This document shows, in pieces, positions 1 through 52,766 of a stretch of 52,766 bases of DNA (within the stretch, counting starts at the first letter, position 1; each line of letters begins with the position of its first letter). Source of the stretch: Moorena sp. SIO1G6 (GTDB taxonomy: Bacteria > Cyanobacteriota > Cyanobacteriia > Cyanobacteriales > Coleofasciculaceae). The stretch lies in contig NZ_JAAHFZ010000014.1 of assembly GCF_010672795.1 (NCBI RefSeq), positions 1 through 52,766 on the forward strand, in the 5' to 3' direction. A program made the position numbers and the translations under genes. The notes under the pieces are model-generated. The model made no database searches and was not told the origin of the DNA. It saw only the letters and a program-made list of their open reading frames with translations.

Positions 1-19
1 AAACCCCCAAGACCGCTTA

Positions 20-63
20 GGTGCGCTTTCCGTTGGCGAATTAAATTCGCCACGGGTCGCACC
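20..63. repeat. MITE-like palindromic element (GGTGCGC...GGCGAATTAAATTCGCC...GCGCACC), copy 1
   Basis: The termini are inverted (GGTGCG / CGCACC) and there is an internal 16-bp palindrome GGCGAATT.AATTCGCC. The same element recurs at 10297-10377, 14411-14455 and 48666-48711. Confidence 0.6.
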
Positions 64-638
64 TCTGCATCGCTTACAAAGGGTGTGAGACTTTTGTCAT
101 GTCCTAACTGCCCTGGCGACTGCTATAGCAATAGAGTGGCGGGCTGCTGCTTTCGATATCGATTTTGTAGGAGTATGGCTGGTCAGCTCACTCCTGATCA
201 AAAATACTCTTGGCTTTTATATGTTGCAGATGCTCATCTTCCTGTTGCTCTGGCTAGTTACGGTAGTCGTGCTATTATACACCAATCCGGCTCAGAGTTT
301 AGGGTAGTGGGCTTTCGGTTATCTTGATTCTTGAGGTTAGATTCGTTACCCTTGCACCGGTTACTGACTCTAACTAAACTGGAGAGCATGGTTGGCTTCG
401 CTGCACTAAAGCGCGATGATGATTGGCTTGATTGGTCTAGCTAATCGCATTTCAAGGATACTACTGTGGGCTGCCCTTGTCAGTGACCAGATTGCCCTGC
501 ACGATGATGGTGCCAACAAGGCGTGAGGTTTTTCCCGAGACTTGAGCAATTTTGCATCTACTTGATAGACTGGGGCATCCCATGAGATAATAGTAAATTG
601 TGTTTAATTGTAATATTTGAGTTCTTAGAAAAAAAACT

Positions 639-833
639 ATGGCAAGTAAGAAAGGTGTCCGAATCGTTATTACTCTAGAATGTACTGAATGTCGCAGTTA
701 CTCCAATAAGCGCTCGGCTGGTGTTTCCCGCTATACCACTAGGAAGAATCGCCGTAACACATCATCACGTCTGGAACTGAAGAAATTTTGCACCCATTGC
801 AACAAGCACATGATTCACAAAGAAATCAAATAG
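639..833 (+). CDS. rpmG: 50S ribosomal protein L33 (Zn-ribbon form, CxxC...CxxC)
   Basis: 64 aa, [19 protein letters not shown]...FCTHCNKH, the canonical L33 sequence. It is followed by rpsR, as is usual. Confidence 0.9.
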
Positions 834-889
834 ATTTGGTCCTTGGTCATTTGTGAATTGAATTTGTTAATTGAAAATGGACTATTGAC

Positions 890-1285
890 AAAGAACAAGC
901 AACAAAGAACAAGTATTCAGCTTATGTGCTACGCACACGCGTGCGCGTTCAGCGGTCAGCTATCAGCGGTCAGCTCAAGTAACTCAGCTTAAACCAATGC
1001 TTACCTGTTTTATTGTAAGCATTCAGTGGTCAGCCGTGAACATTGGCCTTTGAGTCACGCTACGCGAATGGCTCACTCTACTTCAGGTGCCGTCAGAATA
1101 AAAGAAACCTAAGCAGCTTAAGTAGCGTGCTAATAGCTCATAAGCTGATAACTGATAGCCCATAAGCTGATAACTGATAACTGATAGCTGATAGCTGATA
1201 GCTGATAGCTGAATACTTACCAAAGAACAAATGACTATAATCAGTAACCAGTAACCTAAATAACCAATCACCAATCACAACCAAT
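890..1285. repeat. Cluster of short tandem repeats (STRR-like heptamers such as CTGATAG/CTGATAA, CAGCGGT, AACCAGT, CAATCAC)
   Basis: The repeats are directly visible, e.g. ctgataactgatagctgatagctgatagctgatagctg at 1150-1210 and cagcggtcagctatcagcggtcagc at 950-975. Confidence 0.8.
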
Positions 1286-1286
1286 C

Positions 1287-1502
1287 ATGACTTACTTTCG
1301 TAAACGTCTCTCTCCGATCAAACCCGATGAACCGATCGACTATAAAGATGTTGAGTTGCTGCGCAAGTTTATCACTGAACGGGGAAAAATCCTACCCCGC
1401 CGCATTACTAATCTAACGACTCAACAACAACGAAAGCTAACCACAGCCATTAAGCGAGCAAGGTTCTTGGCTTTGCTACCCTATATTAATAAAGAAGGTT
1501 AA
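1287..1502 (+). CDS. rpsR: 30S ribosomal protein S18
   Basis: 71 aa, ...[49 protein letters not shown], an S18 signature. Confidence 0.9.
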
Positions 1503-1565
1503 GGTGAACAATCACGGTCTTCCTCTGGGATATTTCCCGTGTGAAGAATGAAATATCAAATAAGA

Positions 1566-1760
1566 AGGATGAAGGATGAAGGATGAAGGATGAAATGGGG
1601 TGATCGATGGCTGAGGCGCGCGATGCAGTGGCCTCACGGGGAATTCCCCCACTCGCGCTCTGCATCAAGACATGGTTAACTAAAAACTTGCGACCCAACC
1701 AGGAGTTACACTGACCACTGACAACTTCAGACTTCAGACTTCAGACTTTAGACTTGACCC
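1566..1760. repeat. Heptamer tandem repeats (GAAGGAT x4 and CTTCAGA x4) flanking nested palindromes, including GGGGAATTCCCC
   Basis: gaaggatgaaggatgaaggatgaa at 1566-1595. Nested inverted repeats at 1598-1665 (gaggc..gcctc, gatgcag..ctgcatc, ggggaattcccc). acttcagacttcagacttcagactttagactt at 1717-1750. Confidence 0.75.
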
Positions 1761-1845
1761 CGTCTGCTGAGTTGGGTATCTCAACAACACAGGATAGACT
1801 GGGGGGAGGTGGATTTGGTAAACGCTACCCGGGTTATCAGAACTG

Positions 1846-3903
1846 GTGGAAAAGGGAACACTAATCGAATTTCGCTTACAAGGAGAACGCCATCTCGCTG
1901 TTGTCGATCGTCCAGAGGGCAAGAACCACTTGATTGCTTTGGATCAACGGGGGAAACTGCACAAGCTCCATCCTCGACAAGTCACCTACACAGTGGCAGA
2001 TTCTACTTATGAGCCATCACAAATACCAGAGTTTATTGCTCGAGTACAACCCTATCTAGACCCAGATAGCTTAGAATTAGCTTGGGAATTACTGGTGGAA
2101 GAAGGAGAGGCGGTTACCTGTGCTGACATGGCACAGTTATTATTTTCTGAGCAAAGTCCACCCCAGTGCTATGCGGCACACTGTATTCTGTTTGAAGACA
2201 AAATCTATTTTAAACAAAAAGCACAAACCTATGAACCCCGCTCCGCTAGCATGGTGGCTGAAATCAAGCATCAACTGGCAGCGGCTCAATCAAAGCACCA
2301 GGAACAAGAAGAATTTTTGAAGCGAGTACAGCAAAAGTTAGGGGGTGAGCAAGTAGAGTGGGTTGATAGCGATCGCACTCGCTTTGATGCTCTAGAACGG
2401 TTCGTTAGTGAACCAGATAAACCATCTCGTGCAGTTCAGGAAACTCTGGAAGCACTAAAACGCCCTCAAAACCCAGAAAATGCCTTCGATTTATTGATAA
2501 ATTTGGGTTTGTGGCGTCCTCACCAGAAGTACTTGCTGCGTCATAAAATCCCAACTCAATTTCGTCGTGAGGTACTCGAATTGACCCAGCAATACCTGGC
2601 AAATCCTCCTACTGACCCAGATTCAGATCGCTTGGATTTAACTCATCTGAAACTCTACACCATAGATGATGAAAGTACCCAAGAAATAGATGATGGTTTG
2701 AGTATAGAAGATCTAGAGGATGGCACTCAGCGTCTGTGGATTCACATCGCTGACCCAACCCGCTTGGTAATGCCAGGGGATAATCTTGACCTAGAAGCAC
2801 GACGGCGTAGTACCACCATATATCTACCCACGGGCATGATTCCCATGTTCCCATCGGAACTGGCAACTGGTCCAATGAGTTTGGTTCAAGGTCAAGTCTG
2901 TGGCGCACTCAGTTTTGGCGTGATCTTGGATCAAGATGGTGCCATCTATGACTATCAGATTCACCCCAGCCTGATTAAACCCACCTATCGCCTGACTTAT
3001 GAAGATGTAGATGAAATGTTGCAGTTAGGGGTACAGGCAGAAACAGAACTGTTTGCGATCGCTAACTTGGCTGTGCGTCGGCAAAAGTGGCGCAAGTCTC
3101 AGGGGGCGATTAGCATCCATATGCCAGAGTCGGTAATCAAGGTGGGAAATGATGACCAAATTACCATTGAGGTGTTAGAAGATTCACCATCACGGCAAAT
3201 GGTGGCAGAAATGATGATTCTGGCAGGTGAAGTGGCTGGACGCTATGGTCAAGCGCACCAAATTCCACTACCATTCCGAGGACAACCCCAGCCAGAACTT
3301 CCATCCCAAGAAGAACTGCTGCTATTGCCAGCCGGTCCAGTGCGGTTCTGTGCCATGCGTCGGTGTATGCCTAGAAGCGAAATGAGCATTACCCCAACAC
3401 GCCACGCTAGTTTGGCTTTGGAAACTTACACCCAGGTAACCTCTCCGATCCGCCGCTACACTGACTTAATGACTCATTTCCAGCTGAAAGCTCATCTACG
3501 GGGTGACCCCCTACCCTTTGAAGCTGAAGATTTGCTCGAAACGATGCAGAGTGTAACCAGAACAGCTAAGGATGCTAGTGAAGTAGAACGTGATACCAAC
3601 AAATATTGGGGATTGGAATATTTGCGGCGTAACCCGAATCAGGTTTGGCAAGTATTAGTACTCAGTTGGTGGCGAGAAAACGAGAATAAGGGCAACATTC
3701 TCCTAGAAGAGTTAGGTCTAGAATTGCCCATGCGTTTCCAGCGTTCGGTTCAATTAGGCGATCGCTTACACGTCAAAGTCAGTCATGCTGATCCCCGTAA
3801 AGAAGTTATTCATTTTCAAGAACTAGCGAACTCAGAGGCTCAGCTTCCTTTTAACTCAAAGCTAGAAGATGGCTCAGCTTCTGCTGTGAACAGATTCGCG
3901 TAA
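1846..3903 (+). CDS. rnb: RNB-family 3'-5' exoribonuclease (RNase II/R-like) with C-terminal S1-like region
   Basis: 685 aa. The RNB catalytic core motifs are present (YTIDDESTQEIDDGLS, HIADP, ...TSPIRRYTDLMTHFQL). The start appears to be GTG; the exact start is uncertain. Confidence 0.8.
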   Translation: MEKGTLIEFRLQGERHLAVVDRPEGKNHLIALDQRGKLHKLHPRQVTYTVADSTYEPSQIPEFIARVQPYLDPDSLELAWELLVEEGEAVTCADMAQLLFSEQSPPQCYAAHCILFEDKIYFKQKAQTYEPRSASMVAEIKHQLAAAQSKHQEQEEFLKRVQQKLGGEQVEWVDSDRTRFDALERFVSEPDKPSRAVQETLEALKRPQNPENAFDLLINLGLWRPHQKYLLRHKIPTQFRREVLELTQQYLANPPTDPDSDRLDLTHLKLYTIDDESTQEIDDGLSIEDLEDGTQRLWIHIADPTRLVMPGDNLDLEARRRSTTIYLPTGMIPMFPSELATGPMSLVQGQVCGALSFGVILDQDGAIYDYQIHPSLIKPTYRLTYEDVDEMLQLGVQAETELFAIANLAVRRQKWRKSQGAISIHMPESVIKVGNDDQITIEVLEDSPSRQMVAEMMILAGEVAGRYGQAHQIPLPFRGQPQPELPSQEELLLLPAGPVRFCAMRRCMPRSEMSITPTRHASLALETYTQVTSPIRRYTDLMTHFQLKAHLRGDPLPFEAEDLLETMQSVTRTAKDASEVERDTNKYWGLEYLRRNPNQVWQVLVLSWWRENENKGNILLEELGLELPMRFQRSVQLGDRLHVKVSHADPRKEVIHFQELANSEAQLPFNSKLEDGSASAVNRFA

Positions 3904-4080
3904 ATCTCTGTCCTTTTATAAAAATCCCCCAAAGCCGAAAACCCCGTGTCTAATGACCGGGGATGAAGGCTCACAGCGGCTTGACGCGCCTAGAAAAATA
4001 TTTCAGGAAAATCCGGAATTTTAGTCTGGATGTTGTAAAATAAGGGAGTGAACAGTTTAGGTCCCAGACGAAACCTTAGA

Positions 4081-4150
4081 ATAGGGTCGCCTTTATGGTT
4101 TGTCGGCTATGGAAAAAGGGTTAAAACTGTTGTTATAAGGCGACCCTATT
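4081..4150. repeat. Perfect 13-bp-stem hairpin (ATAGGGTCGCCTT...AAGGCGACCCTAT) with a ~44-nt conserved loop, 24 bp upstream of the tnpB start; candidate IS left-end subterminal hairpin
   Basis: Seen directly. The loop is nearly identical to the loop of the hairpin at 4960-5033, while the two stems differ in sequence but both pair perfectly (compensatory change). Confidence 0.6.
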
Positions 4151-4173
4151 CTTACGGTAACTTTAAGAAGCTG

Positions 4174-5520
4174 ATGATCATTTTAGAGTTCAAGGCGAAA
4201 GGAAAAAAACATCAATACTCTGGGATCAACGAGGCTATCCGGACAGTCCAGTTCATCCGTAATAGCTGCCTCAGGTATTGGATGGAAAATAAAGGGGTCA
4301 ACAAATTTGACCTTAATAAGTACAGTGCAGTCCTTGCTAAAAACTTTCCTTTTGCTAATGAATTAAACTCTACTGCTCGTCAGTCTAGTGCTGAAAGAGC
4401 ATGGTCATCAATTGTTCGATTCTTTGATAACTGCAAGAAAAAAGTACCTGGAAAGAAAGGTTTTCCTAAGTTCCAGAAAAACTGCCGCTCAGTGGAGTAT
4501 AAACAGTCTGGATGGAAGTTATCCCCTGACAAGAAGTCAATCACCTTTAGTGATAAAAAGGGTATTGGGAAGCTTAAGCTTAAAGGTACATGGGACTTGT
4601 GGCGCTTGGATAAAAAGGAAATAAAGCGAGTCCGTATAGTTCGCCGGGCTGATGGTTATTATGTCCAGTTTTGTGTTTCAGTTGATATCAAAGAGGAACT
4701 AGAGCCAAGTGGGACAGCTATCGGCTTGGATGTTGGACTAAAATATTTTTACACTGATTCCGCTGGAAAAACTGAACCAAATCCCTGCTTTTACAGAACG
4801 GGAGAAAAACGCCTTAAGTTCTACCAGCGTCGAGTTTCTCGCAAGAAGAAAGGCTCATCCAATCGAAATAAAGCAGTTAATAGACTAGGCAGACAGCACC
4901 TTAAGATAAGTAGGCAACGTGAAGAGAACGCCAAGAGACTGGGAACGAAGTTACCGTAAGAATAAAGAAGCCTTTATGGTTAGTCGGCTATGCATAAAAG
5001 GGTTAAATCTTTGTTATTAAGGCTTCTTTATTCTAAGGTTTCGTCTCCGGCGCGCTGCGTAATCTGTTCTAACGATCTGGTCGCCTAGGTCGACTTAAGA
5101 GCCAAGAACCTAGTAAAAAATCACTGCCTCGCTAAGTCTATTAATGATGCAGGTTGGTATCAGTTTAGGAAATGGATGGAGCACTTTGGCACCAAGTTCG
5201 GAAAGGTAACAGTTGCAGTAAATCCTGCATATACCAGCCAAAACTGTTCCAATTGTGGCGAAGAAGTTAAAAAGTCCCTATCAACTAGGACTCATACGTG
5301 CAAGTGTGGTTGTCAGTTAGATAGAGACCACAACGCCGCAATAAACATCCTTAAGAAAGCCTTGGGTACGGTGGGGCACACCGGAACCTGGATCTTAAAA
5401 GATCTAAACGCTTCAGGAGAATCGGCCTCTACTGTTCTTGGTTCCGGCCAGGTTCAGCAAGCTGGCTCGTTGAATGAAGAATCCCCGCGTATGCGCGACC
5501 GGGGAGTGTCAAAAAACTAG
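4174..5520 (+). pseudogene. tnpB: tnpB (IS605 OrfB / RNA-guided nuclease family) disrupted by a ~130-bp hairpin-containing insertion plus a small deletion
   Basis: The N-terminal part (4174-4959) begins MIILEFKAKGKKHQYSGINEAIRTVQFIRNSCLRYWMENKG, a typical cyanobacterial TnpB N-terminus. The C-terminal part (about 5090-5520, a different frame) reads VDLRAKNLVKNHCLAKSINDAGW...NPAYTSQNCSNCGEEV...CKCGCQLDRDHNAAINIL, i.e. the RuvC-II region, zinc finger and RuvC-III region. About 10-15 residues are missing between the two pieces. Confidence 0.75.
4960..5033. repeat. Second copy of the conserved-loop hairpin (15-bp perfect stem GAATAAAGAAGCCTT...AAGGCTTCTTTATTC) sitting inside the disrupted tnpB
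   Basis: Seen directly. The loop tatggttagtcggctatgcataaaagggttaaatctttgttatt compares with tatggtttgtcggctatggaaaaagggttaaaactgttgttat at 4094-4137. Confidence 0.6.
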
Positions 5521-5533
5521 AAAGCTTGCTTTG

Positions 5534-7108
5534 ATGTCTCGACATAAGTACAAGAGATTAAAACACCAAATCATCCGGGTACCGAGCCGTTGGTACTTCT
5601 GCCTATCTTTGGCTATTACCATCCTGCTGGGATGGCTTGGTGTAGCAGCAGCACAAGATAGTAACACGAATAATTTCACTAACCTGTCTACTATCTGGTT
5701 GTTAGTTTCATCTTTTCTAGTCTTTTTTATGAATGCTGGCTTTGCCATGTTAGAAGCCGGGTTATGTAGACGGAGAAATGCGACTAATGTCTTGGCTAAA
5801 AATTTGATAGTTTTCTGTATATCAGCCTTAGCCTTTTGGCTAGTTGGCTTTGGCTTAATGTTTGGTGATGGCATCACTTACAGTTGTGTTCCAGGAGAAA
5901 ATAATAGTTTAAGTTTAGTGGGTCAAAAGGGGTTGTTTTTTAATCTTCCCTTTCCCCAATTTGGAAATCTTGGTTTTCCAGAATCAGGATTTAATTGTCT
6001 CAATCAAGATTGGTCTAATCGCTCCTTTGCGGCTCTATTTTTATTTCAGTTAGTCTTTGCTGGAACTGCAGCCACTATTGTTTCAGGAGCTGTTGCTGAA
6101 CGGGTAAAATTCTGGGCATTTCTCCTATTTAGTTTTTTCCTGGTTGGTTTTATCTATCCCGTAACCGGTCACTGGGTTTGGGGACACTATGGTTGGCTAG
6201 CCAAGGCGCTAAAATTTCATGATTTTGCGGGTTCAACTGTAGTCCATAGTGTTGGTGGTATGGCTGGCTTGGTAGGGGCTTGGCTACTAAAGCCACGACA
6301 AGGTCGTTTTGGCTACAATTTAAGAACAGATAGATATGAAGGTCTCGAAACTGAAAAGTTCTCTGCCGATAATCTGGGTTTAGCCACCTTAGGCTGCTTA
6401 ATTCTTTGGCTGGGCTGGTTTGGTTTTAATGGTGGCTCAGCAAAGGATCTCGATTATGTAGCTAATACCATCACAACTACCATGATGGCAGCAGCAGCTG
6501 GTGGAATATCCAGCGTATTTTTTAGTCCAATTATCCTGGGAAAACCCAGTCTAGCCTCAATTATCAATGGCATTTTAGGTGGGTTGGTGGGAATTACAGC
6601 CTCAGCTGCTTTTGTAGATATCAAAAGTGCATTTATAATTGGCTCTATCAGCGGTATTTTTGTCCTTTTAGGCGAATATTTTCTACAAGTTTGGAAAATT
6701 GACGACCCCGTAGGTTCGATTCCTGTTCACCTTTTCTGTGGATTTTGGGGAACGATTGCCTTAGGAATCTTTAGTAGCAATAGTTCTCTGTTGTACTCGG
6801 AACTTGATGTATATGACGATCCATTATTACAAGTGTTGTGTCAGTTCTTAGGCTGGCTGATTATTATCATTGTAACAGCTCTATTGAGTTTATTAGGTTG
6901 GCTATTAGTTAGCCTAATTTTATATTATGCAAGCCATATCAATGAGCGGATTAGCGGCAAACAACGCCATAGGAAACAATTACGTCAAACCCAATATTTT
7001 CAATTGGGAGAATTTATCTTAACTATTTTTGAAATTGCTCGTCGAGGAATTAGGGTATCTTTGGAAGAAGAAATCAGTGGTAGCGATGGAGTTTTTTATA
7101 ATCCTTAG
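5534..7108 (+). CDS. amt: Ammonium transporter (Amt/MEP family)
   Basis: It has an N-terminal signal/TM segment and multiple TM segments. Amt signature stretches are present (FFMNAGFAMLEAG, LVGFGLMFG, VHSVGGMAGLVGAWLLKPR, LGWFGFNGGS). The chosen start is the ATG at 5534. Confidence 0.85.
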   Translation: MSRHKYKRLKHQIIRVPSRWYFCLSLAITILLGWLGVAAAQDSNTNNFTNLSTIWLLVSSFLVFFMNAGFAMLEAGLCRRRNATNVLAKNLIVFCISALAFWLVGFGLMFGDGITYSCVPGENNSLSLVGQKGLFFNLPFPQFGNLGFPESGFNCLNQDWSNRSFAALFLFQLVFAGTAATIVSGAVAERVKFWAFLLFSFFLVGFIYPVTGHWVWGHYGWLAKALKFHDFAGSTVVHSVGGMAGLVGAWLLKPRQGRFGYNLRTDRYEGLETEKFSADNLGLATLGCLILWLGWFGFNGGSAKDLDYVANTITTTMMAAAAGGISSVFFSPIILGKPSLASIINGILGGLVGITASAAFVDIKSAFIIGSISGIFVLLGEYFLQVWKIDDPVGSIPVHLFCGFWGTIALGIFSSNSSLLYSELDVYDDPLLQVLCQFLGWLIIIIVTALLSLLGWLLVSLILYYASHINERISGKQRHRKQLRQTQYFQLGEFILTIFEIARRGIRVSLEEEISGSDGVFYNP

Positions 7109-7259
7109 AAGAATCTGGCTTATCAGTAAATAGCTAAGTCTTTAAAAGTAGGCAATAAAATAAATTTTTATTGACTAAAACCAGTCTATTAAGTTAGATT
7201 AATTAGTTAAATTAATTAGTTATTTAGTTAACTGTTTGCTAAAAATCCATGCATGAATT

Positions 7260-7334
7260 TCCTATTCCCTGTTCCCTGTTGCCACAACTACTGATTTAAC
7301 AATTTAATTTAACAATTTAACAATTTAACAATTG
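7260..7334. repeat. Short tandem repeats (CCCTGTT x2; AACAATTTA x4)
   Basis: tcctattccctgttccctgtt and taacaatttaatttaacaatttaacaatttaacaatt. Confidence 0.7.
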
Positions 7335-7335
7335 A

Positions 7336-8529
7336 TTACCCCAAATATTTAGCAGCTGGACAATCTAATTTTATTAGATAGTTTCTCAACCAATTAGCAT
7401 AATTCTCATTATTCCTATCCCATCGACGGAAAAAACGTGGAAGAGATTTTTGTTTAAACTGGTAGTAACGCTCTGATACTTTACAAAGATTTATAGTAGC
7501 TTGCTTGAATTCACCTTGACTAGCGAGCTCTTCTATAGCATAGGAAAACTGCAATTGATCTAACATTGACTGACATAGCTTGGGAAAAGCACTATTTTGA
7601 CTCTTTATCTTTCTAAGTTGCTCTATTTGTTCTTTTCTGGTAGTAAATTGGCGTCTGCATATGTCCTCAGAAGCAAGGTTTTTTAGTTGATCGTCTGCTC
7701 TTCTAGCACTAGTACACTGAAATACACCAAAGGTAATGACTAGAAACAAGGCGATCAAGCCACCCCAAAAACTAATGGGTGATGGGATTCTGCTAGCTGA
7801 TGAGGTAGCCAAGGTTGTGGCTTGGTCTGGCTCTAAAGGTACTACAGTTGATTGGTTGGGCTCGTCAGTTGTTAGATCTGGGTGTTTGGGTTCATCAGTT
7901 GTCAGCTCTGAGTGTTTAGGCTGGTCAGTTGTGAGATCTTGGTCTTGAGTAACTGGGGTGATTGGTAGGTTAGGAAAAGCAATGGCGATGGCTTGATCAG
8001 TAGCATCTGTCGTCAGCTCAGATGCCAACCAATAGTCTGTACTGGTCAACTGTGCTAACTCTTGAGCTACCCAGCTGTGATTAAAAACAACCTCATAAAT
8101 ACGGTTAGAAACTTTTAAATTTCCCCCCTGGTTAATCACCACACCGGAGTTGAGCAACACTTTTTGTTCCCAACTGTCATTTGCCATCATGACTCCCTGC
8201 AAAATTTTCTGATATAGCCGCAGGAATTGTTCTTCGAGCAAGAAACTACGAATATCTTGCAGAAGTTCAGCGGCTTCCTGAGTTTCCCAATTTTCAACGA
8301 AGTGAGTTTTGACTAGTTCTTCGACTTTGAGAGCTTCCTCACCAACAGGGATGGGAGATTTAGAGTCAAGGATAACTTGACAAAGCTTCTGGGTCAAAAA
8401 AGGCTGAGAGCCAGTCCATGCCAGTACCTCGTCTAAGACAACATCAGGGTTACTCAGATGCTCAGCCAATGCGAGTTTGAATGGTTCGAGGATTTTAGCC
8501 ACCTCAGGTTTATCCTGCTTAGAGGTCAT
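7336..8529 (-). CDS. Hypothetical single-pass membrane protein with an N-terminal ~170-aa soluble domain, a T-T-D-[EQ]-P-K-H tandem-repeat linker, a TM helix and a C-terminal domain
   Basis: 397-aa ORF. The TM segment is ISFWGGLIALFLVITFGVF. The repeats are in frame (TTDQPKHSELTTDEPKHPDLTTDEPNQ). I do not recognise a family for it. Confidence 0.6.
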   Translation of the reverse strand: MTSKQDKPEVAKILEPFKLALAEHLSNPDVVLDEVLAWTGSQPFLTQKLCQVILDSKSPIPVGEEALKVEELVKTHFVENWETQEAAELLQDIRSFLLEEQFLRLYQKILQGVMMANDSWEQKVLLNSGVVINQGGNLKVSNRIYEVVFNHSWVAQELAQLTSTDYWLASELTTDATDQAIAIAFPNLPITPVTQDQDLTTDQPKHSELTTDEPKHPDLTTDEPNQSTVVPLEPDQATTLATSSASRIPSPISFWGGLIALFLVITFGVFQCTSARRADDQLKNLASEDICRRQFTTRKEQIEQLRKIKSQNSAFPKLCQSMLDQLQFSYAIEELASQGEFKQATINLCKVSERYYQFKQKSLPRFFRRWDRNNENYANWLRNYLIKLDCPAAKYLG

Positions 8530-8671
8530 TTCATTCCTTGTGTATTCCAGACTATTTTTCCTTCAAACATATTTTGTGATAGTCTTGAATTTTCGATCAA
8601 GATTAACAAGGAATTTCTATGATCTACAAGCCAGGTTATGGGTAAGATATGGGGTGTAAACTACATGTCCA

Positions 8672-9016
8672 CTACATGTCCATTACATCCAACCCCTCTG
8701 ATGGCATAATCTTTCCCCCAAACGACTTAACTACATCTTCAAACAAGGGCATATCATCCTGTGGGATTTCCACTACTACTACCATTTTGGCATATTCCTC
8801 TGCTCCTTCTTCCTTGTATTCTATTTGCTCGAAGGGCAGGTCTGTTGTCCAATCGTCTGAATTGCTATCAATCATAGGGACGTTGGGCAACAGTTCTTCA
8901 ACTGGGATAGCGCGAGGTTTAAAAGGCAGATCGACGCAAAATCGAGGCAGTGCCTGATGAGAAAAATTAACGAAATCCACGGGATTGCTAAACACGACTG
9001 AAACTTGGACTTTCAT
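8672..9016 (-). CDS. Hypothetical acidic protein (114 aa)
   Basis: A long ORF with no competing gene. The overlapping + strand ORF 8649-8957 is low-complexity and S/T-rich, so it is presumably spurious. Confidence 0.4.
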   Translation of the reverse strand: MKVQVSVVFSNPVDFVNFSHQALPRFCVDLPFKPRAIPVEELLPNVPMIDSNSDDWTTDLPFEQIEYKEEGAEEYAKMVVVVEIPQDDMPLFEDVVKSFGGKIMPSEGLDVMDM

Positions 9017-9201
9017 AATCTATGCTATGGTATTAAATCTATTGAGACTAAGTTGAATTAATACATCATAGCAAAGATGAGCAGTGAGACAGCCTCTGAC
9101 TTCCAGTCATGGCAAATCTGGGTCTAATACCCCCGTTAACCAAACTGGTAATATGAACATTATATTGTATCGCAATGACTCAATTTAGGAATTGATGCCT
9201 G

Positions 9202-9597
9202 GTGAATAAAGACCTATCAAGGAGTTTGGTTTACGAGTTCCAGCCTCATCAGATTATTTGTTTAGAGCATGACAATACTCGTTTATACGCTGAAGTGATC
9301 GAATTTGTGTCATCGCGACAAATGTGTTGGGTGCGTTCTATGATATTGGTCACCTTGCATAGTCAAGAGCCTGTGCCAGTGGAACTCCCTGAACAGCTTA
9401 CTCTTTACGACCTACGCTCTGGACCGGATTTACTTTGGCCAGCGAGTTTATTACGACTAGCCTTAGACACTGAAGTAATTCCCCTCTTGGTTCGGTTAGA
9501 TGACCCTGATGTCAATGTAGAAAGTGACCCTGATGCTCGCCAGCAACTAAGTTATTTTATCTGTGCAGTTTGGCAAGCTTATCCTGAAAAGTTTTAA
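9202..9597 (+). CDS. Hypothetical protein (131 aa)
   Basis: An ORF with an ordinary amino-acid composition. A hairpin (ACCCCT..AGGGGT followed by TTT) lies about 90 bp downstream. Confidence 0.5.
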   Translation: MNKDLSRSLVYEFQPHQIICLEHDNTRLYAEVIEFVSSRQMCWVRSMILVTLHSQEPVPVELPEQLTLYDLRSGPDLLWPASLLRLALDTEVIPLLVRLDDPDVNVESDPDARQQLSYFICAVWQAYPEKF

Positions 9598-9837
9598 GTT
9601 TTTTTAATGGTTAATCGGTAATAGGACTTTGCCAACTCAATGGTGATCTGATCACGACTCAAGCAGTAGCAAGTCAGACCCCTTAGGAGAGTAAACTAAA
9701 GTTGTAGGGGTTTTGCCACATGTAGCTGTCAGAGCTTGCCCCAACCCTGAAAGTCATGGCTAAAAGTCATGGCTAAAAGTCATGGAGTAGTTACCAAGCC
9801 TCCGAGCTGGTCTAGCCTTAGTTTATAACCACTTTTT

Positions 9838-10032
9838 CTAGTGACTCGGAACTAGCTGTACACGACCAGCATCCATCTCAGACATTAATAATTCCAGTGC
9901 TTCGTAATCCACATCAGAGATGTAACCAGTTTGAGTTAGTTCGTAGTTAATTGCATTTTCTATATCAGGAGTCAATTTCCTAATATAGAGGGCTTTTTCT
10001 ACTAGTTGACGAATAACAAATGTAGTTTTCAC
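9838..10032 (-). CDS. Hypothetical small protein (64 aa)
   Basis: A plausible ORF with a coding-like composition. There is no recognisable motif. Confidence 0.35.
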   Translation of the reverse strand: MKTTFVIRQLVEKALYIRKLTPDIENAINYELTQTGYISDVDYEALELLMSEMDAGRVQLVPSH

Positions 10033-10258
10033 AATTACTTACCCACAATTCCATATAACTTTATTGTCTTCTGAAATTACTAGCCACTATAGTGATCTTT
10101 ATCTTATTGGGATGTGATCTAAATCACTGATGAGGTGGATTGGTACTCTCTGACATATATATTACATATATATTATATGCCTTTTGGACTTAACTCAGAA
10201 AGCTTAACCTCAACGGAAGAAGCTATGCCGTTTCAAGGGTTAGAGGTATTGAAGTTTA

Positions 10259-10377
10259 GGTGCGACCCGTTCGCGTAGCGTTGGCAAAGCCAATAGGTGC
10301 GACCCAAGGGCGATTTATTCGCCCTTGGAGGCGCGCACCAATAGGTGCGAATTTAATTCTTAATGGGTCAAGCGCAC
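10259..10377. repeat. Cluster of 2-3 copies of the GGTGCG...CGCACC MITE-like element, plus one copy of the GTTCGCGTAGCG dispersed repeat
   Basis: ggtgcgacccaagggcgatttattcgcccttggaggcgcgcacc at 10297-10339, ggtgcgaatttaattcttaatgggtcaagcgcacc at 10344-10377, and a partial ggtgcgacccgttcgcgtagcg at 10259-10279. Confidence 0.7.
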
Positions 10378-10724
10378 CTAAGGCAGTTATAAGGACATAC
10401 TGCTTAGTACTACTTGCCTCTACACCCTAGTTAACGTTATACTTATCTAAGGCTAAACATTTGGCTCAAGCCTATAACAAAAAGTATTATATTTCTATGT
10501 CAGGGCAGCTCTATTTAGTTAACGTAACAAAAATTATTAAAATTTAATCCCTACTTATAGGCATCAACTGAGCCATGCTCTTAGCAACTTAGACCATCGG
10601 AAATGAAAAATAAATTACTTAACTTGAAAAAAAGTAATATATGATACATTTTGATGGTAAGTTTAATGAAGATTTCAAAAACCATTAGCAATCTGTAAAG
10701 ATTCGGCAAAGTCTATCAGAAGTG

Positions 10725-10749
10725 GTATGGAATTAGCGAAATTCCATAC
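10725..10749. promoter_or_regulatory. 10-bp perfect inverted repeat (GTATGGAATT agcga AATTCCATAC) ~60 bp upstream of the STAS gene; candidate operator
   Basis: Seen directly. It lies in an AT-rich divergent promoter region. Confidence 0.3.
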
Positions 10750-10808
10750 TATCTTCAATATATTCTCTATAAAATTTTATTGGATTTGACCAAGTGAGGA
10801 GTCTACTC

Positions 10809-11141
10809 ATGACACAGGCGACCCTGAGTGCAAAATTAAGAATTATTCAACCTTCCGGTCATATTAACGCTTCTAATGCAATTGAGTTTAAAAGTCAGTT
10901 GACAGAAGCTGTGGTGGCTGCTGAGGATTCGGCTTTGTTGGTTGATATGCATCAGTTAGAGTCTCTCGACAGTGCTGGCTTAATGGCCTTAATTCATGGT
11001 CTGAAGCTAGCAAGAAGTCTAGAGAGGCGCTTTGGTCTTTGCTCCGTAGCTCCTTCAATTCGAATTATGCTGGAGCTAACTAAATTAGATGGGGTGTTTG
11101 AGATTTTTGACAGCCATGAGGCTTTTGCTACAGCCCTCTAG
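10809..11141 (+). CDS. STAS-domain anti-sigma-factor antagonist (SpoIIAA-like)
   Basis: LRIIQPSGHINASNAIEFKSQL...LLVDMHQLESLDSAGLMALIHGLKLA includes the conserved phosphorylatable-Ser context DSAGL. The ATG at 10809 follows a GAGGAG RBS. Confidence 0.75.
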   Translation: MTQATLSAKLRIIQPSGHINASNAIEFKSQLTEAVVAAEDSALLVDMHQLESLDSAGLMALIHGLKLARSLERRFGLCSVAPSIRIMLELTKLDGVFEIFDSHEAFATAL

Positions 11142-11387
11142 GGGGTTGGAGTAGGTTGGGAAGCTAACTCAATGGCTCTGAGTGCAGCAAAATCATAGGA
11201 AATCTTGGGAAGATTAAGTGCTTACAGCGATGATGATGGGAGGAGATAGGGAAATACCAGTTAAGAAGTATGGTGGTTATTATCTCCCTCACTTCATCCA
11301 CCTTCACCCCCTTATCTCTAGCCTGAGTACTGATAAAATCAAAGGTGGATCAGGGTTAACTGCATTGAAAGCAGTAATAAAGTTTCT

Positions 11388-14303
11388 ATGGCAATCACTG
11401 TAGAGGAAATATTAACACCAGACATCAACAGACCAGCCCGTTACTTAGGTAACGAGTTGGGAGCAGTCCATAAACCTTGGGAAGAAGCTGAGGTACGCTG
11501 GGTATTGACTTATCCAGAAATCTATGAAGTGGGGGCTTCTAACTTAGGCCATATCATCCTCTACAATATATTGAATTATCAACCTAGGCAATTATGCGAT
11601 CGCGCCTATCTACCTGCCCCAGACTTGGCAGCTAAATTACGTTCCACTCAAACCCCTCTGTTTGCTGTCGAGAATCGGCGACCTCTGAAAGATTTTGATA
11701 TTATTGGCTTTAGCCTTAGCTATGAATTAGGGGCAACCAACATCTTGGAAATGTTGGATTTGGGAGGAATTCCCCTGACCTGGAAAGACCGTGCTCAGTT
11801 TGATATATCGGAAATACCCCTAATTTTTGCAGGTGGACAAACGGCGACATCGAATCCTGAACCCTATGCTGATTTCTTAGATTTTGTTGATCTTGGCGAT
11901 GGGGAAGAATTGTTGCCAGAGATTGGCTTAGTAATCGAAGAAGGCAAAGCAGCTGGCTTAAGTCGAGAAGCGTTACTCCTGGATTTGGCTCAGATACCAG
12001 GGGTGTATGTCCCCCAATTCTATGATATGACTGAGGATGGCTCAGTTAAACCCAACCGCCCTGATGTGCCGAAGCGGATTTTGCGGCGTGTGGCTACACC
12101 GATGCCTGCCTATGCTATTGGACTAGTACCCTATATCCAAACGGTTCATGACCGACTCAAGATCGAAGTGCGACGGGGCTGTACTCGGGGTTGTCGCTTC
12201 TGCCAACCTGGGATGCTGACTCGACCAGCGCGGGATGTGGAACCAGAAAAAGTGGTGGAAGCTATTGAACAAGGGATGCGTGCTACAGGGTATAACGAGT
12301 TTTCCCTTCTATCCCTGAGTTGTTCGGATTACCTGGCTCTACCAGCGGTGGGGATGGAAATCAAAAATCGTCTTAAGGATCAGAATATTTCCTTGTCCCT
12401 ACCGAGTCAGCGGGTAGACCGCTTTGATGAGAATATTGCCAATATCCTAGGGGGCAATCGGCAGAGTGGCTTGACCTTTGCCCCAGAAGCAGGAACTCAG
12501 CGGATGCGGGATATTGTTAATAAGGGACTGACTAATGAAGAACTGCTCAGGGGAGTAAAGACGGCATTTGAGCAAGGCTGGGAGAAAGTCAAGCTCTATT
12601 TTATGATTGGTTTGCCCGGTGAAACGGATATGGATGTGTTGGGGATTGCGGAAACGGTGCGTTGGTTGCAGCAGGAGTGCCGTGCTAAAGGCAGAAAAAC
12701 CATTAAGTTTAACATAACTGTTTCTAATTTTACCCCAAAACCTCACACCCCATTCCAGTGGCATTCCGTATCGACTTCGGAGTTTGAACGCAAGCAGGAA
12801 TTACTCAAACAAGTATTTGGTCAGATCAGGGGGGTGAAGGTTAATTACACCGATGTTCGGATTTCGGCCATGGAAGATTTCGTGGGACGGGGTGACAGAC
12901 GCTTAAGTGCGGTGGTGCGCCGTGCTTGGGAATTGGGGGCAGGGATGGACTCCTGGATGGAAAGCTTGGATCGGGCATTTGCTGCTTGGGAAAATGCGAT
13001 CGCTTCATCAGGTCTGACCTGGAAATATCGCCAAGTAGAAAATGGCGAATGGAACGTGATGGCGGGTGTAGAAGAGTTGCAAGTTGGAAGGTTGTTCGCG
13101 AAGCGTGGCCAAAAGGCCAAGGTTGAAAGTTCAGAGCAACCAGCTAACCTACAACCAGCTAACCGACAACCAACTAACCGACAACCAACTAACCTTCAAC
13201 CAACTAACCTTCAACCAGCTAACCTTCAACCAACTAACCTTCAACCAACTAACCTTCAACCTTCTAACCTTCAACCTTCTAACCTTCAACCTTCTAACCT
13301 TCAACCTTCTAACCTTCAACCTTCTAACCTTCAACCAGCTAACCTTCAACCAGCTAACCTTCAACCGTCAACCCTTAACGCCCTTGATGCTCCCTTGCCT
13401 TGGGATCATATTGATACGGGAATTGATAAGAATTGGCTCAAGGAAGATTTACAACGGGCGTTAGATGCAGCAACGGTACCGGATTGTTCCTTTGATGGGT
13501 GTTCTCACTGTGGTGTGTGTGGGATTGATTTTGGTCATAATGTGGTGATTGACCCGCCACAGATTCCGCAATTTGCTGGTCACTTTAAACCCAATACTAA
13601 TAAGGATCAGCGGCTGCGGGTTTGGTTTGGAAAGTTGGGGGATATGACCTTGTTGGGTCATCTGGATTTGGCAAGTCTGTTTGAGAGAGCAGTAAGACGG
13701 GCGTCACTGCCAATTCGATATAGTGGGGGGTTTCGGGCTAATGCTCGGATTATGATTGCTAATGCGTTGCCCTTGGGAGCGTCTAGCAGTGGGGAGATTG
13801 TGGAGTTTGAGTTAACTGAGAAAATGCCAGTTGAGGAGTTTAGGGAAAGGCTGGTGTCTCAGTTGCCTAAAGAGATTCCGGTGTATGGGGTTGAAGCAGT
13901 GGATTTGAAGGAACCTGCGGGAACTCAGCTGTTGGAGAGAGCTGAGTATTTGATTCGAGTTGAGGTAATATCAGAAGCGTCTTGGGAAGAGTGGCAGGGT
14001 TGGATTGAAGCAATCAAAGGTAGTAAGGAAATTTGGTGGGAGCGGTTTACGAAGTCGGGGAAGAAGCAGTGGGTGAATTTATGCGATCGCTTATTTGACT
14101 TCGAGGTGATCGAACCCCAAAAATCCAAAGATGGTGAAGAGGAGGTTGCGGAGTCTGGGGTGGTTTTGCGGTATGTGGGGAGTTGTTTGAATGATGGCAC
14201 GATGTTGCGACCAGAGCACATTATTTATATGTTGGAGCAGGTGGCGCAGCGGGAGTTTCGTTTGTTGCATGTTCATCGGCAACGGTTGATTCTGCGCAAT
14301 TGA
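11388..14303 (+). CDS. Fused radical-SAM protein (B12-binding-like N-domain + radical SAM core, TIGR03960-type) joined by a repeat linker to a TIGR03936/DUF2344-like C-terminal domain
   Basis: The start MAITVEEILTPDINRPARYLGNELGAV is typical. The Cys cluster is CTRGCRFCQPG. After the in-frame NLQPT tandem repeat the C-terminal module carries CSHCGVCG. Confidence 0.8.
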   Translation: MAITVEEILTPDINRPARYLGNELGAVHKPWEEAEVRWVLTYPEIYEVGASNLGHIILYNILNYQPRQLCDRAYLPAPDLAAKLRSTQTPLFAVENRRPLKDFDIIGFSLSYELGATNILEMLDLGGIPLTWKDRAQFDISEIPLIFAGGQTATSNPEPYADFLDFVDLGDGEELLPEIGLVIEEGKAAGLSREALLLDLAQIPGVYVPQFYDMTEDGSVKPNRPDVPKRILRRVATPMPAYAIGLVPYIQTVHDRLKIEVRRGCTRGCRFCQPGMLTRPARDVEPEKVVEAIEQGMRATGYNEFSLLSLSCSDYLALPAVGMEIKNRLKDQNISLSLPSQRVDRFDENIANILGGNRQSGLTFAPEAGTQRMRDIVNKGLTNEELLRGVKTAFEQGWEKVKLYFMIGLPGETDMDVLGIAETVRWLQQECRAKGRKTIKFNITVSNFTPKPHTPFQWHSVSTSEFERKQELLKQVFGQIRGVKVNYTDVRISAMEDFVGRGDRRLSAVVRRAWELGAGMDSWMESLDRAFAAWENAIASSGLTWKYRQVENGEWNVMAGVEELQVGRLFAKRGQKAKVESSEQPANLQPANRQPTNRQPTNLQPTNLQPANLQPTNLQPTNLQPSNLQPSNLQPSNLQPSNLQPSNLQPANLQPANLQPSTLNALDAPLPWDHIDTGIDKNWLKEDLQRALDAATVPDCSFDGCSHCGVCGIDFGHNVVIDPPQIPQFAGHFKPNTNKDQRLRVWFGKLGDMTLLGHLDLASLFERAVRRASLPIRYSGGFRANARIMIANALPLGASSSGEIVEFELTEKMPVEEFRERLVSQLPKEIPVYGVEAVDLKEPAGTQLLERAEYLIRVEVISEASWEEWQGWIEAIKGSKEIWWERFTKSGKKQWVNLCDRLFDFEVIEPQKSKDGEEEVAESGVVLRYVGSCLNDGTMLRPEHIIYMLEQVAQREFRLLHVHRQRLILRN
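13138..13375 (+). repeat. In-frame 15-bp tandem repeat (~16 copies, AACCTTCAACC[A/T][A/T]CT) encoding (N-L-Q-P-[TAS])n inside the radical-SAM fusion
   Basis: Seen directly. The ORFs 13084-13464(+) and 13149-13364(-) are out-of-frame readings of the same repeat. Confidence 0.9.
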
Positions 14304-14410
14304 GAAATTTGGCGTTGCTGAATTAAGGTATGATTGGCTAAAAATGTGGCGTTGCTGAATCAATCAATGAATATGAGTGGGGTGGACATCCTGCCTGCCC
14401 AAAAAGATCC

Positions 14411-14455
14411 GGTGCGCTTGACCCATTAAGAATTAAATTCGCCACGGGTCGCACC
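14411..14455. repeat. MITE-like palindromic element copy (GGTGCGCTTGACCCATTAAGAATTAAATTCGCCACGGGTCGCACC)
   Basis: Same family as 20-63 and 48666-48711. Confidence 0.7.
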
Positions 14456-14646
14456 GTCAGGAACGGGCAAGATGCCCATTCCACAAAACTATTCAAATCA
14501 TTCCATTATTAAGCAACGCCTCAAAGAATGGTCTAAGGAAAAGAAAATCACTGCTTTGATAAGGAAAGCCAATGGTACGGGAGTAATCAAAATTAGCCAT
14601 TACCCATTACCAATAATTATCTTCTCACTGAGCTGGATTGATCTAG

Positions 14647-15516
14647 CTAACAATTATTATTTTTAATCCTGCCATTAGGCATAATAGTGTTACAGAAAAT
14701 AGCATCATTTAAGTCAGCCTTAGCTAATTTAGCCTTTTTAAGATTAGCATGGCTGAAATTAGCCTCACTCAAATCAGCATCATGAAAGTCAACACCTTCT
14801 AAATTGGCATAACTTAGGTTGGCGGCTCTCAAGTCAGTATTATACAGTCTTGCACCACTCAAATTAGCATGACTAAGGTTAGCGCCACACAGTTCTTCAT
14901 AACCTAGGTTGACATTTTTCAAGTCTAAACCGCTTAAGTCAGCCTCGGCACAAATAAAGATTGCTCCGGCTTTTGATGGGTTAAATCCAGTCGGAAACTC
15001 AGTGTATGACGTATAGATAGCTTTGGTAAAATTTATACTACTCAGGTCAGCTTTTTTCCAGCCATCAACCCCTAGCATACGGGCATAACTGAGGTTAGCA
15101 TTGCTCAGGTCAGAATCACCTACGTAAACCTCACATAAGGTAGCATAACTAAAATTGGCATCCCTGAGCTTACTAGTAGCTATATAGATTACAGATAAAT
15201 CCGCATAACTCAGATCAGTACCACTAAAATCACAGTTTTCCAAGGTTGATTCAGAGGCTACTATATGACTCAAGTTAGCCTTAGTAAGGTTAGAATTTTC
15301 GATAGTGGTTTCGTATAGGTAAGCATTCCTCAAGTTAGCATGACTTAGATCTACATCATCCCAAGTAGCTTCCTCTAAATCAGCATTACTCAAGTCCGCA
15401 TTTTTTAGACAAACACCCTTGAAATTAGTACTTTTTAAGTTAGCCTTTTTCAAATTAATACCAGAAAAATCTCTTTCACCGGCTTCGTAGCGTTTTAGGA
15501 AGTCATCACGATTCAT
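14647..15516 (-). CDS. Pentapeptide-repeat protein
   Basis: 289 aa dominated by A(D/N)LSxANLxxA pentads (ADLSNADLEEA, ANLSHANLSGARL...). Confidence 0.85.
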   Translation of the reverse strand: MNRDDFLKRYEAGERDFSGINLKKANLKSTNFKGVCLKNADLSNADLEEATWDDVDLSHANLRNAYLYETTIENSNLTKANLSHIVASESTLENCDFSGTDLSYADLSVIYIATSKLRDANFSYATLCEVYVGDSDLSNANLSYARMLGVDGWKKADLSSINFTKAIYTSYTEFPTGFNPSKAGAIFICAEADLSGLDLKNVNLGYEELCGANLSHANLSGARLYNTDLRAANLSYANLEGVDFHDADLSEANFSHANLKKAKLAKADLNDAIFCNTIMPNGRIKNNNC

Positions 15517-16167
15517 AGTATGCCCCTTATTTGTTTAATATTAGATAGTAATCATCCTGATTATATCCTAAAAAAAAATATTAGTATTTTTAGAGGTTGG
15601 GTTAATGATTAATGGTTAATAGTTGTTAGTACTTAATGCTATCAAGCCTAATATAAGGTGGCCTCATACCTCATCGTTAATGTTCCGATCAGCAATCACA
15701 TCTCCTATCCCAGGGGTTTGATGAAATTGCTCCCAACTCCATAAAATCAACGTAGTCATAACGAGTTTGGGTTATTTTGGCAGAACAGAAAAAGAAAGGT
15801 TACTTTAGTTTTATAGCGAGTTCCTTTGCTGTCAGGTTACAAAATAGTTGATTGTTGATTAGGCTTTAGGGATAAACCATGAACTATAGCAATCCTACAT
15901 GAATCCTGATATTTCCTGATCCGAAGCTCCCTTGGTAAAACAATTTTGCTCACAACTGACTTGGGATTTATATAGGCACAATACTGTATCTAAATACCTG
16001 AACATAAATGCTGTTAACTGTGTTGAAACCCTTAACGTTGTTCAACCCCTTTATGTTCTCGGTTCGCCGTTCCCTATTCCCTTATCTGATCAGTCAACTT
16101 TCATTGTGTATGACTACTTACGACCGATGAAGGCAACTTAGTAATCTAGTTCGATTAGACCGAGACT

Positions 16168-16641
16168 ATGAATACAACTGAGCGTAAAACAGAGAAGAAA
16201 ATGGAAGTGCCTAGAACAACTAGTGAAGTGATTCGCATCAAGCCCCAACAGTTTATTCATGTGCTAGACAACAATACTGGTGTTACGCGACTGGAGGTTG
16301 GTCCTCAAACCATTACCCTTCGGGATCACGAGCGGCTGATCTTAAAACCTGAACCGATGATTATTGTGCCGCCTCGATATTATTGTGTGGTGGCTAATCC
16401 ATTACTCCGGGATGAAGACGGTCAACCCATTGCTGATCAGCATGGTCAAATTCGACTGCGCTACGGTGATCTGGAAATTCGTTTCGCGCAAGATCCGTTT
16501 CCCCTTTATCCAAACGAGAAACTGGTAGGGGATTTGACACTCCCCGTTCTTCTAGGACGGGGAGTGTCAAAGGCAGAAAATATAGCCATTGAGTCTACAG
16601 GTCAGGCAACAGCAGAAGCAAGAGCTAAGGAATACTCTTAA
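16168..16641 (+). pseudogene. Major vault protein (MVP) homolog, N-terminal fragment (MVP repeat 1-2)
   Basis: IRIKPQQFIHVLDNNTGVTRLEVGPQTI...VPPRYYCVVANP...[27 protein letters not shown] aligns almost residue-for-residue with the N-terminus of eukaryotic MVP ([28 protein letters not shown]...VPPRHYCTVANP...[27 protein letters not shown]). The homology ends near 16533-16560, where the IS-associated palindrome begins. Confidence 0.7.
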
Positions 16642-18329
16642 ACCGTCATCAATCGGGATAAAACCGAATAAAACGGCCAAGGTGCATTTTATTGATGTCT
16701 GAGTGAGGAGCGGTCAAGTAGCAATTGGAGTCAAGCCTCCCGCTCATCTATCTAGACGTTCCTCACATCCCGGTGAGGAGTTCCTTAAAAGCTTGAGTTT
16801 TGGCATGCTTGCGGTCAAGCCATCCTAGCTTAACCGCGTCAGCTAAAGTCAAATCCATACCTTCTAAGAAACGCGCAGTACGACGCAACAATACTGCCTG
16901 CACTTCAACCCTAGTCATAAACCGGGAGATTCCTTGATCTGTACCACGAGCAAGGATATTCTTCGCAGCATTGTGATCAGCCTGCAACACGACCCCATTA
17001 AATCTGATAAAACTGTCCCCAATCCTTGCTCCCAATAAGGTGCCAGAAAAGGAGTCAATTTGCGACGTGTAGCTTGGCTGGACTTCTGTCACAACCGAAC
17101 CAGTCCAATTAGCCCATTTCTGCAAGGAGTACCGCATTTCTCCTTTCATCCAGCTATTCAACTTGCGAGACATAGCCTTTGACTGGCGTTTATTTTTGAT
17201 TGGTTGCGTTAAATCCTCAGCAAAAATTCTTAGAGATTCTCCTTTGAAGAGGGATTTAGAAGCAGCCCCTATAATCGCCCTCAACTCTGATTGATCTCTT
17301 CTGTAACGACTGTTTTCTGTTTTTCGACTCAGATTATTTTTCAGTATCCGAGCTGATTTAGCTGGATCTATTTTTTCTAGCTTCCTATGTATTGCCCAGA
17401 GCTTTCCTCTGTTCCGATTTTTGGCGCATATTCGATGGCCAAAAGGCCACGCTACGCGAACGGATTTTATGGTTGCTATTTTGCCCAGGTTCTTCCCGTG
17501 TGCCTGACCATCTGAATCATAAAAAGCCTCGGTGTATCCCTTGTCTACTCCTATCGCTCGACGTTCAGGAGGAATCTCAGCTGTCCCGTGATTAACCAAA
17601 AAATGAATCTCAAATCTTGCCAGTAGAGAGTTGTATATTAGTCTAATCTGTCCTTTAATATTTCGATTAGACCTAACTATTAGTTTGTTTCTTTTTCCTC
17701 TTCTGATTCCAGCTAATTCCAATTGATAAGTATAACGAGACAATCGTTTACACGAGTATCCTCCTTGTTGGTATACAACTTGATTCTTGACCCAAGAATG
17801 TCCTCTCTGAAACTCTTTCCTTACAAGTCTGTGCAATAGTGGATTATCCAGAAAAGCTGAAGTTTTGAGTTGCTTAGAGATATCCTTTCTGATCTTCTGG
17901 TTTTCCTTTCCAGGAAACCTCTTATAGATCTTTTTTATGACTGCCTCAATGGAAGCCGCTTGTTGAGCTGTGATAGTTTTAGCTACATCACTGACAGTCC
18001 ATTCCATTAACTTGGAAGGCAAGCCCAGGGACTCAGGCTTCCTGAAGTCCCTGACTTCTGGGTAGGCTTTTTTCCAGTCAAGTCCCCAATGACTTATACT
18101 ACCCAGCTTGTTGTAAGACTCAGACCTGACGACGCCTAGTTTTTTCATCGTAGACAACAGCTCAAGCTCAACCGACTTAGCTATCCCTACAACTGGGACG
18201 ACCTGAGTCGATATCTTCTTTACTGCGCCTACTTTCTTTTGCATCATCAACGGTGTGTACAGCTTTTGCTATATACTGCCATTATAGTCTAGCGCTATAA
18301 AATTGTCAATGTCCAGTTCGCACTATTAA
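16533..18329 (-). mobile_element. IS200/IS605-family TnpB-only element inserted in the MVP gene (the ends are approximate)
   Basis: tnpB lies on the minus strand. The 14-bp perfect palindrome TTTGACACTCCCCG..CGGGGAGTGTCAAA at 16533-16571 shares CGGGGAGTGTCAAA with the 3' end of the other TnpB element (5500-5513). MVP-homologous coding sequence resumes at about 18340. Confidence 0.5.
16763..18250 (-). CDS. tnpB: TnpB-like RNA-guided endonuclease / IS605 OrfB-family transposase accessory protein (long form, zinc-finger cysteines absent)
   Basis: 495 aa. A RuvC-like triad is spaced in the standard way (AIGVDKG ... RIFAEDLT ... VLQADHNAAKNIL). No Cys pairs lie between RuvC-II and RuvC-III. No tnpA is present. 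Confidence 0.7.
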   Translation of the reverse strand: MMMQKKVGAVKKISTQVVPVVGIAKSVELELLSTMKKLGVVRSESYNKLGSISHWGLDWKKAYPEVRDFRKPESLGLPSKLMEWTVSDVAKTITAQQAASIEAVIKKIYKRFPGKENQKIRKDISKQLKTSAFLDNPLLHRLVRKEFQRGHSWVKNQVVYQQGGYSCKRLSRYTYQLELAGIRRGKRNKLIVRSNRNIKGQIRLIYNSLLARFEIHFLVNHGTAEIPPERRAIGVDKGYTEAFYDSDGQAHGKNLGKIATIKSVRVAWPFGHRICAKNRNRGKLWAIHRKLEKIDPAKSARILKNNLSRKTENSRYRRDQSELRAIIGAASKSLFKGESLRIFAEDLTQPIKNKRQSKAMSRKLNSWMKGEMRYSLQKWANWTGSVVTEVQPSYTSQIDSFSGTLLGARIGDSFIRFNGVVLQADHNAAKNILARGTDQGISRFMTRVEVQAVLLRRTARFLEGMDLTLADAVKLGWLDRKHAKTQAFKELLTGM

Positions 18330-18575
18330 ATACAGTTTTGTCCTAATTTTTCGGGACTTGACTGCGAGGCTCACATTAAGAGTGAAGAATACCGACAGAA
18401 AGTAGAAGCAATTGGTCCTCAAACCATTCAAGCGATCGCACAAGCAGGTCCGGAAATGCAGGCAAGACTTCTAGAAGCACTTGGTATCCAGAGTGTTTTG
18501 ATTACCGATGGCAAAAATCCCATCAATCTATTTGGTGCAGCTAATGGTCTGATTAGTCCGCCAACTTCTAACTAA
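18330..18575 (+). pseudogene. Major vault protein homolog, C-terminal fragment
   Basis: The translation ...[60 protein letters not shown] matches the MVP region [58 protein letters not shown]. No start codon is present. The frame opens right after the IS. Confidence 0.7.
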
Positions 18576-18590
18576 GTACATGTGTATCTG

Positions 18591-18675
18591 CTGCGCGCAG
18601 CAGACACAGCGCGCAGCAGACACAGATAGACTGATAACCCAACGCTATCTTACCGGTCTATCTTACCGGTCTATA
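18591..18675. repeat. Tandem direct repeats (GCGCGCAGCAGACACAG x2; CTATCTTACCGGT x2)
   Basis: Seen directly. Confidence 0.7.
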
Positions 18676-18884
18676 TGTGTCGAAGGTTGAGAGTTGAGGT
18701 GTTGCTCAACTCTGTTAATGACCCCTAGTACGAGAAACAGAGCAAATACTACAGCAACACCGATAGCAGTCCACTTGAAAAAAACTAACTTTGGCCGACC
18801 TTTAGCTGGATAACCACAACTGAGGCAAATTTCATCGTTGGTGCTGGTTAAAGACCCACAAACGTTACACTGTTCTAAAGCCAT
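18663..18884 (-). CDS. Small zinc-ribbon membrane protein (CxxC...CxxC followed by a TM helix)
   Basis: MALEQCNVCGSLTSTNDEICLSCGYP..., then IGVAVVFALFLVLGVI. Confidence 0.45.
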   Translation of the reverse strand: MALEQCNVCGSLTSTNDEICLSCGYPAKGRPKLVFFKWTAIGVAVVFALFLVLGVINRVEQHLNSQPSTHIDR

Positions 18885-19080
18885 AGTTCTTGGAAATCTC
18901 TACCGTCATAAGATAACTGAAAAAATTATCAGGTGGGTAGAGTACTTTGAGCCTTCCTTACCAACTCCTTGATGCCCAAGTTGCTTAGTTCAAGTGGGTA
19001 GGTTACAAAAAAATCAGGGCACAAGGGCAAACCCCCAGGTATGAAGCCTGTGACCAATTACCGATTACCCATTCCTAATC

Positions 19081-21282
19081 ATGGCCTCAGGACACAATTT
19101 AATTCTGGATCTAACCACAGTTCTAGGGGCTTCTGCTCTGGGAGGCTACCTTGCCAATCGGCTACGTCAACCTGTACTTTTAGGCTATTTAGCCAGTGGT
19201 TTATTGGTTGGTCCGTTTGGTCTTAAACTCGTAGGCGAATTAGAACAAGTCAAATCCCTTGCTGAAATTGGGATTGTTTTTTTGTTATTCACCTATGGGG
19301 TAGAATTTTCTCTATCCCAGCTTAAACGATTTAAAGATATTGTCCTGAAAGGGAGTTTACTGCAAATTAGTCTCACTATTACCCTAGTTGCAGTTTTAGC
19401 CAATGGACTTGGTTGGGTTGACGGATTTACTCCGGGAATAATGCTCGGATTCATCATCTCCCTTTCCTCTACCTCAGTAGTTCTTAAAACCCTGATGGAG
19501 AGAGGAGAAACCAATACCCTTCATGGTCAAGTGATGCTGGCAATTTTGATTGCTCAAGACCTTAGTTTAGGTCTGATGTTAGCCGTCATACCCGCCCTTC
19601 AGCAGCCCTCAGATATTGGCTCAGCTTTAGTTGTTGCTTTACTCAAAGCGTTGGTGTTTCTAGCTGCTGCTCTAGCCGCCGGTCGCTGGATAGTTCCCCA
19701 TCTCATTAAATATATTGCCCGCACTGAAAACAGTGAGTTATTTCTCATCACAGTAATTGCCCTGTGTTTAGGGATTGCTTTGATTACTGCTGGACTTGGT
19801 CTATCCGTTGAAATGGGAGCATTTGTGGCAGGATTAATGATGGCTGAAATTGATTATGCTGACCAAGCAGTTGCCAAAATAATTCCCCTTAAAGACACGT
19901 TTGTATGTCTATTTTTTGCATCCATAGGAATGCTCATTGAGCCAGAAGTGCTGCTCGATAACTTCGGCATAATTATCGGTTTAGTGATGTTAGTAATGGG
20001 TGGAAAAGCAGCCATTATCCTACCGATTGTGCTGAAATTTGGCTATTCCTTTAAAACTGCTTTTATTGCTAGTTTTGGTCTCAATCAAATTGGAGAATTT
20101 TCCTTTGTATTAGCGGTGGTTGGCTTTGAGTTAGGATTTATCACTAGGGATCAGTATCTACTCCTGGTGGGAACCACAGCAATTACCCTAGTCCTGACAC
20201 CAATGTCGCTGAGATGGTCTCCCCGAATAGCAGACCACCTGGTAAATCTGCCGTTTCTGAAAAACTACCTGCGTCAGTTTCGGGGCACTAAAGCTTTGTC
20301 AATTCCAGAAACGATTTGTAATCATGTGGTAGTGGCTGGCTATGGACGAGTGGGGCGAGTACTGGTCAACATCCTGCGCAATCAAGGGCATGAGGTACTA
20401 GTGATTGAAAATAGCGAAGCTGCTATTCAACGATTAAGACATGAAAAAATTCCTTATATGTTTGGGGATGCTCACTCGGAACTGGTGTTAGAAAAAGCCC
20501 ATCTAGAAAAAGCTAAAGCCCTAGCCATTGCCCTACCCGATCCTGGCAGTACCCGCTTGTTGCTCAAACGTGCCCTCAAGTTTGCCCCAGGACTGGATAT
20601 TGTGGCTCGTTCTCACAAAAATAGCGAAATTGACCTACTCACCCAGTTAGGGGCGCGGGAAGTAGTGCAACCAGAATTTGAGGCAGCATTGGAAATGGGA
20701 GCCCATGTGCTAGTAGCACTGGGAGAATCCCAAGGTATGATTCAGTCTGTGATCAATCGGATTCACCAAGACCGCTATTTGAGTGTACGACCTGAACAAG
20801 CTACCTATTCAAAGCAGCAAGACATCACTGATGTTGCTGAAGAACTCCACAGTGAGTGGGTGACCTTGAGTCAAACTTCCCGTCTAGATTGGGTAACTCT
20901 GGCAGCAGCAGATATCCGTAACGTGACTGGGGTAACAGTTTTGACAATTCAACAAGGTAATGATATCGTCCACTACCCACAAGGTAAGATGACGTTGCGT
21001 TCAGGGGATCGATTGCTAGTTGTTGGGGAACCGGAAGAATTAGCAGCGTTTAGAGACTGGATCGAAAGTCGCAGTTTCCTTAGTGAGGGATCTAAGCATT
21101 GGGTAACTTTGGTAGAGAATTCAAGTTTGGTCGGTATGAAGCCAATTGATCTCCAGCATCAATACAATGTGATGGTTCAGGCGTTGCGTAGACAAGGGAA
21201 ACTATATAATCCGGTGGATGAAGCTGGAGTATTGCAGGTGGGGGATTGTGTGTTGTTGTCTGGGGAATGGGATGAGGACTGA
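19081..21282 (+). CDS. Monovalent cation:proton antiporter-2 (CPA2, KefB/KefC-like) with C-terminal TrkA-N (RCK/KTN) and TrkA-C domains
   Basis: 733 aa with an N-terminal polytopic Na+/H+-exchanger-like domain. The Rossmann motif VVVAGYGRVGRVL lies in the RCK domain, which is followed by a TrkA-C-like segment. Confidence 0.8.
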   Translation: MASGHNLILDLTTVLGASALGGYLANRLRQPVLLGYLASGLLVGPFGLKLVGELEQVKSLAEIGIVFLLFTYGVEFSLSQLKRFKDIVLKGSLLQISLTITLVAVLANGLGWVDGFTPGIMLGFIISLSSTSVVLKTLMERGETNTLHGQVMLAILIAQDLSLGLMLAVIPALQQPSDIGSALVVALLKALVFLAAALAAGRWIVPHLIKYIARTENSELFLITVIALCLGIALITAGLGLSVEMGAFVAGLMMAEIDYADQAVAKIIPLKDTFVCLFFASIGMLIEPEVLLDNFGIIIGLVMLVMGGKAAIILPIVLKFGYSFKTAFIASFGLNQIGEFSFVLAVVGFELGFITRDQYLLLVGTTAITLVLTPMSLRWSPRIADHLVNLPFLKNYLRQFRGTKALSIPETICNHVVVAGYGRVGRVLVNILRNQGHEVLVIENSEAAIQRLRHEKIPYMFGDAHSELVLEKAHLEKAKALAIALPDPGSTRLLLKRALKFAPGLDIVARSHKNSEIDLLTQLGAREVVQPEFEAALEMGAHVLVALGESQGMIQSVINRIHQDRYLSVRPEQATYSKQQDITDVAEELHSEWVTLSQTSRLDWVTLAAADIRNVTGVTVLTIQQGNDIVHYPQGKMTLRSGDRLLVVGEPEELAAFRDWIESRSFLSEGSKHWVTLVENSSLVGMKPIDLQHQYNVMVQALRRQGKLYNPVDEAGVLQVGDCVLLSGEWDED

Positions 21283-21298
21283 ATAATTTGGTTTCAAG

Positions 21299-21436
21299 AC
21301 TATGCGATTAGCCCGAAGGGCTACGCTACGCTCCGGAAGCGTTTCGGCAAAGCCGACGCTACGCGAACGCAAAGCGTGGCCTACGGCCTCAGCTTCCGCG
21401 CTTATGCGATTAGCCCGAAGGGCTACGCTACGCGAT
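21299..21436. repeat. Composite repeat: two copies of TATGCGATTAGCCCGAAGGGCTACGCTACGC flanking copies of the GCTACGCGAACG / GCGTGGCCTACGGCC dispersed repeat
   Basis: Seen directly. The ORFs 21202-21480(-) and 21302-21523(+) are artefacts of this repeat. Confidence 0.75.
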
Positions 21437-22040
21437 CGCATCCTTAGAGCTCCGAATCCCCCGATTTCAGATAAATCCATACAGCAAGCAAATTTTTGTC
21501 AAACTAATTCTCAAACTAACTAGACACCCTTAGCAAAATACTATATACTATATAATAGTGGCATTATGACAGTTGCTTTTTCAGCAACTGGTTAGCTCCT
21601 TGTGCTGTGGGCTAAGAATTAGGTTCGAGGCAAGACAATATACACAGCATATCAGGTGTTTTTTTTGGCATCAGGGCTAAAGTAGGTCAAAGACAGTTAG
21701 GTTTAAACAACTCCAATCGGTTCTTGGGTCTACTTTGGGTCAATAAGTGCTTACACTTTCGTGGATCAAGGGATACTGAGTTATTAACAACTTAAGTCCC
21801 AGCGAAGTCAGGCGAGTTTAATAGCCTTTTCTGACCAGTAAACGCAATTGAACGAGAATCTAGCTCGACCATCATGCCGAGCTGGATAAAAGTGGGCTCT
21901 CTGCTTATTTTTTGAGGAGAGGTTTATCCACTATAAATACTGACCAGGTTTATAATGACCTGGTTTGTGGCACAAAGGGAATTCAGGTTCTTGAATATCC
22001 CTGCTGCCAGACTGCTGCAATGTCTACAAAGGAGAAACCA

Positions 22041-22676
22041 GTGTCTGTCGGTATCCTCGGTACCAAACTCGGTATGACCCAAGTGTTCGATGATGAAGGA
22101 AGAGCGATTCCTGTAACCGTCGTCAAAGCTGGGCCATGCACTGTGACCCAAATAAAAACTAACCAGACAGATGGCTACAATGCCATTCAAATTGGTTATG
22201 ACCAAGTTAAGCCTAAGGCAATTAATAAGCCTGAAATTGGACACTTGGCTAAGTCCAGCGCCCCACCCTTACGCCACCTACGTGAGTACCGCGTGGATGA
22301 TACCAGTAATTTTGAACTGGGTCAGCCAGTCAATACCGATATGTTCAGTATTGGTCAAATTGTCGATGTCAGCGGTAAAAGCATTGGTCGTGGCTTCGCG
22401 GGTTATCAGAAACGTCACAACTTCAGGCGAGGACCGATGGCTCATGGTTCCAAAAACCACCGCCTTCCAGGTTCCACTGGAGCAGGGACAACCCCTGGTC
22501 GTACCTATCCAGGTAAGAAAATGGCTGGTCGTTACGGCGGTACCAAGGTGACAATTCGCAAACTTGAAGTAGTCAAGATAGATCAAGAGCGCAATTTGCT
22601 AGCGATTAAAGGTGCAGTTCCCGGTAAACCAGGGACACTCTTGAGCATTGCACCCACTAATAAAGTCGGACGTTAG
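22041..22676 (+). CDS. rplC: 50S ribosomal protein L3
   Basis: [28 protein letters not shown]...; GTG start 9 nt after AAGGAGA. A cyanobacterial L3 begins MSVGILGTK. Confidence 0.9.
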
Positions 22677-22823
22677 TCAGAACGAAAAAGCAATTAGCTC
22701 CCTCATCGTTAGGTGTAAGCCTGATGTATATGTAACTGTTTATTTTTACTACTAGCACCCCCTAAGTGCTTAAAAGCTAACAGCTAATTGCTAAACGCTT
22801 GCTCGCTAAGAAGGAGAGAACAA

Positions 22824-23456
22824 ATGGTAGATTGTTCAGTGCGAAACTGGCAAGGGGAAGAAGTAGGGCAGGCAACACTCGAGATGCGAGTTGCCAAAGA
22901 AGAAAACGCTGCCCACATTGTTCACCGGTCACTGGTGAGACAAATGGCCAATGCTCGTCAAGGCAATGCTTGTACAAAAACTCGTTCCGAAGTTAGAGGT
23001 GGAGGACGCAAACCTTGGCGACAAAAGGGAACCGGTCGTGCTCGTGCTGGTTCGAATCGTTCACCCCTATGGCGTGGTGGTGGTGTAATCTTTGGTCCGA
23101 AACCCAGAGACTATAGCCAGAAAATGAACCGCAAAGAGCGTCGCTTGGCTCTAAGAACAGCGTTTATGAGTCGAGCAGAGGATTTGATTGTGGTAGAGGA
23201 ATTTGTTGAACAACTACCACGACCCAAGACCAAGGATGTGGTGGCAGCAATTGATCGGTGGGGAATTGAGCCTGAGTCAAAAGTTCTCATAATCCTAGCT
23301 CAGCCAGAAGAAAAGGTTTATTTGTCAGTCCGTAACCTAGCAACTGTCAAGTTGATTTATGCCACCAACTTGAATACCTATGATATCCTGGCCGCTGATA
23401 AAATCGTGACCACTAACACGGCTCTTGCCAAAATTCAGGAGGTTTACAATGACTGA
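22824..23456 (+). CDS. rplD: 50S ribosomal protein L4
   Basis: ...[39 protein letters not shown]... is the L4 signature. The ATG follows an AAGGAGA RBS. Confidence 0.9.
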
Positions 23457-23751
23457 GTATAACCCCCGTGACCTTGCTGATTTGGTGATTCGGCCAATTG
23501 TGACTGAAAAGGCGACCCTACTGATGGAGCAGAACAAGTATGTATTTGATGTGATTATCAAAGCGACAAAGCCACAAATTAGAGCCGCGATTGAAAGTCT
23601 TTTTGAAGTAAAAGTGGTGGCAGTAAATACCCTACGTCCGCCACGGAAAAAGCGTCGAGTGGGAAAATTTGTAGGTTACAAAACCCAGTACAAACGGGCG
23701 ATTGTTACCCTAGCTCCAGGAGATTCGATTACTCTATTCCCAGACGTATAA
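23449..23751 (+). CDS. rplW: 50S ribosomal protein L23
   Basis: [23 protein letters not shown]...; RBS AGGAGG. Confidence 0.9.
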
Positions 23752-23756
23752 AACTG

Positions 23757-23866
23757 GCTAATTGCTAATTGCTAATTCTTAATTTGGTTAATTGCCAATT
23801 GGTAGATTGTCAATTGTTAAGACAAACTAGTCAAGACAAACTAGTCAAGACAAACTAAGTAAAAAA
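23757..23866. repeat. STRR-like tandem repeats in the rplW-rplB spacer (CTAATTG variants; GACAAACTAGTCAA x3)
   Basis: Seen directly. Confidence 0.7.
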
Positions 23867-23874
23867 TACTTGTT

Positions 23875-24738
23875 ATGGGCATCCGTAGCTATCGACCATA
23901 CACCCCAGGCACTCGTCAGGGTACTGTCTCAGACTTCGCTGAGATTACTCGGACTGAGCCAGAAAAATCCCTAACCAAGTCTAAGCATCGTAAAAAAGGT
24001 CGCAATAATCGCGGTGTTATTACCTGTCGCCATCGCGGTGGCGGACATAAACGTCTATACAGGGTAATTGACTTCCGCCGGGATAAGCACAATATTCCGG
24101 CAAAAGTGGCAGCAATTGAGTATGACCCCAATCGGAATGCTAGGATTGCGCTGCTCTACTATCAAGATGGTGAAAAGCGATATATCCTGCATCCTGTGGG
24201 TTTGGAAGTGGGGTCCTCCATTATATCTGGGCCTGACTCTCCCATCGAAATAGGCAATGCCTTACCCCTAAAGGATATTCCCTTAGGTACCAACGTGCAT
24301 AACGTTGAACTGATCCCAGGGCGAGGAGCACAGATTGTCCGTGCTGCCGGAGCAACTGCTCAAGTGCAAGCTAAAGAAGGTGACTATGTCACCCTAAAGC
24401 TGCCTTCTAGTGAAGTCAGGATGTTGCGTAAAGAATGCTACGCCACTATTGGACAGGTCGGTAATGTTGAAGCCAGAAACTTGAGTTTAGGTAAAGCTGG
24501 TCGCAATCGACATAGAGGCCGTCGTCCCCAAGTAAGGGGCAGTGTAATGAACCCGGTAGATCACCCCCATGGCGGTGGTGAGGGTAGAGCTCCTATTGGT
24601 AGAAGTGGTCCAGTGACCCCCTGGGGGAAACCAGCCTTGGGAGCCAAAACTCGTAAGGTCAAAAAGCAAAGTAGTTCTTTAATTGTCCGGCGTAGGCGGA
24701 AATCCTCTAAGCGAGGGCGCGGCGGTCGCGATTCTTAA
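23875..24738 (+). CDS. rplB: 50S ribosomal protein L2
   Basis: ...[16 protein letters not shown]..., ...[14 protein letters not shown]... Confidence 0.95.
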
Positions 24739-24749
24739 GGAGTTGAACG

Positions 24750-24838
24750 TTAAAGTTAGCAGGTTAAAGGTTGTAACTAGCAATTACTAACTACCAACTA
24801 GCAACTATTAACTACCAACTAACAACTAAAAACTAACG
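24750..24838. repeat. Heptamer-type tandem repeats (AACTACC/AACTAGC/AACTAAC) in the rplB-rpsS spacer
   Basis: aactaccaactagcaactattaactaccaactaacaactaaaaactaac. Confidence 0.7.
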
Positions 24839-24849
24839 AGCGTTGAATT

Positions 24850-25125
24850 ATGGGTCGTTCATTAAAAAAAGGTCCTTTTATAGCCGATAGTCTTCTGACT
24901 AAGATTGAAACCTTGAATGCTAAAGGCGAAAAACAGGTGATTAAAACCTGGTCAAGAGCCTCGACCATTGTGCCGCAGATGGTTGGTCACACCATTGCCG
25001 TTCATAACGGGCGGACACATGTACCAGTTTTTATCAATGAGCAGATGGTAGGTCATAAGCTGGGCGAATTTGCCCCGACTCGAACATTTCGGGGACATGT
25101 TAAGGATGGTAAGGCCCGTCGTTAA
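24850..25125 (+). CDS. rpsS: 30S ribosomal protein S19
   Basis: [10 protein letters not shown]...[23 protein letters not shown]... Confidence 0.95.
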
Positions 25126-25175
25126 AGTGATTAGTTCAGTAGTTAGTAGCTATAAAGAAAGCAAATGATGGAACG

Positions 25176-25535
25176 ATGGCGATAGACACTACAGCAGAAA
25201 CTAAAGCGATCGCACGCTACATTCGGATGTCTCCAAGTAAAGTGAGGCGAGTACTTGACCAAATTCGGGGGCGTTCCTATCGGGAAGCTCTGATCATTCT
25301 GGAATTCATGCCCTACCGGGCTTGTCAACCAGTCTTGAAAGTACTACGATCCGCTGTTGCCAATGCTGAACACAATGCAGGGATTGACCCAGCTAGCTTA
25401 TACATCACTAAAGCTGTTGCGGATATGGGACCAAGCTTGAAGCGTTATCGACCAAGAGCTCAAGGTCGTGCTTATCAGATTCGCAAGCCAACCTGTCATA
25501 TCACGGTGGCTGTATCTCCAGAAGTAGATGATTAG
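25176..25535 (+). CDS. rplV: 50S ribosomal protein L22
   Basis: ...[29 protein letters not shown]... Confidence 0.9.
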
Positions 25536-25611
25536 TTAGTGAGTTGATTGAGCATTACCAAGGGTGAACACTAATAGCGCTATGGCTAGATAATAGGGAA
25601 AGAAAAGAACA

Positions 25612-26337
25612 GTGGGACAGAAAATACATCCAATTGGTTTTCGGCTAGGTATCACGCAAGAGCATCGCTCTCGCTGGTTTGCCGACTCAAAGCGTTATCC
25701 GCTTCTGTTGCAGGAAGATTACCAAATCAGACAATATGTTGACAAAAACCTCAATAATGCTGGAATTTCCGACATCCGGATTGAGCGCAAAGCTGACCAG
25801 ATTGATTTAGAAATTCATACAGCTCGACCTGGAGTAGTTGTTGGTCGTGGTGGCAGTGGTATTGAGTCTTTGCGTGTCGGTCTGCAAAAATCCCTGGGCA
25901 ACAATCGTCAGATTCGTATCAATGTGGTGGAAGTATCACGCGTGGATGCAGATGCTACCCTAATTGCCGAGTACATTGCTCAACAGCTAGAGCGCAGAGT
26001 TTCCTTCAGACGAGTGGTTCGTCAAGCAATTCAGCGGGCTCAGCGGGCTGATGTCCAAGGCATTAAAGTTCAGGTAGGTGGTCGGTTAAATGGAGCTGAA
26101 ATTGCCCGAACCGAGTGGACTCGTGAAGGACGAGTGCCCCTCCATACCCTCCGGGCAAATATTGACTATGCCTACAAAACAGCCCAAACCATTTATGGAA
26201 TTTTGGGCATTAAAGTTTGGGTGTTCAAAGGGGAAGTGATTCCCGGTCAAGAAGAAAAGCCTACCCCTAACACAGCTCAACCTCGTCGCCGTCAGCCAAA
26301 ACGCCGCCAGCAGTTTGAAGACCGCTCAAATGACTAG
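25612..26337 (+). CDS. rpsC: 30S ribosomal protein S3
   Basis: [24 protein letters not shown]... Confidence 0.95.
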
Positions 26338-26422
26338 TAATGACTCACTAGTATTTTGAAAATTGCTTGCTTGTTAATTGTCAGTTTTCAACTTTCGATT
26401 TTCAATTAACAAAGAACAAATT

Positions 26423-26842
26423 ATGTTAAGTCCAAAAAGAACAAAATATCGCAAACAGCACCGGGGACGAATGAAGGGTATGGCCACTCGTGGCAGTACC
26501 ATTAACTTTGGTGATTATGCCCTGCAAGCCACAGAACCAGCTTGGATTACCTCCCGCCAAATCGAAGCAGGTCGTCGGGCAATGACCCGCTACGTTCGTC
26601 GTGGTGGCAAAATCTGGATTAGAATTTTCCCAGATAAACCAGTCACCATGCGTCCAGCAGAAACTCGTATGGGTTCTGGAAAAGGTTCCCCAGAGTTTTG
26701 GGTAGCAGTAGTTAAACCAGGTCGGATTATCTATGAAATCGCTGGGGTAAGCGAAGAGGTGGCTCGGGAAGCCATGCGTCTGGCTGCGAACAAATTTCCC
26801 ATTAAATTGAAGTTCATTTCTCGTGAAGGGGAACAGGTATAA
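26423..26842 (+). CDS. rplP: 50S ribosomal protein L16
   Basis: [24 protein letters not shown]... Confidence 0.95.
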
Positions 26843-26845
26843 GCT

Positions 26846-27130
26846 ATGGCTCTGCCCAAGATAGAAGATGCTAGAAGCCTGAGCGATGCCGAACTAGAGC
26901 AGGAAATCTTAGCAGCTAAGCGTCAGTTGTTTGACTTGCGCCTGCAAAAGGCAACCAAACGCTTAGAAAAACCTCACCAGTTTAAGCATCTTAAGCACCG
27001 AATCGCTCAGCTAATGACAGTAGAACGAGAACGCCAACTCGCTAAACAGAAAGAATCAACCGATACCTCACAAAGTGATACCCCACAATCAGAACAAAGT
27101 GATACCCCACAATCAGAATCAGAAGCATAA
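26846..27130 (+). CDS. rpmC: 50S ribosomal protein L29 with a repeat-derived acidic C-terminal extension
   Basis: The L29 core is [25 protein letters not shown]. The tail [20 protein letters not shown] comes from a 24-bp tandem duplication at 27068-27115. Confidence 0.85.
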
Positions 27131-27138
27131 GGAATAGT

Positions 27139-27387
27139 ATGGCAGCAAAAGAGAGAGTTGGCCTGGTGGTCAGCGACAAAATGAACAAAACTGTGGTGGT
27201 GGCTATTGAAAATAGGTCTCCCCACCCAAAGTACGGCAAAATTGTTGTGCGTACCAAGCGATACAAAGCTCATGATGAGGAAAATAAATGTAAAGAAGGC
27301 GATCGCGTTCGGATTAGAGAAACACGACCACTGAGTCGTACCAAACGCTGGATGGTTGCTGAAATCGTCAGTAGTTCCTCAAAATAG
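27139..27387 (+). CDS. rpsQ: 30S ribosomal protein S17
   Basis: ...[41 protein letters not shown]... Confidence 0.9.
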
Positions 27388-27539
27388 CGAGTTAACCCTA
27401 GTCGATGTGGGTTATCCACGACCTACAAATGTGCGTGAGATCTAGGAAGAAAATCCTTTCGGAATTGGAAACAAACCCAAGGTTTAAGTCATAACTCGTT
27501 TAATTCATAACTGATTACTCTATTAGAGGAGGAACACTG

Positions 27540-27908
27540 ATGATTCAACAAGAGAGCTACCTAAACGTTGCTGACAACAGTGGAGCCAGAAAAATAATGT
27601 GCATCCGCGTTATTGGTGCAGGAAATCGGCGCTACGGCGGTGTTGGTGATGTAATTATTGGTGTGGTCAAGGATGCCATTCCAAATATGGGGGTCAAAAA
27701 GTCAGATGTAGTTAGGGCTGTGATTGTGCGCACCCGCAAGGGGCTACGTCGGGAAAGCGGTATGAGTATTCGCTTTGATGACAACGCAGCAGTAATCATA
27801 AACCCAGATGGCAATCCCAGAGGTACCCGCGTTTTTGGCCCTGTAGCGCGGGAACTGCGAGAGAAAAACTTCACAAAAATTATATCCCTTGCTCCGGAGG
27901 TACTCTGA
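27540..27908 (+). CDS. rplN: 50S ribosomal protein L14
   Basis: [24 protein letters not shown]... Confidence 0.95.
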
Positions 27909-28270
27909 TGCCAATTAAACACCAGAAGGCACAAACTGATACCCCATTACGCTACAAAATGCACGTTAAAAAGGGCGACACGGTACAAGTGATTGCCGGT
28001 CGAGATAAAGGCAAAATTGGAGAAATTTTGCGGACGCTACCCAAAATTAGCAAGGTAGTAGTCAAAGGAGTTAACGTCAAAACTAAGCATGTCAAGCCTC
28101 AACAAGAAGGTGAGAAAGGTCAAATTGCTACGTTTGAAGCTCCAATCCATAGCTCCAACGTTATGCTTTACTCGAATAAAGAAAAAATTGCTAGCCGCAT
28201 CTGCTATACCTTTACCGACGATGGTCGGAAGGTGCGGATGCTCAAAAAAACTGGTGAGATTATTGACTAA
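27908..28270 (+). CDS. rplX: 50S ribosomal protein L24
   Basis: ...[25 protein letters not shown]... Its ATG overlaps the rplN TGA. Confidence 0.9.
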
Positions 28271-28366
28271 TTATTCAGTTACTAATGGCTAATGGTCAAT
28301 GACCAATGACTAATAACTAATGACAATTGCCCTGACCAAGCCCAGGGAAATCAAAGGAAAAAAACT

Positions 28367-28912
28367 ATGACAAAAGGGTTAAAAATCCTATACCAGGAAA
28401 CAATAGTCCCCAAATTAAAAGAGCAATTCGGTTACAAAAACATTCATCAAGTACCGAAATTAGTCAAAGTTAGTCTTAACCGAGGATTAGGAGAGGCATC
28501 TCAAAATGCCAAGGCTCTGGAATCATCGGTAAACGAAATTGCCATAATCACCGGTCAAAAACCGGTGGTCACACGAGCAAAACAAGCGATCGCGGGTTTT
28601 AAAATCCGTGCCGGGATGCCTGTTGGTGTCACGGTTACCCTCCGTTCAGAGCGTATGTACTCCTTTCTAGAGCGGCTAATTAACTTAGCCCTACCAAGAA
28701 TTCGGGACTTTCGGGGTCTTAGCCCTAGAAGCTTTGACGGTCGTGGTAACTACACTCTTGGGGTGCGAGAGCAACTCATTTTTCCAGAAGTAGACTACGA
28801 CAGTATCGATCAGATTCGTGGTATGGATATTACCATAGTCACCACTGCCAACACTGACGAAGAAGGTCGCGCCTTACTCAAAGAGATGGGAATGCCTTTC
28901 CGGGATAAATAA
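28367..28912 (+). CDS. rplE: 50S ribosomal protein L5
   Basis: ...[25 protein letters not shown]...[10 protein letters not shown]... Confidence 0.95.
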
Positions 28913-28935
28913 GCCTGTAATCATAGGAAGGAACA

Positions 28936-29337
28936 ATGCCGGCAAACGACACAATTGCAGATATGCTGACCCGCATTAGAAATGCCTGCTTGGTTCGGCA
29001 TCAAACAACAAATGTACAATCAACTAAAATGACCCGGGCGATTGCCCAAGTACTCAAAGAAGAAGGCTTTATTACTGATTTTGAGGAAACAGGCGAAGGG
29101 GTCAAAAAATACTTAGTTGTTTCCCTAAAATACAAGGGCAACAATCGCAAACCAATTATCAGAGCCCTGAAGCGGGTGAGTAAACCTGGATTGCGAGTTT
29201 ACTCCAACCGTAAAGAACTGCCAAGAGTCTTGGGAGGGATTGGGATTGCTATTATCTCTACTTCTAATGGCATCATGACCGACAGGGAAGCAAGGCGTCG
29301 GGGAATTGGTGGTGAAGTTCTGTGTTACGTATGGTAA
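28936..29337 (+). CDS. rpsH: 30S ribosomal protein S8
   Basis: [17 protein letters not shown]... Confidence 0.95.
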
Positions 29338-29578
29338 AGGATGAAGCATGAAGGATGAAGGATCTACTAAGAGCCGTCAGCTGACTCGCTACTTAAAAAT
29401 CTAGGCTTGCCAGCTATCAGCTGGAAGCCCCTGTAGATTAGAGCATCAGTTCGAGCAATAATCAGCTCAGTATATGCCAAACGGTCCTTGGGCCAACCTA
29501 GGATTGATCGGATTAGCTGATTAACCAATTCATGACATACTTCATACTTCATACTTCATACTTTATATTTCATACTTC
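29337..29578. repeat. STRR-like heptamer repeats within the rpsH-rplF spacer (GAAGGAT/GAAGCAT x5; CATACTT x6)
   Basis: aaggatgaagcatgaaggatgaaggatc at 29337-29364; catacttcatacttcatacttcatactttatatttcatacttc at 29536-29578. The same GAAGGAT repeat recurs at 1566 and 39696. Confidence 0.8.
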
Positions 29579-29599
29579 TTTAGTTAGGAGGATAATTTT

Positions 29600-30139
29600 A
29601 TGTCACGTATTGGCAAGCGCCCTATACCAATTCCCAGTAAAGTTACTGTAACAATAGACGGTCAACAGGTGAAGGTCAAAGGTTCCAAAGGTGAACTGGA
29701 TTGGGTTTTGCCAGATACAATTAAAGCTGAGCAAGTTGGTGAAACTGTACAGGTTTCCCGGCGCGAAGAAACCCGAACCGCCCGTGAAAGTCATGGTTTG
29801 TCTCGCACTTTGGTTGCCAACATGATTGAGGGAGTCTCCAAAGGGTTTGAAAAACGTTTGGACATTCAGGGAGTCGGTTATCGAGCTCAAGTGCAGGGTC
29901 GTAATCTGATTTTAAACGTTGGTTACAGCAAGCCAGTGGAGATCGTTCCTCCTGAGGGGATTGAAGTCAAAGTTGAAAACAACACCAACGTGATTGTCAG
30001 TGGCATCAACAAAGAAGTTGTAGGCAACACAGCTGCAAAAATTCGTGCAGTTCGACCCCCAGAAGTCTATAAAGGTAAAGGCATTCGATATGCCGGTGAA
30101 ATAGTCAGACGTAAAGCTGGTAAAGCAGGTAAGAAGTAA
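29600..30139 (+). CDS. rplF: 50S ribosomal protein L6
   Basis: [33 protein letters not shown]... Confidence 0.95.
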
Positions 30140-30142
30140 ACT

Positions 30143-30505
30143 ATGAAACTTACTCGAAAAGAATCTATACGACACAGACATAGGCGGGTACGCCGGAAAG
30201 TCAGTGGTACTGCTGAACGCCCAAGATTAGCTGTATTTCGCTCTAATGAGCACATTTATGTGCAAGTTATCGATGACAATCAGCAACATACCATAGTGGC
30301 AGCTTCAACGTTAGAACCAGCTCTGAGATCTGAACTCAAATCTGGAGCCACTTGTGAAGCCTCAGCTAAAGTGGGTCAGTTGGTGGCCCAGCGAGCACTA
30401 GAAAAAGGTCTCAAGAAAGTGGTCTTTGACCGTGGGGGCTACCTATATCATGGTCGTGTCAAAGCTTTAGCAGAAGCTGCTCGTGAAGCAGGGCTAGATT
30501 TTTAG
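30143..30505 (+). CDS. rplR: 50S ribosomal protein L18
   Basis: ...[20 protein letters not shown]... Confidence 0.9.
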
Positions 30506-30619
30506 TAAATGCTAATTGACAATTAACAACTGAAAATTGAAATTAACAGTTAAAAATTAGCAACTATAAATTAGCTAATCTTTGAATACTTACTATCATG
30601 ATTTAATTTCTAGCGAACT

Positions 30620-31141
30620 ATGGCAAATCGTAGAAAAAACAACCGCTCTAAAGAAAAAGAAAGTAATTGGCAAGAGCGGGTTATCCAAATCCGCCGCGTT
30701 AGTAAGGTGGTCAAAGGGGGCAAAAAGTTGAGCTTCCGGGCCATCGTAGTTGTAGGTAATGAAAAAGGTCAAGTGGGGGTTGGTGTAGGCAAAGCCAGTG
30801 ATGTAATTGGTGCTGTCCGTAAAGGAGTTGCTGATGCCAAAAAGCAACTCATTGATGTACCCTTAACCAAAACTAATTCCATTCCTCACCCATCTAGAGG
30901 TAGGGCGGTGGGAGCCAAAGTAATCATGCGACCTGCTGCTCCCGGAACTGGGGTAATTGCTGGGGGTGCTGTGCGCACAGTACTTGAGTTAGCTGGAGTT
31001 AAAAATGTCTTAGCTAAACAGCTTGGTTCCAATAACCCCCTCAATAATGCTAGAGCAGCAATCAACTCTCTTGATTCCCTACGCACATTTTCAGAGGTGG
31101 CTCAAGAACGAGACATTCCCCTTGAACAAATCTATGCATAA
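30620..31141 (+). CDS. rpsE: 30S ribosomal protein S5
   Basis: ...[29 protein letters not shown]... Confidence 0.95.
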
Positions 31142-31248
31142 ATTAAAAACCAGGTAGCTAGAAATAAAAGTAATATGCTCAAGGTTGACGGTTTAGCGTC
31201 AGCCGTCAATCTTAAAAAAAACATTTTCACCCTTACAAAAAACGATCG

Positions 31249-31698
31249 ATGAGAATCAATGATGCAGTCCCAAAAAAAGGCTCCAAAAAGCGCCGACGCC
31301 GTGTAGGTCGTGGCATTGCCGCTGGTCAAGGGGCTAGCTGCGGTTTTGGAATGCGTGGTCAAAAATCCCGTTCAGGTCGAGGGACAAGACCTGGTTTTGA
31401 AGGGGGTCAGATGCCCTTATATCGCCGTATCCCCAAGTTAAAACACTTTACGGTCATTAACCCCAAACATTACACTACAATCAACGTAGGTAAGTTGGCC
31501 TCACTTCCCGCCAATACTGAGGTAACTTTGGAATCATTGTTGGAGACAGGTGTGGTCACCACCAATGATGGTCCATTGAAACTACTCGGTGATGGGGAGC
31601 TGAATGTGCCACTCAATATAAAAGCTGCTGCCTTTACAAGTGGTGCCCGCCAAAAAATCGAGGCGGCTGGTGGCAGCTGGGAAGTTATAGCTAAGTAA
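31249..31698 (+). CDS. rplO: 50S ribosomal protein L15
   Basis: ...[27 protein letters not shown]... Confidence 0.9.
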
Positions 31699-31742
31699 CC
31701 CCTTTAGCCCTTATGCTCCTGTATCTTCAAGAGGTACCTTAA

Positions 31743-33083
31743 ATGACTGTCAGTCGAGACAAAGCCCCAACTGCTCAAGAGACGTTTATGCAAATGGCTC
31801 AAGCGGCTGGCCTTAGAGGTCGGCTGCTTGTCACCGTTGGTTTGTTAATTTTAGCCCGCTTGGGTGTCTTTCTTCCTGTACCAGGAATTGATCGAGCCAG
31901 ATTTTCAGCAGAACTCCAGAATAGCCCGTTTGTAGGTCTTTTGGACTTTTTCTCTGGTGGTGGTTTTTCCGCCCTAGGGATTTTTGCCTTGGGAATTTTG
32001 CCTTATATTAATGCTTCGATTATCCTACAACTGCTAACGGCAGCAATTCCTGCTTTAGAAAATTTGCAGAAAAATGAAGGTGAAGCAGGGCGTCGAAAAA
32101 TCGGTCAGATTACCCGTTATGTTGCCCTAGGCTGGTCTGTGATTCAAAGTATTGGCTTATCGTTGTGGGCACAGCGGTTTGCTGTTGAACCAGGCGCATT
32201 CTTTGTGTTTGAAACTGTACTTGCCCTCACGGCTGGCTCTATGTTTGTGATGTGGCTATCAGAGTTAATTACCGAACGAGGTATTGGCAACGGAGCTTCA
32301 CTATTGATTTTTGTCAATATTGTTGCTGTTTTGCCCCGCACCTTGGGTCAAACCATTGAACTGGCTCAGACCGGGGGTCGAGAAACGGTGGGTAAGGTAA
32401 TTGTGCTGCTGTTAGTTTTCCTAGTCATGATTGTTGGTATTGTCTTTGTGCAAGAAGGCAGCCGACGAATTCCGATTATTACTGCCAGACGTCAAGTTGG
32501 TAAGCGCCTTTACCGGGAGCGGAAAAATTATTTGCCCCTAAGGTTAAACCAAGGTGGCGTGATGCCAATTATCTTTGCCTCAGCCGTCTTAATCCTACCC
32601 ACATCCCTAGCTGGGATAACTAGTGGCGATAATAGCAATGGATTGTTAGGCTCAATCAATCAAGTCCTAATCCAGATTGCCAATTATCTCAACCCCAATG
32701 GTCAAACTCCTTGGGTCTATGTTGCTGTCTATTTAGTCTTGATTTTGTTCTTTAGCTACTTCTACGCCTCACTGATTATAAACCCAGTAGATATGTCCCA
32801 GAATTTGAAGAAAATGGGGGCGAGTATCCCTGGTATTCGACCAGGAAGGGCTACGAGTGAATATATAGAGAGAGTTTTGAACCGACTGACCTTATTAGGA
32901 GCAATTTTCCTAGGACTGGTAGCTGTAGTACCAACTGCAGTCGAAAGCGCCACTGGTGTAACCACATTTAGGGGATTAGGTGCCACATCGTTGCTGATTT
33001 TGGTGGGGGTTGCCATTGACACAGCCAAGCAAATTCAAACCTACGTGATTTCCCAGCGTTACGAAGGTATGGTCAAGCAATAA
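31743..33083 (+). CDS. secY: Preprotein translocase subunit SecY
   Basis: 446 aa with 10 TM segments. ...GIFALGILPYINASIILQLL... is the SecY signature. Confidence 0.95.
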   Translation: MTVSRDKAPTAQETFMQMAQAAGLRGRLLVTVGLLILARLGVFLPVPGIDRARFSAELQNSPFVGLLDFFSGGGFSALGIFALGILPYINASIILQLLTAAIPALENLQKNEGEAGRRKIGQITRYVALGWSVIQSIGLSLWAQRFAVEPGAFFVFETVLALTAGSMFVMWLSELITERGIGNGASLLIFVNIVAVLPRTLGQTIELAQTGGRETVGKVIVLLLVFLVMIVGIVFVQEGSRRIPIITARRQVGKRLYRERKNYLPLRLNQGGVMPIIFASAVLILPTSLAGITSGDNSNGLLGSINQVLIQIANYLNPNGQTPWVYVAVYLVLILFFSYFYASLIINPVDMSQNLKKMGASIPGIRPGRATSEYIERVLNRLTLLGAIFLGLVAVVPTAVESATGVTTFRGLGATSLLILVGVAIDTAKQIQTYVISQRYEGMVKQ

Positions 33084-33207
33084 AGCGATTGGGCAATGGG
33101 CGCAGCAGCTTTTTTAGGTGGATGAGCCTCAAATTTTCGGGTCAGTTGGTTGTTGTTCATTGCCTAGGACAAAAACCAACTGACACATTACCCATGACAC
33201 ATGACAC

Positions 33208-33771
33208 ATGAAGAGATTAATCTTTTTAGGACCTCCAGGAGCAGGTAAAGGAACTCAAGCCAAAATTGTGGCTGAACAACTAGGGATTCCTCACATTTCC
33301 ACCGGGGAAATTTTGCGAGGGGCTGTAAGTGCTCAAACCCTCCTGGGTCAAAAAGCTCAGTCCTATATGGATAAAGGAGAATTGGTGCCTGACGAGTTGC
33401 TCATAGATCTGATCCGCGATCGCCTAAATCAACCCGATGCTCAAAATGGTTGGATTTTAGACGGTTTTCCCCGTAACGTCAGCCAAGCCCATTTCTTGAA
33501 TGACCTGTTGCAGGAGCTTGACCAAACTTTGGATGGTGCCATCAACCTAGAAGTGCCAGATCAGGTTTTGATCGACAGACTATTGGAAAGGGGTCGTAAG
33601 GAGGGACGTACAGATGATAATGAGGAAACTATCCGCACACGTCTTGAGGTCTATAACCATCAAACAGCTCCTTTGGTGGAATTTTACCGAGAACACTCAG
33701 CTTTAAAATCTATTAATGGTGATCTCTCCTTAGAGCAAGTCACCGAATCGATTAAACAGGTTCTAGCGTAA
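33208..33771 (+). CDS. adk: Adenylate kinase
   Basis: [18 protein letters not shown]... is the P-loop; ...LDGFPRN... Confidence 0.95.
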
Positions 33772-34101
33772 TGATTTTAGGGTAAGCCCATGCGTAAGGG
33801 CGGAAACCCCCTGCGTGGGGCATGGAAGCCATCATCTGACCCTATTGTAGCGAATACCTTACCACTAGCCTAATACTTAGACTAATTTAGACTAATGGTT
33901 ATTCTAATGGTTCGACCGGTGTAACCTATGCCTTGAGCTAGGCCACGGGAAAAATGCTTCCCTGACCGCGCTACTCCAAAGTTGGTTTTAAACTAGTTTA
34001 GTTGGTATAATTTAGGATTTGATAAAATATGTTAAGACTCCCTGAATTAAATAATCAAAATTTAGAACATAGGGGGATAGTTGTATTGAGGTTAAAACAC
34101 T

Positions 34102-34326
34102 TTGGCTAAACAAGACTTAATTGAAATGGAAGGCACGGTGACTGAATCCCTGCCGAATGCCATGTTTCGCGTTGACTTGGACAATGGCTTTAATGTCCTA
34201 GCTCATATTTCCGGTAAAATCCGTCGGAATTACATCAAAATTCTGCCCGGAGACCGGGTCAAAGTTGAACTAACCCCCTACGATTTAACCAAAGGCAGGA
34301 TCACCTACCGTCTGCGTAAGAAGTAA
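34102..34326 (+). CDS. infA: Translation initiation factor IF-1
   Basis: ...[53 protein letters not shown]... The start appears to be TTG. Confidence 0.9.
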
Positions 34327-34427
34327 AACTAGCAGCGGATTCTGTTTTATGAAAAATAAGTTAAATTTGACAAGTCAACCAAAAAAAAGATATAATAACC
34401 AACTGCATTCTGTCCAGAAAAAAAGGC

Positions 34428-34541
34428 ATGAAAGTTAGACCATCTGTCCGAAAAATGTGTGAAAAGTGCCGCGTGATTCGACGCCACGGTCGAGTTATGG
34501 TGATTTGCCCGAATCCCAAACACAAACAGCGTCAGGGATAA
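34428..34541 (+). CDS. rpmJ: 50S ribosomal protein L36 (37 aa; not in the supplied ORF track)
   Basis: The translation is [37 protein letters not shown]. This is the canonical L36 zinc-ribbon sequence in its expected position between infA and rpsM. Confidence 0.9.
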
Positions 34542-34612
34542 ACCTCAAATCCATACACTTAATCCATACATTTAATTTGTAGCACAAAACTTCAGTCAAG
34601 GGAGAACCAAGC

Positions 34613-34996
34613 GTGGCTCGGATTGCCAGTGTAGACCTACCTCGCGATAAACGTGTAGAAATAGGTCTGACCTACATTTATGGAATCGGTCTGTCGCGGT
34701 CTAAAGACATTTTAGCAGCAACAGGAGTTAACCCAGATACGAGGGTTAAGGATTTGACCGATGCTGAGGTGGCTGCCCTCAGAGCAGCTGTCGAAAAAAA
34801 TTATCAGGTGGAAGGGGATTTAAGGCGCTGGCAGTCAATGAACATCAAGCGCCTAGTAGATATTGGTACCTATCGCGGACGTCGTCATCGCATGGGACTG
34901 CCCGTGAGAGGACAGCGAACCCGCACTAATGCCCGTACCCGTCGCGGTAGACGAGTGACTATCGCTGGAAAGAAAAAAGCACCGGCTAAGAAGTAA
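34613..34996 (+). CDS. rpsM: 30S ribosomal protein S13
   Basis: [26 protein letters not shown]...; GTG start. Confidence 0.9.
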
Positions 34997-35182
34997 TAGC
35001 TCTAGTCAGCTCAACTATCCACCACAGCTTTGTGGTCATTGGTCATTCGTCAAAAGTAACTGCCAGGAGACCTTCTGTTAGTCACTTTGGACAAAGGACT
35101 TTGGACAAAAGACTTTGGACAAAATTGTTCAAGTTACTCAACCCCAAGATAATCAATCACCGATAGAGTAAAGTCAAGTGAC

Positions 35183-35575
35183 ATGGCGCGACCAACAAAA
35201 AAAGGTGGTACAAAAAAGCAGAAACGCAATGTACCCAATGGAATAGCATACATCCAGTCTACGTTCAATAATACTATCGTCACCATTTCTGACACCAAAG
35301 GGGATGTAGTCTCTTGGGCTTCAGCTGGCTCTAGTGGATTTAAGGGGGCAAAAAAAGGAACTCCCTTCGCTGCTCAGACCGCTGCTGACAGTGCTGCCCG
35401 ACGAGCCATAGACCAAGGTATGCGTCAGGTGGAAGTGATGGTGAGTGGACCAGGAGCAGGTCGAGAAACCGCTATTCGGGCCCTGCAAGGAGCCGGACTG
35501 GAAATCACCCTAATCAGGGATGTAACTCCAATTCCTCATAACGGCTGCCGTCCACCCAAACGGCGTCGAGTATAA
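35183..35575 (+). CDS. rpsK: 30S ribosomal protein S11
   Basis: ...[30 protein letters not shown]... Confidence 0.95.
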
Positions 35576-35718
35576 GAGTATATTTTTTGCGACCGTTAGG
35601 TTGAAAGGAAAGTAGCTTGAAAGGAGGAGGTTCATAAGGAACTCCTTACCCTTTGGCTTACTATCCCTTCAACCTGTATTCGGTTAAAGGGGTCTTATGA
35701 ATAGAGGGAGGTCACTCT

Positions 35719-36663
35719 GTGGCGCAGTTTCAGATTGAGTGTGTAGAATCCAAAACACTGAAGAACCAAAGTCAGTATAGCAGATTTGTCCTAGAGCCTC
35801 TCGAACGTGGTCAAGGCACAACGGTTGGCAACGCCCTCAGACGAGTTTTGCTGTCCAACCTAGAAGGAGCAGCAGTGACGGCTGTCAGGATTGCTGGCGT
35901 AAACAATGAGTTTGCCACAATTGAGGGAGTCAGAGAGGATGTCCTGGAAATTATGCTGAATATGAAGGAAGTTGTCCTCAAAAGCTACACCTCTCAACCT
36001 CAGATAGGTCGAGTGATGATTACTGGGCCATCCACTGTGAGAGCTGCTCAGTTTGATTTGCCCTCGGAGGTGGAAATTATTGCTCCAGGTCAGTATGTTG
36101 CTACTTTAGCAGAAGGGGCTAAGCTTGAAATGGAGTTCCGCATCGAAAAGGGTACAGGATATCGCTCTGTGGAACGGGGGCATGATGAATCAACAGCGGT
36201 AGATTTCCTCCAGATTGACTCTGTTTTCATGCCGGTGACTAAAGTAAATTACAGCGTTGAAAATACTCGCATTGATGGTGCTCTGGAAAAGGATCGCTTA
36301 ACTTTAGAGGTCTGGACCAATGGTAGTATAACTCCCCAAGAAGCTTTATCTCAAGCGGCTGGGACCCTGGTGGATCTGTTCAATCCTCTCAAGGATATTA
36401 ATCTCGAATCTATTAAAGATGACTATGGTGATGATGACGATCCGACCAGCCAAATCCCGATCGAAGAATTACAACTCTCGGTTCGGGCTTACAACTGCCT
36501 GAAACGAGCACAGATCAACTCTGTATCCGATTTGCTCGATTATAGTCAGGAAGACCTCCTAGAAATCAAAAACTTTGGTCAAAAGTCGGCTGAAGAAGTG
36601 ATTGAAGCTCTGCAACGACGTCTAGGAATTACACTGCCCCACGAAAAATCCGCTAAGACTTAA
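35719..36663 (+). CDS. rpoA: DNA-directed RNA polymerase subunit alpha
   Basis: 314 aa with N-terminal dimerisation and alpha-CTD motifs (...SVRAYNCLKRAQINSVSDLL...). GTG start. Confidence 0.9.
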   Translation: MAQFQIECVESKTLKNQSQYSRFVLEPLERGQGTTVGNALRRVLLSNLEGAAVTAVRIAGVNNEFATIEGVREDVLEIMLNMKEVVLKSYTSQPQIGRVMITGPSTVRAAQFDLPSEVEIIAPGQYVATLAEGAKLEMEFRIEKGTGYRSVERGHDESTAVDFLQIDSVFMPVTKVNYSVENTRIDGALEKDRLTLEVWTNGSITPQEALSQAAGTLVDLFNPLKDINLESIKDDYGDDDDPTSQIPIEELQLSVRAYNCLKRAQINSVSDLLDYSQEDLLEIKNFGQKSAEEVIEALQRRLGITLPHEKSAKT

Positions 36664-36765
36664 CCACAACAATTAAACTTAAGGGACTGGACAATTAGCA
36701 ATTAGCTAGTCCAAACCCTAGGAATAAAGGCAAATCTTGTTCAAAAAAAAGGAGGAAGCTAAAAA

Positions 36766-37116
36766 ATGCGTCACGGGCGTCGTGTGCCAAAACTGGGCAA
36801 GCCAGCAGATCAACGTCGGGCTCTGATGAGATCCCTGACCACTGAATTACTGCGTCATGGTCGAATCACTACCACTAAAGCTCGGGCAAAAGCCATTCGT
36901 TCGGAGGTGGAGCGAATGATTACCCTGGCCAAGGATGGCTCCTTGGCATCCCGACGTAGGGCAATTGCCTATCTCTACGACAAAAAGTTAGTTCACTCCC
37001 TATTTGCTGAGGTTAAAGCGCGATATGGCGATCGCAACGGCGGATATACCCGAATTCTGCGCACGGTGCGGCGTCGTGGTGATAATGCTGAAATATCTAT
37101 TATTGAACTAGTCTGA
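36766..37116 (+). CDS. rplQ: 50S ribosomal protein L17
   Basis: [24 protein letters not shown]... Confidence 0.95.
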
Positions 37117-37174
37117 GGCAATTAACCATTAAAGCAATTAACCATTAAAAATGTCAATTGTTAATCCTTAATCC

Positions 37175-38011
37175 ATGATGTCTGACAACGATGCTAAAGC
37201 TATCCAGCGAATTGCCCTGGTTATTCAATACCTGGGTAATAACTTTTATGGCTGGCAGCGACAACCCCAGCATCGCAGTGTTCAGTCAGAAATCGAAACA
37301 GTTCTGTCCAGCGTGCAACAGCGAGCCATAACCCTATATGGTGCTGGTCGTACTGATACAGGGGTTCACGCTGCTGCCCAAGTCGCTCATTTTAATGCCA
37401 CAGGTCCCATACCAGCCCATCGCTGGGCAGCGATACTCAATAGTAGACTGCCAGAGGATATCTTAGTCCGAGCATCAGCATTAGTTTCACAAGACTGGCA
37501 TGCTCGGTTTAGTGCCATCTGGCGTCGTTATCGATACACAATCTATACCGACGCCTGCCCTAACTTGTTTGTACAACCCTTTTGTTGGCACTATTATCAA
37601 GCTCCCCTTGATGAATCCCTGATCCAGGCAGCCTTAAAACCACTGCTGGGTAAGCATCACTTGGCAGCCTTTCACCGAAGCAACTCGGGGCGATCGCATT
37701 CCTGGGTAAATGTGCAAGCAGCCGAATGTTACCGCAATGGACCATTTATTCATATAGAAATTCAAGCTAACGGATTTCTATATGGTATGGTGCGTCTGTT
37801 GGTAGGAATGCTAGTACAAGTGGGAATAGGGAAGCTAACCCCAGAACAGTTTACTGACATCTGGGTTAACCAACAGCGGGACAAGGTGAAACACGCTTCT
37901 CCAGCCAAAGGCTTGTGCTTGCTAAGGGTTGGCTACCCAGAATGCCCCTTTCTCCCAGAAATATGGTATGATACCCAACCCAAATTTATATTACCTCAAT
38001 TGACGGGTTGA
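37175..38011 (+). CDS. truA: tRNA pseudouridine(38-40) synthase TruA
   Basis: ...YGAGRTDTGVHAAAQVAHF... carries the catalytic Asp. Its position after rplQ is the typical cyanobacterial arrangement. Confidence 0.85.
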   Translation: MMSDNDAKAIQRIALVIQYLGNNFYGWQRQPQHRSVQSEIETVLSSVQQRAITLYGAGRTDTGVHAAAQVAHFNATGPIPAHRWAAILNSRLPEDILVRASALVSQDWHARFSAIWRRYRYTIYTDACPNLFVQPFCWHYYQAPLDESLIQAALKPLLGKHHLAAFHRSNSGRSHSWVNVQAAECYRNGPFIHIEIQANGFLYGMVRLLVGMLVQVGIGKLTPEQFTDIWVNQQRDKVKHASPAKGLCLLRVGYPECPFLPEIWYDTQPKFILPQLTG

Positions 38012-38225
38012 AGACTACACGTAACAAGATTGAAGAGGGGGTGAAGGTGACAGGTAACAAGCCTGAAGGCTACTTCTAGAGATAAGTAACATTCAATTTA
38101 ATCTGTCAACCTACTAACCGACAAGGGCTCCTTGGGCTAGAACAACCTGTGTAGCGTGGGCCTTAAGGCCAAGCTACAAGAGACAACCTTTCAACCCAAC
38201 CGTAAACCTGATATTGATTGAACCG

Positions 38226-38675
38226 ATGGAAAAAACCCACATACCAACTAAAGACTCAATTGAAAAAAAGTGGTACGTTGTAGACGCCACCAACCAGCGT
38301 CTAGGACGACTAGCCAGTGAAATAGCCATTATTCTGCGGGGGAAGAACAAACCTACTTACACTCCCCACATGGATACTGGTGACTTCGTGATTGTTGTCA
38401 ATGCCGAAAAAGTTATGGTAACTGGCAGAAAACGAGACCAAAAACTATACCGCCGCCATTCCGGTCGTCCTGGCGGTATGAAGACAGAAACCTTTGCCGA
38501 ATTGCAAGCACGTATACCCGAAAGAATTATCGAGAAAGCTGTCAAGGGTATGCTACCTAAAAACTCTCTGGGTCGCCAACTTTTCAAGAAGCTGAAAGTT
38601 TACACTGGTCAGACCCATCCCCATGAAGCACAACAACCCCAAGAACTAACTATTAAAACAATTCCAGGAGGCTAA
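38226..38675 (+). CDS. rplM: 50S ribosomal protein L13
   Basis: ...[21 protein letters not shown]... Confidence 0.9.
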
Positions 38676-38680
38676 AACTA

Positions 38681-39094
38681 ATGCAAGCAGAAGAACAAGC
38701 AGGTCGCGCTGTTTACTGGGGAACTGGTCGTCGTAAGTCATCAGTTGCTAGAGTCCGTTTGGTTCCCGGTAGCGGTCAGTTGATTGTTAATAAACGTCCA
38801 GGGGACGCTTACTTTAACTTTAACCCCATGTACCTAGCCAGCCTGAAAGCACCTTTGGAAACCTTAGGTTTGGAAAATGAGTACGATATCCTAGTCAATG
38901 CCCACGGTGGTGGCTTAACGGGACAATCTGATGCTGTGCGTCTAGGGGTGGCTAGAGCCTTGTGCGAACTAGACCCAGAAAACCGCCAACCTCTTAAAAT
39001 AGAAGGCTACTTGACTCGTGACCCACGGTCAAAAGAGCGTAAGAAATATGGCTTGAAAAAAGCTCGGAAAGCCCCCCAATACTCGAAGCGATAA
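38681..39094 (+). CDS. rpsI: 30S ribosomal protein S9
   Basis: ...[21 protein letters not shown]...; C-terminal ...[12 protein letters not shown]. Confidence 0.95.
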
Positions 39095-39430
39095 ATTATC
39101 AGCTGGCTAATTTAAAATTCAACATGGTAATTAAAAATTTGTAAGCATTCAGACCTTAGCTATCAGCTATCAGCCATTCCGAATAAAATTTTAGCTAAAA
39201 GCAATAATAAATCAGCTAATAAATTAGCTGATTAAGGGTTGTCCACAATAGCTAATTTATGGGCAATATTAAGCCACATGCCTAAGTTTGACAGGATTGA
39301 AAAGCTGACTGCTAAGGGGCTGATAGCACCTCAAGTAGCGTGTGCTTAGCGCATATCATTACCATAATTTAACAAATAGGAATGAAAAATTAGCTAAATA
39401 TATAGTAAAATAGAAATCAAAGGAGGAACT

Positions 39431-39679
39431 ATGCCAAAACCAGATATTCACCCAGAGTGGTACCCAGAAGCCAAAGTCTATTGCAACGGGGAAGTTGTGA
39501 TGACCGTTGGCTCAACTCAGCCAGAACTTCACGTAGATGTTTGGTCTGGTAATCATCCCTTCTACACAGGAACCCAGAAAATTATTGATACGGAAGGGCG
39601 AGTTGAACGCTTTATGCGGAAATATGGGATGCTGGATGCTGCAGACAATACAGCTAGCTCTGATGAGACAAAGAAATAG
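39431..39679 (+). CDS. rpmE: 50S ribosomal protein L31
   Basis: MPKPDIHPEWYPEAKVYCNGE...HPFYTG... Confidence 0.9.
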   Translation: MPKPDIHPEWYPEAKVYCNGEVVMTVGSTQPELHVDVWSGNHPFYTGTQKIIDTEGRVERFMRKYGMLDAADNTASSDETKK

Positions 39680-39899
39680 CTCCTGAAGTTCAAGGGTGAA
39701 GGATGAAGGATAAAAGATGAACCAGGAGGAATGAACCATGAAATGGGTTTAGCGATGGCTAACTTAAGGTTGACTAAAAACTTGATAAACAGTTAGGACT
39801 TAAACTTCCCACTTAATAGTTCCCACTTCATAATTCATAAATTTATACTTCATCCTTCCTAACTTCTTAGGCTATTTCAAGAGAGCGATCGCATAAACC

Positions 39900-41012
39900 A
39901 TGGCTGAAACCTACCTGCTGGAAAAACTAAACTCTGTCGAGCAAACCTACCATGAATTAACAAGGCGTCTGGCTGATCCAGATATCGCCACTGACCCCAA
40001 TGAGTTGCAACGAGTGGCAAAAGCTCGTGCCTCCTTAGAAGAAGTTGTTGCTACTTACGACAACTGGAAGAAAACCCAAGAGGATTTGGCAGGAGCAAGG
40101 CAAATCCTCAAAGAATCCACTGGTGAGCCAGAAATGCAAGAAATGGCAGCTCTGGAAGTTGAGGAACTCCAGACCAAGGTAGAGCATCTGGAAAGAGAAC
40201 TTAAAATATTACTCTTGCCCAAAGACCCAAATGATGAAAAGAATATCATGCTGGAGATTCGGGCAGGAACTGGTGGCGATGAAGCAAGTATCTGGGCAGG
40301 GGACTTGGTACGGATGTACTCACGCTATTCCGAAAGTCAAAACTGGCGAGTAAAGTTATTGAGTGAGTCTCTGGCGGATATGGGAGGCTTCAAAGAGGCG
40401 ATATTAGAAATTCAGGGAGAGCAAGTTTACAGCAAGCTGAAGTTTGAAGCTGGGGTTCATCGAGTCCAACGAGTACCTGTAACTGAGGCTGGCGGTAGAG
40501 TTCACACCTCAACAGCAACGGTAGCCGTGATGCCGGAAGTTGATGAGGTGGATGTGGAGATTGACCCCAAGGAGATCGAAATTTCTACAGCCCGTTCGGG
40601 TGGTGCTGGTGGTCAGAACGTAAACAAAGTGGAAACGGCAGTTGATTTATACCACAAGCCTACAGGAATTCGCATTTTCTGTACAGAAGAACGATCTCAG
40701 CTGCAAAACCGAGAGCGAGCTATGCAAATTCTCCGGGCTAAGCTGTACGAGATCAAGTTACAGGAACAGCAAGAAGCGGTGACCTCGATCAGGCGTGCCC
40801 AAGTTGGTACAGGGGCTCGTTCTGAGAAAATCCGTACCTACAACTACAAAGATAATCGGGTTACCGATCACCGACTGGGTCAAAATTATTCCCTCGCTCC
40901 TTTGCTGGAGGGGGACTTGGAGGGATTGATTCAAGCTTGCATTAGCCAAGACCAGCAGGAGCAATTGGAAAAATTGGCATCTTCAACATCCAACGGTCAA
41001 TCTTTAAATTGA
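39900..41012 (+). CDS. prfA: Peptide chain release factor 1
   Basis: It carries the GGQ motif ([16 protein letters not shown]) and the RF-1-type codon-recognition tripeptide PVT (...[17 protein letters not shown]...). Confidence 0.9.
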
Positions 41013-41032
41013 TACCAAGTTAGGTGACTCTC

Positions 41033-41061
41033 CCACGCTAACACTACGTTTTTAGCGTGGG
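41033..41061 (+). terminator. 10-bp perfect-stem hairpin (CCCACGCTAA ..cactacgttt.. TTAGCGTGGG) 20 nt after the prfA stop; candidate terminator for the r-protein/prfA transcript
   Basis: Seen directly. Its position is convergent with the minus-strand cyclase gene. Confidence 0.4.
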
Positions 41062-41200
41062 ATTCTGATGGAATTGATTGCGGTATTAGCCGCATTTGTC
41101 ACAAAAAGAGCGTTCGCGTAGCGTGACCTTTGGTCAATCGCGCTTACCTAAAAGCCTTACCTGATCTGGATTTAATCAAAGTGAAGCCCAGACTCGAAGA

Positions 41201-43117
41201 CTACAGTTTGTTGTTAGGTTTGTATATTACATCATAATCAAAATTTTGTAAACTAGATTTTAATGGTTGCTTGATTTTAGTCACTCCAGAGAGGCGAGTA
41301 TGAAGTTGACATTGTCCAAGATAAATTTGTGCTACACTATCTCCTGGATTCAAGCGTAGACATTCCTGAAACAGAACTGATGCCTTGGAGAAATAACGCA
41401 GATTATAAAGCACCAAGGCTTGTTCAAATTTGCTGCGAGTAATTAACTTGCCCTCTCGCAATTGCGGTTCATCGGCATCAAAGATTTCATAAACTGTCAC
41501 CATTTCGGATTTGCCCTTCACTGGTACCCGATCAATCAAGCGAATGGCATAAGCTAAGGGATTATCTAACTTCCAATAAGTATGGTGAGTGATTAATAAT
41601 GGCACCCCATAAGGTTTCGTTAATTCTTCTAAACGAGACGCTAAATTAACCCCATCGCTGATGACAGTGCTATCCATCCGATTTTTTCCTCCCACTGTTC
41701 CTAACATCAAGGAACCAGTATTGATGCCAATGCCAACGGTGATGGCTGGGTGTCCTGAGCTTCGCCGAGATTGATTATAGTCAGCTAGGGATGTGAGCAG
41801 AGCAATTCCGGCGTTGACCGCATGATTAGCACTTTCGTTAAACAGAGCCATAATCCCATCCCCCATGTATTTATCAATAAAGCCATGATTTTCAGTGATG
41901 ACAGATTCCATACGAGAAAGATAGGTATTGATAAATTCAAAATTTTCCTCAGGTGTCATACTTTCCGAGAGGGTGCTAAAGGAGCGAATATCGGAAAATA
42001 GCACCGACATCTCTTGCTGAACATGATCCCCTAATTGAACATCGACAATGCTTGGTTTGTTCAATAACTGGAGAAACTGATGGGGAACAAAGCTTTCATA
42101 AGCTTGATTAACTTGCGAGAATTCCTGCATCAAGCGTAGGTGTTCTGCTTCTGCTTTTTTGCGTTGGGTGATATCATGAAAGGCAACGATAGCATAGGCA
42201 ATGTTACCCAATTCATTAAAGATAGGTGTTCCCCAACTTTCTATAGGGAGAATTTTGTCTTCTTGGTGGATTTCAATATCATCGAGGGTGGAGTTTTCAC
42301 CTTTTAAGGCCTTTACAGCAACTAATTTTTCAGCAAAGTATAGCTGATTGGTTCCGGCAACATAAAGTTGATAAACCTCTGGCATTTGCTCAACTGTAGT
42401 TAATGGCACGACTCCCTTTCCGAATAACTGCCGCGCCTTATAATTGAGGAATTCTAGTATCCCCTTATCATTAAACACAGCCACACCCACAGGCATCCTT
42501 TCTAGGAACTGGGTCAATTGATACTGCTTCTCTAGCAGTTCGTCAACTAGGACAGCTTGCTGACGGTTTATAGAACTCAGGTGCTGCCACTCTTGATTAG
42601 CTTGTTCTGGTGCTGTAGTATATTCTGAAATCTGTGCTGCTTGATCACAGATTATTTTTTCCAAGTGCTGATTGAGTTCCTGAAGTTGGCGATTTTGTGC
42701 CTTCAATGTTTCCTCAAGAAGATAACTATGTATGGCTTCTATGACTGTCAATTTAAGGTCTTCAGATGGACAAGGCTTGCCTAGGTAACGATATAACTTT
42801 GCATACCGAATTGCCTTGGCTGTCCCTTCCAAATCCAGATCATCCGTCAGCATAATTTTGATAGTTTGGTTAGAGAAAAAATAAGCTATGTTTAATAAGT
42901 CATCCCCTTTTAGATCAGGGATAACAGCACCAGCCAAAACTAAAGCAACTTCAGACTCATCATGGCGCAACTCTTCGACTAACTTGACAACCCCTTTACT
43001 CCCTTCAAAATTTTCAATCAGATGTTCTTTGCCGAGAGTCTTACCTAGAGATGTTTTTAGGCTATTGAGAACTGATGGATCATTATCAATACAAATAATT
43101 ATTAATGGGTTTGTCAT
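41201..43117 (-). CDS. Signal-transduction protein: receiver-like domain + coiled coil + PAS + class III adenylate/guanylate cyclase (CHD) domain
   Basis: The N-terminal CheY-like fold has IICIDND. The central PAS resembles ...GVAVFNDKGILEFLNYKARQLFG.... The C-terminal cyclase core is VLFSDIRSFSTLSE...GDGIMALF... Confidence 0.75.
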   Translation of the reverse strand: MTNPLIIICIDNDPSVLNSLKTSLGKTLGKEHLIENFEGSKGVVKLVEELRHDESEVALVLAGAVIPDLKGDDLLNIAYFFSNQTIKIMLTDDLDLEGTAKAIRYAKLYRYLGKPCPSEDLKLTVIEAIHSYLLEETLKAQNRQLQELNQHLEKIICDQAAQISEYTTAPEQANQEWQHLSSINRQQAVLVDELLEKQYQLTQFLERMPVGVAVFNDKGILEFLNYKARQLFGKGVVPLTTVEQMPEVYQLYVAGTNQLYFAEKLVAVKALKGENSTLDDIEIHQEDKILPIESWGTPIFNELGNIAYAIVAFHDITQRKKAEAEHLRLMQEFSQVNQAYESFVPHQFLQLLNKPSIVDVQLGDHVQQEMSVLFSDIRSFSTLSESMTPEENFEFINTYLSRMESVITENHGFIDKYMGDGIMALFNESANHAVNAGIALLTSLADYNQSRRSSGHPAITVGIGINTGSLMLGTVGGKNRMDSTVISDGVNLASRLEELTKPYGVPLLITHHTYWKLDNPLAYAIRLIDRVPVKGKSEMVTVYEIFDADEPQLREGKLITRSKFEQALVLYNLRYFSKASVLFQECLRLNPGDSVAQIYLGQCQLHTRLSGVTKIKQPLKSSLQNFDYDVIYKPNNKL

Positions 43118-43771
43118 GCCAAATTATCTGCAAAATCATATTGAATTAGTTAAATTAATGCCTGGCGGCAATTAATTATTATATAGTTTTGATAGTCACA
43201 CCAAAAGGTTGCCTGCTTATTAATTTATTGAAGTAAATCAGTGGCTGTAGCTGTAATTAAAGATAAACTATTAGTCGCTAAAATATTATTCATTGAGCAT
43301 TTATTACTAAGAGTAATACATCAACAGTAAACCACAAAAAATCTACATATTTCCTTTATTTATAGCAACCGACTTATCTCAACCTATGGATTTAGCAGAC
43401 AAGCTCTATTTGTTGGAGCAACATATAGCATTGTGGCGATAGTATCCTCTACCGTCAACACAAAAATGTAGCCAATTGCTTTTAAAATTTGGCTACACTA
43501 TTGACCCAGTCTGCTGGAAATTTATCGGATTAACCCACTCAATTAACCCCGAATCCCTTAGAATATACCTAAAACCGAATTATTCCCCTTAAATAAGTTA
43601 TTTGTCAACTATCCCAAGACAACCATTTGATAGGCATGTCAGCACTATACATAATAGTATGTATTTGTCAATTAGCAAGTGTAGCCAGTTTAATCACTGA
43701 ATCAACCTAAATTAATTGTCTGCCTTGTTAGAAAGCGCTAAAGTGTCGTTTGAGATATTGGGGAACTGTTA

Positions 43772-45127
43772 GTGATGACTATTGATCAGGTACTTGACAT
43801 CCTCAAAAGTGTTGAGAAAATCAAGTTGACTCCACTTCAGGAATGGATACTGCACCAAGCCTGGGAAGGAAAAACCTATACCGATATGGCGATCGAAGCA
43901 CACTATGGTCCTGAATACCTCAGAAAGACTGCCTATAAGTTGTGGCGATTACTGGGAGATATTTTTGGCAAAGCGATCACCAAGACCAATTTCCGGAACA
44001 CCCTGGAGACAACCCCGATTACTCCCTACTATCAAGAGATAATTGAGCAATATTACCGCCGTCAATGCCTACGTCAAATTGCTGAATTTCCCAGTGGAGC
44101 ACTTCCCCTACCATCTCAGCTTTATATAAAGCGTCCTCCTATTGAAGAGCTTTGCTATCAAGCCATCCAGCAACCTGGGAGTTTGCTCCGGATTACAGGA
44201 CCAAAAGAGACAGGAAAAACCTCTTTGCTGCTGCGAATATTAGACCAGGCAAGAGAAAAACAATATCACAGAGTATACCTCAATTTTGACCAAGCCGAAA
44301 CCGCAATTTTAAGTAATTTAGACCGGCTATTGCGCTGGTTATGTGTTAACGTCAGTTACCAACTCCAGCTTCCCCACCAACTGGATGACTATTGGGATAA
44401 AGACCTAGGCAGTAAGGTCAGCTGTATGAGTTACTTACAAGAACATATCCTAGAAAAAATACACCATCCCCTCGTTTTGGCAATGGATCAAGTTCATCAC
44501 CTGTTTGAGCATGCCCAAACTGCTAAAGATTTTTTGCCCTTATTGCGCTCTTGGCATGAGGAAGCTAAACAACTACCGGTGTGGCGAAAGCTGCGGGTGA
44601 TTGTGGTTTACTCGACAGAAATTTATGTTGCTCTGGAAACTTCCCAATCTCCGTTTAATGTGGGATTACCGATTAAGTTACCCGAGTTTAACAAACAGCA
44701 AATCCAGCAGTTAGCGCAGCTTTATAGATTACATTGGTCAAATAGTGAAGCTGCTGAGAAACTGATGGCTATGGTGGGAGGACATCCGGGATTAGTGCAG
44801 CTTGCTCTCTATCATTTGGCTTATCATAACATTAGCCTAGAACAATTACTCGCTGAAGCAGCTACTGCTACGGGAATTTATAGTGACTATTTGCGGCAAC
44901 ACTTGAGTGTACTCAGGGCAAATCCTGATTTAGCTACTACTCTTAAACAGGTGGTTATAGCAGATAGGGGAGTTGAACTAGATCCAATCAGTATCTATAA
45001 GTTACAGAGTATGGGTTTGGTGAGTGTTCAGAGAAATCAAGTCACACTCTGTTGTAATTTATATCGTCAGTATTTTTTAGAACACCTTGATATGTTGAAG
45101 GTTGAAGGTTTAAGGTTTAAGGTTTAA
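43772..45127 (+). CDS. HTH + AAA-like (P-loop NTPase, AAA_35-type) domain protein
   Basis: The N-terminal LTPLQEWILHQAWEGKTYTDMA... is a LuxR-like HTH. Walker A is GPKETGKTS and Walker B is LVLAMDQV. Confidence 0.7.
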   Translation: MMTIDQVLDILKSVEKIKLTPLQEWILHQAWEGKTYTDMAIEAHYGPEYLRKTAYKLWRLLGDIFGKAITKTNFRNTLETTPITPYYQEIIEQYYRRQCLRQIAEFPSGALPLPSQLYIKRPPIEELCYQAIQQPGSLLRITGPKETGKTSLLLRILDQAREKQYHRVYLNFDQAETAILSNLDRLLRWLCVNVSYQLQLPHQLDDYWDKDLGSKVSCMSYLQEHILEKIHHPLVLAMDQVHHLFEHAQTAKDFLPLLRSWHEEAKQLPVWRKLRVIVVYSTEIYVALETSQSPFNVGLPIKLPEFNKQQIQQLAQLYRLHWSNSEAAEKLMAMVGGHPGLVQLALYHLAYHNISLEQLLAEAATATGIYSDYLRQHLSVLRANPDLATTLKQVVIADRGVELDPISIYKLQSMGLVSVQRNQVTLCCNLYRQYFLEHLDMLKVEGLRFKV

Positions 45128-45146
45128 GGTTTAAGGTTTAAGGTTA
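45097..45146. repeat. Heptamer tandem repeat (AAGGTTT x6) spanning the stop codon of the AAA-like gene
   Basis: gaaggttgaaggtttaaggtttaaggtttaaggtttaaggtt. Confidence 0.8.
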
Positions 45147-45279
45147 ATCTATGGCTTACGTTACTAATTACTAATGGCTTGAGTAATAGCTAATCACAAA
45201 ATTCCCCTGTTTTGAAACAGGGGTGGTTCGTGGAAAAAACAGTTGTGGGAGCGGACGCTAAATCAACAGGTGATTGAAT

Positions 45280-45705
45280 TTAATCTAAATAACCCATCAG
45301 CTGTGGATCAGCATCAATATCATTTGGGGCGATGGGACGCTTGCCCATGATGTACTCTATTTCGTCAAGATGAAGACTACTAGCAGCAATTGGTCTCTCC
45401 CCAGACACCTTCATGATACCGAGTACCTCAATGTTGCTAGAAGTGATGGGGCGCTCTCCCATTACAGACATCGTTTCTAATACCTGGAGATTACTGGCAT
45501 CAATTGGTCGATGTCCCATTATGCTGTGTGTTTCACTAATATGAAGCTCACTAGGAGCAATGGGACGGTTTCCAGGTAAAGGGGGAAGTGTATCCAGGGC
45601 AGAGGTTTCCTGTGCTGGAGCTTCTGCTAGCTGAACTGCGGTAGTGTTTTCATTGATTGCAGTGCTATCGCTCACAGTGCTATCGCTCACAGTGCTATCG
45701 CTCAT
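45280..45705 (-). CDS. Hypothetical tandem-repeat protein (five ~19-aa repeats [IV]MGxRPIxxSxLx[VL]xE)
   Basis: 141 aa. It starts with an (SDSTV)x3 15-bp tandem repeat, followed by LPGNRPIAPSELHISETHS / IMGHRPIDASNLQVLETMS / VMGERPITSSNIEVLGIMK / VSGERPIAASSLHLDEIEY / IMGKRPIAPNDIDADPQLM. Confidence 0.6.
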   Translation of the reverse strand: MSDSTVSDSTVSDSTAINENTTAVQLAEAPAQETSALDTLPPLPGNRPIAPSELHISETHSIMGHRPIDASNLQVLETMSVMGERPITSSNIEVLGIMKVSGERPIAASSLHLDEIEYIMGKRPIAPNDIDADPQLMGYLD

Positions 45706-46125
45706 AATCGTATACCTAGAAGTTTTTAACCGAGTTTTTTAGCTATTCGGGCAAGATTAGCCCGTTGGTCCTACCCGCTGGCGGAGATGTGGGATTAACT
45801 ATTGGTGTTATTGCCTCGTCTATGGGCGAGCGGGGTGCTTACAAAGTAGGAGAACAAAAAAAGCTCTGGTTGCTGTATTGACCTGGAGTCTTTGCTGTAA
45901 CTGAGTTTAGTAAGGAGTAATCGGTAAATGAGAATCGGTGATACTCATTTTAATCCCATTAATTACGTTACAGACCGCAACGTTAGCTTAATTTTTATTC
46001 TTGACTAACTTTTACAAGTATTATAAAGCCTTAATTATATTAAGCTACATTTTACGAAAGTAAACAATTAGGTCAAGGATTATAAAGTAGTTCTCAATTG
46101 GGTCAGGTACTTAGGCTCTGGTTGT

Positions 46126-46165
46126 TAGGGAATAGGGAGCAGGGAGTAGAGAGTAGGGAGCAGCC
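46126..46165. repeat. G-rich short repeats (GGGAGCAGGGAGTAGAGAGTAGGGAGCAG)
   Basis: Seen directly. Confidence 0.6.
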
Positions 46166-46503
46166 CAGCCATTGGGGAGCCAGCGCCTTCATGATGGCTT
46201 CCCCTCCATGAGCGAGTCCATCAAGATTGGATAAGAAAATTGAATGTACTTGATAACTATGACAAATGCTATAAAGGTTGAGACTGGCTTTTGACCCCTT
46301 TAGGTCTACAACTAAAGCCCTACAACCGAGACCTCTGGAGCTAACCAGTTTGAGATACTACATTTGATATACTACAGCTGATTAACCGATAACCAACCAA
46401 ATAACCTACCCTGCACTGGACACTAAAGGTGAACAACCGATTAACTTACGCTACACTGGATGTCAATGGGGAATAACCAAATAACCTTAATCCCTAGGAT
46501 CGA

Positions 46504-47358
46504 TTGCTGAGTTCTTCACATTTTGTTACAAATGTAGAAGTAACTCTCGCAGGATGCAAGATGGTTATGTTAGGTGGCTTCACCGGTACAAATAATTCTG
46601 GCACTGACTGGGGTGAACAGCTGCTCAATACTGTTGCCAGCAAGACCATTCGCCACCTGTTTACCACAAGCGAATCGGTAGATGTGTCTGTGCGCTGCTA
46701 TCCCTCTAGCAAGTTGCTACAAGGTAGCATCGATAGTTTCAAAATGAGTGGTCGTGGTTTAGTGATTCGTCGGGAATTCCGGACAGAGGAGATGTCCTTT
46801 GAAACCGATGCTGTCTCTCTGGATTTCAGCTCAGTGCTTCAGGGTAAGATTTCTCTGAAACAACCTACTCAAGCGATCGCTCAAGTTATTCTTACTGAAG
46901 CTGATATCAACCAATCCTTTAAAGCACAACTAGTAAGAAAGCGGCTGGAAAACCTTTCTACGCCAGCCTTAACCGCACTATCTGGTGGTGATCCAGTTTC
47001 CTTTACTGAGGTGCAAGTTGAGCTGCAACCGAACAATGGTCTACGGTTATTTGCTAAGGCTAACCTACCCAAGTACGGCATAGTACCGATTAGTATGACA
47101 TCTACCATCGGAGTAGAACGGCGACGGCGGATTTTGTTTAAAGACTCGCAGTTTCAAGCTAATGAAATACCAGAGTCGTTACAAGAGATATCTAAAACTT
47201 TGACAGTAGCCCTCGATGAGATCTTGAACAATATGGTGGATCTAGACCGCTTCAACCTGGATGGTGTCACTATGCGCATCAATCGTCTAGAGACCCAAGG
47301 TAAAAAGCTAGTTTTCAGTGGCTACGCCCAAATCGATCACATCCCGAATAATCCTTGA
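46504..47358 (+). CDS. Hypothetical protein, possibly of the DUF2993 / LmeA-like family (the N-terminal start is uncertain)
   Basis: 284-aa ORF. Its composition and length fit the family, but the assignment is from memory of the family and not verified. Confidence 0.5.
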   Translation: MLSSSHFVTNVEVTLAGCKMVMLGGFTGTNNSGTDWGEQLLNTVASKTIRHLFTTSESVDVSVRCYPSSKLLQGSIDSFKMSGRGLVIRREFRTEEMSFETDAVSLDFSSVLQGKISLKQPTQAIAQVILTEADINQSFKAQLVRKRLENLSTPALTALSGGDPVSFTEVQVELQPNNGLRLFAKANLPKYGIVPISMTSTIGVERRRRILFKDSQFQANEIPESLQEISKTLTVALDEILNNMVDLDRFNLDGVTMRINRLETQGKKLVFSGYAQIDHIPNNP

Positions 47359-47393
47359 CCGATGATTCCTTTTGAATACCCATTATTAAAGGG

Positions 47394-47444
47394 TGGGGAG
47401 ATGGGGAGATGGGGAGATGGGGAGATGGGGAGATGGGGAGATCA
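47394..47444. repeat. Octamer tandem repeat (GGGGAGAT x6)
   Basis: gggtggggagatggggagatggggagatggggagatggggagatcag. Confidence 0.85.
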
Positions 47445-47601
47445 GTTGCGTAGGCTGCTCTAGGGAAGGGCTCGCTCTGATTTTCCGCCTTTTTGCGCCT
47501 TGTTGAGACAATCCGCCCGAAAATTTAAACGGGCAAGATTCCCGTTCCACCGACCGGGTCAAACAGCTTTTAGGAGATACACCCACAAACTCAGACAGGG
47601 G

Positions 47602-48438
47602 TTAAATGTCATCGGGATTAATACCCATCTGTCGTAACCGTTCAGCTAGTTGTTGAGCTCGTTGTTGAGCGAGTTCAGCTCGTTGTTGAGCCAGTTCAGC
47701 TCGTTGTTGAGCCAATTCCTTCTGTTGACGTTCTTGTTCAGCTCGTTGCCGTTGAAGTTCGGTTCGTTCTGCCTCAGTGGGAATCCAATTCCCATTTTGA
47801 TCATACCAACGTAGCCACAACCGATTTAATCCCCGATATTGACCAAGCCATAGCCCTATACCCAATTGCAACTCAGGGATCCAAAATTGGGAATTGTCTA
47901 TGGTTTGGGGTTGATAGCTACCGCCATCTAACTTAAAAATTCGCAATTCATTGCTGACTCGGTCGAAGGTGAGATAGTAGGGAATTGCTAAAATCTGCTC
48001 GTACACTTCCCATTTGGTGGGTGGTTCTCCCGTTCGTTCACTGTAACCGAGGTCTTGATCTCTGGTGCTGGCAGAGAGCAACTCTATCGCCACAATGGGT
48101 CTGACCTCTTCTTGCCAGATCACATAACTCATCCTGAGCTCTCGTTCCTGGTAGAATCGGGAAATCCCTACTACGGCAAACCAATCCGGTCGTTTATACC
48201 AAGCCGTATGCTGCGGGTCATAATATAAATTTAAGTCACTGGCGACAAACACCCTTTCCCTGTCATAATTGGGAGGGCGAAATGTCTCACTACACAGTTG
48301 TGGTTGCCAAAGATGAAATTCGTCAGGCAAACCCGGCTCCTCGGGATCTTCACTGGGTAAATCATACATGGTGGGCAGGGTTTCTTTAGCCGGATGAGGG
48401 AGAATAACTTTTTTAAATGAGGGTTTGGCAAGTGACAT
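47602..48438 (-). CDS. Uma2-family (DUF820, PD-(D/E)xK-like) putative endonuclease with a C-terminal QQRAEL coiled-coil repeat
   Basis: TMYDLPSEDPEEPGLPDEFHLWQPQLCSETF... is the hallmark Uma2 N-terminus that is very abundant in cyanobacteria. The tail (ELAQQRA)x4 is encoded by a 21-bp tandem repeat at 47640-47720. Confidence 0.75.
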   Translation of the reverse strand: MSLAKPSFKKVILPHPAKETLPTMYDLPSEDPEEPGLPDEFHLWQPQLCSETFRPPNYDRERVFVASDLNLYYDPQHTAWYKRPDWFAVVGISRFYQERELRMSYVIWQEEVRPIVAIELLSASTRDQDLGYSERTGEPPTKWEVYEQILAIPYYLTFDRVSNELRIFKLDGGSYQPQTIDNSQFWIPELQLGIGLWLGQYRGLNRLWLRWYDQNGNWIPTEAERTELQRQRAEQERQQKELAQQRAELAQQRAELAQQRAQQLAERLRQMGINPDDI

Positions 48439-48504
48439 GAGATGACCTCAATTTTTCCGACTGATGAGTTTGATCTTAGCAACTGCCGGTAAGCATTTAG
48501 CCCT

Positions 48505-48560
48505 CAGCTGTCAGCTGTCAGCTGTCAGCCATCAGCTGTGCTCCCTGTTCCCTGTTCCCA
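48505..48560. repeat. Heptamer tandem repeats (CAGCTGT x4; CCCTGTT x2)
   Basis: cagctgtcagctgtcagctgtcagccatcagctgtgctccctgttccctgttccc. The CCCTGTT repeat also occurs at 7266-7283. Confidence 0.8.
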
Positions 48561-48665
48561 AAGCGTACCCCCGTTTCCCTTATAAAAGAGGGACTTTGAG
48601 CTTGAGAAGCGTACCTCATACATCCCATAAACGCTATATTGGACTTTCCTGCTCCCGACTCCCTC

Positions 48666-48711
48666 GGTGCGCTTTCCGCATCTAATTATTAAATTCGCCA
48701 CGGGTCGCACC
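48666..48711. repeat. MITE-like palindromic element copy (GGTGCGCTTTCCGCATCTAATTATTAAATTCGCCACGGGTCGCACC)
   Basis: Same family as 20-63. The bases ggtgcgctttccg are identical to copy 1. Confidence 0.7.
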
Positions 48712-48769
48712 GCTCCCTACTCCTTTTACTTTATAATTATAGATAAACCAAAAAACAACTACCAATATC

Positions 48770-48952
48770 ATGCTAGATTGGTTAGCAGTTTGGGGAATTT
48801 CTAGTGCTGGTGGCTATCTCGCCAAAGAGGTGATTGGTCCCTTGGCAAAAGAGGCTCTAGAAGACTACACTAAAGAGTTTTTCAAAGAGTCTATCAAAGA
48901 GTATACTGGACTATCGGATCAAAATACCCAAAAATTTTTGGTCAAGCCTTAA
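48770..48952 (+). CDS. Small ORF (60 aa), possibly a fragment of a frameshifted N-terminal domain belonging to the downstream NACHT gene
   Basis: The ORF is followed by further protein-like ORF pieces in other frames up to 49168 (ALLEEELEDADLSKQKLKPYSKPLKQYIKHKSIKAILGSAFKYGC and IELDLLELPEGFDWHYVLYW). Confidence 0.25.
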   Translation: MLDWLAVWGISSAGGYLAKEVIGPLAKEALEDYTKEFFKESIKEYTGLSDQNTQKFLVKP

Positions 48953-49168
48953 AATAATTCGTGGCTTTATTGGAAGAAGAATTGGAAGATGCTGATTTAT
49001 CTAAGCAAAAATTAAAACCGTATAGTAAACCTCTCAAGCAGTATATTAAACATAAATCCATTAAAGCTATCCTGGGCAGTGCGTTCAAGTATGGCTGTTA
49101 AGGAATAGATACCGATATATTAGCGAAGACTTAGATTGAGCTTGACTTATTAGAATTACCGGAAGGAT

Positions 49169-52100
49169 TTGATTGGCACTATGTACTATATTGGTAAAAG
49201 CTATCTCAAGAAAGGAAAAAAAAAGAACAATAAGAAAGTAAAAAATAAAAATATTATTCGGGAATCAGAGCAGTTACGGCCTATTCGAAATTCCCAAACC
49301 TTGGAAGCGATCGCAGAAAACACTAAACCAGAAATTACCCCAGATTTTGAATTAAAAAAATATCAGGAAGCACTCCTAGAGAGCTATGGTAATCTCAAAT
49401 TGGATAGTTTGGATACTAGTGGCTGTGCTTATAATGAACTAAAACTCTGGAATATATTTATCCACCAAAATGTGCAAGAGGTTCATGACTTGATGCCGGA
49501 GGGGATTCATGAACTGCCTAAGGATTATTATCAAAAACTGCAAGAGAGTGGTGAATTAGATATCGAAATTGACCAAAAGGAGTTGCAACGAGCTAGAAAG
49601 GATTATTATCAACAGCCAATTAAATCCGTATTGGATGTAATTAAGGACTCTCAAGGCTATCGCTATTTGGTGGTTTTAGGAGACCCAGGCTCTGGTAAAT
49701 CTACCTTGCTGCAATATTTAGCATTGGAGTGGGCAAGAACTGATCTAACTACTGAAAGTTCTCTACGGATTCCGTTACTGATTGACTTACCCACTTATAT
49801 CCGGAATCGCGATAGTGGACAGTGTCAGAATTTCTTGGAATTCTGCCATCAAAGTAGTGGAACGATATGTCATCTCAATCAAAATAAACTTGATGATAAG
49901 TTAAAGGCGGGTATTGTCTTAGTGATGTTTGATGGCTTGGATGAAGTGTTTGAGCCAGGGAAACGAGAGGATATAATTACTGATATTCATCGCTTTACGA
50001 ATAATTATCCTAAGGTAAGAGTAATTGTGACATCTCGGGTAATTGGTTATAAACCTCAACGGCTACGGGATGCTGATTTTCGTCATGTAATGCTCCAAGA
50101 CTTGGAGTCGGAACAAATTCAAACGTTTATCCAGCAGTGGCATGAGTTAACCTTTACTGATCAAGTCGATAAAGTTAGGAAACAGGAGCGCTTACAAAAA
50201 GCAATAAAGACATCCTCTCGGATTCGAGAACTGGCGCAAAATCCCCTATTACTAACCATGATGGCAATCCTGAACCGCAATCAAGAATTGCCTCGTGACC
50301 GCTCTGAACTCTATAACCAATCTTCTCGGTTACTGCTCCATCAATGGGATGTGGAACTAGCATTACTAGAAGATAATCCTGTTGATCCGAAGACTATTGA
50401 TTATCAAGATAAGCAACAGATATTGGGAAAAGTGGCAGATTTCATGCAGGGTAATCAAGGGGGATTAGCGGGAAATCTGATTAGTGGGGAAGATTTAGAA
50501 AGAATTATCAAAGAGGAGCTGAAATTACGGGAGGTTACTAATCCTAAAGCTGTTGCTAAGGTAATGATTAATCAGTTGTGTACCCGCAATTTTATCTTCT
50601 GTTCAATGGGAGCCAATTACTACGCTTTTGTGCATCGGACATTTTTGAACTATTTCTGTGCTCGGGAATTGGTCAGGAAATTTGAGAAAAAGCAGGAGAT
50701 TTCCCTAGCACAGTTGAAAACTGAGGTATTTGGTAAGCACTGGCGGGATGAATATTGGCATGAAGCGCTCCAGTTGATTGTGGGCATGGTTGATTCTACC
50801 AAAGCTGGAGAGATTATTGAGTATTTGATGGAACAAGGTGGAGTAGAGGATGATTTTAATAATTTATTTCTGGCAGGGGATTGTTTATCTGAGGTTAGGA
50901 ATCGGTATGAGATTAAATCAACGAATATTGGATTACTGAATCGCGTCAAAGACTTAATTCATTATGATCTAAATTCTACTGATAACAAGTATGGAGATGA
51001 GGCCAACTTAGTCCGTGATATTCGCACTAAAGCTGTTGTAGCAGTAGCCACCCATTGGCAAGACCACCGAGATACCTTAGCCCTACTTAAAAAATTGGCT
51101 CGCTCGGATGCTGATAGGTATGTGCGAGTTAGAGCAATTGAACAGTTAGTTCAAGGTTACAAAGACCACCGAGATACCTTAGCCCTACTTAAAAAATTGG
51201 CTCGCTCTGATACGGATTTGTGGGTGCGAGCTACAGCAATTGAACAGTTAGCTAAAGGTTACAAAGACCACCGAGATACCTTAGCCATACTTCAAGAATT
51301 GGCTCGCTCTGATACGGATTTGTGGGTGCGATGTAGAGCAATTGAACAGTTAGCTAAAGGTTACAAAGACCACCGAGATACCTTAGCCATACTTAAACAA
51401 TCGGCTCGCTCTGATACTGATTCGGAGGTGCGAATTACAGCAATTGAACAGTTAGCTCAAGGTTACAAAGACCACCAATATACCTTAGCACTACTTGAAC
51501 AATCGGCTCGCTGTGATACTGATTCGGAGGTGCGAGTTAGAGCAATTGAACAGTTAGTTCAAGCTTACAAAGACCACCTAGATACCTTAGACATACTTCA
51601 AGAATTGGCTCGCTATAATACTGATTCGTGGGTGCGAGGTACAGCAATTGAACAGTTAGCTAAAGGTTACAAAGACCACCGAGATACCTTAGCCATACTT
51701 AAACAATCGGCTCGCTGTGATCAAGATTGGCAGGTGCGAGTTAGAGCAATTGAACAGTTAGCTCAAGGTTACAAAGACCACCGAGATACCTTAGCCCTAC
51801 TTCAAGAATTGGCTCGCTGTGATACTGATTCGGATGTTCGATGTAAAGCAATTGAACAGTTAGCTAAAAGTTACAAAGACCAGCGAGATACCATAGCCAT
51901 ACTTCAAGAATTGGCTCGCTCTGATACTGATTCGTGGGTAAGAATTACAGCAATTGAACAGTTAGCTAAAGGTTACAAAGACCACCGAGATACCATAGCC
52001 CTACTTCAACAATGGGCTCGCTGTGATACTGATTCGTGGGTACGAGTTACAGCAATTGAACAGTTAGCTAAAGGTTACAAAGACCACCGAGATACCATAG

Positions 52101-52762
52101 CCCTACTTCAACAATGGGCTCGCTATAATACTGATTCGAGTGTGCGAGTTAGAGCAATTGAACAGTTAGCTAAAGGTTACAAAGACCACCGAGATACCAT
52201 AGCCCTACTTCAACAATGGGCTCGCTCTGATACTGATTGGCAGGTGCGATGTACAGCAATTGAACAGTTAGCTAAACGTTACCAAGACCACCGAGATACC
52301 TTGGCCCTACTTCAAGAATCGGCTCGCTCTGATACTGATTCGGATGTGCGAGTTACAGCAATTAAACAGTTAGCTAAACGTTACCAAGACCACCGAGATA
52401 CCTTAGCCCTACTTCAAGAATCGGCTCGCTCTGATACTGATTCGGATGTGCGAGGTAGAGCAATTGAACTGTTAGCTCAAGGTTGGCACGATCGCGTAGC
52501 GTGGCCTACGGCCAATCAGCCTTGGTTATTTGAATTTTTATGCGATCGCATTCTCCATGACCCCTATGATCCTAATAAGGATAAGAAAAACGTGATTGTC
52601 TATGGACTAGAAAACAATCCTCGACAAGCAGCCCTTAATGCCATCCTCAAATATTATCCTAACCATTCCCAAACCCGATCCTTATTACAGGATAGAGCAG
52701 AGCATGACTCCGATCCTGAACTGCGGAAGTTTGCTAAGGATAATTTAGAATGTAGAATTTAG
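49169..52762 (+). CDS. NLR-like STAND NTPase: NACHT domain + 14 tandem HEAT (PBS-lyase/E-Z type) repeats
   Basis: Walker A is VVLGDPGSGKSTLLQYLA and Walker B is VLVMFDGLDEV. The pre-NACHT motif is KKYQEALLESYGNLKLDSLD. Then come 14 units of the 34-aa repeat HRDTLALLxxLARSDTDxxVRxxAIEQLAKGYKD. The true start is uncertain: the first ~25 codons are K-rich translated A-tracts, and the first ATG is at 49181. Confidence 0.8.
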   Translation: MIGTMYYIGKSYLKKGKKKNNKKVKNKNIIRESEQLRPIRNSQTLEAIAENTKPEITPDFELKKYQEALLESYGNLKLDSLDTSGCAYNELKLWNIFIHQNVQEVHDLMPEGIHELPKDYYQKLQESGELDIEIDQKELQRARKDYYQQPIKSVLDVIKDSQGYRYLVVLGDPGSGKSTLLQYLALEWARTDLTTESSLRIPLLIDLPTYIRNRDSGQCQNFLEFCHQSSGTICHLNQNKLDDKLKAGIVLVMFDGLDEVFEPGKREDIITDIHRFTNNYPKVRVIVTSRVIGYKPQRLRDADFRHVMLQDLESEQIQTFIQQWHELTFTDQVDKVRKQERLQKAIKTSSRIRELAQNPLLLTMMAILNRNQELPRDRSELYNQSSRLLLHQWDVELALLEDNPVDPKTIDYQDKQQILGKVADFMQGNQGGLAGNLISGEDLERIIKEELKLREVTNPKAVAKVMINQLCTRNFIFCSMGANYYAFVHRTFLNYFCARELVRKFEKKQEISLAQLKTEVFGKHWRDEYWHEALQLIVGMVDSTKAGEIIEYLMEQGGVEDDFNNLFLAGDCLSEVRNRYEIKSTNIGLLNRVKDLIHYDLNSTDNKYGDEANLVRDIRTKAVVAVATHWQDHRDTLALLKKLARSDADRYVRVRAIEQLVQGYKDHRDTLALLKKLARSDTDLWVRATAIEQLAKGYKDHRDTLAILQELARSDTDLWVRCRAIEQLAKGYKDHRDTLAILKQSARSDTDSEVRITAIEQLAQGYKDHQYTLALLEQSARCDTDSEVRVRAIEQLVQAYKDHLDTLDILQELARYNTDSWVRGTAIEQLAKGYKDHRDTLAILKQSARCDQDWQVRVRAIEQLAQGYKDHRDTLALLQELARCDTDSDVRCKAIEQLAKSYKDQRDTIAILQELARSDTDSWVRITAIEQLAKGYKDHRDTIALLQQWARCDTDSWVRVTAIEQLAKGYKDHRDTIALLQQWARYNTDSSVRVRAIEQLAKGYKDHRDTIALLQQWARSDTDWQVRCTAIEQLAKRYQDHRDTLALLQESARSDTDSDVRVTAIKQLAKRYQDHRDTLALLQESARSDTDSDVRGRAIELLAQGWHDRVAWPTANQPWLFEFLCDRILHDPYDPNKDKKNVIVYGLENNPRQAALNAILKYYPNHSQTRSLLQDRAEHDSDPELRKFAKDNLECRI
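51053..52485 (+). repeat. 14 x 102-bp near-identical in-frame tandem repeats (HEAT-like) with variation confined to a few codons
   Basis: Seen directly. The units are >90% identical at the DNA level. The variable codons map to repeat positions ~9-10 (KK/QE/KQ/EQ/QQ), 12 (L/S/W), 15-16 (SD/CD/YN), 19-20 and 23-24 (RVR/RAT/RCR/RIT/RGT/RCK/RVT). Confidence 0.9.
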
Positions 52763-52766
52763 AATT

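Follow-up and report, generated by a model that had tools for sequence, protein, structure and literature searches.

The 52,766-nt stretch of Moorena sp. SIO1G6 analysed here (the window) carries a short sequence that recurs in spacers and within genes, in either orientation. This raises the question of whether the sequence is mobile DNA or, as the earlier note had also considered, a regulatory or recombination site.

Anatomy and abundance of the repeat

In the window, the core 13-mer GCGTAGCGTGGCC with up to two mismatches has 11 matches against 0.50 expected, a number reached in 0/100 shuffles, and the 17-mer GTTCGCGTAGCGTGGCC with up to three mismatches has 8 against 0.02 expected. The repeat family is thus real, with a copy at every site listed in the earlier note (Table 1), whose gene assignments (radical SAM, TnpB, NACHT/HEAT and prfA) were also correct. 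Two positions are revised: the copy downstream of prfA lies at 41113-41136, not 41098-41120, and that in the NACHT gene at 52491-52514; the degenerate truA-rplM copy is an addition to the earlier list. The unit, previously put at ~19 nt, is 24-26 nt long and combines a single-stranded tag of conserved sequence (TTCGCGTAGCG, in some copies ATCGCGTAGCG) with a short hairpin of 4-6 bp that comes after it. Specifically, the hairpin comprises a T, 4-5 stem bases, a loop of 3-4 nt, the complementary stem bases and an A. The palindromic core previously described is a true hairpin as far as GGCC-N3/4-GGCC is concerned, whereas ACGCTACGCGAACG is not a palindrome and allows pairing of CGC-GTA-GCG only.

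In the window, 7 of the 8 tag matches are directly followed by a perfect hairpin of at least 4 bp, compared with 0.15 in shuffled controls; in a larger set, the figure is 266/378, compared with 6.4 in shuffles, and the elements are 24 nt (n = 168) or 25 nt (n = 88) long. The dominant stem is TGGCC/GGCCA, yet the stem sequence varies among copies while complementarity is kept, so that the hairpin shape rather than its sequence is conserved. Each of the five stem pairs varies on both of its sides, with a single G-U cell among 390, or ~1 of 22 non-paired cells against 3-4 by chance, in an alignment pre-filtered for at least 4/5 complementary positions, which inflates the percentage paired. Each subfamily defined by its own stem is dispersed. 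One stem subtype alone occurs in at least 120 stretches among species-representative genomes, all in Moorena among the matches listed; this, with the unit inserting by itself and not as part of an IS end, goes against the outcomes that the earlier note had named as refuting its reading. The tag TTCGCGTAGCG with other stems is present in Nostoc, Calothrix and Chondrocystis replicons.

Table 1. Copies of the repeat in the window, with strand, setting and form.
Position	Strand	Setting	Form
1044..1068	-	rpmG-rpsR spacer, within MITE-like insert of ~310 bp (window 912-1221)	degenerate copy TTCGCGTAGCGTGACTCAAAGGCCA, stem decayed
10270..10293	+	nested in small palindromic element (TAGGTGCGACCC...GCGCACCTA)	24 nt, stem TTGGC/GCCAA
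13095..13118	+	radical-SAM linker	24 nt, in frame, TTCGCGAAGCGTGGCCAAAAGGCC, encodes FAKRGQKA
17437..17460	-	tnpB	24 nt, in frame; KS-VRVAWPFGH-RIC vs KS-D-RIC in relatives
21309..21331	-	3' of Na/H exchanger, right of HIP1 GCGAT half, within first 31-bp direct repeat	stem TAGCCC/GGGCTA, truncated tag
21344..21367	-	3' of Na/H exchanger, within tag (TT^CGC) of + strand copy	nested 24-nt copy TTCGCGTAGCGTCGGCTTTGCCGA
21368..21388	+	3' of Na/H exchanger	3' part (CGCAAAGCGTGGCCTACGGCC) of copy whose first two bases lie at 21342-21343
21411..21436	-	3' of Na/H exchanger, splits HIP1 (GCGAT-copy-CGC, + strand), within second 31-bp repeat	26-nt copy ATCGCGTAGCGTAGCCCTTCGGGCTA
~38147..38176	-	truA-rplM spacer	old, degenerate, diverged; ancestral orientation minus (GGCCAAAAGGCCACGCTACGCGAAC in L199)
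41113..41136	+	downstream of prfA, GCG-copy-ATCGC (split HIP1)	24 nt, stem TGACC/GGTCA
52491..52514	+	NACHT/HEAT gene	24 nt, in frame; GWHD-RVAWPTAN-QPW vs GW(H/K)D-QPW in relatives

Filled and empty insertion sites

Three of the 11 window copies lie within genes, all of them in frame. The radical-SAM copy is inserted exactly, as 24 nt between two AAGGTTG heptamers, and is absent from the DNA of strains JHB and SIOASIH and from 9 of the 12 aligned Moorena orthologues. As a GAAGCG variant, it escapes the TAG stop that the consensus would place in frame. The insert is present in SIO4A1 and absent from the closer JHB; the SIO4A1 copy is antisense (GQKATLRE), whereas the copies in the three window genes are sense. 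The orthologous tnpB gene of JHB lacks exactly the 24 nt of the window copy, the other 116 aligned flanking bases being identical, and shows the empty site CCG^ATCGA on the gene strand. The RVAWP insert is missing in 103/120 tnpB family members and recurs at a single site in paralogues of just 76-84% identity, and other tnpB paralogues reveal a second insertion site. The SIO4A1/JHB pattern and the recurrent tnpB site, which count against the mobile reading, can be accounted for if insertion happened repeatedly, excision was precise or gene conversion took place. The eight-codon NACHT insert is missing in 11/11 other aligned homologues (empty site ACG^ATCAG), and the homologue P0245 carries a copy elsewhere. 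Because the unit length is a multiple of three and the unit is open in 5 of 6 reading frames, insertions into genes survive as eight-residue additions.

Copies in spacers likewise differ between genomes. The whole 310-bp MITE-like block in the rpmG-rpsR spacer is found in the window and JHB and not in PAL or SIOASIH. The copy at 10270, flanked on both sides by AGGTGCGACCC, is missing from the palindromic element of SIOASIH, and PAL has neither element nor copy. The prfA copy is common to L196 and JHB, where its loop is different; in SIOASIH a tandem partner adds a second copy, and the whole block is missing in four genomes. The truA-rplM copy occupies the same place in 9/9 Moorena genomes compared, with its sequence decaying.

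The cluster 3' of the Na/H exchanger comprises four copies where the earlier note had given three tandem or inverted pieces. The 31-bp direct repeats around it are as had been claimed (21301-21331 and 21403-21433, 100% identical); they match each other within each genome and differ between genomes. The + strand copy is divided because the nested copy splits it, and in L215 this outer copy is unbroken as TTCGCGAAGCGTGGCCAAAGGCC. At the position of the 21411 copy, HIP1 (GCGATCGC) is intact in L216, whereas L213, with an upstream identity of 99.9% to the window, has a single copy only, and this copy splits the HIP1 site, giving an exact filled/empty pair. Such exact presence and absence of several window copies between close Moorena genomes documents recent activity and upholds the mobile half of the earlier interpretation.

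Each insertion is a discrete block placed at a G^A step, in a single orientation relative to the target and without target duplication; the 5' flanking base is G in 234/275 and the 3' flanking base A in 224/275. One preferred target lies inside the HIP1 octamer (GCG^ATCGC; 43 copies are exact GCG-copy-ATCGC) and in HIP1-like sequences; the tag of another copy is one of these, hence the nesting of copies in one another. Copies also nest in MITE-like elements. The other target lies between AAGGTTG-type heptamer repeats, where 69 copies are sense and 2 antisense.

Probable mobility and its alternatives

We propose that the repeat is probably a discrete mobile element of the small dispersed repeat (SDR) type, namely a very small, non-autonomous mobile DNA family that is greatly expanded in the genus Moorena. 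Movement of the element would be the work of a trans-acting enzyme, encoded by the host or by an IS, that recognises tag and hairpin. A single-strand DNA transposase (HUH/Y1, IS200/IS605- or RAYT-like) may be the enzyme; this tentative guess is preferred because such enzymes read hairpins by shape, insert beside a short target and leave no duplication. IS200/IS605 elements (e.g. IS608) have hairpin-recognised ends, insert beside a short specific sequence in fixed orientation without target-site duplication, are ~0.7-2 kb long with hairpins that differ between the two ends, and encode TnpA. The apparent resemblance to them (hairpin, short target, fixed orientation, no target-site duplication) would be one of mechanism only, as the Moorena unit is just 24 nt with one hairpin. 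The lack of strand bias relative to local GC skew (83 vs 73, p = 0.47), a weak proxy in cyanobacteria, counts against such movement, for which a lagging-strand-targeting single-strand transposon might show a bias. MITEs (e.g. Nezha in cyanobacteria) are likewise non-autonomous, dispersed and strain-polymorphic, but they exceed 100 nt and have terminal inverted repeats and target duplications; the Moorena unit has neither and is often a passenger in MITE-like elements.

It is unlikely that the copies are classical GTAG-tagged REP sequences mobilised by RAYT, as in proteobacteria. The tag contains GTAG two bases ahead of the stem-loop, and GTAG-tagged REP families (GTAG-12, -15 and -16) occur in Anabaena and Nostoc, some families having a dinucleotide between GTAG and stem (Di Nocera et al. 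2013, PMC3733652); this likeness is one of description, not of consensus sequence. Such REPs further resemble the Moorena repeat in being present at high copy number, in having stem subfamilies whose changes are complementary and in lying occasionally within genes (PMC3733652; Bertels and Rainey 2011, PMC3116915). A RayT homologue with a Pfam Y1_Tnp match is encoded in Moorena and shares 43% identity with its E. coli counterpart across 171 residues. However, the Moorena tag is conserved over 11 nt rather than 4, its stems are 4-6 bp instead of 6-13 bp, copies are mainly singletons or direct tandem arrays with few inverted doublets, and the share of window copies within genes also argues against REPs. 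Additionally, ~1.2 Mb of Moorena DNA contained one RAYT-like gene, and its flanks carry another repeat (GTAGGGTGCG...), with the nearest copies of the 24-26 nt element more than 2 kb away.

Spread via an RNA intermediate, through transcription, reverse transcription and integration, is improbable. Elhai et al., said to be the authors who described the SDR class, reportedly proposed this route for SDRs in 2008; many Moorena copies lie in transcribed regions, and the composite 21283-21450 folds well as RNA (z = -2.9). On the other hand, stem variation is nearly all Watson-Crick, and the near-absence of G-U is not what selection on an RNA helix would be expected to leave. Copies also occur in both orientations relative to genes, and no associated reverse transcriptase was seen.

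Equally improbable is a history without transposition, in which gene conversion or replication template-switching via short flanking homology was followed by local tandem duplication. Heptamer arrays and HIP1 halves provide shared short homology, the flanks of most copies (AAGGTTG, GCG/ATCGC) being identical to those of many others; the 31-bp repeats look like concerted evolution, and diverged tnpB paralogues are filled at one and the same site. Tandem arrays in which the loops are identical, e.g. 12 copies in L108, arose by duplication rather than insertion and are counted against mobility as the best explanation. Nevertheless, homology with donor flanks is limited to 2-5 bases at the empty sites of tnpB and NACHT, the inserted block keeps sharp boundaries in unrelated contexts, and the distinct-stem subfamilies are each scattered.

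A host functional motif under selection, such as a terminator, a protein-binding or recombination site, or a methylation target (considered because cyanobacteria methylate both GGCC and HIP1), is disfavoured as very improbable. The stem structure is conserved, several copies lie just 3' of genes (at 21283-21440 for the Na/H exchanger and at 41113 for prfA), and the truA-rplM copy is kept throughout the genomes compared; that copy is nonetheless decaying, orthologous sites are mostly polymorphic for presence, and copies are tolerated within three unrelated proteins. The regulatory half of the earlier interpretation thus finds no footing, with 0 copies terminator-like, no T-run in any copy and no Rfam match. 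Finally, the earlier note had raised the case that all copies derive from the end of a single known insertion sequence, for which the copy within a tnpB element and the two TnpB-type IS of the window might speak. This is refuted, since the tnpB copy sits in the interior of the gene (codon 264 of 495) and is missing from the JHB orthologue of that IS, and four further documented sites show the unit inserted by itself.

Relation to small dispersed repeats

The preferred reading, a mobile SDR-type element, places the repeat in a class that is already known from Nostoc. SDR1-8 of Nostoc punctiforme and relatives were reportedly described by Elhai et al. in Genome Research in 2008. The Moorena repeat appears to match the SDRs, as compared by description, not by numbered-family consensus, through PMC4390886, PMC5861425 and bioRxiv 10.64898/2026.06.24.733823. 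SDRs reportedly share with it a size within 21-27 nt, a hairpin backed by compensatory changes, siting in heptamer tandem repeats, MITE-like elements and their own copies, and evidence of recent mobility. SDR5 inserts precisely between HIP1 nucleotides 3 and 4 (PMC4390886), as does the Moorena repeat, yet it is quoted at 21 nt, whereas the Moorena inserting unit has 24-26 nt and its own dominant stem. Additionally, the 11-nt tag is also found in Nostoc sp. UHCC 0926, there with TCTC/GAGA stems. SDRs are reported as confined to Nostocaceae (PMC5861425), whereas Moorena is non-heterocystous and, by the names of related proteins, belongs to Coleofasciculaceae. What is new here is a probable SDR-type family member in Moorena, which would extend the host range of the SDR class.

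Architecture and abundance of the repeat unit

The short dispersed repeat family pointed out in the earlier note is strongly over-represented in the window. Specifically, its core GCGTAGCGTGGCC, allowing two mismatches or fewer, occurs 11 times in 52.8 kb against 0.50 expected from dinucleotide-preserving shuffles, none of 100 of which gave 11 matches, and the 17-mer GTTCGCGTAGCGTGGCC, with three mismatches or fewer, occurs 8 times against 0.02 expected. Counting remnants, 11 copies of the element lie in the window. Each position listed in the earlier note does contain a copy, yet two of its ranges, at the prfA and NACHT genes, lie 8-16 bases away from the true ones; its gene calls (radical-SAM/DUF2344 fusion, TnpB, NACHT-HEAT and PrfA) are right, whereas its unit of about 19 nt is too short, as the aligned copies reveal a longer unit of 24-26 nt.

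The unit begins with a tag of 11 nt, TTCGCGTAGCG or, in some copies, ATCGCGTAGCG, followed directly on the 3' side by a hairpin composed of T, 4-5 stem bases, a loop of 3-4 nt, the complementary bases and A. The stems in the window are TGGCC/GGCCA, TTGGC/GCCAA, TGACC/GGTCA, TCGGC/GCCGA and TAGCCC/GGGCTA, and in other Moorena DNA 168 units measure 24 nt, 88 measure 25 nt and 6 measure 26 nt. A perfect hairpin follows seven of the eight tag matches in the window, compared with 0.15 when the downstream bases are shuffled, and 266 of 378 tag matches across 916 kb of Moorena DNA outside the window, compared with 6.4 in shuffles. These rates, which are unfiltered, provide evidence for the hairpin independent of a covariation alignment of 78 distinct 24-mers pre-filtered for at least four complementary positions out of five. 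In this pre-filtered alignment, all five stem pairs vary on both sides, and the covariation score is 0.731, as opposed to 0.149 after shuffling and at most 0.10 with the partners offset by 1-3 columns; pairing reaches 94.6%, a figure inflated by the pre-filter, and a G-U pair occupies 1 of 390 cells. Folding as single-stranded DNA yields the main hairpin together with a tiny CGC-GTA-GCG hairpin within the tag, and ACGCTACGCGAACG, previously taken for a palindrome, is not one.

The density of 8 tag matches per 52.8 kb would, by extrapolation, correspond to around a thousand copies, as an order of magnitude, in a 9-Mb genome. A scan for a single stem subtype, TCGCGTAGCGTGGCC-N3/4-GGCCA, across one genome per prokaryotic species retrieved at least 120 stretches; the matches listed all come from five Moorena genomes, and many of them are multi-copy or tandem arrays with up to 12 copies. 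Searching viral contigs with a generic 14-base pattern yielded 70 matches, all single, a number roughly estimated to be no more than chance.

Repeat copies and neighbouring features in the window, with their state in other Moorena genomes
Feature	Position	Context	Other genomes
MITE-like insert (~310 bp)	912-1221	rpmG-rpsR spacer	in JHB; not in PAL or SIOASIH
Second tag CACGCGTGCGCGTTCA beside GGCC hairpin	~940-960	MITE-like insert	truA-rplM spacer of L198/L204
Degenerate copy	1044-1068	within the MITE-like insert	insert in two strains, not in two
Second, frameshifted TnpB-type IS	3921-5513	between RNase II and ammonium-transporter genes	absent from orthologous loci in JHB, PAL and SIOASIH
ORF of second IS, OrfB_IS605	4048-4959
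ORF of second IS, TNB zinc-ribbon domain	5176-5520
Copy	10270-10293	nested in small palindromic element	SIOASIH: palindromic element without the copy
Small palindromic element TAGGTGCGACCCGTGGCGAATTTAATTCTTAATGGGTCAAGCGCACCTA	~10256-10380; ~14400-14450; ~48660-48710
15-nt repeat encoding QPxNL	~13130-13390	radical-SAM/DUF2344 linker	copy number varies in nearly every Moorena strain; close outgroups without the repeat
tnpB element	16168-18250	adjoins 157-residue fragment, Major Vault Protein repeat (Vault_2)	SIOASIH, same place (L195 17653-20292): intact 879-residue homologue
Four-copy cluster		after Na/H-exchanger gene
Hypervariable spacer	21283-21440	Na/H-exchanger gene to ribosomal-protein operon	at least seven arrangements in nine genomes (L212-L219)
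31-bp direct repeats	21301-21331; 21403-21433	hypervariable spacer
Nested copies	21342-21388	hypervariable spacer
Copy inside another copy's tag	21344-21367	hypervariable spacer	interrupted tag unbroken in L215
Old copy	~38147-38176	truA-rplM spacer	present and diverging in 9/9 genomes
Copy	41113-41136	prfA spacer	common to four genomes
Copy	52491-52514	NACHT gene

Filled and empty sites in Moorena strains

The window's radical-SAM protein is identical to one of Moorea (Moorena) sp. SIO1G6, and its PrfA region shares 99.5-100% identity with two NCBI Moorena assemblies. Comparison of the window with orthologous regions of other Moorena genomes reveals copies caught in both filled and empty states. 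At the radical-SAM gene, the sequence is GGAAGGTTG-TTCGCGAAGCGTGGCCAAAAGGCC-AAGGTTGAAAG in the window and ...AAGGTTG-AAGGTTGAAAG in strains JHB and SIOASIH; the copy adds exactly 24 nt between two heptamers and duplicates no target base. The insert encodes FAKRGQKA, which is present in 3 of 12 aligned Moorena orthologues and not in the other 9. Additionally, the element occurs elsewhere in this linker, in another orientation or frame, as GQKATLRE five times in strain SIO4A1 and as WPKGHA in three strains, and a reverse copy in SIOASIH, lying between CAACCTT and CAACCCTT, keeps its orientation relative to the heptamer. The same linker contains the QPxNL repeat, and the proteins range from 882 to 971 residues.

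In tnpB, JHB carries the IS at the same chromosomal place without exactly 24 nt, the other 116 aligned bases being identical, and its empty site on the gene strand is AATCCG^ATCGAA. Within the TnpB family, 10 of 120 members have an insert at the site used in the window (KS-VRVAWPFGH-RIC versus KS-D-RIC), 7 have an RVAWP-form insert at a second site, and 103 are without an RVAWP insert; two members with the first-site insert also possess a VREAWPTA variant at the second site. The NACHT gene of the window encodes GWHD-RVAWPTAN-QPW, as compared with GW(H/K)D-QPW in all 11 other aligned homologues, and one homologue has a copy at another position.

In the spacer downstream of the Na/H-exchanger gene, the HIP1 octamer GCGATCGC is intact in comparison locus L216, while in L213, whose sequence immediately upstream matches the window at 99.9% identity, a 26-nt copy splits it as GCGAT-TAGCCCGAAGGGCTACGCTACGCGAA-CGC. 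A variant copy is found in L212 and L217, with further states in L214, L215, L219 and the window, where one 24-nt copy sits inside the tag of another (TT^CGC). The 31-bp direct repeats reported here earlier are exact; in every genome that has them the two repeats match, but their sequence varies from one genome to the next, a pattern that suggests duplication or conversion at the locus. At the prfA spacer, JHB has a copy with a different loop, and SIOASIH carries one more copy in tandem; the site has no clean empty counterpart, because the genomes without the copy lack a larger block.

The unit length is a multiple of three, and a stop occurs in one frame only (TTC GCG TAG). The radical-SAM copy sits in this stop-bearing frame with GAAGCG in place of GTAGCG, and because GAAGCG variants also occur in intergenic DNA, it may have arrived in the GAAGCG form. 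Eight residues are thereby added to the linker, to TnpB and to the HEAT-repeat region with the reading frames intact. Taken together, these strain comparisons demonstrate that a discrete block of 24-26 nt was inserted recently at G^A, with sharp ends, in one fixed orientation and without duplicating the target, and it is on these filled and empty sites that the earlier reading as a mobile short element holds.

Insertion target, arrays and adjacent elements

In a flank survey of 275 distinct copies, G precedes the tag in 234 and A follows the hairpin in 224. Sense-oriented AAGGTTG-type repeats enclose 69 copies, and 2 lie beside antisense ones. The exact GCG-copy-ATCGC arrangement accounts for 43 of the 275, most Moorena copies being at other sites. 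Empty sites observed directly are GCG^ATCGC, CCG^ATCGA, ACG^ATCAG, GCG^AACGC, which belongs to another copy's tag, and GGTTG^AAGGTTG. Together with the flank counts, these sites imply that the element enters with a single orientation, at a G^A step. Outside the window, nested copies were found in L076, L098 and L107. Among the matches listed in the scan, multi-copy loci are same-strand tandem arrays and the remaining copies are singletons. Such arrays, at L108 4096-4392, L095, L097 and L147, have a period of 30-45 nt, each period consisting of one element with one or two heptamers, and up to 12 array copies share identical loops, indicating that arrays grow by duplication after insertion.

Several other elements lie in the neighbourhood. 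The MITE-like insert has inverted ends GTATTCAGC/GCTGAATAC with CAAAGAACAA at either side, and contains dense heptamer repeats plus two GTAGCG-hairpin modules with unlike 5' tags; the CACGCGTGCGCGTTCA tag points to additional families of related small repeats in Moorena. The ends of the palindromic TAGGTGCGACCCGTGGCGAATTTAATTCTTAATGGGTCAAGCGCACCTA element resemble the GTAGGGTGCG...CGCACCCTAC repeats by a frameshifted RayT-like Y1 transposase gene (L162 144-1100), and it may belong to the REP/REPIN family of that transposase. The tnpB IS appears to have disrupted a bacterial major-vault-protein gene in the window and JHB.

Probable kinship with small dispersed repeats and possible modes of movement

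Small dispersed repeats (SDRs) were reportedly described by Elhai in 2008 from Nostoc punctiforme as units of 21-27 nt with hairpins backed by compensatory changes, and they are said to sit in heptamer repeats, in mini-transposons and in themselves, with SDR5 confined to HIP1. The Moorena element falls within this size range, is dispersed and highly repeated, and has a hairpin with compensatory changes. It likewise occurs in heptamers (69 copies), in the 310-bp MITE-like insert (one) and in copies of itself, and it uses, non-exclusively, the cut reported for SDR5 between HIP1 nucleotides 3 and 4 (GCG^ATCGC). Host range differs: SDRs are reported from heterocyst-forming Nostocaceae, whereas this element is found in Moorena and on a Chondrocystis plasmid, a mismatch that reads as a range extension, being a matter of distribution rather than a structural criterion. 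According to PMC5861425, SDR-like repeats were not found beyond Nostocaceae.

The 11-nt tag itself also occurs in a 340-kb replicon sample of Nostoc sp. UHCC 0926, where its hairpins are TCTC-GTA-GAGA and TCCC-GTA-GGGA and one copy splits HIP1, in Calothrix PCC 6303, and on the Chondrocystis plasmid as GCGATCGC-GTAGCG-hairpin-ATCGC; 200 kb of the Nostoc punctiforme plasmid pNPUN01 contains no recognisable copy. The presence of the tag in Nostoc, Calothrix and Chondrocystis implies a family that Moorena shares with Nostocales and that is greatly expanded in Moorena, with its own dominant stem. We conclude that the element is probably a mobile SDR-type element. Elements of this kind have been described before; new are the host lineage, the scale of expansion and the clean insertion polymorphisms.

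Since a unit of 24-26 nt has no coding capacity, something presumably acts in trans. The recognition signal would likely be the conserved tag plus a hairpin conserved in shape and variable in sequence. Single-strand transposases of the HUH/Y1 class (IS200/IS605, RAYT) recognise hairpins and insert at a short target in fixed orientation without duplication. By analogy, the mover could be a transposase of the IS200/IS605 or RAYT kind, with GCGATCGC and AAGGTTGAAGGTTG as candidate insertion targets cut at G^A, though we regard this enzyme class as a tentative and rather doubtful assignment. Moorena has many TnpB-type IS and at least one RayT homologue, with 43% identity to E. coli RayT (tblastn). 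Against such a mover, ~1.19 Mb of Moorena DNA contains a single RayT homologue (L162 144-656), and the repeats flanking it are of the GTAGGGTGCG type and not this element; copies also have no strand bias relative to local GC skew (83 versus 73).

As in GTAG-tagged REPs, with their terminal GTAG by the stem-loop, almost every copy has GTAG at two bases to the 5' side of its stem, yet the stems are 4-6 bp rather than the 6-13 bp of REPs (PMC3733652). No REPtron, a RAYT gene bordered by these same repeats, was found for this element within the ~1.19 Mb, and in contrast to REPINs, mainly inverted doublets, the matches listed are same-strand tandem arrays or singletons. Unlike MITEs, with their terminal inverted repeats and target-site duplication, the element leaves no duplicated target bases at filled and empty sites.

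Other routes have been weighed against these boundaries. Spread via an RNA intermediate was reportedly suggested for SDRs by Elhai in 2008, but with almost no G-U pairs, the stems look more like a DNA helix than an RNA one. The other two candidates are conversion or template switching driven by microhomology, and a host motif under selection; a terminator scan and Rfam gave no match at the copies. None of these three explains as well as a mobile element why the boundaries are sharp and free of duplication in contexts that are unrelated. Fragments of IS ends are ruled out, as the tnpB copy is an exact 24-nt insertion absent from the JHB IS.

SDRs may be the smallest form of mobile DNA known, and the class is not limited to Nostocaceae; the clean filled and empty pairs, one with identical flanks, establish a unit of 24 nt, a cut at G^A, which is also where HIP1 is cut, and the lack of target duplication. 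For annotation, the element accounts for length polymorphisms and for odd peptides (RVAWP.., GQKATLRE, FAKRGQKA and WPKGHA) in Moorena proteins, as well as for the poor assembly and alignment of intergenic regions in these natural-product-rich genomes. One copy differs between two strains with 116 identical aligned flanking bases, from which we propose, as a speculation we think unlikely to hold in full, that 24-nt units are still moving in living Moorena populations, possibly by a dedicated activity that cuts HIP1-type sites. If true, Moorena would tie the HIP1 octamer to a concrete DNA transaction, its dozens of sequenced strains would form a system for finding the enzyme by phylogenetic profiling, and in-frame cassettes of eight residues would be diversifying proteins such as TnpB and NACHT/HEAT sensors.

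Follow-up and report, generated by a model that had tools for sequence, protein, structure and literature searches.

Introduction

Hairpin-folding MITEs are reportedly represented in bacteria by the Correia elements of Neisseria and in cyanobacteria by Nezha, both of which are comparable to the element analyzed here. The SDR of Nostoc punctiforme, which Elhai et al. reportedly described in 2008, are said to be mini-repeats of 21–27 nt that fold alike, show compensatory changes and are nested in one another and in mini-transposons. The subterminal hairpins of the IS200/IS605 family and PATE-type MITEs are hairpins tied to tnpB elements, and small inversions in chloroplast hairpins flip the spacer between short inverted repeats. 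Long-hairpin bacterial MITEs, such as those found in genes and introns of Thiomargarita (PMC4853749), are small, non-coding and present in high copy number; they have inverted ends, make a short target duplication, are accompanied by empty sites, fold into a large hairpin and insert into genes and other mobile elements. REPINs are REP doublets mobilized by RAYT, in which a hairpin of approximately 100 nt has conserved ends and a variable, compensated middle, and which form a within-genome population of variants (PMC3116915). Members of the IS607 family transpose by means of a serine recombinase with GG as the overlap dinucleotide (PMC4058570, PMC6188088) and have no terminal inverted repeats (PMC6188088). 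Template switching between short inverted repeats homogenizes the arms and inverts the spacer; this quasipalindrome correction makes arms complementary and thereby mimics "compensatory" evolution (PMC8604942, PMC8794818).

We analyzed a stretch of 52,766 nt from the cyanobacterium Moorena sp. SIO1G6 (hereafter the window), in which two hairpins are located within one insertion sequence (IS). Our main conclusion, to which we assign a probability of roughly 75%, is that both hairpins are copies of a small, non-coding, MITE-like DNA repeat of about 97–106 bp, which is abundant in Moorena and kept perfect at the DNA level. The family has apparently not been described before, and no description of it was found in the literature on repeats or MITEs in Moorea/Moorena and on cyanobacterial MITEs.

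The element resembles the long-hairpin MITEs in the features listed above, with the target duplication seen at most sites. It differs from them in that its ends are only loosely inverted, its long perfect stem is internal and variable in sequence, its loop is conserved but occurs in both orientations, its flanks are GG/CC rather than TA, and no parent IS was found in the Moorena loci. The likeness to REPINs extends to the hairpin length, the conserved ends, the variable compensated middle and the population of variants, whereas the arms are not REP palindromes, a 44-nt loop is conserved, GG is duplicated and the copies are often located in ORFs and in IS hairpins. As in IS607, GG flanks the insert on both sides and is found once in the empty site (with copy 1 and some others as exceptions), in silico removal of the element together with one GG restores the host frame, and IS607-type tnpA genes are present in Moorena (loci L082 and L124). 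However, IS607 has no internal hairpin, the IS607-like copies seen show no matching ends, the hairpin element has imperfect terminal inverted repeats, and a plain 2-bp duplication by a DDE enzyme accounts for the GG equally well. Quasipalindrome correction matches the element in both the complementary arms and the flipping spacer, but its known cases are single loci, whereas here it would act on more than 100 copies. The host IS has genuine IS200/IS605 end hairpins of its own, from which the element differs in sequence and position; it is missing in relatives and is a guest within the IS. Compared to the SDR, the element is longer (approximately 100 nt), with distinct arms and a distinct loop.

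Results

Two hairpins with a common loop and common arms

A perfect inverted repeat was found at both places where the initial annotation had reported a hairpin. Copy 1 (4078–4152, plus strand) has a 16-bp stem, AGAATAGGGTCGCCTT/AAGGCGACCCTATTCT (4078–4093/4137–4152), that encloses a loop of 43 nt (4094–4136), and copy 2 (4959–5034, plus strand) has a 16-bp stem, AGAATAAAGAAGCCTT/AAGGCTTCTTTATTCT (4959–4974/5019–5034), with a loop of 44 nt (4975–5018). The stems thus pair perfectly, as had been annotated, but are longer than the 13 or 15 bp given. Nor are the outer stems unrelated in sequence, as had been claimed: 12 of the 16 positions are identical (AGAATA....GCCTT), and the four central positions that differ (GGGTC vs AAGAA) are all compensated. 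The loop was correctly described as about 44 nt long and about 85% identical; in our alignment 6 out of 45 columns differ by count, corresponding to approximately 87% identity. The loop motif TATGGTTNGTCGGCTATG has two exact occurrences in the 52.8 kb, compared to 0.13 expected, and a covariance model run on the window with the filters off recovered only copies 1 and 2 (97 and 89 bits; next match 15 bits).

What had been missed is that the similarity continues outside the stems. The sequence AGACGAAACCTTAGAATA is present at 4066–4083 on the plus strand and at 5029–5046 on the minus strand, and TATTCTTACGGTAACTT at 4147–4163 (plus) and 4948–4964 (minus). The flanking sequence is common to copies 1 and 2 in opposite orientation, so that the repeated unit is approximately 103–106 nt long, and copies 1 and 2 differ in the orientation of the loop with respect to its outer arms. 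A conserved sub-hairpin within the loop was considered but is not supported, since the candidate TATG/CATA pairing is missing in copy 1 and in many other copies.

The host insertion sequence and its tnpB gene

The host is a tnpB-only IS of the IS200/IS605 family at 3926–5512 on the plus strand, flanked by genes for an RNase II-like protein and an ammonium transporter; its 1587 nt include both nested hairpin elements. Its ends were set by orthologous empty sites. In M. bouillonii PNG and M. producens JHB, 148–161 nt separate the orthologous genes and the IS is missing, and the homology of the window to this empty region ends at ...CCTTTTATAA (3925) and restarts at AAAACTAGAAAGC (5513). Three sister assemblies showed an identical gap of 1630 nt between the RNase II-like and ammonium-transporter genes, and a base-by-base comparison of L120 and L121 with the window revealed a match except for 3 substitutions.

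The true end hairpins of the IS, of the form CCCCG..CGGGG, are located near these ends (3926 and 5512), and the 16-bp hairpins share nothing with them. On the plus strand, the left-end hairpin CCCCGTGTCTAATGACCGGGG, followed by ATGAAGGC, covers 3942–3962 and is kept in related elements (L040: CCCCGTGTCTTTAGACCGGGGATGAAAGC); the right-end hairpin CCCCGCGTATGCGCGACCGGGG (5483–5504), followed by AGTGTCAA, reaches the right end of the IS (5483–5512) and is conserved in relatives. Copy 1, which had been annotated as a candidate left-end hairpin upstream of the tnpB start, is instead positioned between the hairpin at 3942–3962 and the tnpB ATG, that is, in the leader. The foot of the left-end hairpin is an unoccupied example of the favourite target of the hairpin element (CGGG^G GATGAA), and the corresponding foot is occupied in L006, L008, L036, L048, L074, L111 and L112.

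Copy 2 breaks tnpB at codon 257. The N-terminal part of the gene (4174–4942, plus strand) contains codons 1–256 and the first base of codon 257, and the C-terminal part (5051–5520, plus strand) contains RuvC-II, the zinc finger and RuvC-III, with matches to Pfam OrfB_IS605 (1.4e-19) and the Cas12f1-like TNB (5.3e-21). Deletion of 4943–5050, which removes the 106-nt element and the duplicated GG, gives a single tnpB frame of 412 codons. Of the two origins that the initial annotation had offered for the break, a hit by a hairpin-MITE is therefore supported, whereas the return of the frame once the insertion is removed excludes a chimera of two defective copies. Likewise, the C-terminal part is not frame-shifted by rearrangement; a 108-nt insertion interrupts the gene. 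In-frame read-through of copy 2 was considered, 108 being a multiple of 3, and rejected since the insert carries stop codons and the length of the other elements at this site varies from 105 to 107 nt. Beyond the insertion, the C-terminal part has an in-frame TAG at 5086–5088, and the conserved Glu in the AYEDL motif of relatives, presumably a catalytic residue, has been changed to Val. With these two changes, tnpB is a pseudogene. A second unoccupied hot-spot, GGTACGGTGGGGCACAC, is located at 5365–5381 (plus strand), which reads GGTGGGG^CAC in other tnpB copies; its equivalent is filled in L009, L032, L035, L043, L051, L064, L094 and L104.

A repeat family in Moorena

A search with the loop pattern identified at least 119 loci, of which at least 117 are in five Moorena species and two are chance matches; these counts are lower bounds, and the sample, being retrieved by the loop pattern, is biased. 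Among the matches listed, all real matches are from Moorena. Viral contigs gave one chance match, which has neither stem nor arms. The 125 arm-to-arm candidates fell into 54 flank classes, including a few false positives, so that the hairpin element is present at roughly 45 distinct sites among the loci listed.

The element is 97–106 nt long and has no coding capacity. Two outer arms, A (GGAGACGAAACCTTAG) and B (GG-TYA-GAAGTTACCGYAAG), are different and imperfectly complementary, and stay distinct across all copies. They surround a perfect 16-bp stem, in which the inner GCCTT is fixed and the outer 9–11 bp are variable among copies, and a conserved loop of approximately 44 nt. By inspection, the ends of the element, GGAGACGAAACC and GGTCAGAAGTTACC, have GG and roughly 7 of 10 further positions in common.

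Filled and empty sites were compared in 21 cases, showing that the CC/GG found once in an empty site is present twice in its filled counterpart; such pairs were also available for the tnpB site, the group II intron ORF and the copy 1 site. The base adjoining the element in the 54 flank classes is C in 37–38 classes on the left and in 35–36 on the right. Duplication of CC/GG was observed at most sites, with 3 nt in one case and none at copy 1, L001/L012 and L101, and a minority of copies have no GG/CC flanks. The base pair that is duplicated does not vary, which would also fit the overlap site of a recombinase.

The insertion sites are many and unrelated, and include a group II intron ORF; within other mobile elements, certain sites have been hit repeatedly. 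Some copies are located inside the ORFs of pseudogenized mobile elements, copies are nested in one another, and the element is often found at the foot of other DNA hairpins. In several lineages, the insertion is the only defect of the interrupted ORFs. Identity among copies at homologous sites is 96–100%, as compared to 63–89% among their hosts (98% versus 63% in one comparison), and plain random transposition does not explain copies that are far more alike than their hosts. Each site type has its own stem allele. A role for the variable stem as a target guide was rejected, as at least four stem alleles are found at one tnpB site (window/L052/L100, L086, L112 and L040).

Of the three candidates put forward in the initial annotation, the MITE is the right one. 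Its suggested derivation from the IS is not supported by these data, given the many unrelated sites and the lack of shared end hairpins.

Copies 1 and 2 are independent insertions

On the plus strand, copy 1 (4064–4166) consists of arm A (CCAGACGAAACCTTAG), stem, loop, stem′ and arm B′ (CTTACGGTAACTTTAA), and copy 2 (4943–5048, 106 nt) of arm B (GAACGAAGTTACCGTAAG), stem, loop, stem′ and arm A′ (CTAAGGTTTCGTCTCC). The arms of copy 2 are therefore inverted relative to copy 1, and the loops of both have the same orientation. Copy 2 is followed by the duplicated GG (5049–5050, plus strand; target CTGG^CGCGC), which is also present at 4941–4942, and empty paralogous sites have a single GCCAG/CTGGC. 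The copy 1 site is uninterrupted in L006, L040 and L025, where it reads AGGTC^GAA(A/G)CTGATG. Among the matches listed, the closest relative of copy 1 is L012 (98% over 4066–4169), and those of the copy 2 hairpin are L049, L080 and L083 (98.7%). Because the stem alleles, end variants, arm orientations and nearest relatives all differ, the two copies are shown to be independent insertions into one tnpB-only IS of the IS200/IS605 family.

The copy 2 site is filled in L052, L100, L086, L112 and L040, with elements of 105–107 nt, and empty in L006, L008, L025, L036, L048, L074 and L092. The filled sites are scattered among the empty ones in the TnpB tree. Co-divergence of copy 2 with its host gene was rejected, since the element is 95.7% identical to those in L052/L100 and the flanks are 75–78% identical.

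Stem covariation and loop inversion

The covariation noted in the initial annotation is a genuine feature of a recurrent hairpin unit. In an alignment of 48 distinct hairpins, 11 of the 16 stem pairs change on both sides, and 91.4% of the cells pair, as compared to 76.7% in shuffles (a level reached by 0 of 500) and 32–56% in slid-alignment controls. One-sided changes of the G-U type were observed in 5 of the 768 cells, versus 115 double changes. The 16-bp stem is perfect in 71 of the 101 copies defined by their arms, and the 1292 pairs of the near-perfect copies contain 7 mismatches, two of which are G-T, besides a constant T-T. Imperfect copies are block chimeras of two stem alleles. At the orthologous locus of L001 and L012, where the flanks are 98% identical, one whole arm has been replaced.

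The loop in its "+" orientation is arranged as A..B in 55 copies, B..A in 44 and A..A in none of the 99 copies. The identical stem allele was found in both loop orientations, and both orientations occur at the same kind of site. The restriction of compensation to Watson-Crick pairs, the near absence of single mismatches and the flipping of the loop speak for a DNA palindrome rather than a selected RNA, one in which, judging from the sequence comparisons, templating between the arms maintains perfect pairing. For the same reasons, the covariation does not establish that the structure itself is selected, as had been argued. A functional RNA need not be invoked, and an RNA role is unlikely. Covariation of this kind would also arise if the hairpin were selected for mobilization, which has been reported for REPINs (PMC3116915), and mechanical homogenization cannot be separated from such selection with these data.

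Discussion

A putative mechanism and the search for a mobilizing enzyme

We propose that the element moves by a cut-or-copy mechanism with the crossover at GG, in which case the GG at the junctions would represent either 2 bp of duplicated target or, with a serine recombinase like that of IS607, its GG overlap. The mobilizing enzyme would act in trans and would prefer targets that resemble the ends of the element, such as GGGGATGAA, the foot of left-end hairpins of the IS605 type, and GCCAAGA-N3-4-TGG, which is present in tnpB and in the reverse-transcriptase gene of a group II intron. The stems would be kept at the DNA level by copying one arm from the other, through replication template switching or gene conversion, and this process would also flip the loop. 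Mobilization may additionally require the hairpin.

An autonomous partner was searched for in the retrieved loci as inward-facing A/B arms located 0.3–4 kb apart. No A..B arm pair around an ORF was present in approximately 0.9 Mb of Moorena loci; the search yielded two B..B pairs only (L063 and L051), and in L063 each arm is part of a small copy of its own. Serine tnpA genes of the IS607 type in L082 and L124 were rejected as partners, as they have no A or B arms nearby. A Y1 tnpA probe (IS608 TnpA) identified ordinary IS200/IS605 tnpA genes (L017, L073 and L008), one of them with a copy of the element on one side (L017, L073). A RAYT-like arrangement was not seen around any of the Y1 tnpA genes found with this probe in the Moorena loci.

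Alternative explanations

It is conceivable, albeit rather doubtful, that we are dealing with a site-specific "parasite of parasites", namely a GG-core hairpin that homes into a small number of conserved motifs of other mobile elements, spreads between diverged paralogous sites and is perhaps scarlessly removable. Its homing sites would then be the foot of IS605-type left ends, one tnpB codon and one codon of the group II intron reverse transcriptase. Equally speculative is the suggestion that the spread follows a homing-like or recombinase-driven route and that the interrupted genes might stay usable. This reading is left open by the copies being more alike than their hosts, by the site-specific stem alleles and by the otherwise intact ORFs.

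The element could also be REPIN-like, that is, a single-stranded DNA hairpin moved by a domesticated Y1 (RAYT-type) HUH endonuclease, with the stem compensation reflecting selection for a foldable intermediate. Its frequent position at the foot of other DNA hairpins is consistent with such a process, but we find the explanation improbable: by inspection, neither arm A nor arm B is palindromic internally, the Moorena loci examined revealed no RAYT gene with copies on its flanks, and REPINs have neither a GG duplication nor a conserved 44-nt loop. In addition, REPINs are mostly extragenic, whereas the hairpin element also enters ORFs.

A structured RNA with a stem under selection for folding, be it a cis-regulatory element or a small RNA, would agree with the strong covariation and the conserved loop. 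Both hairpins were more stable than shuffled sequences when folded as DNA (z from −2.5 to −4.4) and as RNA (z from −2.8 to −6.9), with predicted RNA energies from −33 to −37 kcal/mol. However, no Rfam family matched at gathering thresholds across the whole window, and a search of 3850–5650 at E<=10 gave one chance match to an lncRNA only, away from the hairpins. The compensation is confined to Watson-Crick pairs, and the loop is reverse-complemented relative to the arms in about 40% of the copies, so that no single RNA sequence is preserved. Moreover, the copies are located in ORFs of pseudogenized mobile elements and nested in one another, and no terminator-like T-run is present. We therefore regard an RNA under selection as quite improbable. 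An integron attC site was likewise rejected, as inspection revealed no RYYYAAC/GTTRRRY core sites.

That the hairpins are the subterminal recognition hairpins of an IS200/IS605 TnpA, as initially annotated, or a PATE-like MITE of them, is very unlikely. This interpretation draws on the family of the host IS, the position of copy 1 upstream of tnpB, the 11 of 14 positions that, by inspection, arm A (CCGGAGACGAAACC) has in common with the left-end motif CCGGGGATGAAAGC, and the presence in Moorena of Y1 tnpA genes, one with an adjoining copy (L017, L073). Against it, the true end hairpins CCCCG...CGGGG are located elsewhere (3942–3962 and 5483–5504) and are conserved in relatives, and none was found in the related tnpB elements checked for hairpins at the positions of copies 1 and 2. 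The element is one long hairpin without the CCCCG/CGGGG motifs or a TCAA-type end, it duplicates GG, whereas IS200/IS605 insertion makes no duplication, and it is present in many unrelated places, including the group II intron ORF.

Finally, an origin of the pair without any mobile hairpin, by local duplication or as a chimera formed from two defective copies of tnpB, to which the presence of only two copies in the 52.8-kb window, both in one IS, might have pointed, can be dismissed, as the search for the loop consensus proposed in the initial annotation gave more than 100 copies elsewhere, the precise removal of copy 2 yields one continuous tnpB frame, and neither the stem allele nor the end variant nor the orientation of copy 1 is that of copy 2.

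Implications

For scans of genomes, the MITE-like repeat calls for caution, in that stems with perfect, compensated pairing are not in themselves proof of a selected RNA when they belong to a palindromic DNA repeat that is dispersed in the genome; here, the flipped loops and the missing wobble pairs and single mismatches indicate a process at the DNA level. Moorena is rich in natural products, and repeats of this kind make its genomes hard to assemble. At the same time, the family provides a marker that can readily be used to type strains and to recognize TnpB and intron genes that are broken. The strong preference for a few sites in IS200/IS605 elements, tnpB and the group II intron and the invariable GG at the junctions suggest a site-selective recombination activity, and the hairpin element may act as a brake on the insertion sequences that carry TnpB.

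Two copies of a hairpin element inside a tnpB insertion sequence

Both hairpins described in the initial annotation were confirmed, with corrections to stem similarity, unit size and outer-arm orientation. Copy 1 has a perfect 16-bp stem at 4078-4093/4137-4152 and a loop of 43 nt, and copy 2 a perfect 16-bp stem at 4959-4974/5019-5034 and a loop of 44 nt. Across the 52.8 kb there are exactly two occurrences of the loop motif TATGGTTNGTCGGCTATG (0.13 expected). A covariance model trained on members of the family found, in an unfiltered scan, only these two sites in the window, at 97 and 89 bits, the next score being 15 bits. Both proposed structures folded better than shuffled sequence, as DNA and RNA alike. 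The stems, previously taken as unrelated and fully compensated, have 12 of 16 positions in common, and each of the four that differ, all of them central, is compensated.

The repeated unit extends beyond the hairpin, with sequence outside the stem common to both copies but in opposite orientation: AGACGAAACCTTAGAATA lies at 4066-4083 (+) and 5029-5046 (-), and TATTCTTACGGTAACTT at 4147-4163 (+) and 4948-4964 (-). With A and B denoting the outer arms, the order is A-stem-loop-stem'-B' in copy 1 and B-stem-loop-stem'-A' in copy 2, so the loop is inverted with respect to the arms.

Removal of 4943-5050 fuses the two tnpB parts into a single frame of 412 codons, which matches Pfam OrfB_IS605 and the Cas12f1-like TNB domain. 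Because excision of copy 2 restores the frame, the earlier idea of a chimera of defective tnpB copies was rejected. The rejoined frame is a pseudogene, since a TAG remains at 5086-5088 and the Glu of the AYEDL motif is replaced by Val. Related tnpB elements read through both hairpin positions: AGGTC runs directly into GAA(A/G)CTGATG at the copy 1 site in the Moorena loci L006, L040 and L025 (L numbers denote loci retrieved for comparison), and AAGAGACTGG directly into C at the copy 2 site in many. The proposal that copy 1 is the left-end hairpin was consequently abandoned. Judged from these sequence comparisons, the hairpins are guests in the insertion sequence, not its components. Membership of the IS200/IS605 end-hairpin class was rejected, as two defining features were tested and did not hold.

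The insertion sequence ends at about 3926 and 5512, since in M. bouillonii PNG and M. producens JHB the orthologous spacer between the RNase II and ammonium transporter (amt) genes measures 148-161 nt and contains no insertion sequence. In three close sister assemblies the two genes are separated by 1630 nt, as in the window. Compared base by base over 3800-5700, L120 and L121 contain the same insertion sequence and both hairpin copies, with three substitutions relative to the window and none inside the copies. The real left-end hairpin, CCCCGTGTCTAATGACCGGGG at 3942-3962, is conserved in relatives; the right-end hairpin (CCCCGCG...CGGGG, then AGTGTCAA; 5483-5504) was placed by its terminal motif and the orthologous empty site. 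PNG and JHB (L123:7055-7215 and L124:7055-7205) have a spacer of ~110 nt, including tandem units GTGTTATTTAA(C/T)A, where the window has the insertion sequence (3926). This spacer is wholly absent from the window, so a small deletion or replacement accompanies the insertion.

The element forms a family in Moorena

A scan with the loop pattern TTTATGGTTNGTCGGCTATG, using one genome per species, recovered at least 119 loci, the copy numbers being lower bounds because retrieval was loop-based. At least 117 of these, in M. producens 3L, M. bouillonii PNG and three MAGs (five Moorena species), carry the hairpin element, so that the further copies sought in the initial annotation were found. The other two among the matches listed were chance matches without stem or arms, and within the loci retrieved the family appears confined to Moorena. 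Additional copies, whose loops have diverged, were observed in the same loci, immediately beyond the window and in JHB.

All real copies combine a single A arm with a single B arm, and none has A..A. With the loop set to '+', 55 copies read A..B and 44 read B..A. A given stem allele (stem sequence variant) occurs with both loop orientations, e.g. AGAATAAAGAA (two '+', three '-'), so flipping is recurrent. The orientation is nevertheless not drawn at random with each insertion, as eight near-identical copies at one site type have a single common orientation. At L125:2696-2722, a ~27-nt palindrome, GAAGTTACCCTAAGATAGGGTAACTTC, joins a B arm to its complement but lacks both stem and loop; it may have arisen by collapse of an element copy.

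Insertion junctions and target sites

Comparison of filled and empty sites revealed a CC/GG that is single when empty and double when filled. The doubling was seen at the tnpB site, two unique sites, GGGGGTTTCCCCC-type repeats, the left-end hairpin foot and the tnpB 3' site; the duplication was 3 nt in one case. Of 54 deduplicated flank classes, which include a few false positives, 37-38 have C as the flanking base on the left side and 35-36 on the right side; GG/CC flanks were absent at copy 1 and a few other copies. We infer, in part, that the element either duplicates a 2-bp target, strictly preferring GG, or is inserted by a recombinase crossing over at a fixed GG.

IS607-type serine-recombinase tnpA genes were found beside tnpB in M. 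producens 3L (L082, ~3295-3801, +; 4200-4706 when numbered on the reverse complement) and JHB (L124:2443-3060). The ends of these copies carry no hairpin-element arms; IS607 elements lack inverted ends (PMC6188088). No autonomous partner was found in ~0.9 Mb of Moorena loci. At L017:116-499 and L073:878-1262 (also in L098) there is an IS200/IS605 Y1 tnpA gene, with an element copy between its 3' end and the CCCCGCG...CGGGG end hairpin.

IS200/IS605-type sequence accounts for about one third of the distinct sites. Some are at the 3' foot of left-end hairpins, immediately ahead of GGATGAA, and involve at least three insertion-sequence families; others are at the tnpB codon interrupted in the window or, close to the tnpB 3' end, at GGTGGGG^CAC. 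In the window itself, the left-end foot (3958-3962) and the 3' site (5365-5381) are vacant. Elements occupy the tnpB ORF site in the window, L052, L100, L086, L112 and L040. The ORF is otherwise intact in L052, L100, L086 and L112, the four other assessable copies, and that of L040 is also broken by a group II intron. At L040:1733-5451 this intron lies 8 nt from the element, which occupies the usual codon, so that three mobile elements are nested together.

In a tree of 12 TnpB copies, the four filled ones (window, L052, L100, L086) are scattered among empty ones. The window element is 95.7% identical to that of L052/L100, whereas the surrounding tnpB is just 75-78% identical. Eight copies at the left-end foot, CGGG^GGGATGAAAG (L006, L008, L011, L036, L048, L060, L109 and L119), are 94-100% identical to one another (mean 98.1%), as compared to 50-83% (mean 62.6%) for the adjacent 420 nt of host sequence. 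Three Moorena species carry the element at one codon of a group II intron RT ORF, ..IAKKNG^GTRMLK.. (L040:716-823, L055:1127-1234 and L091:238-345; also the end of L090). These three copies are identical over the 97 nt from arm to arm, the introns being 82-89% identical; deletion of 107 nt recovers each RT ORF, and the site is empty in L082 near 1373. Each site type has its own stem allele. By inspection rather than statistics, GCCAAGA-N3-4-TGG^ is common to both ORF hot-spots, and arm A resembles the left-end motif. Most simply, the site pattern reflects a recent burst of an element that strongly prefers certain targets; a homing-like transfer among paralogous sites is a less likely alternative.

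Stem covariation and its cause

The covariation first noted between the two window copies is real and family-wide, with two-sided changes in 11 of the 16 stem pairs among 48 distinct hairpins. In this set, 91.4% of cells were paired, versus 76.7% in shuffles (reached by 0 of 500) and 32-56% with a slid partner column, and double changes numbered 115 versus 5 one-sided (G-U type) cells. The 16-bp stem is perfect in 71 of 101 arm-defined copies. Near-perfect copies contain 7 mismatches in 1292 pairs, two of them G-T, besides one constant T-T, and imperfect stems are block chimeras of two alleles. Between the orthologous loci L001 and L012 (flanks 98% identical), the whole stem arm TTAGAATAGGGTCGCC has been swapped for the family allele TGATTAATAGTGGAGCC in one species, turning a perfect stem into a chimera and providing evidence that copies exchange sequence in patches.

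When a polymerase switches template between short inverted repeats, the arms become homogenised and the spacer inverted (PMC8604942, PMC8794818). Watson-Crick-only compensation, absent intermediates and a flipping spacer are the expected outcome of this process, by which the stem arms may have been homogenised and the loop inverted. The same pattern would be expected if selection maintained a DNA intermediate able to fold, the model proposed for REPINs, where compensatory changes are also common (PMC3116915). A selected RNA structure is the weakest of the explanations, as there is no Rfam match, by which a known RNA family was rejected, the conserved loop is present as its own reverse complement in ~40% of copies, and the same kind of site holds either loop orientation.

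Nested repeats and a rearranged vault gene

Small palindromic repeats of other types are nested inside the hairpin element. One unit, AGGTGCG...GAATTTAATTC...CGCACCT, is inserted at AAAAG^GGTTAAA; another is GCGTGATTTGCGCGGTCTTGGGGGTTTCCCCC... Nested repeats occur in the loop (e.g. L009, L014, L020, L021, L032, L045, L074, L079 and L106) or between the loop and the 3' stem (e.g. L004, L015, L019, L026, L031, L085 and L095). In L024, L027, L087, L108, L014, L020 and L093, the outer half of the left stem arm, GCAAAAATAA, is replaced by an unrelated palindrome, CCAGCGAGCAATCCCTCGCTGG, the opposite arm being original. Moorena intergenic DNA is a mosaic of nested mini-repeats.

A Major-Vault-Protein-like gene starts at window position 16168 (region 16168-18530; Pfam Vault_2, 1e-26). 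A perfect right-end-type palindrome, TTTGACACTCCCCGT...ACGGGGAGTGTCAAA, lies at 16533-16571, and beyond it the minus strand carries a second TnpB-like ORF (16763-18250). The alignment with the sister assembly L120 breaks exactly at this palindrome, and ~1.8 kb of vault-domain coding sequence present in L120 is missing in the window. This vault-protein gene, of a kind rare in bacteria, is polymorphic for a rearrangement associated with IS605.

Classification of the element

In its behaviour the element resembles a bacterial hairpin MITE (miniature inverted-repeat transposable element) or a REPIN, and it is best classed as a new element of this type; the literature searched, whose coverage was incomplete, contained no report of the family. 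Its less usual features are asymmetric arms, an internal perfect stem of free sequence, a flip-flopping conserved loop, a constant GG junction and repeated insertion into other mobile elements. Ordinary mobile DNA accounts for most of the finding, which provides a useful caution on covariation in palindromic repeats.

Follow-up and report, generated by a model that had tools for sequence, protein, structure and literature searches.

We found that the tandem and dispersed repeats of the 971-aa ORF lie in a hypervariable loop inside the TIGR03960 module of a fused radical-SAM protein encoded in the window, the whole 52,766-nt stretch of Moorena sp. SIO1G6 DNA that was analyzed (Table 1). We consider it likely that this is a permissive, probably disordered surface loop filled by repeat DNA that is translated in frame. 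The ORF product matches a Moorea sp. SIO1G6 protein at 100% identity and scores above the NCBIfam cutoffs for both TIGR03960 (597.5 bits against 462.3, whole-protein score) and TIGR03936 (185.8 bits against 71.9, with residues 742-967 matching profile positions 1-208 of 209), as expected from a sequence-only reading of this DNA that had assigned a TIGR03960-like module to the N-terminal part and a TIGR03936/DUF2344-like module to the C-terminal part. Pfam matches comprise Radical_SAM_N2, Radical_SAM (2.5e-19), and DUF2344 (PF10105, 6.7e-49), and the radical-SAM CX3CX2C motif, formed by C265, C269, and C272 (CTRGCRFC), is invariant in 40 out of 40 orthologues. Literature searches on DUF2344 and TIGR03960 gave nothing on the function of the enzyme. 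The NCBIfam match to TIGR03960 splits in two exactly at the loop, its first part pairing residues 8-552 with profile positions 3-551 of 605. Specifically, the loop lies about 55 residues inside this module, because stand-alone TIGR03960 proteins carry the PWDHID...Cys4 segment past the loop position: in 19 aligned proteins of stand-alone size, LPWDHID...DCx4-5CxxCGxC is found downstream of that position and the protein ends 0-44 residues later. DUF2344/TIGR03936 starts only at residue 742, and the short linker that precedes it contains nine residues that are invariant in 40 cyanobacterial orthologues (F715, G716, H717, N718, V720, P727, F729, G731, and P735). From E554 to L670 these 40 orthologues show no invariant column, with invariant flanks on either side.

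Table 1. Features of the fused radical-SAM gene and copies of the 24-nt element family in the window.
Feature	Coordinates	Strand	Description
971-aa ORF	11388..14303	+	Fused TIGR03960 (B12-binding-like radical SAM) and TIGR03936/DUF2344 protein; host of the repeats
Hypervariable loop, A559-A665	13062..13382	+	Inside the TIGR03960 module, between the conserved GEWNVM and LDAPLPWDHID motifs
Left arm, part 1	13076..13094	+	GTTGCAAGTTGGAAGGTTG, reads ...LQVGRL; inverted unit copy, 84% complementary to the 15-bp units (inverted-repeat search)
24-nt double-hairpin dispersed element (REP/SDR-like)	13095..13118	+	TTCGCGAAGCGTGGCCAAAAGGCC, codon-aligned and in frame, F570-A577 = FAKRGQKA
Left arm, part 2	13119..13131	+	AAGGTTGAAAGTT, reads KVES; 92% complementarity with the 15-bp units
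Right arm, 16 tandem 15-bp units	13137..13376	+	Consensus CAACCATCTAACCTT; Q584-L663, (QP[A/T/S]N[L/R]) x16
C-terminal TIGR03960 segment, 3' of the loop	13395..13523	+	LPWDHID... with C700, C705, C708, C711; invariant in cyanobacteria; kept in stand-alone TIGR03960 proteins
True inter-module linker, about residues 713-741	13524..13610	+	Between TIGR03960 and DUF2344; conserved residues
Intergenic copy of the element family	10270..10292	+	Orthologous copy present in JHB
Second in-frame 24-nt copy	17437..17460	-	Inside TnpB-like gene (16763..18250, minus strand)
Intergenic nest	21324..21436	-	3-4 members of the hairpin family (copies and variants)
Intergenic copy of the element family	41113..41136	+	Excision would restore a GCGATCGC (HIP1) site, as judged from the flanks only
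Third 24-nt-family copy in a long ORF	52491..52514	+	NACHT + HEAT-repeat protein; reads RVAWPTAN

Loop length varies between about 8 and about 107 residues across cyanobacteria (63 genomic loci and 120 proteins). An insertion of some size is present at this site in every cyanobacterial orthologue, and non-cyanobacterial homologues essentially have none. In other genera the same loop is filled by heptamer repeats of their own, and in one Nostoc by a different hairpin repeat. Within Moorena, the array comprises 2 units in PAL, 6 in SIO3G5, 14 in JHB, 15 in P0002 and P0003, and 16 in the window, counts that may include assembly errors since most of these alleles, the window among them, come from short-read MAGs, with the closed JHB and PAL genomes bracketing the range. 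The 24-nt element is likewise present or absent depending on the strain, and the two-unit M. producens PAL allele has no left arm. These observations bear out two expectations of the sequence-only reading, namely that the segment would be polymorphic in length between strains and that it would be under low constraint, the latter seen in the lack of amino-acid conservation of the loop in other cyanobacteria. One example of a predicted loop-spanning peptide is VESSEQPANLQPANR. AlphaFold2 predicted no secondary structure in the loop (pLDDT 22-28), which is weak evidence because the full-length model, built on a 40-sequence alignment, was poor overall (mean pLDDT 48.7).

We also observed that the repeats of the loop recur elsewhere in Moorena genomes. 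Between 13137 and 13366, Tandem Repeats Finder counted 15.3 copies of a 15-bp repeat (score 320, 95% matches, no indels), confirming the earlier report of a 15-bp tandem repeat that lies beside a dispersed-repeat copy. In the frame of the ORF, the unit reads CAA CCN NCT AAC CTT, that is Q-P-(A/T/S)-N-(L/R), and identical units occur in blocks (units 4-5, 7-8, 9-13, and 14-15). The 15-mer joins two copies of the heptamer AACCTTC (8+7). The array has a period of 15 in the window, and the same array shows a period of 7 at another locus, L003 (AACCTTC x6.6). The left arm contains GAAGGTT three times, and many further period-7 arrays are present in the window, including one of GTTGAAG at 45094. We found the array in 35 metagenome stretches, with the inverted arm upstream in 23 of them and downstream in none; the motifs that flank the radical-SAM loop were absent within 240 nt in all 35. 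Eight of these arrays sit in frame within long ORFs, and for six of them Pfam confirmed the host, which is a histidine kinase in three cases and a LeuA-like enzyme, PyrD, or AnmK in the others. In addition, searching proteins with the low-complexity peptide of the loop gave four candidates and two matches and led to a copy in the intergenic spacer between ruvX and rpsO of M. producens JHB, where the same 15-bp array occurs with the same 24-nt elements. The proposal that the segment is built from genome repeats therefore holds. UniRef names one intergenic array copy 'pentapeptide repeat-containing'.

The dispersed element in the loop is 24 nt long. It forms the core of a 28-mer that the earlier reading had cited and that occurs only once, at 13094-13121. 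A further copy had been placed at 17436-17465; this copy is real, but it is reversed relative to the copy in the radical-SAM gene, from which it also differs at one position of the tail and in how its hairpin loop is oriented. At no more than one mismatch, the 12-nt tail of the element, TTCGCGWAGCGT, occurs 8 times in the 52.8-kb window against a mean of 0.11 in shuffled sequence (none of 100 shuffles reached 8), and further copies of the element are present at other Moorena loci. Rfam returned no family at the gathering score across the whole window. The same two hairpins formed in all eight copies that we folded (seven from the window and one from locus L001), and the sequence of the second stem varies between copies with its complementarity kept. 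A GTAG tag, GCGTAGCGT followed by a stem of 4-6 bp, is found in 7 out of 8 copies in the window, the copy in the radical-SAM gene having GAAG instead. We considered whether selection after insertion explains the A of GCGAAGC, by which an in-frame TAG is avoided, and rejected this idea: an intergenic copy has the same A-variant, so this may simply be a subfamily that could be fixed in the radical-SAM gene. The insertion site in the loop is filled in the window and in L003, and it is empty, reading GGAAGGTTG|AAGGTTGAA, in four other loci (L001, L002, L006, and L082); L083 also has the empty site, with a single substitution that turns AAG into AAT. Similarly, the copy in the TnpB-like gene adds 8 aa that are missing from the M. 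producens JHB orthologue (98% identity), in which the exact empty site is AAAATCCG|ATCGAATATG. No target duplication is present at the exact filled and empty sites of either gene. In other strains, members of the same family are reversed or in other frames, and always at CTT|CAACC (read as GGTTG|AAG on the opposite strand). We rejected GTTG|AAG as a universal target, given that copies outside the arrays lie at G|A sites of other kinds, which include HIP1-like ones; the preference for GTTG|AAG thus holds within the arrays only.

The sequence-only reading had taken the repeats for the linker of two fused modules, a former intergenic spacer that was already colonized by repeats and became coding at the fusion. 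Such an origin has some appeal, as the composite of array and 24-nt element does occur in a true intergenic spacer of a Moorena genome, and among the 150 best library representatives, 23 have the size of a stand-alone protein (580-710 aa), in line with the N module being a separate protein. However, the N module continues well beyond the loop, the stand-alone proteins extend past it and keep the PWDHID...Cys4 segment, and the real junction is conserved. Furthermore, 119 of the same 150 representatives, spread over many lineages and phyla at 40-46% identity, are fused, as are 120 out of 120 best cyanobacterial matches, and fused proteins dominate distant lineages in which the loop is missing altogether. 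These comparisons refute the conversion of a spacer, which we regard as having practically no probability. Judged from sequence comparison, the fusion is far older than the repeats, and the array is a feature of the Moorena clade within an ancient fusion. It is just as improbable, in our view, that the array is an assembly artefact. The window does come from a MAG, and 240 bp of near-identical 15-mers are hard to resolve with short reads, but the closed M. producens JHB chromosome (CP017708.2) has a 14-unit array at this very position, and M. bouillonii PNG, like several independent assemblies, contains related arrays.

Two further explanations would give the loop a role of its own. If the 16 pentapeptides formed a small Rfr-type right-handed beta-solenoid, the enzyme would have gained a new folded domain, and 16 units would make exactly four coils. 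The pattern [A/S/T]-N-L-x-x is in register with that of solved pentapeptide-repeat proteins (phmmer 4yc5 4e-25 and 2j8k 7.5e-13), NCBIfam gave weak matches to Alr5209 and HetL, and proteins of this type are abundant in cyanobacteria, one of them being encoded by the adjoining gene. Yet PF00805 gave no match and PF13599 reached only 22.8 against a cutoff of 38, and keratin B2 and extensin, which are low-complexity families with a five-residue repeat, matched as weakly. The [A/S/T]NL pattern fits 14 of the 16 units in the window; the core leucine gives way to arginine in the other two and, in other strains, to glutamine over successive units (NQQPT), and the conserved asparagine is replaced by threonine in other units. 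Moreover, every unit contains a proline at a position where the aligned solenoids never have one, the copy number varies from 2 to 16, and the array is broken by 8-aa insertions. AlphaFold2, although a prediction only, placed no strands in the full protein or in the isolated segment (pTM 0.12). We therefore consider a solenoid very unlikely. A functional tether that joins the radical-SAM core to the Cys-rich C-terminal motif, selected for its length and varying adaptively, would agree with the insertion being kept in all cyanobacterial orthologues and lacking in non-cyanobacterial homologues, and with the abundance of Pro, Gln, Asn, Ser, and Thr, which is typical of flexible linkers. Against this, the segment spans a more than tenfold range of lengths with no conserved sequence, M. 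producens PAL copes with two units and no left arm, the content of the loop mirrors the repeat families of each genome, and the same element is found inside unrelated enzymes, so that we regard a selected tether as unlikely.

We therefore favor a permissive loop that tolerates repeat DNA, and we propose that it was filled in three layers. The first would be a palindromic heptamer-repeat element with a left arm of the GTTGAAG type (...LQVGRLKVES) and a right arm of the CTTCAAC type. In the second, the right arm would expand in frame as 15-bp units of two heptamers and one additional base, giving (QPxNL)n, probably by replication slippage or unequal recombination. The third layer would be added when the 24-nt double-hairpin element, a putative REP/SDR-like mobile element, enters precisely the GGTTG|AAGG motif supplied by the arm, possibly by a single-stranded-DNA (HUH/RAYT-like) mechanism. 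Because the enzyme must remain intact, the variants that persist would be multiples of three bases without stop codons. The loop itself may have little or no sequence-specific function, and would serve as a flexible spacer at most; we expect it to be largely neutral. Our best reading is that the repeats are selfish and slippage-prone, and that they are tolerated by a permissive and probably disordered loop. More tentatively, we speculate that arrays (CTT|CAACC) and element could form a two-tier selfish system, a possibility to which we give a minor share of the probability. The arrays would act as landing pads for a 24-nt single-stranded-DNA mover, and the composite, open in the frames found, would spread into the permissive loops of essential enzymes in Coleofasciculaceae-like cyanobacteria. 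This would make it a counterpart of the Rickettsia palindromic elements in a group from which SDR-like elements have been reported absent, and arrays of (A/S/T)NLxx could seed pentapeptide-repeat proteins.

These findings correct a tempting misreading of the repeats as the scar of a gene fusion, and provide a well-resolved natural case of repeat DNA becoming (predicted) protein sequence. A single loop of a conserved enzyme records the repeat families of each cyanobacterial genome, and in Moorena it combines exact before-and-after sites for a 24-nt mobile element with a coding minisatellite of 2 to 16 units. The locus is a ready marker for strain typing in a genus that is important for natural products. 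The split TIGR03960 match and the UniRef name of the intergenic copy call for caution in annotation and in drawing domain boundaries. In addition, genome-wide work on REP/SDR-like elements outside Nostocaceae, and on how specific they are for their targets, can start from the copies described here.

As far as can be predicted from the DNA, the in-frame translation of the repeat-filled loop is a clear example of a known phenomenon. Rickettsia palindromic elements (RPEs) are in-frame repeats in protein genes (Ogata et al. 2000, as cited in PMC3733652 and PMC3184786). Like the Moorena array, RPEs are dispersed palindromes that occur between genes as well as in frame in conserved and evidently functional proteins, to which they add a peptide segment at permissive sites. 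An RPE is a fixed element of about 100-150 bp, however, whereas the Moorena array consists of heptamer tandem repeats with arms of variable length, probably keeps expanding locally, and is the target of a second, 24-nt element. For this second element, GTAG REPs and TnpA_REP classes have been reported in cyanobacteria, and REPINs are mobilized by RAYT (PMC3733652, PMC3116915, PMC6006769). The 24-nt element shares with GTAG-tagged REPs the GTAG beside a short GC-rich hairpin, the strong over-representation, the insertion without target duplication, and the ability to sit inside ORFs. It differs from them in its very small size of 23-26 nt, in combining a constant GNA mini-hairpin of 3 bp with a variable hairpin of 4-6 bp, and in the GAAG of the radical-SAM copy. 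Small dispersed repeats of Nostoc (SDR1-8, 21-27 nt) were reportedly described by Elhai and colleagues in 2008, who are said to have deduced their mobility from filled and empty sites and to have found SDR5 in split HIP1-like sites. The 24-nt element falls in the same size class of 21-27 nt and likewise has filled and empty sites with exact boundaries, and some copies of its family split a HIP1-like site (CG|ATCG) as SDR5 reportedly does. According to PMC5861425, the 2008 SDR survey found no SDR-like repeats outside Nostocaceae. The host of the 24-nt element, by comparison, is Moorena (Coleofasciculaceae), and we liken the element to SDRs by size and behavior, not by sequence. The arms recall the STRR heptanucleotide tandem repeats, reportedly described in filamentous cyanobacteria by Mazel and colleagues in 1990. 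The arms resemble these repeats in being arrays of heptamers (GTTGAAG/CTTCAAC), but the Moorena array is coding, has been rearranged so that its in-frame unit is 15 bp long, and is accompanied by an inverted arm. Finally, the array shares with pentapeptide-repeat (Rfr) proteins the five-residue period and [A/S/T]-N-L at three diagnostic positions, and differs from them in scoring below the Pfam thresholds, in having no predicted fold and a proline in each unit, and in tolerating polar or charged residues in the core.

The 971-aa ORF of Moorena (formerly Moorea) sp. SIO1G6 (family Coleofasciculaceae), the source of the window, matches TIGR03960 at 597.5 bits (cutoff 462.3) and, over residues 742-967, TIGR03936 at 185.8 bits (cutoff 71.9; both NCBIfam), and Pfam finds Radical_SAM_N2, Radical_SAM and DUF2344 in it. 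We found no function for the enzyme in the literature on DUF2344/TIGR03960. The sequence-only reading had taken the repeats for a linker between two fused modules, an intergenic spacer captured at fusion. We find that they lie elsewhere. The TIGR03960 match is split in two, and its first stretch stops at residue 552, corresponding to position 551 of the 605 in the profile. When we compared query residues 1-740 with 1.84 billion representative proteins, the best 150 included 119 with at least 800 aa, the size of a fused protein, and 23 with 580-710 aa, the size of a stand-alone one; most were only 40-46% identical and thus come from other lineages. We built an alignment of the query with 19 stand-alone and 7 fused homologues from outside the cyanobacteria. 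All 26 carry LPW(D/E)xI...DCx4-5CxxCGxC past the position of the loop (A559-A665) and essentially lack the loop itself, and the stand-alone proteins end 0-44 residues beyond the Cys motif. Because stand-alone proteins contain this segment, the repeats are located within the N module, about 55 residues before its end. The real inter-module junction is at residues 713-741 or thereabouts, and F715, G716, H717, N718, V720, P727, F729, G731 and P735 within it are invariant among cyanobacteria. Both Pfam domains share a single polypeptide in 120 out of the 120 best database matches (857-971 aa), and the match covers both query modules in 80 out of 80 genome loci. The fusion is old and widespread, which, together with the continuation of stand-alone homologues past the loop position, refutes the capture of a spacer at fusion.

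The loop itself is hypervariable. No column is invariant between the GEWNV(M/F) and LDAPLPWDHI motifs in the cyanobacterial orthologue alignment, and the loop measures about 8 residues at its shortest, in Calothrix, and about 107 at its longest, in Moorena. The window has 16 QPxNL units, compared with 2 in M. producens PAL (where the left arm is also missing), 6 in SIO3G5, about 9 in SIO4A3, 14 in M. producens JHB (closed chromosome) and 15 in P0002/P0003, the Moorena alleles being mostly from short-read MAGs. Identical units of the window array are grouped in blocks, indicating recent duplication. The motif is older than the genus, since 3-4 units are also present in a sister lineage at about 72% identity. 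The same loop is filled with other heptamer-derived repeats in Nostoc (CCCAACT/TCCCCAC) and Symploca (GGCAGGG and ACCACCT). Compared with other Nostoc strains, Nostoc sp. NMS2 has two in-frame copies of a different palindromic hairpin repeat, ACAGACGCGATTAATCGCGT, showing that in Nostocaceae, too, the loop can take up another family of repeats. The segment is thus repeat-derived, weakly constrained and polymorphic (2-16 units), as had been proposed, but it is not a relic of the fusion junction.

We considered whether (QPxNL)n might instead fold as a pentapeptide-repeat solenoid. Aligned in register with solved solenoids, its units fit [A/S/T]-N-L-x-x (phmmer E-values down to 4e-25), and the segment weakly matches HetL and Alr5209 in NCBIfam; however, other 5-residue low-complexity families match it equally weakly, Pfam PF00805 is unmatched, and PF13599 reaches 22.8, under its cutoff of 38. 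AlphaFold2 gives no secondary structure in the loop, either in the full protein or in the isolated 111 residues (pTM 0.12). Moreover, many units and strains have Gln or Arg in place of the core Leu, and the array tolerates 2 to 16 copies and 8-aa insertions. A folded solenoid is therefore very improbable, and we infer that the loop is disordered and neutral.

The array belongs to a dispersed palindromic element. Inverted copies of the 15-bp unit flank the 24-nt element, giving the loop the order left arm (LQVGRLKVES), spacer and right arm ((QPxNL)n), and the heptamer AACCTTC underlies the 15-mer, an 8+7 dimer of it. Scanning metagenome sequence for two units in a row, we obtained 35 stretches, and in none of them do the flanking motifs of the rSAM loop (GEWN, PWDxI) lie 240 nt or less from the array; an inverted arm lies at most 150 nt upstream in 23 of them and downstream in none. 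Eight stretches lie in ORFs of at least 200 aa and always read ...LKV.RL.VE.S...NLQP.... For six of them Pfam confirmed the host protein: a hybrid GAF histidine kinase (element between HATPase_c and REC), a MASE1-GAF kinase (inside GAF), a LeuA/CimA-like enzyme (inside HMGL), an ETR1-like kinase (inside HATPase_c), PyrD and AnmK. In all six the element is in frame, inside or between Pfam domains, and translates as ...LKVGRLNVES...NLQPxNLQP.... GC content is 46-50% in their metagenome contigs (L091, L095, L096, L101, L107 and L110), which also carry HIP1 sites. The ruvX-rpsO intergenic spacer of JHB (L119:3020-3210) holds the same array with the same two 24-nt element types at the same site, which bears out the impression of intergenic repeat DNA that the segment had given. 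The JHB copy carries the annotation of a 79-aa hypothetical protein (UniRef name 'Pentapeptide repeat-containing'), probably an artefact of annotating repeat DNA. Short tandem arrays with a period of 7 or 8 also number more than 25 in the window and are mostly intergenic, which gives this non-heterocystous cyanobacterium an STRR-like landscape.

Features of the window
Feature	Position	Strand	Remarks
STAS-domain protein	10794-11141		upstream neighbour of 971-aa ORF
971-aa ORF	11388..14303	+	product 100% identical to SIO1G6 MAG protein
Inverted unit copies	13076-13094; 13119-13131		84-92% complementary
24-nt element TTCGCGAAGCGTGGCCAAAAGGCC	13095-13118	+	codon-aligned, just upstream of array; FAKRGQKA
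15-bp repeat (Tandem Repeats Finder)	13137-13366		15.3 copies, 95% matches, score 320
16 in-frame units CAA CCN NCT AAC CTT	13137 to 13376	+	QP(A/T/S)N(L/R) in ORF frame
Inter-module junction	~13524-13610
289-aa pentapeptide-repeat protein	14647-15516	-	downstream neighbour; genuine (Pfam PF00805 1.8e-58), in contrast to loop repeat
157-aa ORF	16168-16641	+	beside TnpB-like gene
TnpB-like gene	16763..18250	-	Pfam Cas12f1-like TNB domain; 24-nt element at 17437-17460
Intergenic nest of hairpin family	21324-21436		3-4 adjacent/nested copies and variants; stems CGGC/GCCG, AGCCC/GGGCT, GGCC/GGCC
Plain GTTGAAG array	45094
Period-7/8 arrays (examples)	1140-1212; 24775-24837; 29536-29578; 45094-45145; 47394-47442
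NACHT + HEAT-repeat ORF, 1197 aa	49169-52762	+	third in-ORF copy of 24-nt element, 52491-52514, RVAWPTAN
HEAT repeats of that ORF	51060-52484		14 tandem 102-bp (34-aa) repeats, 89% identity; 24-nt element directly after

The array, the 24-nt copy and the dispersed copy at 17436-17465 are all present as the sequence-only reading described them, the last being a family member in reverse orientation. The 12-nt tail of the element, TTCGCGWAGCGT (at most one mismatch), occurs 8 times in the window versus 0.11 expected, and next to it each copy has a hairpin of 4-6 bp, the stem of which varies in sequence but remains complementary. All eight copies folded as single-stranded DNA (7 from the window, 1 from locus L001) adopt the same two-hairpin fold. 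The frame-0 consensus GCG TAG contains a stop codon, and the copy in the rSAM gene reads GCG AAG; this A-variant is also present intergenically and may simply be the subfamily able to survive at the rSAM site. In DNA comparison, the exact empty site, GGAAGGTTG joined directly to AAGGTTGAA, is found in M. bouillonii PNG, SS36440, SIO3H5 and JHB, and with one substitution in SIOASIH, whereas in the window and SIO3I8 it is filled by exactly 24 nt, without target duplication. Other strains carry further members in the loop: a reverse-orientation copy within the array, GGCCAAAAGGCCACGCTACGCGAA (GQKATLRE), amplified together with the unit as a repeat of 39 nt, one whose hairpin loop differs in sequence (GLSATLRE), one in another reading frame (WPKGHATR) and a related 24-nt variant (PYGNAKGE). 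All loop members are placed identically within the unit, between CTT and CAACC (GGTTG and AAG on the other strand).

The TnpB-like gene has an in-frame 8-aa insertion relative to its 98%-identical JHB orthologue (L082:18936-20390), which retains the exact empty site AAAATCCG joined to ATCGAATATG, a split CGATCG. By this comparison, the gene holds a second independent, precise insertion of the 24-nt element. The adjacent 157-aa ORF has the same position as a 157-aa JHB gene matching Pfam Vault_2; SIOASIH has there (L083:17653-20292) an intact 879-aa major vault protein homologue with Vault repeats and MVP_shoulder, so the vault gene appears truncated in the window and JHB. Vault-protein homologues are unusual in bacteria.

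The GTAG tag, the hairpin and the lack of target duplication, together with the GTAG-tagged REPs and several REP-associated transposase classes reported in cyanobacteria (PMC3733652, PMC6006769), suggest a REP/SDR-like element that would move as single-stranded DNA. Overall, the sequence comparisons indicate a permissive loop colonised by two elements, a palindromic heptamer-array element and this 24-nt mobile element, both read in frame, and their route into the gene is invasion or expansion within the loop, not gene fusion. We consider the case of moderate interest for its clean filled/empty evidence from a lineage outside Nostocaceae, where PMC5861425 reports SDR-like repeats as absent, and for the apparent target preference of the 24-nt element for heptamer arrays. 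In-frame repeat insertions are already described for Rickettsia RPEs and intragenic REPs (PMC3733652, PMC3184786); the Moorena loop, in which repeats are likewise inserted in frame, is thus a further example of a known phenomenon.

Follow-up and report, generated by a model that had tools for sequence, protein, structure and literature searches.

The question raised by positions 16168–18575 of the window, by which we mean the whole 52,766-nucleotide stretch of DNA from Moorena sp. SIO1G6 analyzed here, is whether a sequence closely resembling the eukaryotic major vault protein (MVP) still encodes such a protein and, if not, how the gene was lost. Our results indicate that the locus is a pseudogene of an 879-aa cyanobacterial MVP, and not an MVP. 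Residues 17–125 (or 17–126) of the ORF at 16168–16641 match residues 3–112 of rat and human MVP in the PDB with E = 7e-37 to 1e-33, and this N-terminal piece also matches Pfam Vault_2 PF17794 (E = 1e-26). The C-terminal 64 aa (18387–18575) match MVP 794–850 (E ~1e-16) and include the cap-ring motif AIGPxTI...AGPEMQ...LITDG..PINLF. An earlier note, made from the sequence alone, had described the segment as a relic of an MVP gene and as a taxonomic clue; these matches bear out the identification, and the relic does point to Moorena.

The earlier note had also proposed a search for an intact ortholog in relatives. Moorena sp. SIO3I8 carries one, 879 aa long and at the same syntenic locus, and the breakpoints could be mapped; proteins of 879 and 863 aa that are 97–98% identical to the SIO3I8 MVP also exist. 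The intact Moorena ortholog used for alignment (L002) has all of Pfam Vault (four copies), Vault_2/3/4 and MVP_shoulder, and can be aligned over its full length with human and rat MVP (E ~1e-299). A restrictive pattern scan found bacterial MVP in 72 species-level genomes, with a single near-full-length match in ~55 of them, most uninterrupted, and a protein search with a full-length MVP query returned 2536 matches at E ≤ 1e-50, annotated mostly as “colicin uptake protein” or “major vault protein”. A query fusing the N- and C-terminal fragments gave only matches of <400 aa, mostly on short contigs, and it was the full-length query that showed the real distribution. MVP is thus common and usually intact in filamentous cyanobacteria, contrary to the earlier view that it is very rare in bacteria. 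Cyanobacterial MVP has already been published, including the 879-aa F4Y3B4 of Lyngbya majuscula / Moorea producens 3L (PMC3762200; bioRxiv 10.1101/872010). No conserved neighbor of MVP was found across the 72 loci, where the only large cluster was produced by single linkage among kinases and response regulators of generic type, and no vPARP/TEP1-like or other conserved partner gene was linked to MVP in the bacterial loci examined.

Alignment with the intact ortholog by blastn, followed by codon mapping, resolves the relic into three surviving pieces (codons 1–122, 735–753 and 812–879), with MVP-derived DNA at 16098–16533, 16573–16630 and from 18368 onward. In total, 670 of 879 codons are lost, 612 in a first lesion and 58 in a second, and with them repeats R3–R9, the shoulder and most of the cap-helix. 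The full MVP architecture, in which one ORF of ~850–900 aa encodes nine repeats, the PF11978 shoulder, the cap-helix and the cap-ring, is therefore absent. The earlier description of the interval between the two terminal fragments as holding only an insertion sequence (IS) was right about the IS, but overlooked a 58-bp island of MVP sequence, in frame with fragment A and weakly matching MVP 711–729, and a 39-bp palindrome.

Features of the MVP relic and of the related elements in the window (positions are those of the window; L002 is the intact ortholog).
Feature	Position	Strand	Basis or remark
MVP fragment A, codons 1–122 including the start, repeats R1–R2	16168..16533	+	L002 9931–10366 alignment, 95.6% identical
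39-bp filler replacing codons 123–734, perfect palindrome TTGACACTCCCCG-TTCTTCTAGGA-CGGGGAGTGTCAA (plus AG)	16534..16572		Inverted-repeat detection
MVP island, codons 735–753 + 1 nt, cap-helix, AENIAIESTGQATAEARAK	16573..16630	+	L002 12203–12260, 96.6% identical
Chimeric 157-aa ORF	16168..16641	+	Encoded by fragment A, the palindrome (13 residues), the island and the IS (3 residues), then a stop
IS1, complete TnpB-only IS	16631..18367	-	Stands in place of MVP from position 2 of codon 754 through position 2 of codon 811
IS1 right end, conserved omega-RNA-like structure, ending ...CGGTTTAAGAGTATTCC	16631..16830	-	RNAalifold and end alignment
tnpB ORF of IS1	16763..18250	-	TTG start, 495 codons; 493 aa in the annotation
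24-nt hairpin mini-insertion, TTCGCGTAGCGTGGCCTTTTGGCC on the tnpB strand	17437..17460	-	Adds 8 in-frame residues (VRVAWPFG) to TnpB
IS1 left end, preceded by GCC on the tnpB strand	18251..18367	-	GCC = plus-strand GGC 18368–18370, MVP sequence
MVP fragment C, codon 811 position 3 to stop codon, cap-helix end and cap-ring	18368..18575	+	L002 from 12433 onward, 96.6% identical
Broken IS2 copy	3920..5512	+	Outside the MVP relic; left end after TTTAT (3915–3919)
IS2 tnpB fragments	4048–4959, 5176–5520	+	Pfam OrfB_IS605 E = 4.5e-15; TNB E = 2.9e-18
IS2 right-end hairpin GAATCCCCG...CGGGGAGTGTCAA	5478–5512	+	Within the broken IS2 copy

The locus makes no vault protein: the 157-aa ORF keeps only R1–R2 plus junk and is annotated as a hypothetical protein (WP_287312621.1; homolog AOY78639.1 / A0A1D9FTE0 in M. 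producens JHB), while fragment C has no start codon, is out of frame with fragment A and is separated from it by the IS. We give a probability of about 0.85 to the reading that this MVP is a non-functional remnant bearing two lesions, one marked by the palindrome and the other by a TnpB element that we call IS1, for which we infer the deletion mechanisms and an exchange of the allele between lineages. The locus is a case of ordinary IS-associated gene decay with some instructive details.

The first lesion is a codon-exact loss of codons 123–734 (1836 bp), in which the 39-bp filler keeps the reading frame (−1836 + 39 nt = −599 codons). Folded as DNA, the palindrome reaches −18.8 kcal/mol (z = −7.5). 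Sequence comparison identifies it as a solo, symmetrised copy of a hairpin, the one at the right end of a canonical IS605-type TnpB element. Its arms are the terminal 13 nt of such a hairpin, CGGGGAGTGTCAA, which it carries on both strands, and because the complement of the outer arm stands in place of the inner arm GAATCCCCG, the palindrome is a derivative of a right end of the type found in a second TnpB family, IS2, and not an intact one. A tnpB encoding OrfB_IS605 and TNB domains carries the canonical IS2 right end (GAATCCCCG-N10–12-CGGGGAGTGTCAA) at its 3′ end, as in the broken copy of the window, and left ends of the family follow TTAT/TTTAT. The motif forms the terminus of TnpB elements and miniature inverted-repeat elements (MITEs) in >80 metagenome loci. 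We examined 85 matches, of which ~20 reach far enough inside the element to reveal a TnpB-sized ORF of ~400 aa ending near the terminus (at ≤ ~130 nt in those measured), and all three of the scanned ORFs beside the motif match OrfB_IS605 and TNB; nearly all pairwise alignments of motif copies begin no more than a few nt away from TTGAC.

The palindrome would then be a scar or by-product of IS2, and may have arisen in connection with the large deletion, through fold-back or a template switch at the quasi-palindrome of the right end. A canonical insertion does not account for it, since the TTTAT target of the family is absent from the site (neither strand of intact MVP has TTAT or TTTAT there). 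Two other candidates were rejected. Cleavage by TnpB at the right-end junction of its own element as the cause of the first lesion was set aside because 58 bp of flank survive intact, and homology of the palindrome center CTTCTAG to a 7-mer 8 nt upstream of the L002 right breakpoint was judged to be chance (~0.14, a rough estimate). No palindromic filler was found at the deletion junctions of other decayed MVP genes (L051, L069–L072).

In the second lesion, 172 bp of MVP (L002 12261–12432) are missing and are filled by the complete 1737-bp IS1, whose ends are defined by the exact start and stop of homology to five other Moorena copies (78–81% nucleotide identity). IS1 belongs to a family that expanded in Moorena and is distinct from IS2. 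Its ends are not inverted repeats, no tnpA adjoins any of the six copies, and megablast of the IS region against PLSDB gave no plasmid match. GCC stands immediately 5′ of the left end in 6/6 copies, and the corresponding GGC at the left-end junction is also present in intact L002. At the right end, the flank TTAGCTCTTGCTTCTGCTG..., read on the minus strand from 16628 downward, is the putative guide; in intact alleles the sequence at this place is ...CAGCC|TTAGCTCT..., so that the flank directly follows a GCC, next to which the candidate target in intact MVP would be TTAGCTCTTGCTTCTGCTGT. Both IS1 junctions thus abut GCC motifs lying ~170 nt apart in the intact gene, a motif of only 3 nt that occurs five times in the 174-nt interval and on which an endpoint would fall by chance with a probability of ~3%. 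We treat GCC as a putative target motif, which could instead be the first 3 nt of the element. The last 2 nt at the right-end junction (CC) can be assigned to either IS or MVP, and the 2-nt CC common to both junctions is compatible with a 2-bp duplication.

Because both junctions lie at GCC motifs ~170 nt apart, the 172-bp loss is best explained by transposase chemistry between the IS1 right end and a nearby second target site, or equivalently by two insertions followed by IS–IS recombination, with a transposase presumed to act on IS1 in trans; random deletion fits less well. Alleles that would represent intermediates, namely an IS with the 172 bp still present, codon 122 occupied by a full IS2 or the palindrome with no deletion beside it, were not found, and for this reason we infer the order of events and both deletion mechanisms.

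The tnpB of IS1 runs on the minus strand, in agreement with the opposite orientation proposed earlier for a TnpB-type IS inside the relic. Its product matches Pfam Cas12f1-like_TNB (E = 2e-6) and NCBIfam guided_TnpB (E = 9e-19, 68 bits, below the model cutoff of 100), has a weak PDB match to Cas12f/TnpB and gave no Pfam OrfB_IS605 match. The RuvC D/E/D motifs are kept: GVDKG (234), AEDL (344) and ADHNAA (424). The CxxC...CxxC zinc finger is absent, with no cysteine in the region in 7/7 aligned family members (the only cysteines of this copy are at 167 and 275), which by alignment makes cysteine loss a family trait and not decay of this copy. Comparison of six copies of the right end with RNAalifold yielded 55 pairs, 10 of them with compensatory changes; in Rfam (E ≤ 1), the region 15500–19100 matched no known omega-RNA family and gave only chance miRNA-hairpin matches on the palindrome and a terminator.

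The tnpB ORF also contains a 24-nt hairpin mini-insertion. The IS copy of JHB, otherwise 99.8% identical, lacks it, an identical insert occupies the same site in two diverged copies (L074 and L076), and the unit occurs three times in tandem in L002 7216–7319.

Three other accounts of the damage were weighed against this reading. The earlier note had proposed a single insertion with an internal deletion of ~1.9 kb made by the same event or element, as the position of the IS between the N- and C-terminal fragments and a total of ~2.0 kb of missing MVP might suggest. We consider this very improbable: IS1 replaces only 172 bp, codons 735–753 survive between it and the 1836-bp deletion, and that deletion has its own junction, 58 bp away, bearing a palindrome from a different IS family. 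That this lineage natively makes a functional, short N-domain protein, the condition under which the earlier note would have abandoned its relic, is scarcely credible. Four assemblies conserve the 157-aa ORF intact, and its frame is preserved across the first lesion, but the syntenic SIO3I8 ortholog and its close homologs are 863–879 aa long, and most of the bacterial loci counted above show a single near-full-length match; moreover, the tail of the ORF is encoded by the palindrome and the IS, and C-terminal MVP DNA remains beyond the IS with no start codon. The third account concerns only the palindrome, which could be an autonomous REPIN/PATE-like mini-element that inserted by itself and had nothing to do with the 1836-bp deletion. 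In the SIO1G6 genome, small hairpin elements are mobile, and another solo palindrome built in the same way, independent of this one, lies at 3221–3259 of L106, between genes on an unrelated cyanobacterial contig. We nevertheless find this account doubtful, if the least easily dismissed of the alternatives, given that only 1/83 other sampled motif copies is a solo palindrome, that the window holds two palindrome arms and one canonical right end and no more, that the palindrome sits exactly at the deletion junction, and that the loops of both solo palindromes resemble local right-end variants, which suggests independent origins from resident IS copies and not one spreading element.

The same null allele is found, identical, in four assemblies representing two lineages: the SIO1G6 window, the closed genome of M. 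producens JHB (CP017708.2), SIO3B2 and GCA_010671945.1. JHB and the window differ by 4 substitutions over 1951 bp (0.2%) in the core, and by 165 over 4731 bp (3.5%) in the flanks, a contrast with a Poisson p of 3e-24. Beyond the IS, the tract of low divergence continues for only ~190 bp to the left, a stretch with p ~0.01 by itself, and for ~24 bp to the right. Because the core is 0.2% diverged while the flanks are 3.5% diverged, this locus-level comparison suggests that the null allele was recently exchanged between diverged Moorena lineages by homologous recombination. Vertical inheritance from a common ancestor of JHB and SIO1G6, with the low core divergence reflecting, for example, imports into both flanks or gene conversion of the IS, appears unlikely. 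Flank recombination is plausible in Moorena, but two independent imports would have had to stop ~190 bp and ~24 bp from the IS, the nearest other IS copies are only 78–84% identical and cannot homogenise this one, and the low-divergence tract includes non-IS DNA. In the flanks, furthermore, distances among the four lineages are roughly equal, and JHB is about as far from the window as either is from lineages with intact or differently broken MVP. An assembly or binning artefact is a natural concern for a window from a metagenome-assembled genome, palindromes and IS copies being typical sites of mis-assembly; its probability is practically nil, as the palindrome and both IS junctions are identical in the closed genome of the cultured strain JHB and in two independent assemblies.

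If the null allele was exchanged by recombination, homing could have aided its spread, because the flank at the right end of IS1 matches intact alleles directly after GCC. An omega-RNA with a guide drawn from this flank could direct TnpB to cleave intact alleles or copies of the chromosome, and repair templated by an IS-bearing copy would carry over the whole damaged core, including the 1.8-kb deletion and the palindrome. A broader proposal is that IS1 behaves in a homing, gene-drive-like manner; separately, the symmetrised hairpin, seen twice independently, may be a reproducible IS605-family scar marking IS-associated deletions. We hold this reading to be speculative and probably incorrect; if true, homing would explain a 0.2%-diverged null haplotype in Moorena lineages that are 3.5% diverged.

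Among prokaryotic proteins, cyanobacterial MVP is the closest relative of the eukaryotic vault shell, and its study can benefit from natural knock-outs. M. producens JHB, which is cultured and has a closed genome, is a ready-made MVP-null strain, for which SIO3I8 and 3L are close MVP-intact comparators. The locus also offers a compact natural case of TnpB-type adjacent deletions, of the movement of a null allele between lineages and, possibly, of omega-RNA-guided homing.

Compared with eukaryotic MVP (rat 4V60/4HL8 and human), fragments A and C and the island retain recognizable counterparts of residues 3–112, 794–850 and 711–729, respectively, whereas the codon loss rules out formation of a vault shell by the relic. 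The outer arms of the palindrome look like an imperfect hairpin turned perfect, as in the quasi-palindrome template-switch mutagenesis reportedly described by Ripley in 1982 and by the Lovett laboratory. In its behavior, the 24-nt unit, which inserts in frame in an ORF, recurs at one site in diverged copies and is tandem elsewhere, resembles the small dispersed repeats (SDR) of cyanobacteria that Elhai et al. are said to have described in 2008, a work listed as ref. 43 of PMC3116915. The palindrome is also akin to REP/REPIN sequences, derived from IS200-like right ends, in being built from a hairpin that a Y1 transposase would recognize at an IS605-type end; however, it is a single hairpin of 37–39 nt, low in copy number and placed at a deletion junction, whereas REPINs are ~100-nt intergenic doublets of high copy number tied to a RAYT gene (PMC3116915). 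For IS1 itself, the closest known systems are the IS200/IS605 TnpB-only (IS1341-type) elements with omega-RNA characterized for ISDra2 and Geobacillus IS605 (PMC8612924; PMC10055086). IS1 is a divergent relative, with its sub-cutoff guided_TnpB score, no OrfB_IS605 domain, all four zinc-finger cysteines gone, a putative target-adjacent motif (TAM) of only GCC and no adjacent tnpA in any copy. It nevertheless shares with them a single tnpB ORF with RuvC D/E/D and TNB; its ends are not inverted repeats, its 3′ end has a predicted structure that overlaps the end of the ORF, and a conserved short motif stands 5′ of the left end and, in intact alleles, is directly followed by the right-end flank, which would be the geometry of a TAM plus target.

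The relic opens with a 157-aa open reading frame (ORF). Its residues 17-125 align with rat and human major vault protein (MVP) residues 3-112 (E = 7e-37 to 1e-33) and match Pfam Vault_2 (E = 1e-26), and the whole ORF matches a hypothetical protein of Moorena sp. SIO1G6 at 100% identity. The 64 codons that precede the stop at 18575 align with MVP 794-850 (E ~1e-16). These similarities are far beyond chance and bear out the assignment of both fragments to MVP made in the earlier note. The check for an intact ortholog in a related genome led to the same locus of Moorena sp. SIO3I8 (L002), in which an uninterrupted 879-aa MVP ORF lies between an upstream pentapeptide-repeat gene on the other strand and a downstream 733-aa Kef-type antiporter. 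Residues 17-873 of the SIO3I8 protein align with human and rat MVP 3-849 (E ~1e-299), and its domains comprise four Vault repeats, Vault_2, Vault_3, Vault_4 and the MVP shoulder. Because this protein is full-length and carries the vault domains, a short N-domain protein as the native state of the locus is ruled out. Between MVP and the antiporter, all Moorena loci examined retain an ORF of 73 aa whose product has a zinc-ribbon motif at its N terminus and a single hydrophobic helix. An inverted repeat and two tandem duplications also lie downstream of the MVP stop, and the 18575-18670 stretch is the most diverged part relative to cultured M. producens JHB (23 substitutions in 300 bp).

Breakpoints were obtained by blastn of the window against L002 and by inspection of the junctions, which revealed three retained pieces and two lesions. 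The net effect of lesion 1 is −599 codons; fragment A, the filler and the island consequently share one frame, and the ORF reads through lesion 1 (...VGDLT LPVLLGRGVSK AENIAIESTGQATAEARAK) before entering IS1, the TnpB element of lesion 2. The description of the locus as an MVP relic with a TnpB insertion sequence (IS) inside is therefore correct, but its proposed anatomy, one insertion accompanied by a 1.9-kb deletion, is not, given two separate junctions 58 bp apart and two IS families. The large deletion is not caused by IS1 in any simple sense.

Features of the MVP relic and of related elements in the window
Feature	Window	L002	Remark
Retained piece (fragment A)	16098-16533	9931-10366	through codon 122
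157-aa ORF	16168-16641		runs from fragment A through filler and island into IS1
Lesion 1 (filler)	16534-16572 (39 bp)	10367-12202	1836 bp lost, exactly codons 123-734
Retained piece (island)	16573-16630	12203-12260	codons 735-753 plus one base
Lesion 2 (IS1)	16631-18367 (1737 bp)	12261-12432	172 bp lost, codon 754 position 2 to codon 811 position 2
tnpB of IS1	16763-18250		minus strand, 495 codons
24-nt hairpin unit	17437-17460		in-frame in tnpB
Retained piece (fragment C)	18368 onward	12433 onward	codon 811 third base to stop
Interval of low divergence from JHB	16441-18391		end of fragment A, palindrome, island and whole IS1
24-nt inverted repeat	18575-18598 / 18609-18632
16-nt tandem duplication	18593-18624
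13-nt tandem duplication	18645-18670
73-aa ORF	18663-18884		minus strand
Broken IS2 copy	3920-5512		canonical IS605-type TnpB element, left end after TTTAT
IS2 tnpB fragment	4048-4959		303 aa, OrfB_IS605
IS2 tnpB fragment	5176-5520		114 aa, TNB
IS2 right-end hairpin	5478-5512		directly upstream of ammonium-transporter-like ORF

The ORF between the MVP fragments contains a Cas12f1-like TNB domain and scores below the cutoff against NCBIfam guided_TnpB (E = 9e-19; 68 bits, cutoff 100), in agreement with the TnpB-type IS in opposite orientation noted previously. Its family is greatly expanded in Moorena: 611 database proteins were found at E ≤ 1e-20, and the best 120 of these are nearly all from Moorena (69-84% identity). 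The RuvC motifs are GVDKG (234), AEDL (344) and ADHNAA (424); in every aligned member of the family the RuvC D/E/D motifs are kept and the four zinc-finger cysteines of the TNB domain are absent. The TnpB of copy L074 has a further 8-aa insert (TVREAWPT) beside the RuvC-II glutamate, where the motif reads ASDL. The ends of IS1 were defined by comparison with five further copies (L074, L075, L078, L079 and L082), to which homology stops exactly at the borders of the non-MVP DNA (18367/18370 and 16632), indicating that the element is complete. Along the tnpB strand, a GCC directly precedes the left end of each of the six copies, and each terminates in ...CGGTTTAAGAGTAT(C/T)CC. No tnpA neighbours any of the six copies, which are thus TnpB-only, IS1341-like elements. 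The last 200 nt adopt a conserved fold supported by 10 compensatory pairs among the six copies; this structure has no match in Rfam and is consistent with a putative omega-RNA. A 24-nt hairpin unit (TTCGCGTAGCGTGGCCTTTTGGCC) sits in frame within tnpB at a TCNG^ATCG site. The JHB copy lacks it despite 99.8% identity, L074 and L076 have it at the same position although they are only ~81% identical, and SIO3I8 contains three tandem repeats of it (L002 7216-7319). It resembles a small dispersed repeat of cyanobacteria that prefers certain sites, or else a product of conversion between copies.

The GCC beside the left end of IS1 is MVP sequence, present in intact L002, and on the same strand the intact gene carries another GCC just before the right-end flank (...CTTCAGCC followed by TTAGCTCT...). 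Since a GCC occurs at each in the intact gene, both IS1 junctions appear to be true sites of insertion, with the two target motifs ~170 nt apart; the interval contains five GCC, and an arbitrary endpoint would meet one ~3% of the time. The 172-bp loss could have arisen by Y1-transposase chemistry between the right end of IS1 and a nearby second target site, an integration reaction in which the chromosomal right-end junction would replace the circle junction and a 172-nt circle would be released. Alternatively, two insertions could have been followed by IS-IS recombination. We infer both routes by analogy with the way IS608 is known to transpose (Ton-Hoang 2005; Barabas 2008; both cited in PMC3116915); no allele intermediate between intact MVP and the 172-bp loss was seen.

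The filler of lesion 1 contains a perfect palindrome, TTGACACTCCCCG-TTCTTCTAGGA-CGGGGAGTGTCAA, that folds as single-stranded DNA at −18.8 kcal/mol (z = −7.5). A related motif, TTGACACTCCCCG-loop-CGGGGATTCTT, recurs elsewhere in the window (the IS2 right-end hairpin of the table), and M. bouillonii has it precisely at the border of a 453-bp insert in its MVP gene. A metagenome scan for TTGACACTCCCCG-N6-16-CGGGGA returned at least 120 stretches. Of the 85 matches examined, 83 are flanked on one side by DNA that is unrelated all the way to TTGAC and extend on the other into several distinct conserved families; pairwise alignments of the copies begin, with few exceptions, within a few nucleotides of TTGAC. 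The ~20 copies that reach far enough inward have a ~400-aa TnpB-sized ORF on the opposite strand, ending near the terminus (within ~130 nt where measured); OrfB_IS605 and TNB domains were detected in all three scanned ORFs next to the motif; and miniature elements (MITEs) of 300-450 bp carry the same end, their opposite end following TTAT/TTTAT. The one-sided homology, the adjoining TnpB ORFs and the shared MITE end identify the motif as the terminal hairpin at the right end of canonical cyanobacterial IS605-type TnpB elements (IS2), reading ...GAATCCCCG-loop-CGGGGAGTGTCAA.

The MVP filler is a solo right-end hairpin whose inner arm has been swapped for the complement of the outer arm, and the terminal 13-mer of the IS2 right end lies on both of its strands. 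A canonical IS2 insertion junction was rejected because intact MVP has TTTAT on neither strand at this position. We propose as the most likely origin that the right-end quasi-palindrome underwent fold-back or template switching in an event coupled to the large deletion. Among the matches listed, the only other solo palindrome (TTGACACTCCCCG-GTCTAAAGACG-CGGGGAGTGTCAA; L106 3221-3259) is intergenic, between rsmB-like and folB-like genes on an unrelated cyanobacterial metagenome contig. Its loop is that of the common local right-end variant and the loop in the window resembles the M. bouillonii right end (AGGACGGGGA); this resemblance of each loop to a different variant suggests that solo palindromes arise independently from resident elements.

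The identical damaged structure occurs in GCA_010671945.1 (99.95% identity over 7.5 kb), in Moorena sp. SIO3B2 (99.7%) and in the closed genome of JHB (CP017708.2), and is not an artefact. JHB differs from the window at 165 of 4731 flanking positions (3.5%), whereas only 4 of 1951 positions differ in the damaged core (0.2%; Poisson p = 3e-24). The flanks of the window, JHB, SIO3I8 with its intact MVP and M. bouillonii with its differently broken MVP are 1-5.6% apart mutually, and the damaged core thus appears to be a young haplotype in diverged backgrounds. Conversion from paralogous IS copies is ruled out as the cause of the low divergence, since the nearest other copies are only 78-84% identical, and recent allelic transfer through homologous recombination would best explain the young core. 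TnpB homing may have contributed to the spread of the null allele, as the guide-target geometry allows: intact alleles present GCC followed by the right-end-flank sequence (24/24 identical in M. bouillonii, one mismatch in SIO3I8), and TnpB/omega-RNA complexes cut empty sites with the same motif-then-target geometry (PMC8612924; PMC10055086). RNA-guided IS drive has been proposed in multicopy replicons (bioRxiv 10.1101/2025.02.20.638934).

The view that MVP is very rare in bacteria did not hold. A scan of one genome per GTDB species yielded 72 loci with a relative of the N-terminal fragment, mostly in filamentous cyanobacteria, with some in filamentous Chloroflexota and in Thiomargarita/Beggiatoa relatives, and a search with the full-length protein retrieved 2536 proteins at E ≤ 1e-50; where a source name is given, it is mostly "colicin uptake protein" (NCBI) or "major vault protein" (JGI). 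With SIO3I8 MVP as tblastn query, ~55 of the 72 loci gave a single near-full-length match (65-84% identity), most of them uninterrupted across the whole protein. No neighbouring gene conserved across the 72 loci was found. A full-length MVP with 79% identity to the Moorena protein on a contig labelled Actinomycetota MAG69 (L009, JBLNEP010000122.1) probably reflects a mis-binned cyanobacterial contig. Frameshifts or internal deletions have degraded about nine or ten of the 72 loci (L001, L039, L051, L057, L066 and L069-L072), and the M. bouillonii MVP has its own independent disruption, with inserts at codons ~473-605; MVP loss is thus recurrent in cyanobacteria, and this locus is one more case. 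Besides M. bouillonii PNG (L001), hosts of the decayed genes include Dapis, Floridaenema, Phormidium sp. CCY1219, Microcoleus vaginatus, Hormoscilla and Okeania. In L001 (11420-12121), a ~200-bp insert with a masked N run is followed by 45 bp of MVP and by the 453-bp insert, which opens with the IS2-type right-end hairpin and takes the place of 351 bp of MVP.

Three features of this relic deserve mention: a deletion that is exact to the codon and closed by a symmetrised right-end hairpin, IS1 junctions that lie at two target motifs, and the evidence for movement of a null allele between lineages. In practical terms the main benefit may be JHB, a cultured strain that is MVP-null. Neither the MVP gene family, nor the two IS types, nor pseudogenisation by IS elements is new, and cyanobacterial MVPs, including the 879-aa F4Y3B4 of Moorena/Lyngbya, have been described (Daly et al. 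2013, PMC3762200; Sokolskyi 2019, bioRxiv 10.1101/872010).

What the first reader, a model, noticed from the sequence alone, without database searches (positions are those of the whole stretch)
49169..52762. NLR-like NACHT-HEAT STAND NTPase with highly internally conserved, hypervariable-position repeats (candidate antiviral/conflict sensor)
The 3' 1.4 kb of this gene is 14 copies of a 102-bp unit that are almost identical at the nucleotide level. Nearly all differences fall in about 6 codons per unit, and these are predicted to face the concave, ligand-binding surface of a HEAT solenoid. The same architecture (NACHT/NB-ARC plus high-internal-conservation repeats with a few diversifying positions) characterises fungal and bacterial NLR-like immune receptors and bacterial Avs/bNACHT antiphage proteins. 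This gene would be a HEAT-sensor member in a cyanobacterium. The pattern implies ongoing concerted evolution, by unequal crossover or gene conversion, with diversifying selection, i.e. a rapidly evolving recognition module. The neighbourhood is accessory in nature: a Uma2 nuclease, MITEs and a degraded upstream ORF.
Basis: partly seen in the sequence, partly recalled or inferred. Interest (0 to 1): 0.8.

Follow-up and report, generated by a model that had tools for sequence, protein, structure and literature searches.

The report
Decapitated cyanobacterial NACHT–HEAT immune-receptor-like gene
This is a real NLR-like gene of the marine cyanobacterium Moorena (a NACHT ATPase followed by 14 near-identical HEAT-like repeats that differ mainly at exposed positions), but it belongs to a large, already catalogued family, and its own N-terminal domain has been destroyed by old mutations while the rest is still kept intact by selection.

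Summary
ORF 49169/49181–52762 carries a NACHT domain and a 14 × 102-bp in-frame array (51053–52480). Mean unit identity is 87.5% at nucleotide level, so "almost identical" is too strong. Variation is position-specific: 9 codons hold 59% of the differences and 13 hold 74%, not about 6. Four of the nine (plus one moderately variable codon) align with the randomised concave-face positions of αRep HEAT-like binders. Four others lie at the end of the other helix.

The "degraded upstream ORF" is this gene's own 5' end. The ancestral start is ATG 48770. About two thirds of the NNH2 N-terminal domain is ruined by stops and frameshifts. Four of these changes are shared with orthologues in three other Moorena species. 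A shared 7-bp insertion created the present ATG at 49181.

The remaining ~3.6-kb ORF is open in all four lineages, and its NACHT module has pN/pS 0.36–0.52. It is therefore a selected, effector-less derivative, not a dead gene. The repeats show gene conversion, changes in unit number and, in one comparison, pN/pS = 2.

The architecture is known: bacterial NACHT–HEAT proteins, and NLR repeats with high internal conservation. No defence role was shown. Interest is moderate.

The parts
48770..49180 (+). Degraded 5' part of the ancestral gene. It encoded the first ~24 residues and about the first two thirds of the NNH2 domain, and now evolves neutrally.
   Evidence: It aligns codon for codon with the start of intact paralogues (MLDWLA.WG.SSAGGYLAKEV…). 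Lesions are a 4-bp deletion after 48931, TAA at 48955, TAA at 49099 and TAG at 49132. Divergence among orthologues is JC 0.045–0.097, equal to dS of the NACHT module.
49178..49184 (+). 7-bp insertion ACTATGT. It shifts the old frame into a stop and creates ATG 49181 in frame with the downstream ORF.
   Evidence: Present in the window and in L001, L002 and L003. Absent from three intact paralogues. NCBI's protein P0001 from another M. producens strain starts at the same MYYIGK.
49181..52762 (+). Retained ORF (1193 aa plus stop): effector-less NACHT–HEAT protein.
   Evidence: Open in four lineages (1145–1193 aa). NACHT-module pN/pS is 0.36–0.52, P ≤ 0.004. Under neutral substitution it would stay stop-free with P ≤ 0.018 per lineage.
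49211..49246 (+). A-rich in-frame insertions (24 bp at 49211–49234 shared with the orthologues, plus 6 bp at 49241–49246 specific to the window, separated by 6 bp of original sequence). They give a Lys/Asn-rich new N-terminus (KKGKKKNNKKVKNKN).
   Evidence: Alignment A1 and the lesion list.
49241..49417 (+). Remnant of the NNH2 domain (profile positions 124–181 of 181).
   Evidence: Pfam PF22734, 55.7 bits, ORF aa 25–83. Intact paralogues match positions 1–181 with 198–200 bits.
49661..50146 (+). NACHT NTPase domain: Walker A 49679–49705, Walker B 49919–49945, VIVTSR 50021–50038.
   Evidence: Pfam PF05729, E 3.7e-13. Motif coordinates. A profile of the module finds NLRC4 as the best solved relative (E 0.0015).
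50147..50950 (+). Helical and winged-helix part of the NOD module and the linker to the repeats (NPLLLTMM 50240–50263; FVHRTFLNYF 50627–50656).
   Evidence: Strongly conserved in 12 homologues. Motifs located. Domain boundaries are inferred, not modelled.
50951..51052 (+). Degenerate first repeat, acting as an N-cap of the solenoid (…DEANLVRDIRTKAVVAVAT).
   Evidence: In register with the array. Helical in the AlphaFold2 model.
51053..52480 (+). Array of 14 × 102 bp (34 aa) HEAT-like repeats with high internal conservation.
52481..52759 (+). C-terminal cap region conserved in the family (QPWLFEFL … NPRQAAL … YPNHSQTRSLL … LRKFA). In the window it carries inserts (RVAWPTAN, KKNVIVYGLE) that are absent from the orthologues.
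   Evidence: RVAWPTAN is shared with paralogue P0014, which suggests a mosaic 3' end. pLDDT is low for most of this stretch.

Best explanation
The gene is a member of the large NNH2–NACHT–HEAT family of NLR-like STAND NTPases found in filamentous cyanobacteria. The organism is a Moorena species.

**History of the gene.** In the common ancestor of at least four Moorena lineages the 5' end was knocked out by two stops and a 7-bp insertion. That same insertion supplied a new ATG at 49181. Since then the old 5' part has decayed neutrally. The 1145–1193-codon NACHT–HEAT reading frame has been kept by purifying selection.

**The repeat array.** The C-terminal 14-unit array is an αRep/PBS-type HEAT solenoid. 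Its scaffold codons are kept alike by gene conversion and unit duplication or loss. Exposed codons differ from unit to unit, mainly 22, 23, 26 and 27 on the second helix and 13–15 and 18 at the end of the first.

**Inferred mechanism (not shown).** The array binds a protein ligand. Binding releases the NACHT module for ATP-dependent oligomerisation. Because its own N-terminal domain is gone, the output must go one of two ways: through co-assembly with intact paralogues (which lie directly downstream in the orthologous loci), or through an effector-independent action as in effector-less bNACHT proteins.
For: **Family and domains**
- More than 2,668 homologues were found. The best are Moorena proteins at 91–92% identity.
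- Pfam finds NACHT, HEAT_2 and an NNH2 remnant.

**Decapitation**
- Intact paralogues start at the position equivalent to 48770 and have a complete NNH2 domain.
- Four changes in the 5' region are shared: GAA>TAA, TGG>TAG, the 7-bp insertion and an in-frame 24-bp insertion. Nine further disabling lesions are lineage-specific within ~410 bp.

**Selection on the remainder**
- None of the four ~3.5-kb ORFs has a lesion.
- NACHT-module pN/pS is 0.36–0.52, P ≤ 0.004. Intact paralogues show 0.23–0.36.
- The degraded part diverges at the synonymous rate.
- Simulation gives P(no stop) ≤ 0.018 per lineage under neutral substitution.

**Repeats**
- Searches give the array statistics.
- The best solved matches are αRep proteins, with their variable positions aligned to our 22, 23, 26, 27, 30 and 34. 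αRep binds its targets on that concave face (PMC6362204, PMC3754942).
- The model is a confident solenoid.
- A window-specific variant is spread over four units.
- Orthologous units show pN/pS 2.04, against 0.52 for the NACHT module in the same pair (Fisher P = 6e-4).

**Tandem paralogues** lie downstream of the orthologues.

**Effector-less bNACHT proteins can defend against phage** (10.1101/2022.07.19.500537).
Against: - There are no expression data. The promoter scan was uninformative, and the only Shine–Dalgarno-like GGAAGGA lies 13 nt upstream of ATG 49181.
- pN/pS of the truncated lineage is somewhat higher than in intact paralogues, so constraint is relaxed.
- Positive selection is not consistent across comparisons: L002 against L003 gives 0.82. 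A test on counts of residue states per codon was not significant (P = 0.11).
- The adjacent paralogue is not always intact. L001 copy 2 and L003 copy 2 are broken.
- The window ends 4 bases after the stop codon, so its own downstream neighbour is unknown.
- No match to any validated defence family was found, and no defence genes flank it.
Confidence: 0.65

Rival explanations
1. It is a plain pseudogene. The N-terminal lesions killed the gene, and the long downstream ORF is open only because too little time has passed or because gene conversion from intact paralogues keeps repairing it.
For: The 5' ~410 bp holds five disabling lesions. Many paralogues in Moorena are also split or truncated. The exact protein is absent from the protein and contig collections, as expected if annotators call it a pseudogene. 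pN/pS is higher than in intact paralogues. Gene conversion does act in this family.
Against: Across four lineages there are nine lineage-specific lesions in 410 bp and none in ~3.5 kb. Scaled by length, about 77 would be expected. P(no stop) is ≤ 0.018 per lineage from substitutions alone. pN/pS is 0.36–0.52, significantly below 1 in all six pairs. Orthologues are closer to each other (dS ≤ 0.097) than to any paralogue (dS ≥ 0.22), so paralogues are not overwriting the ORF.
Confidence: 0.12
2. It is a non-immune signalling ATPase. The HEAT array binds an endogenous partner, for example a phycobilisome-related protein as other cyanobacterial PBS-type HEAT proteins do. The protein would then act as a regulatory switch or scaffold.
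For: The locus is syntenic and chromosomal, next to a release factor, a cyclase, and LmeA-like and Uma2 genes, with no defence island. There are no PADLOC matches. The repeats are of the PBS/αRep type. Some sources name family members simply 'signal transduction protein'.
Against: Several features are the hallmarks of conflict receptors rather than housekeeping regulators: many paralogues per genome with gain and loss at this locus, unit-to-unit variation at exposed positions, pN/pS of 2 in one orthologue comparison, and changes in repeat number (PMC4986451; 10.1101/2020.01.06.895854).
Confidence: 0.18
3. It is an intact, complete NLR, with the gene starting at 49169 and an unrelated degraded ORF upstream.
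For: The ORF list shows a single 1197-aa frame from TTG 49169.
Against: The upstream 'ORF' aligns with the first ~135 codons of intact paralogues of the same family. Pfam NNH2 matches only profile positions 124–181 in this ORF, against 1–181 in paralogues.
Confidence: 0.02
4. The repeat array is an assembly artefact: collapsed or chimeric repeats.
For: Arrays with high internal conservation are often misassembled from short reads (PMC12222747). P0001 from another strain ends inside its array.
Against: The units are distinguishable (78–94% identity). The array is collinear, unit by unit, with three independent assemblies (diagonal identity 91–97%). It is in frame throughout.
Confidence: 0.03

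Closest known systems
Bacterial NACHT (bNACHT) NLR-related proteins with repeat sensors, as catalogued by Kibby et al. (bioRxiv 10.1101/2022.07.19.500537)
   Same: Central NACHT module. C-terminal 'antigen-receptor-type' HEAT repeats. The family's N-terminal NNH (NACHT N-terminal helical) domain. Enrichment and many paralogues in multicellular cyanobacteria.
   Different: None of the PADLOC bNACHT or Avs models matches. The NNH2 domain is two-thirds destroyed here. No phage-defence test exists for this family. The repeats are far more alike than usual.
Fungal NLRs with repeats of high internal conservation (HET-E/HET-D/HNWD; P. anserina Pa_6_7270, sesB-like/NACHT/HEAT) (PMC4986451, PMC12222747)
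   Same: NACHT plus near-identical tandem repeats. Variation concentrated at a few exposed positions. Repeat-number polymorphism. Homogenisation by recombination between units.
   Different: This is a bacterial gene, and its units are 87% rather than >85–90% identical. Most units keep positional orthology between species, so reshuffling is slower. Evidence for positive selection is mixed. The N-terminal effector is lost.
Bacterial NLRs of filamentous bacteria with highly conserved WD/TPR repeats (Dyrka et al., bioRxiv 10.1101/2020.01.06.895854)
   Same: The same phenomenon (80–90% identity between repeat units) in NLR-like proteins of multicellular bacteria, including cyanobacteria.
   Different: That work reports WD and TPR repeats and amyloid or Bell-domain signalling partners. 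Here the repeats are HEAT-like, and no amyloid motif or partner gene was seen.
αRep artificial binders and their natural thermostable HEAT-like (PBS-type) repeat family (PMC3754942, PMC6362204; PDB 5dcq, 8aw4, 9rhz)
   Same: These are the best solved-structure sequence matches. They share the D-x-x-V-R-x-x-A-(A/I) helix. The naturally hypervariable positions (αRep 18, 19, 22, 23) coincide with our 22, 23, 26 and 27. In αRep these form the concave target-binding face.
   Different: The unit is 34 aa, not 31, with a two-residue insertion at the end of the first helix that is itself variable (positions 14 and 15). αRep position 26 (our 30) is conserved here. The natural context is an NLR, not a stand-alone repeat protein.
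Plant sensor/helper NLR networks and mammalian NAIP–NLRC4 (analogy only, from general knowledge)
   Same: A receptor with a diversified sensor but a degenerate or absent executioner N-terminus, lying next to paralogues that retain it.
   Different: Hetero-oligomerisation is entirely untested here. The adjacent paralogues are not consistently intact.

Membership tests
NACHT clade of STAND NTPases | Match to the NACHT profile above the curated threshold | tested here: met
   PF05729, 50.1 bits against a cut-off of 26.7, aa 165–326 covering profile positions 1–165 of 167.
NACHT clade of STAND NTPases | Intact Walker A (GxxGxGKS/T) and Walker B followed by acidic residues (hhhhDGhDE) | tested here: met
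   GDPGSGKST at 49679–49705 and LVMFDGLDE at 49919–49945. Both are invariant in 12 homologues.
NACHT clade of STAND NTPases | NBD–HD1–WHD fold like solved NLRs | tested here: inconclusive
   The profile search finds NLRC4 as the top solved relative, but only at E 0.0015–0.0037 and over the NBD–HD1 part. The single sequence finds nothing.
NACHT clade of STAND NTPases | ATP binding or hydrolysis and ligand-induced oligomerisation | not testable with these tools
   Needs biochemistry.
NLR-type tripartite receptor (N-terminal effector – NOD – C-terminal repeats) | N-terminal effector or adaptor domain in the same polypeptide | tested here: not met
   Only NNH2 profile positions 124–181 remain. The first ~135 codons are broken by three stops and two frameshifts.
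NLR-type tripartite receptor (N-terminal effector – NOD – C-terminal repeats) | C-terminal superstructure-forming repeats | tested here: met
   HEAT_2 at E 5.8e-67. The AlphaFold2 solenoid has pLDDT 85–94. Foldseek hits CAND1/2 and karyopherins with probability 1.00.
NLR repeats with high internal conservation (as in fungal NLRs) | Repeat units about 80–90% or more identical within one protein | tested here: met
   Mean 87.5% nucleotide identity (78–94%) and 72% amino-acid identity.
NLR repeats with high internal conservation (as in fungal NLRs) | Repeat-number polymorphism and exchange between units | tested here: met
   There are 14, 14, 13 and 13 units in four orthologues. L001 units 7 and 8 are identical duplicates. 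A window-specific variant occurs in units 8–11 only.
NLR repeats with high internal conservation (as in fungal NLRs) | Positive diversifying selection at a few codons | tested here: inconclusive
   Within the array, the nine variable codons have dN 0.465 and dS 0.027. Orthologous units give pN/pS 2.04 (P = 0.009) in one pair but 0.82 in another. Gene conversion confounds these estimates, and no recombination-aware codon model was run.
NLR repeats with high internal conservation (as in fungal NLRs) | Variable codons map to the ligand-binding surface | tested here: inconclusive
   Positions 22, 23, 26, 27 and 34 align with αRep concave-face positions (PMC6362204). Positions 13, 14, 15 and 18 lie at the end of helix A. 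Model coordinates could not be read.
Validated antiphage STAND systems (bNACHT, Avs) | Match to a defence-system profile | tested here: not met
   PADLOC gives only P-loop-level hits (mad8 E 3.6e-4; PtuA E 5.9e-4).
Validated antiphage STAND systems (bNACHT, Avs) | Location among defence genes | tested here: not met
   The neighbours are a release factor, a PAS-cyclase, an AAA_35 ATPase, an LmeA-like protein and Uma2. Only the cyclase domain resembles a defence profile (PycC).
Validated antiphage STAND systems (bNACHT, Avs) | Protection against phage, or activation by a phage protein | not testable with these tools
   Needs experiments.

The most novel reading that the evidence does not exclude
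The decapitated gene is a dedicated 'sensor' NLR that has lost its own executioner domain. It would signal by co-assembling with intact NNH2–NACHT–HEAT paralogues of the same tandem cluster, giving a bacterial counterpart of plant sensor/helper NLR pairs or NAIP–NLRC4. Loss or separation of the N-terminal domain seems to recur in this family. Besides this lineage, it happened through a 26-bp hairpin insertion at a HIP1 site in three paralogues, and through 5' replacement in L006/P0021–23. This hints that splitting sensing from execution is favoured repeatedly.
Probability: 0.15. Interest if true: 0.75.

Novelty: new member of a known kind. Interest (0 to 1): 0.4.

Why it matters
The gene adds a HEAT-repeat example from a cyanobacterium to the short list of bacterial NLR-like receptors whose sensor repeats evolve in the 'high internal conservation' mode known from fungal allorecognition receptors. 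This supports the view that this way of generating recognition diversity is ancient and shared.

The more useful result is evolutionary. A bacterial NLR that lost its N-terminal domain has been kept under selection across several species, beside intact paralogues. This makes the question of whether bacterial NLRs work in sensor/helper combinations directly testable, using a defined set of natural alleles.

The natural repeats also mirror the design logic of αRep binders, so such arrays could be mined as pre-evolved binder libraries.

Tried and rejected
**Dead ends**
- Looking for the source contig, to see what lies beyond the window's end. Exact-protein look-ups failed for the ORF from ATG 49181, for Uma2 with two alternative starts, and for P0001 and P0009.
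- Modelling the intact NNH2 domain from a single sequence (P0004 residues 1–204). Mean pLDDT was 52, too poor for a fold search, so the function of NNH2 stays unknown.
- Reading model coordinates to map the variable residues. No structure file is exposed to scripts, so mapping rests on the αRep alignment and the secondary structure.
- An Rfam scan of the whole window found nothing.
- The promoter/terminator scan around the new start did not exceed the shuffles.
- PADLOC and NCBIfam gave no informative family for the protein.
- A dispersion test on the number of residue states per codon was not significant (P = 0.11). The case for position specificity therefore rests on frequency-weighted entropy and on its correlation with independent arrays.

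**Considered and rejected**
- Read-through or programmed frameshifting across the 5' lesions. Three stops and two indels are present, and the lesions differ between lineages.
- A diversity-generating retroelement as the source of variation. No reverse transcriptase is nearby, and the variation is not adenine-specific.
- MITE insertions next to the gene. Only a 25-bp dispersed repeat was found.

Full report
**1. What is in the sequence**

The + strand has one long open frame, 49169–52762 (1197 aa from the first TTG). No other ORF of 50 aa or more overlaps its 3' 1.8 kb on either strand.

Tandem Repeats Finder reports one array at 51060–52484: period 102, 14.0 copies, 89% matches, no indels, score 2057. 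Put in codon register, this is 14 units of 34 aa at 51053–52480. A degenerate cap repeat precedes it (50951–51052), and a conserved ~93-aa C-terminal region follows.

Units are 78–94% identical in nucleotides (mean 87.5%) and on average 72% identical in amino acids.

Pfam finds the following:
- NACHT: aa 165–326, 50.1 bits against a cut-off of 26.7.
- HEAT_2: E 5.8e-67, seven stretches.
- NNH2, 'NACHT N-terminal helical domain 2': aa 25–83, matching only profile positions 124–181 of 181.

Walker A (GDPGSGKST) and Walker B (LVMFDGLDE) are intact. A profile of the NACHT module from 12 homologues finds NLRC4 as the best solved relative, although weakly (E 0.0015).

**2. The variable positions**

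Nine codons have residue entropy above 1.2 bits: 1, 13, 14, 15, 18, 22, 23, 26 and 27. Four more are moderately variable: 3, 9, 11 and 34. Eleven codons never change residue, among them L12, A16, V24, A28, I29 and L32.

The nine codons hold 59% of all pairwise nucleotide differences, and the thirteen hold 74%. "About six codons" is therefore too few.

Non-synonymous codon differences outnumber synonymous ones 876 to 96. Nei–Gojobori estimates within the array are:

| Codons | dN | dS |
|---|---|---|
| All 34 | 0.163 | 0.056 |
| Nine variable | 0.465 | 0.027 |
| Other 25 | 0.075 | 0.065 |

A simple dispersion test on the number of residue states per codon is not significant (P = 0.11). The pattern is still not random. 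The per-position entropy of this array correlates with that of 11 Moorena paralogues (rho 0.60, P = 2e-4) and of 40 proteins from other genera (rho 0.55, P = 7e-4).

**3. Fold and surface**

A single-sequence AlphaFold2 model of residues 560–1197 has pLDDT 85–94 throughout the array. It shows a strictly periodic helix–turn–helix. Helix A covers unit positions 6–18 and helix B covers 22–35. Foldseek against the PDB returns HEAT/ARM solenoids: CAND1/2, Kap121, transportin and SF3B1, all at probability 1.00.

By sequence, the best solved relatives are the artificial αRep binders (5dcq, 8aw4, 9rhz; E 2e-6 to 2e-4). In those alignments the αRep library positions 18, 19, 22, 23, 26 and 30 fall on our positions 22, 23, 26, 27, 30 and 34. 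The αRep papers state two things. These positions were chosen because they are hypervariable in the natural repeat family. Targets bind on the resulting concave face (PMC3754942, PMC6362204).

Four of the nine hypervariable codons, plus position 34, are thus on the expected binding face. Positions 13, 14, 15 and 18 are at the C-terminal end of helix A. Positions 14 and 15 are a two-residue insertion relative to αRep. In αRep that helix lies on the outer side. These positions adjoin the A→B turn, so all nine may line one rim of the solenoid. This is inferred, because I could not read the model's coordinates. The 'concave face' claim is therefore about half supported.

**4. The gene is decapitated**

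Intact Moorena homologues (P0002, P0004, P0014) begin MLDWLA.WG.SSAGGYLAKEV… and carry a complete NNH2 domain (aa 25–205, 198–200 bits). Exactly this sequence is encoded in the window from ATG 48770.

Aligned with three intact paralogues, the window has these changes:
- a 4-bp deletion after 48931;
- GAA>TAA at 48955;
- AAA>TAA at 49099;
- TGG>TAG at 49132;
- a 7-bp insertion ACTATGT at 49178–49184;
- in-frame A-rich insertions of 24 and 6 bp at 49211 and 49241.

The 7-bp insertion throws the old frame into a stop. It also creates ATG 49181 in frame with everything downstream (MYYIGK…). NCBI's protein P0001 from another M. producens strain starts at that very methionine.

**5. The decapitation is old and the rest is under selection**

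A scan of one genome per species returned three orthologues:

| Locus | Species | Protein identity over the NACHT module | Flanking synteny |
|---|---|---|---|
| L001 | Moorena sp. SS36440bin_2 | 88% | LmeA-like gene (Uma2 replaced) |
| L002 | Moorena sp. SIO3H5 | 88% | not visible (contig starts near the gene) |
| L003 | M. bouillonii PNG | 90% | LmeA-like and Uma2 genes |

All three share the GAA>TAA stop, the TGG>TAG stop, the 7-bp insertion and the 24-bp insertion. Each also has lesions of its own:
- L003: ATG>ATC, GAG>TAA and a 1-bp deletion.
- L001 and L002 together: a 23-bp insertion and TGG>TGA.
- L001: a 2-bp deletion.
- L002: a 1-bp insertion.

That makes nine lineage-specific disabling lesions in ~410 bp. 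The downstream ORFs (1193, 1180, 1146 and 1145 codons) have none. Scaled by length, about 77 would be expected.

Three further results agree:
- The degraded part diverges at JC 0.045–0.097, the same as the synonymous rate of the NACHT module (dS 0.056–0.096).
- The NACHT module has pN/pS 0.36–0.52, below 1 in all six pairs (P ≤ 0.004). This is somewhat above the 0.23–0.36 seen among intact paralogues.
- Simulated neutral substitution leaves the 3.58-kb ORF stop-free with P = 0.018 at 2% change, and about 0 at 4.5% change.

The orthologues are closer to one another (dS ≤ 0.097) than to any paralogue (dS ≥ 0.22). Repair by conversion from paralogues therefore does not explain the open frame. I conclude that an effector-less NACHT–HEAT protein is being maintained.

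**6. How the array evolves**

The four orthologous arrays have 14, 14, 13 and 13 units and are largely collinear. Orthologous units are 91–97% identical, against 75–94% for non-orthologous pairs. Wholesale reshuffling has therefore not occurred since these species split. Exchange does continue:
- L001 units 7 and 8 are identical duplicates.
- Window units 12 and 13 are 94% alike.
- A T>A change (Leu>Ile, codon 9) is present in window units 8–11 and in none of the 40 units of the other three arrays.
- Smaller lineage-specific variants shared by neighbouring units occur in L002 and L003.

Between orthologous units of the window and L003, pN/pS is 2.04 (84 non-synonymous against 12 synonymous changes, P = 0.009). 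The NACHT module of the same pair gives 0.52, and the contrast is significant (Fisher P = 6e-4). Between L002 and L003 the repeats give 0.82. Diversifying selection is plausible but not uniformly shown, and conversion between units confounds the estimate.

**7. Family and context**

The protein search returned more than 2,668 homologues at E ≤ 1e-5. They are nearly all NNH2–NACHT–HEAT proteins of filamentous cyanobacteria: Moorena, Coleofasciculus, Nostoc, Trichocoleus, Okeania and others.

Moorena genomes carry several paralogues. At this locus the number varies:
- L001–L003 have the truncated gene followed by one or two further copies in tandem.
- L002 copy 2 is intact, with about 16 highly similar units.
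- L004 and L013 have a different paralogue directly after Uma2.

The window ends 4 bases after the stop codon, so its own downstream neighbour is unknown.

Loss or separation of the N-terminal domain recurs in the family:
- Three paralogues (L001 copy 2, L013, L005) carry a 26-bp insert at a GCGATCGC site that splits NNH2 from NACHT–HEAT. The insert is a 21-bp hairpin element plus an apparent 5-bp duplication, and it occurs in both orientations.
- L006/P0021–23 lack NNH2 altogether.
- Their NACHT modules remain stop-free (L001 copy 2, L005, L013), with low ω (for example 0.30 for L005 against L013).

The neighbours in the window are a release factor, a PAS-containing class III cyclase, an AAA_35 ATPase, an LmeA-like protein and Uma2. 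None is a recognised defence gene apart from the cyclase's generic similarity to PycC. The protein itself matches no PADLOC family beyond the P-loop.

**8. Comparison with what is known**

- Kibby et al. catalogued about 20,000 bacterial NACHT proteins. They noted HEAT repeats among the 'antigen-receptor-type' sensors and defined NNH domains. They reported that 58% of cyanobacteria encode NACHT proteins, with up to 23 paralogues per genome. They also showed that an effector-less clade can defend against phage (10.1101/2022.07.19.500537).
- NLR repeats with high internal conservation, positive selection at a few positions and repeat-number polymorphism are established for fungal NLRs. One example is a sesB-like/NACHT/HEAT gene of Podospora (PMC4986451).
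- Dyrka et al. noted the same 80–90% unit identity for WD and TPR repeats of bacterial NLRs (10.1101/2020.01.06.895854).

The present gene is thus a new member of a known kind. The HEAT version in a bacterium, and above all the conserved decapitated state, are the new elements.

**9. Mechanism and confidence**

Shown here:
- the domain content, repeat structure and solenoid fold;
- position-specific variation;
- ancient loss of the N-terminal domain;
- purifying selection on the remainder;
- exchange between units.

Inferred:
- The array binds a protein ligand on the face lined by positions 22, 23, 26 and 27.
- Binding licenses NACHT oligomerisation.
- Output depends on partners, possibly intact paralogues, or on an effector-independent action.
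- The role is in conflict or immunity.

Confidence: about 0.9 that it is an NLR-like NACHT–HEAT protein with highly conserved repeats. About 0.75 that the truncated ORF is functional. About 0.5 that it acts in defence.

**10. Verdict**

Novelty is modest and interest moderate (0.4). The sensor/helper reading is the most novel possibility not excluded (probability about 0.15).

Noticed in passing
window 21309-21329 and 21411-21431 (- strand); L001 10235-10255, L013 6096-6116, L005 2301-2321, L004 238-258: A 21-bp hairpin element, GTAGCGTAGCCCTTCGGGCTA, is dispersed in Moorena DNA. In three paralogous NACHT–HEAT genes it sits inside a HIP1 palindrome (GCGATCGC), in either orientation and with an apparent 5-bp duplication. 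It adds 26 bp and splits the NNH2 ORF from the NACHT–HEAT ORF. A related 23-bp insert lies in the degraded part of the L001 and L002 orthologues.
   Followed up: partly
L001 9688-12238; L002 5086-9252; L003 9740-11197 and 11414-13876: In the orthologous loci the truncated gene is followed in the same orientation by one or two further NNH2–NACHT–HEAT paralogues. Some are intact (L002 copy 2, 1389 aa, about 16 highly similar repeats). Others are broken. The window stops 4 bases after the gene, so its own downstream region is unseen.
   Followed up: partly
L006 5866-8376 (proteins P0021–P0023): This is a second Moorena lineage of the family that lacks NNH2. Its N-terminus (MEARLRGRSREQGTGNREQGTGN…) appears to be read from an intergenic heptamer-repeat sequence. 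A protein of this group, P0022, is annotated by NCBI as MULTISPECIES, that is, identical in several Moorena.
   Followed up: no
window 52481-52759: The C-terminal cap of the window protein carries RVAWPTAN and KKNVIVYGLE segments that are absent from the three orthologues. RVAWPTAN is shared with the more distant paralogue P0014 (M. producens JHB). This suggests a mosaic 3' end produced by recombination between paralogues.
   Followed up: partly
window 41201-43117 (- strand): A 638-aa protein with a PAS domain and a class III nucleotide cyclase domain matches several Pycsar cyclase (PycC) profiles (best E 8e-21). No Pycsar effector was looked for, and the match may reflect only the shared cyclase fold.
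   Followed up: no
window 43772-45127 (+ strand): A 451-aa protein is a full-length match to the AAA_35 'AAA-like domain' family (E 2e-143), with weaker STAND-like hits (NPHP3_N, AAA_16). It is a second large P-loop ATPase close to the NLR-like gene.
   Followed up: no
window 47394-47442, 48504-48539, 47652-47718, 48688-48712: Short tandem arrays flank Uma2: TGGGGAGA × 6 and TCAGCTG × 5. A 21-bp × 3 repeat inside the Uma2 gene encodes AELAQQR repeats. A 25-bp segment at 48688–48712 recurs at 40–63 and 14432–14456. No full inverted-repeat element was seen.
   Followed up: partly
L001 3374-4870: In Moorena sp. SS36440bin_2 the Uma2 gene upstream of the orthologue is replaced by a 499-aa ORF with a Cas12f1-like TNB domain (TnpB-like). 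This indicates transposon activity beside the cluster.
   Followed up: no
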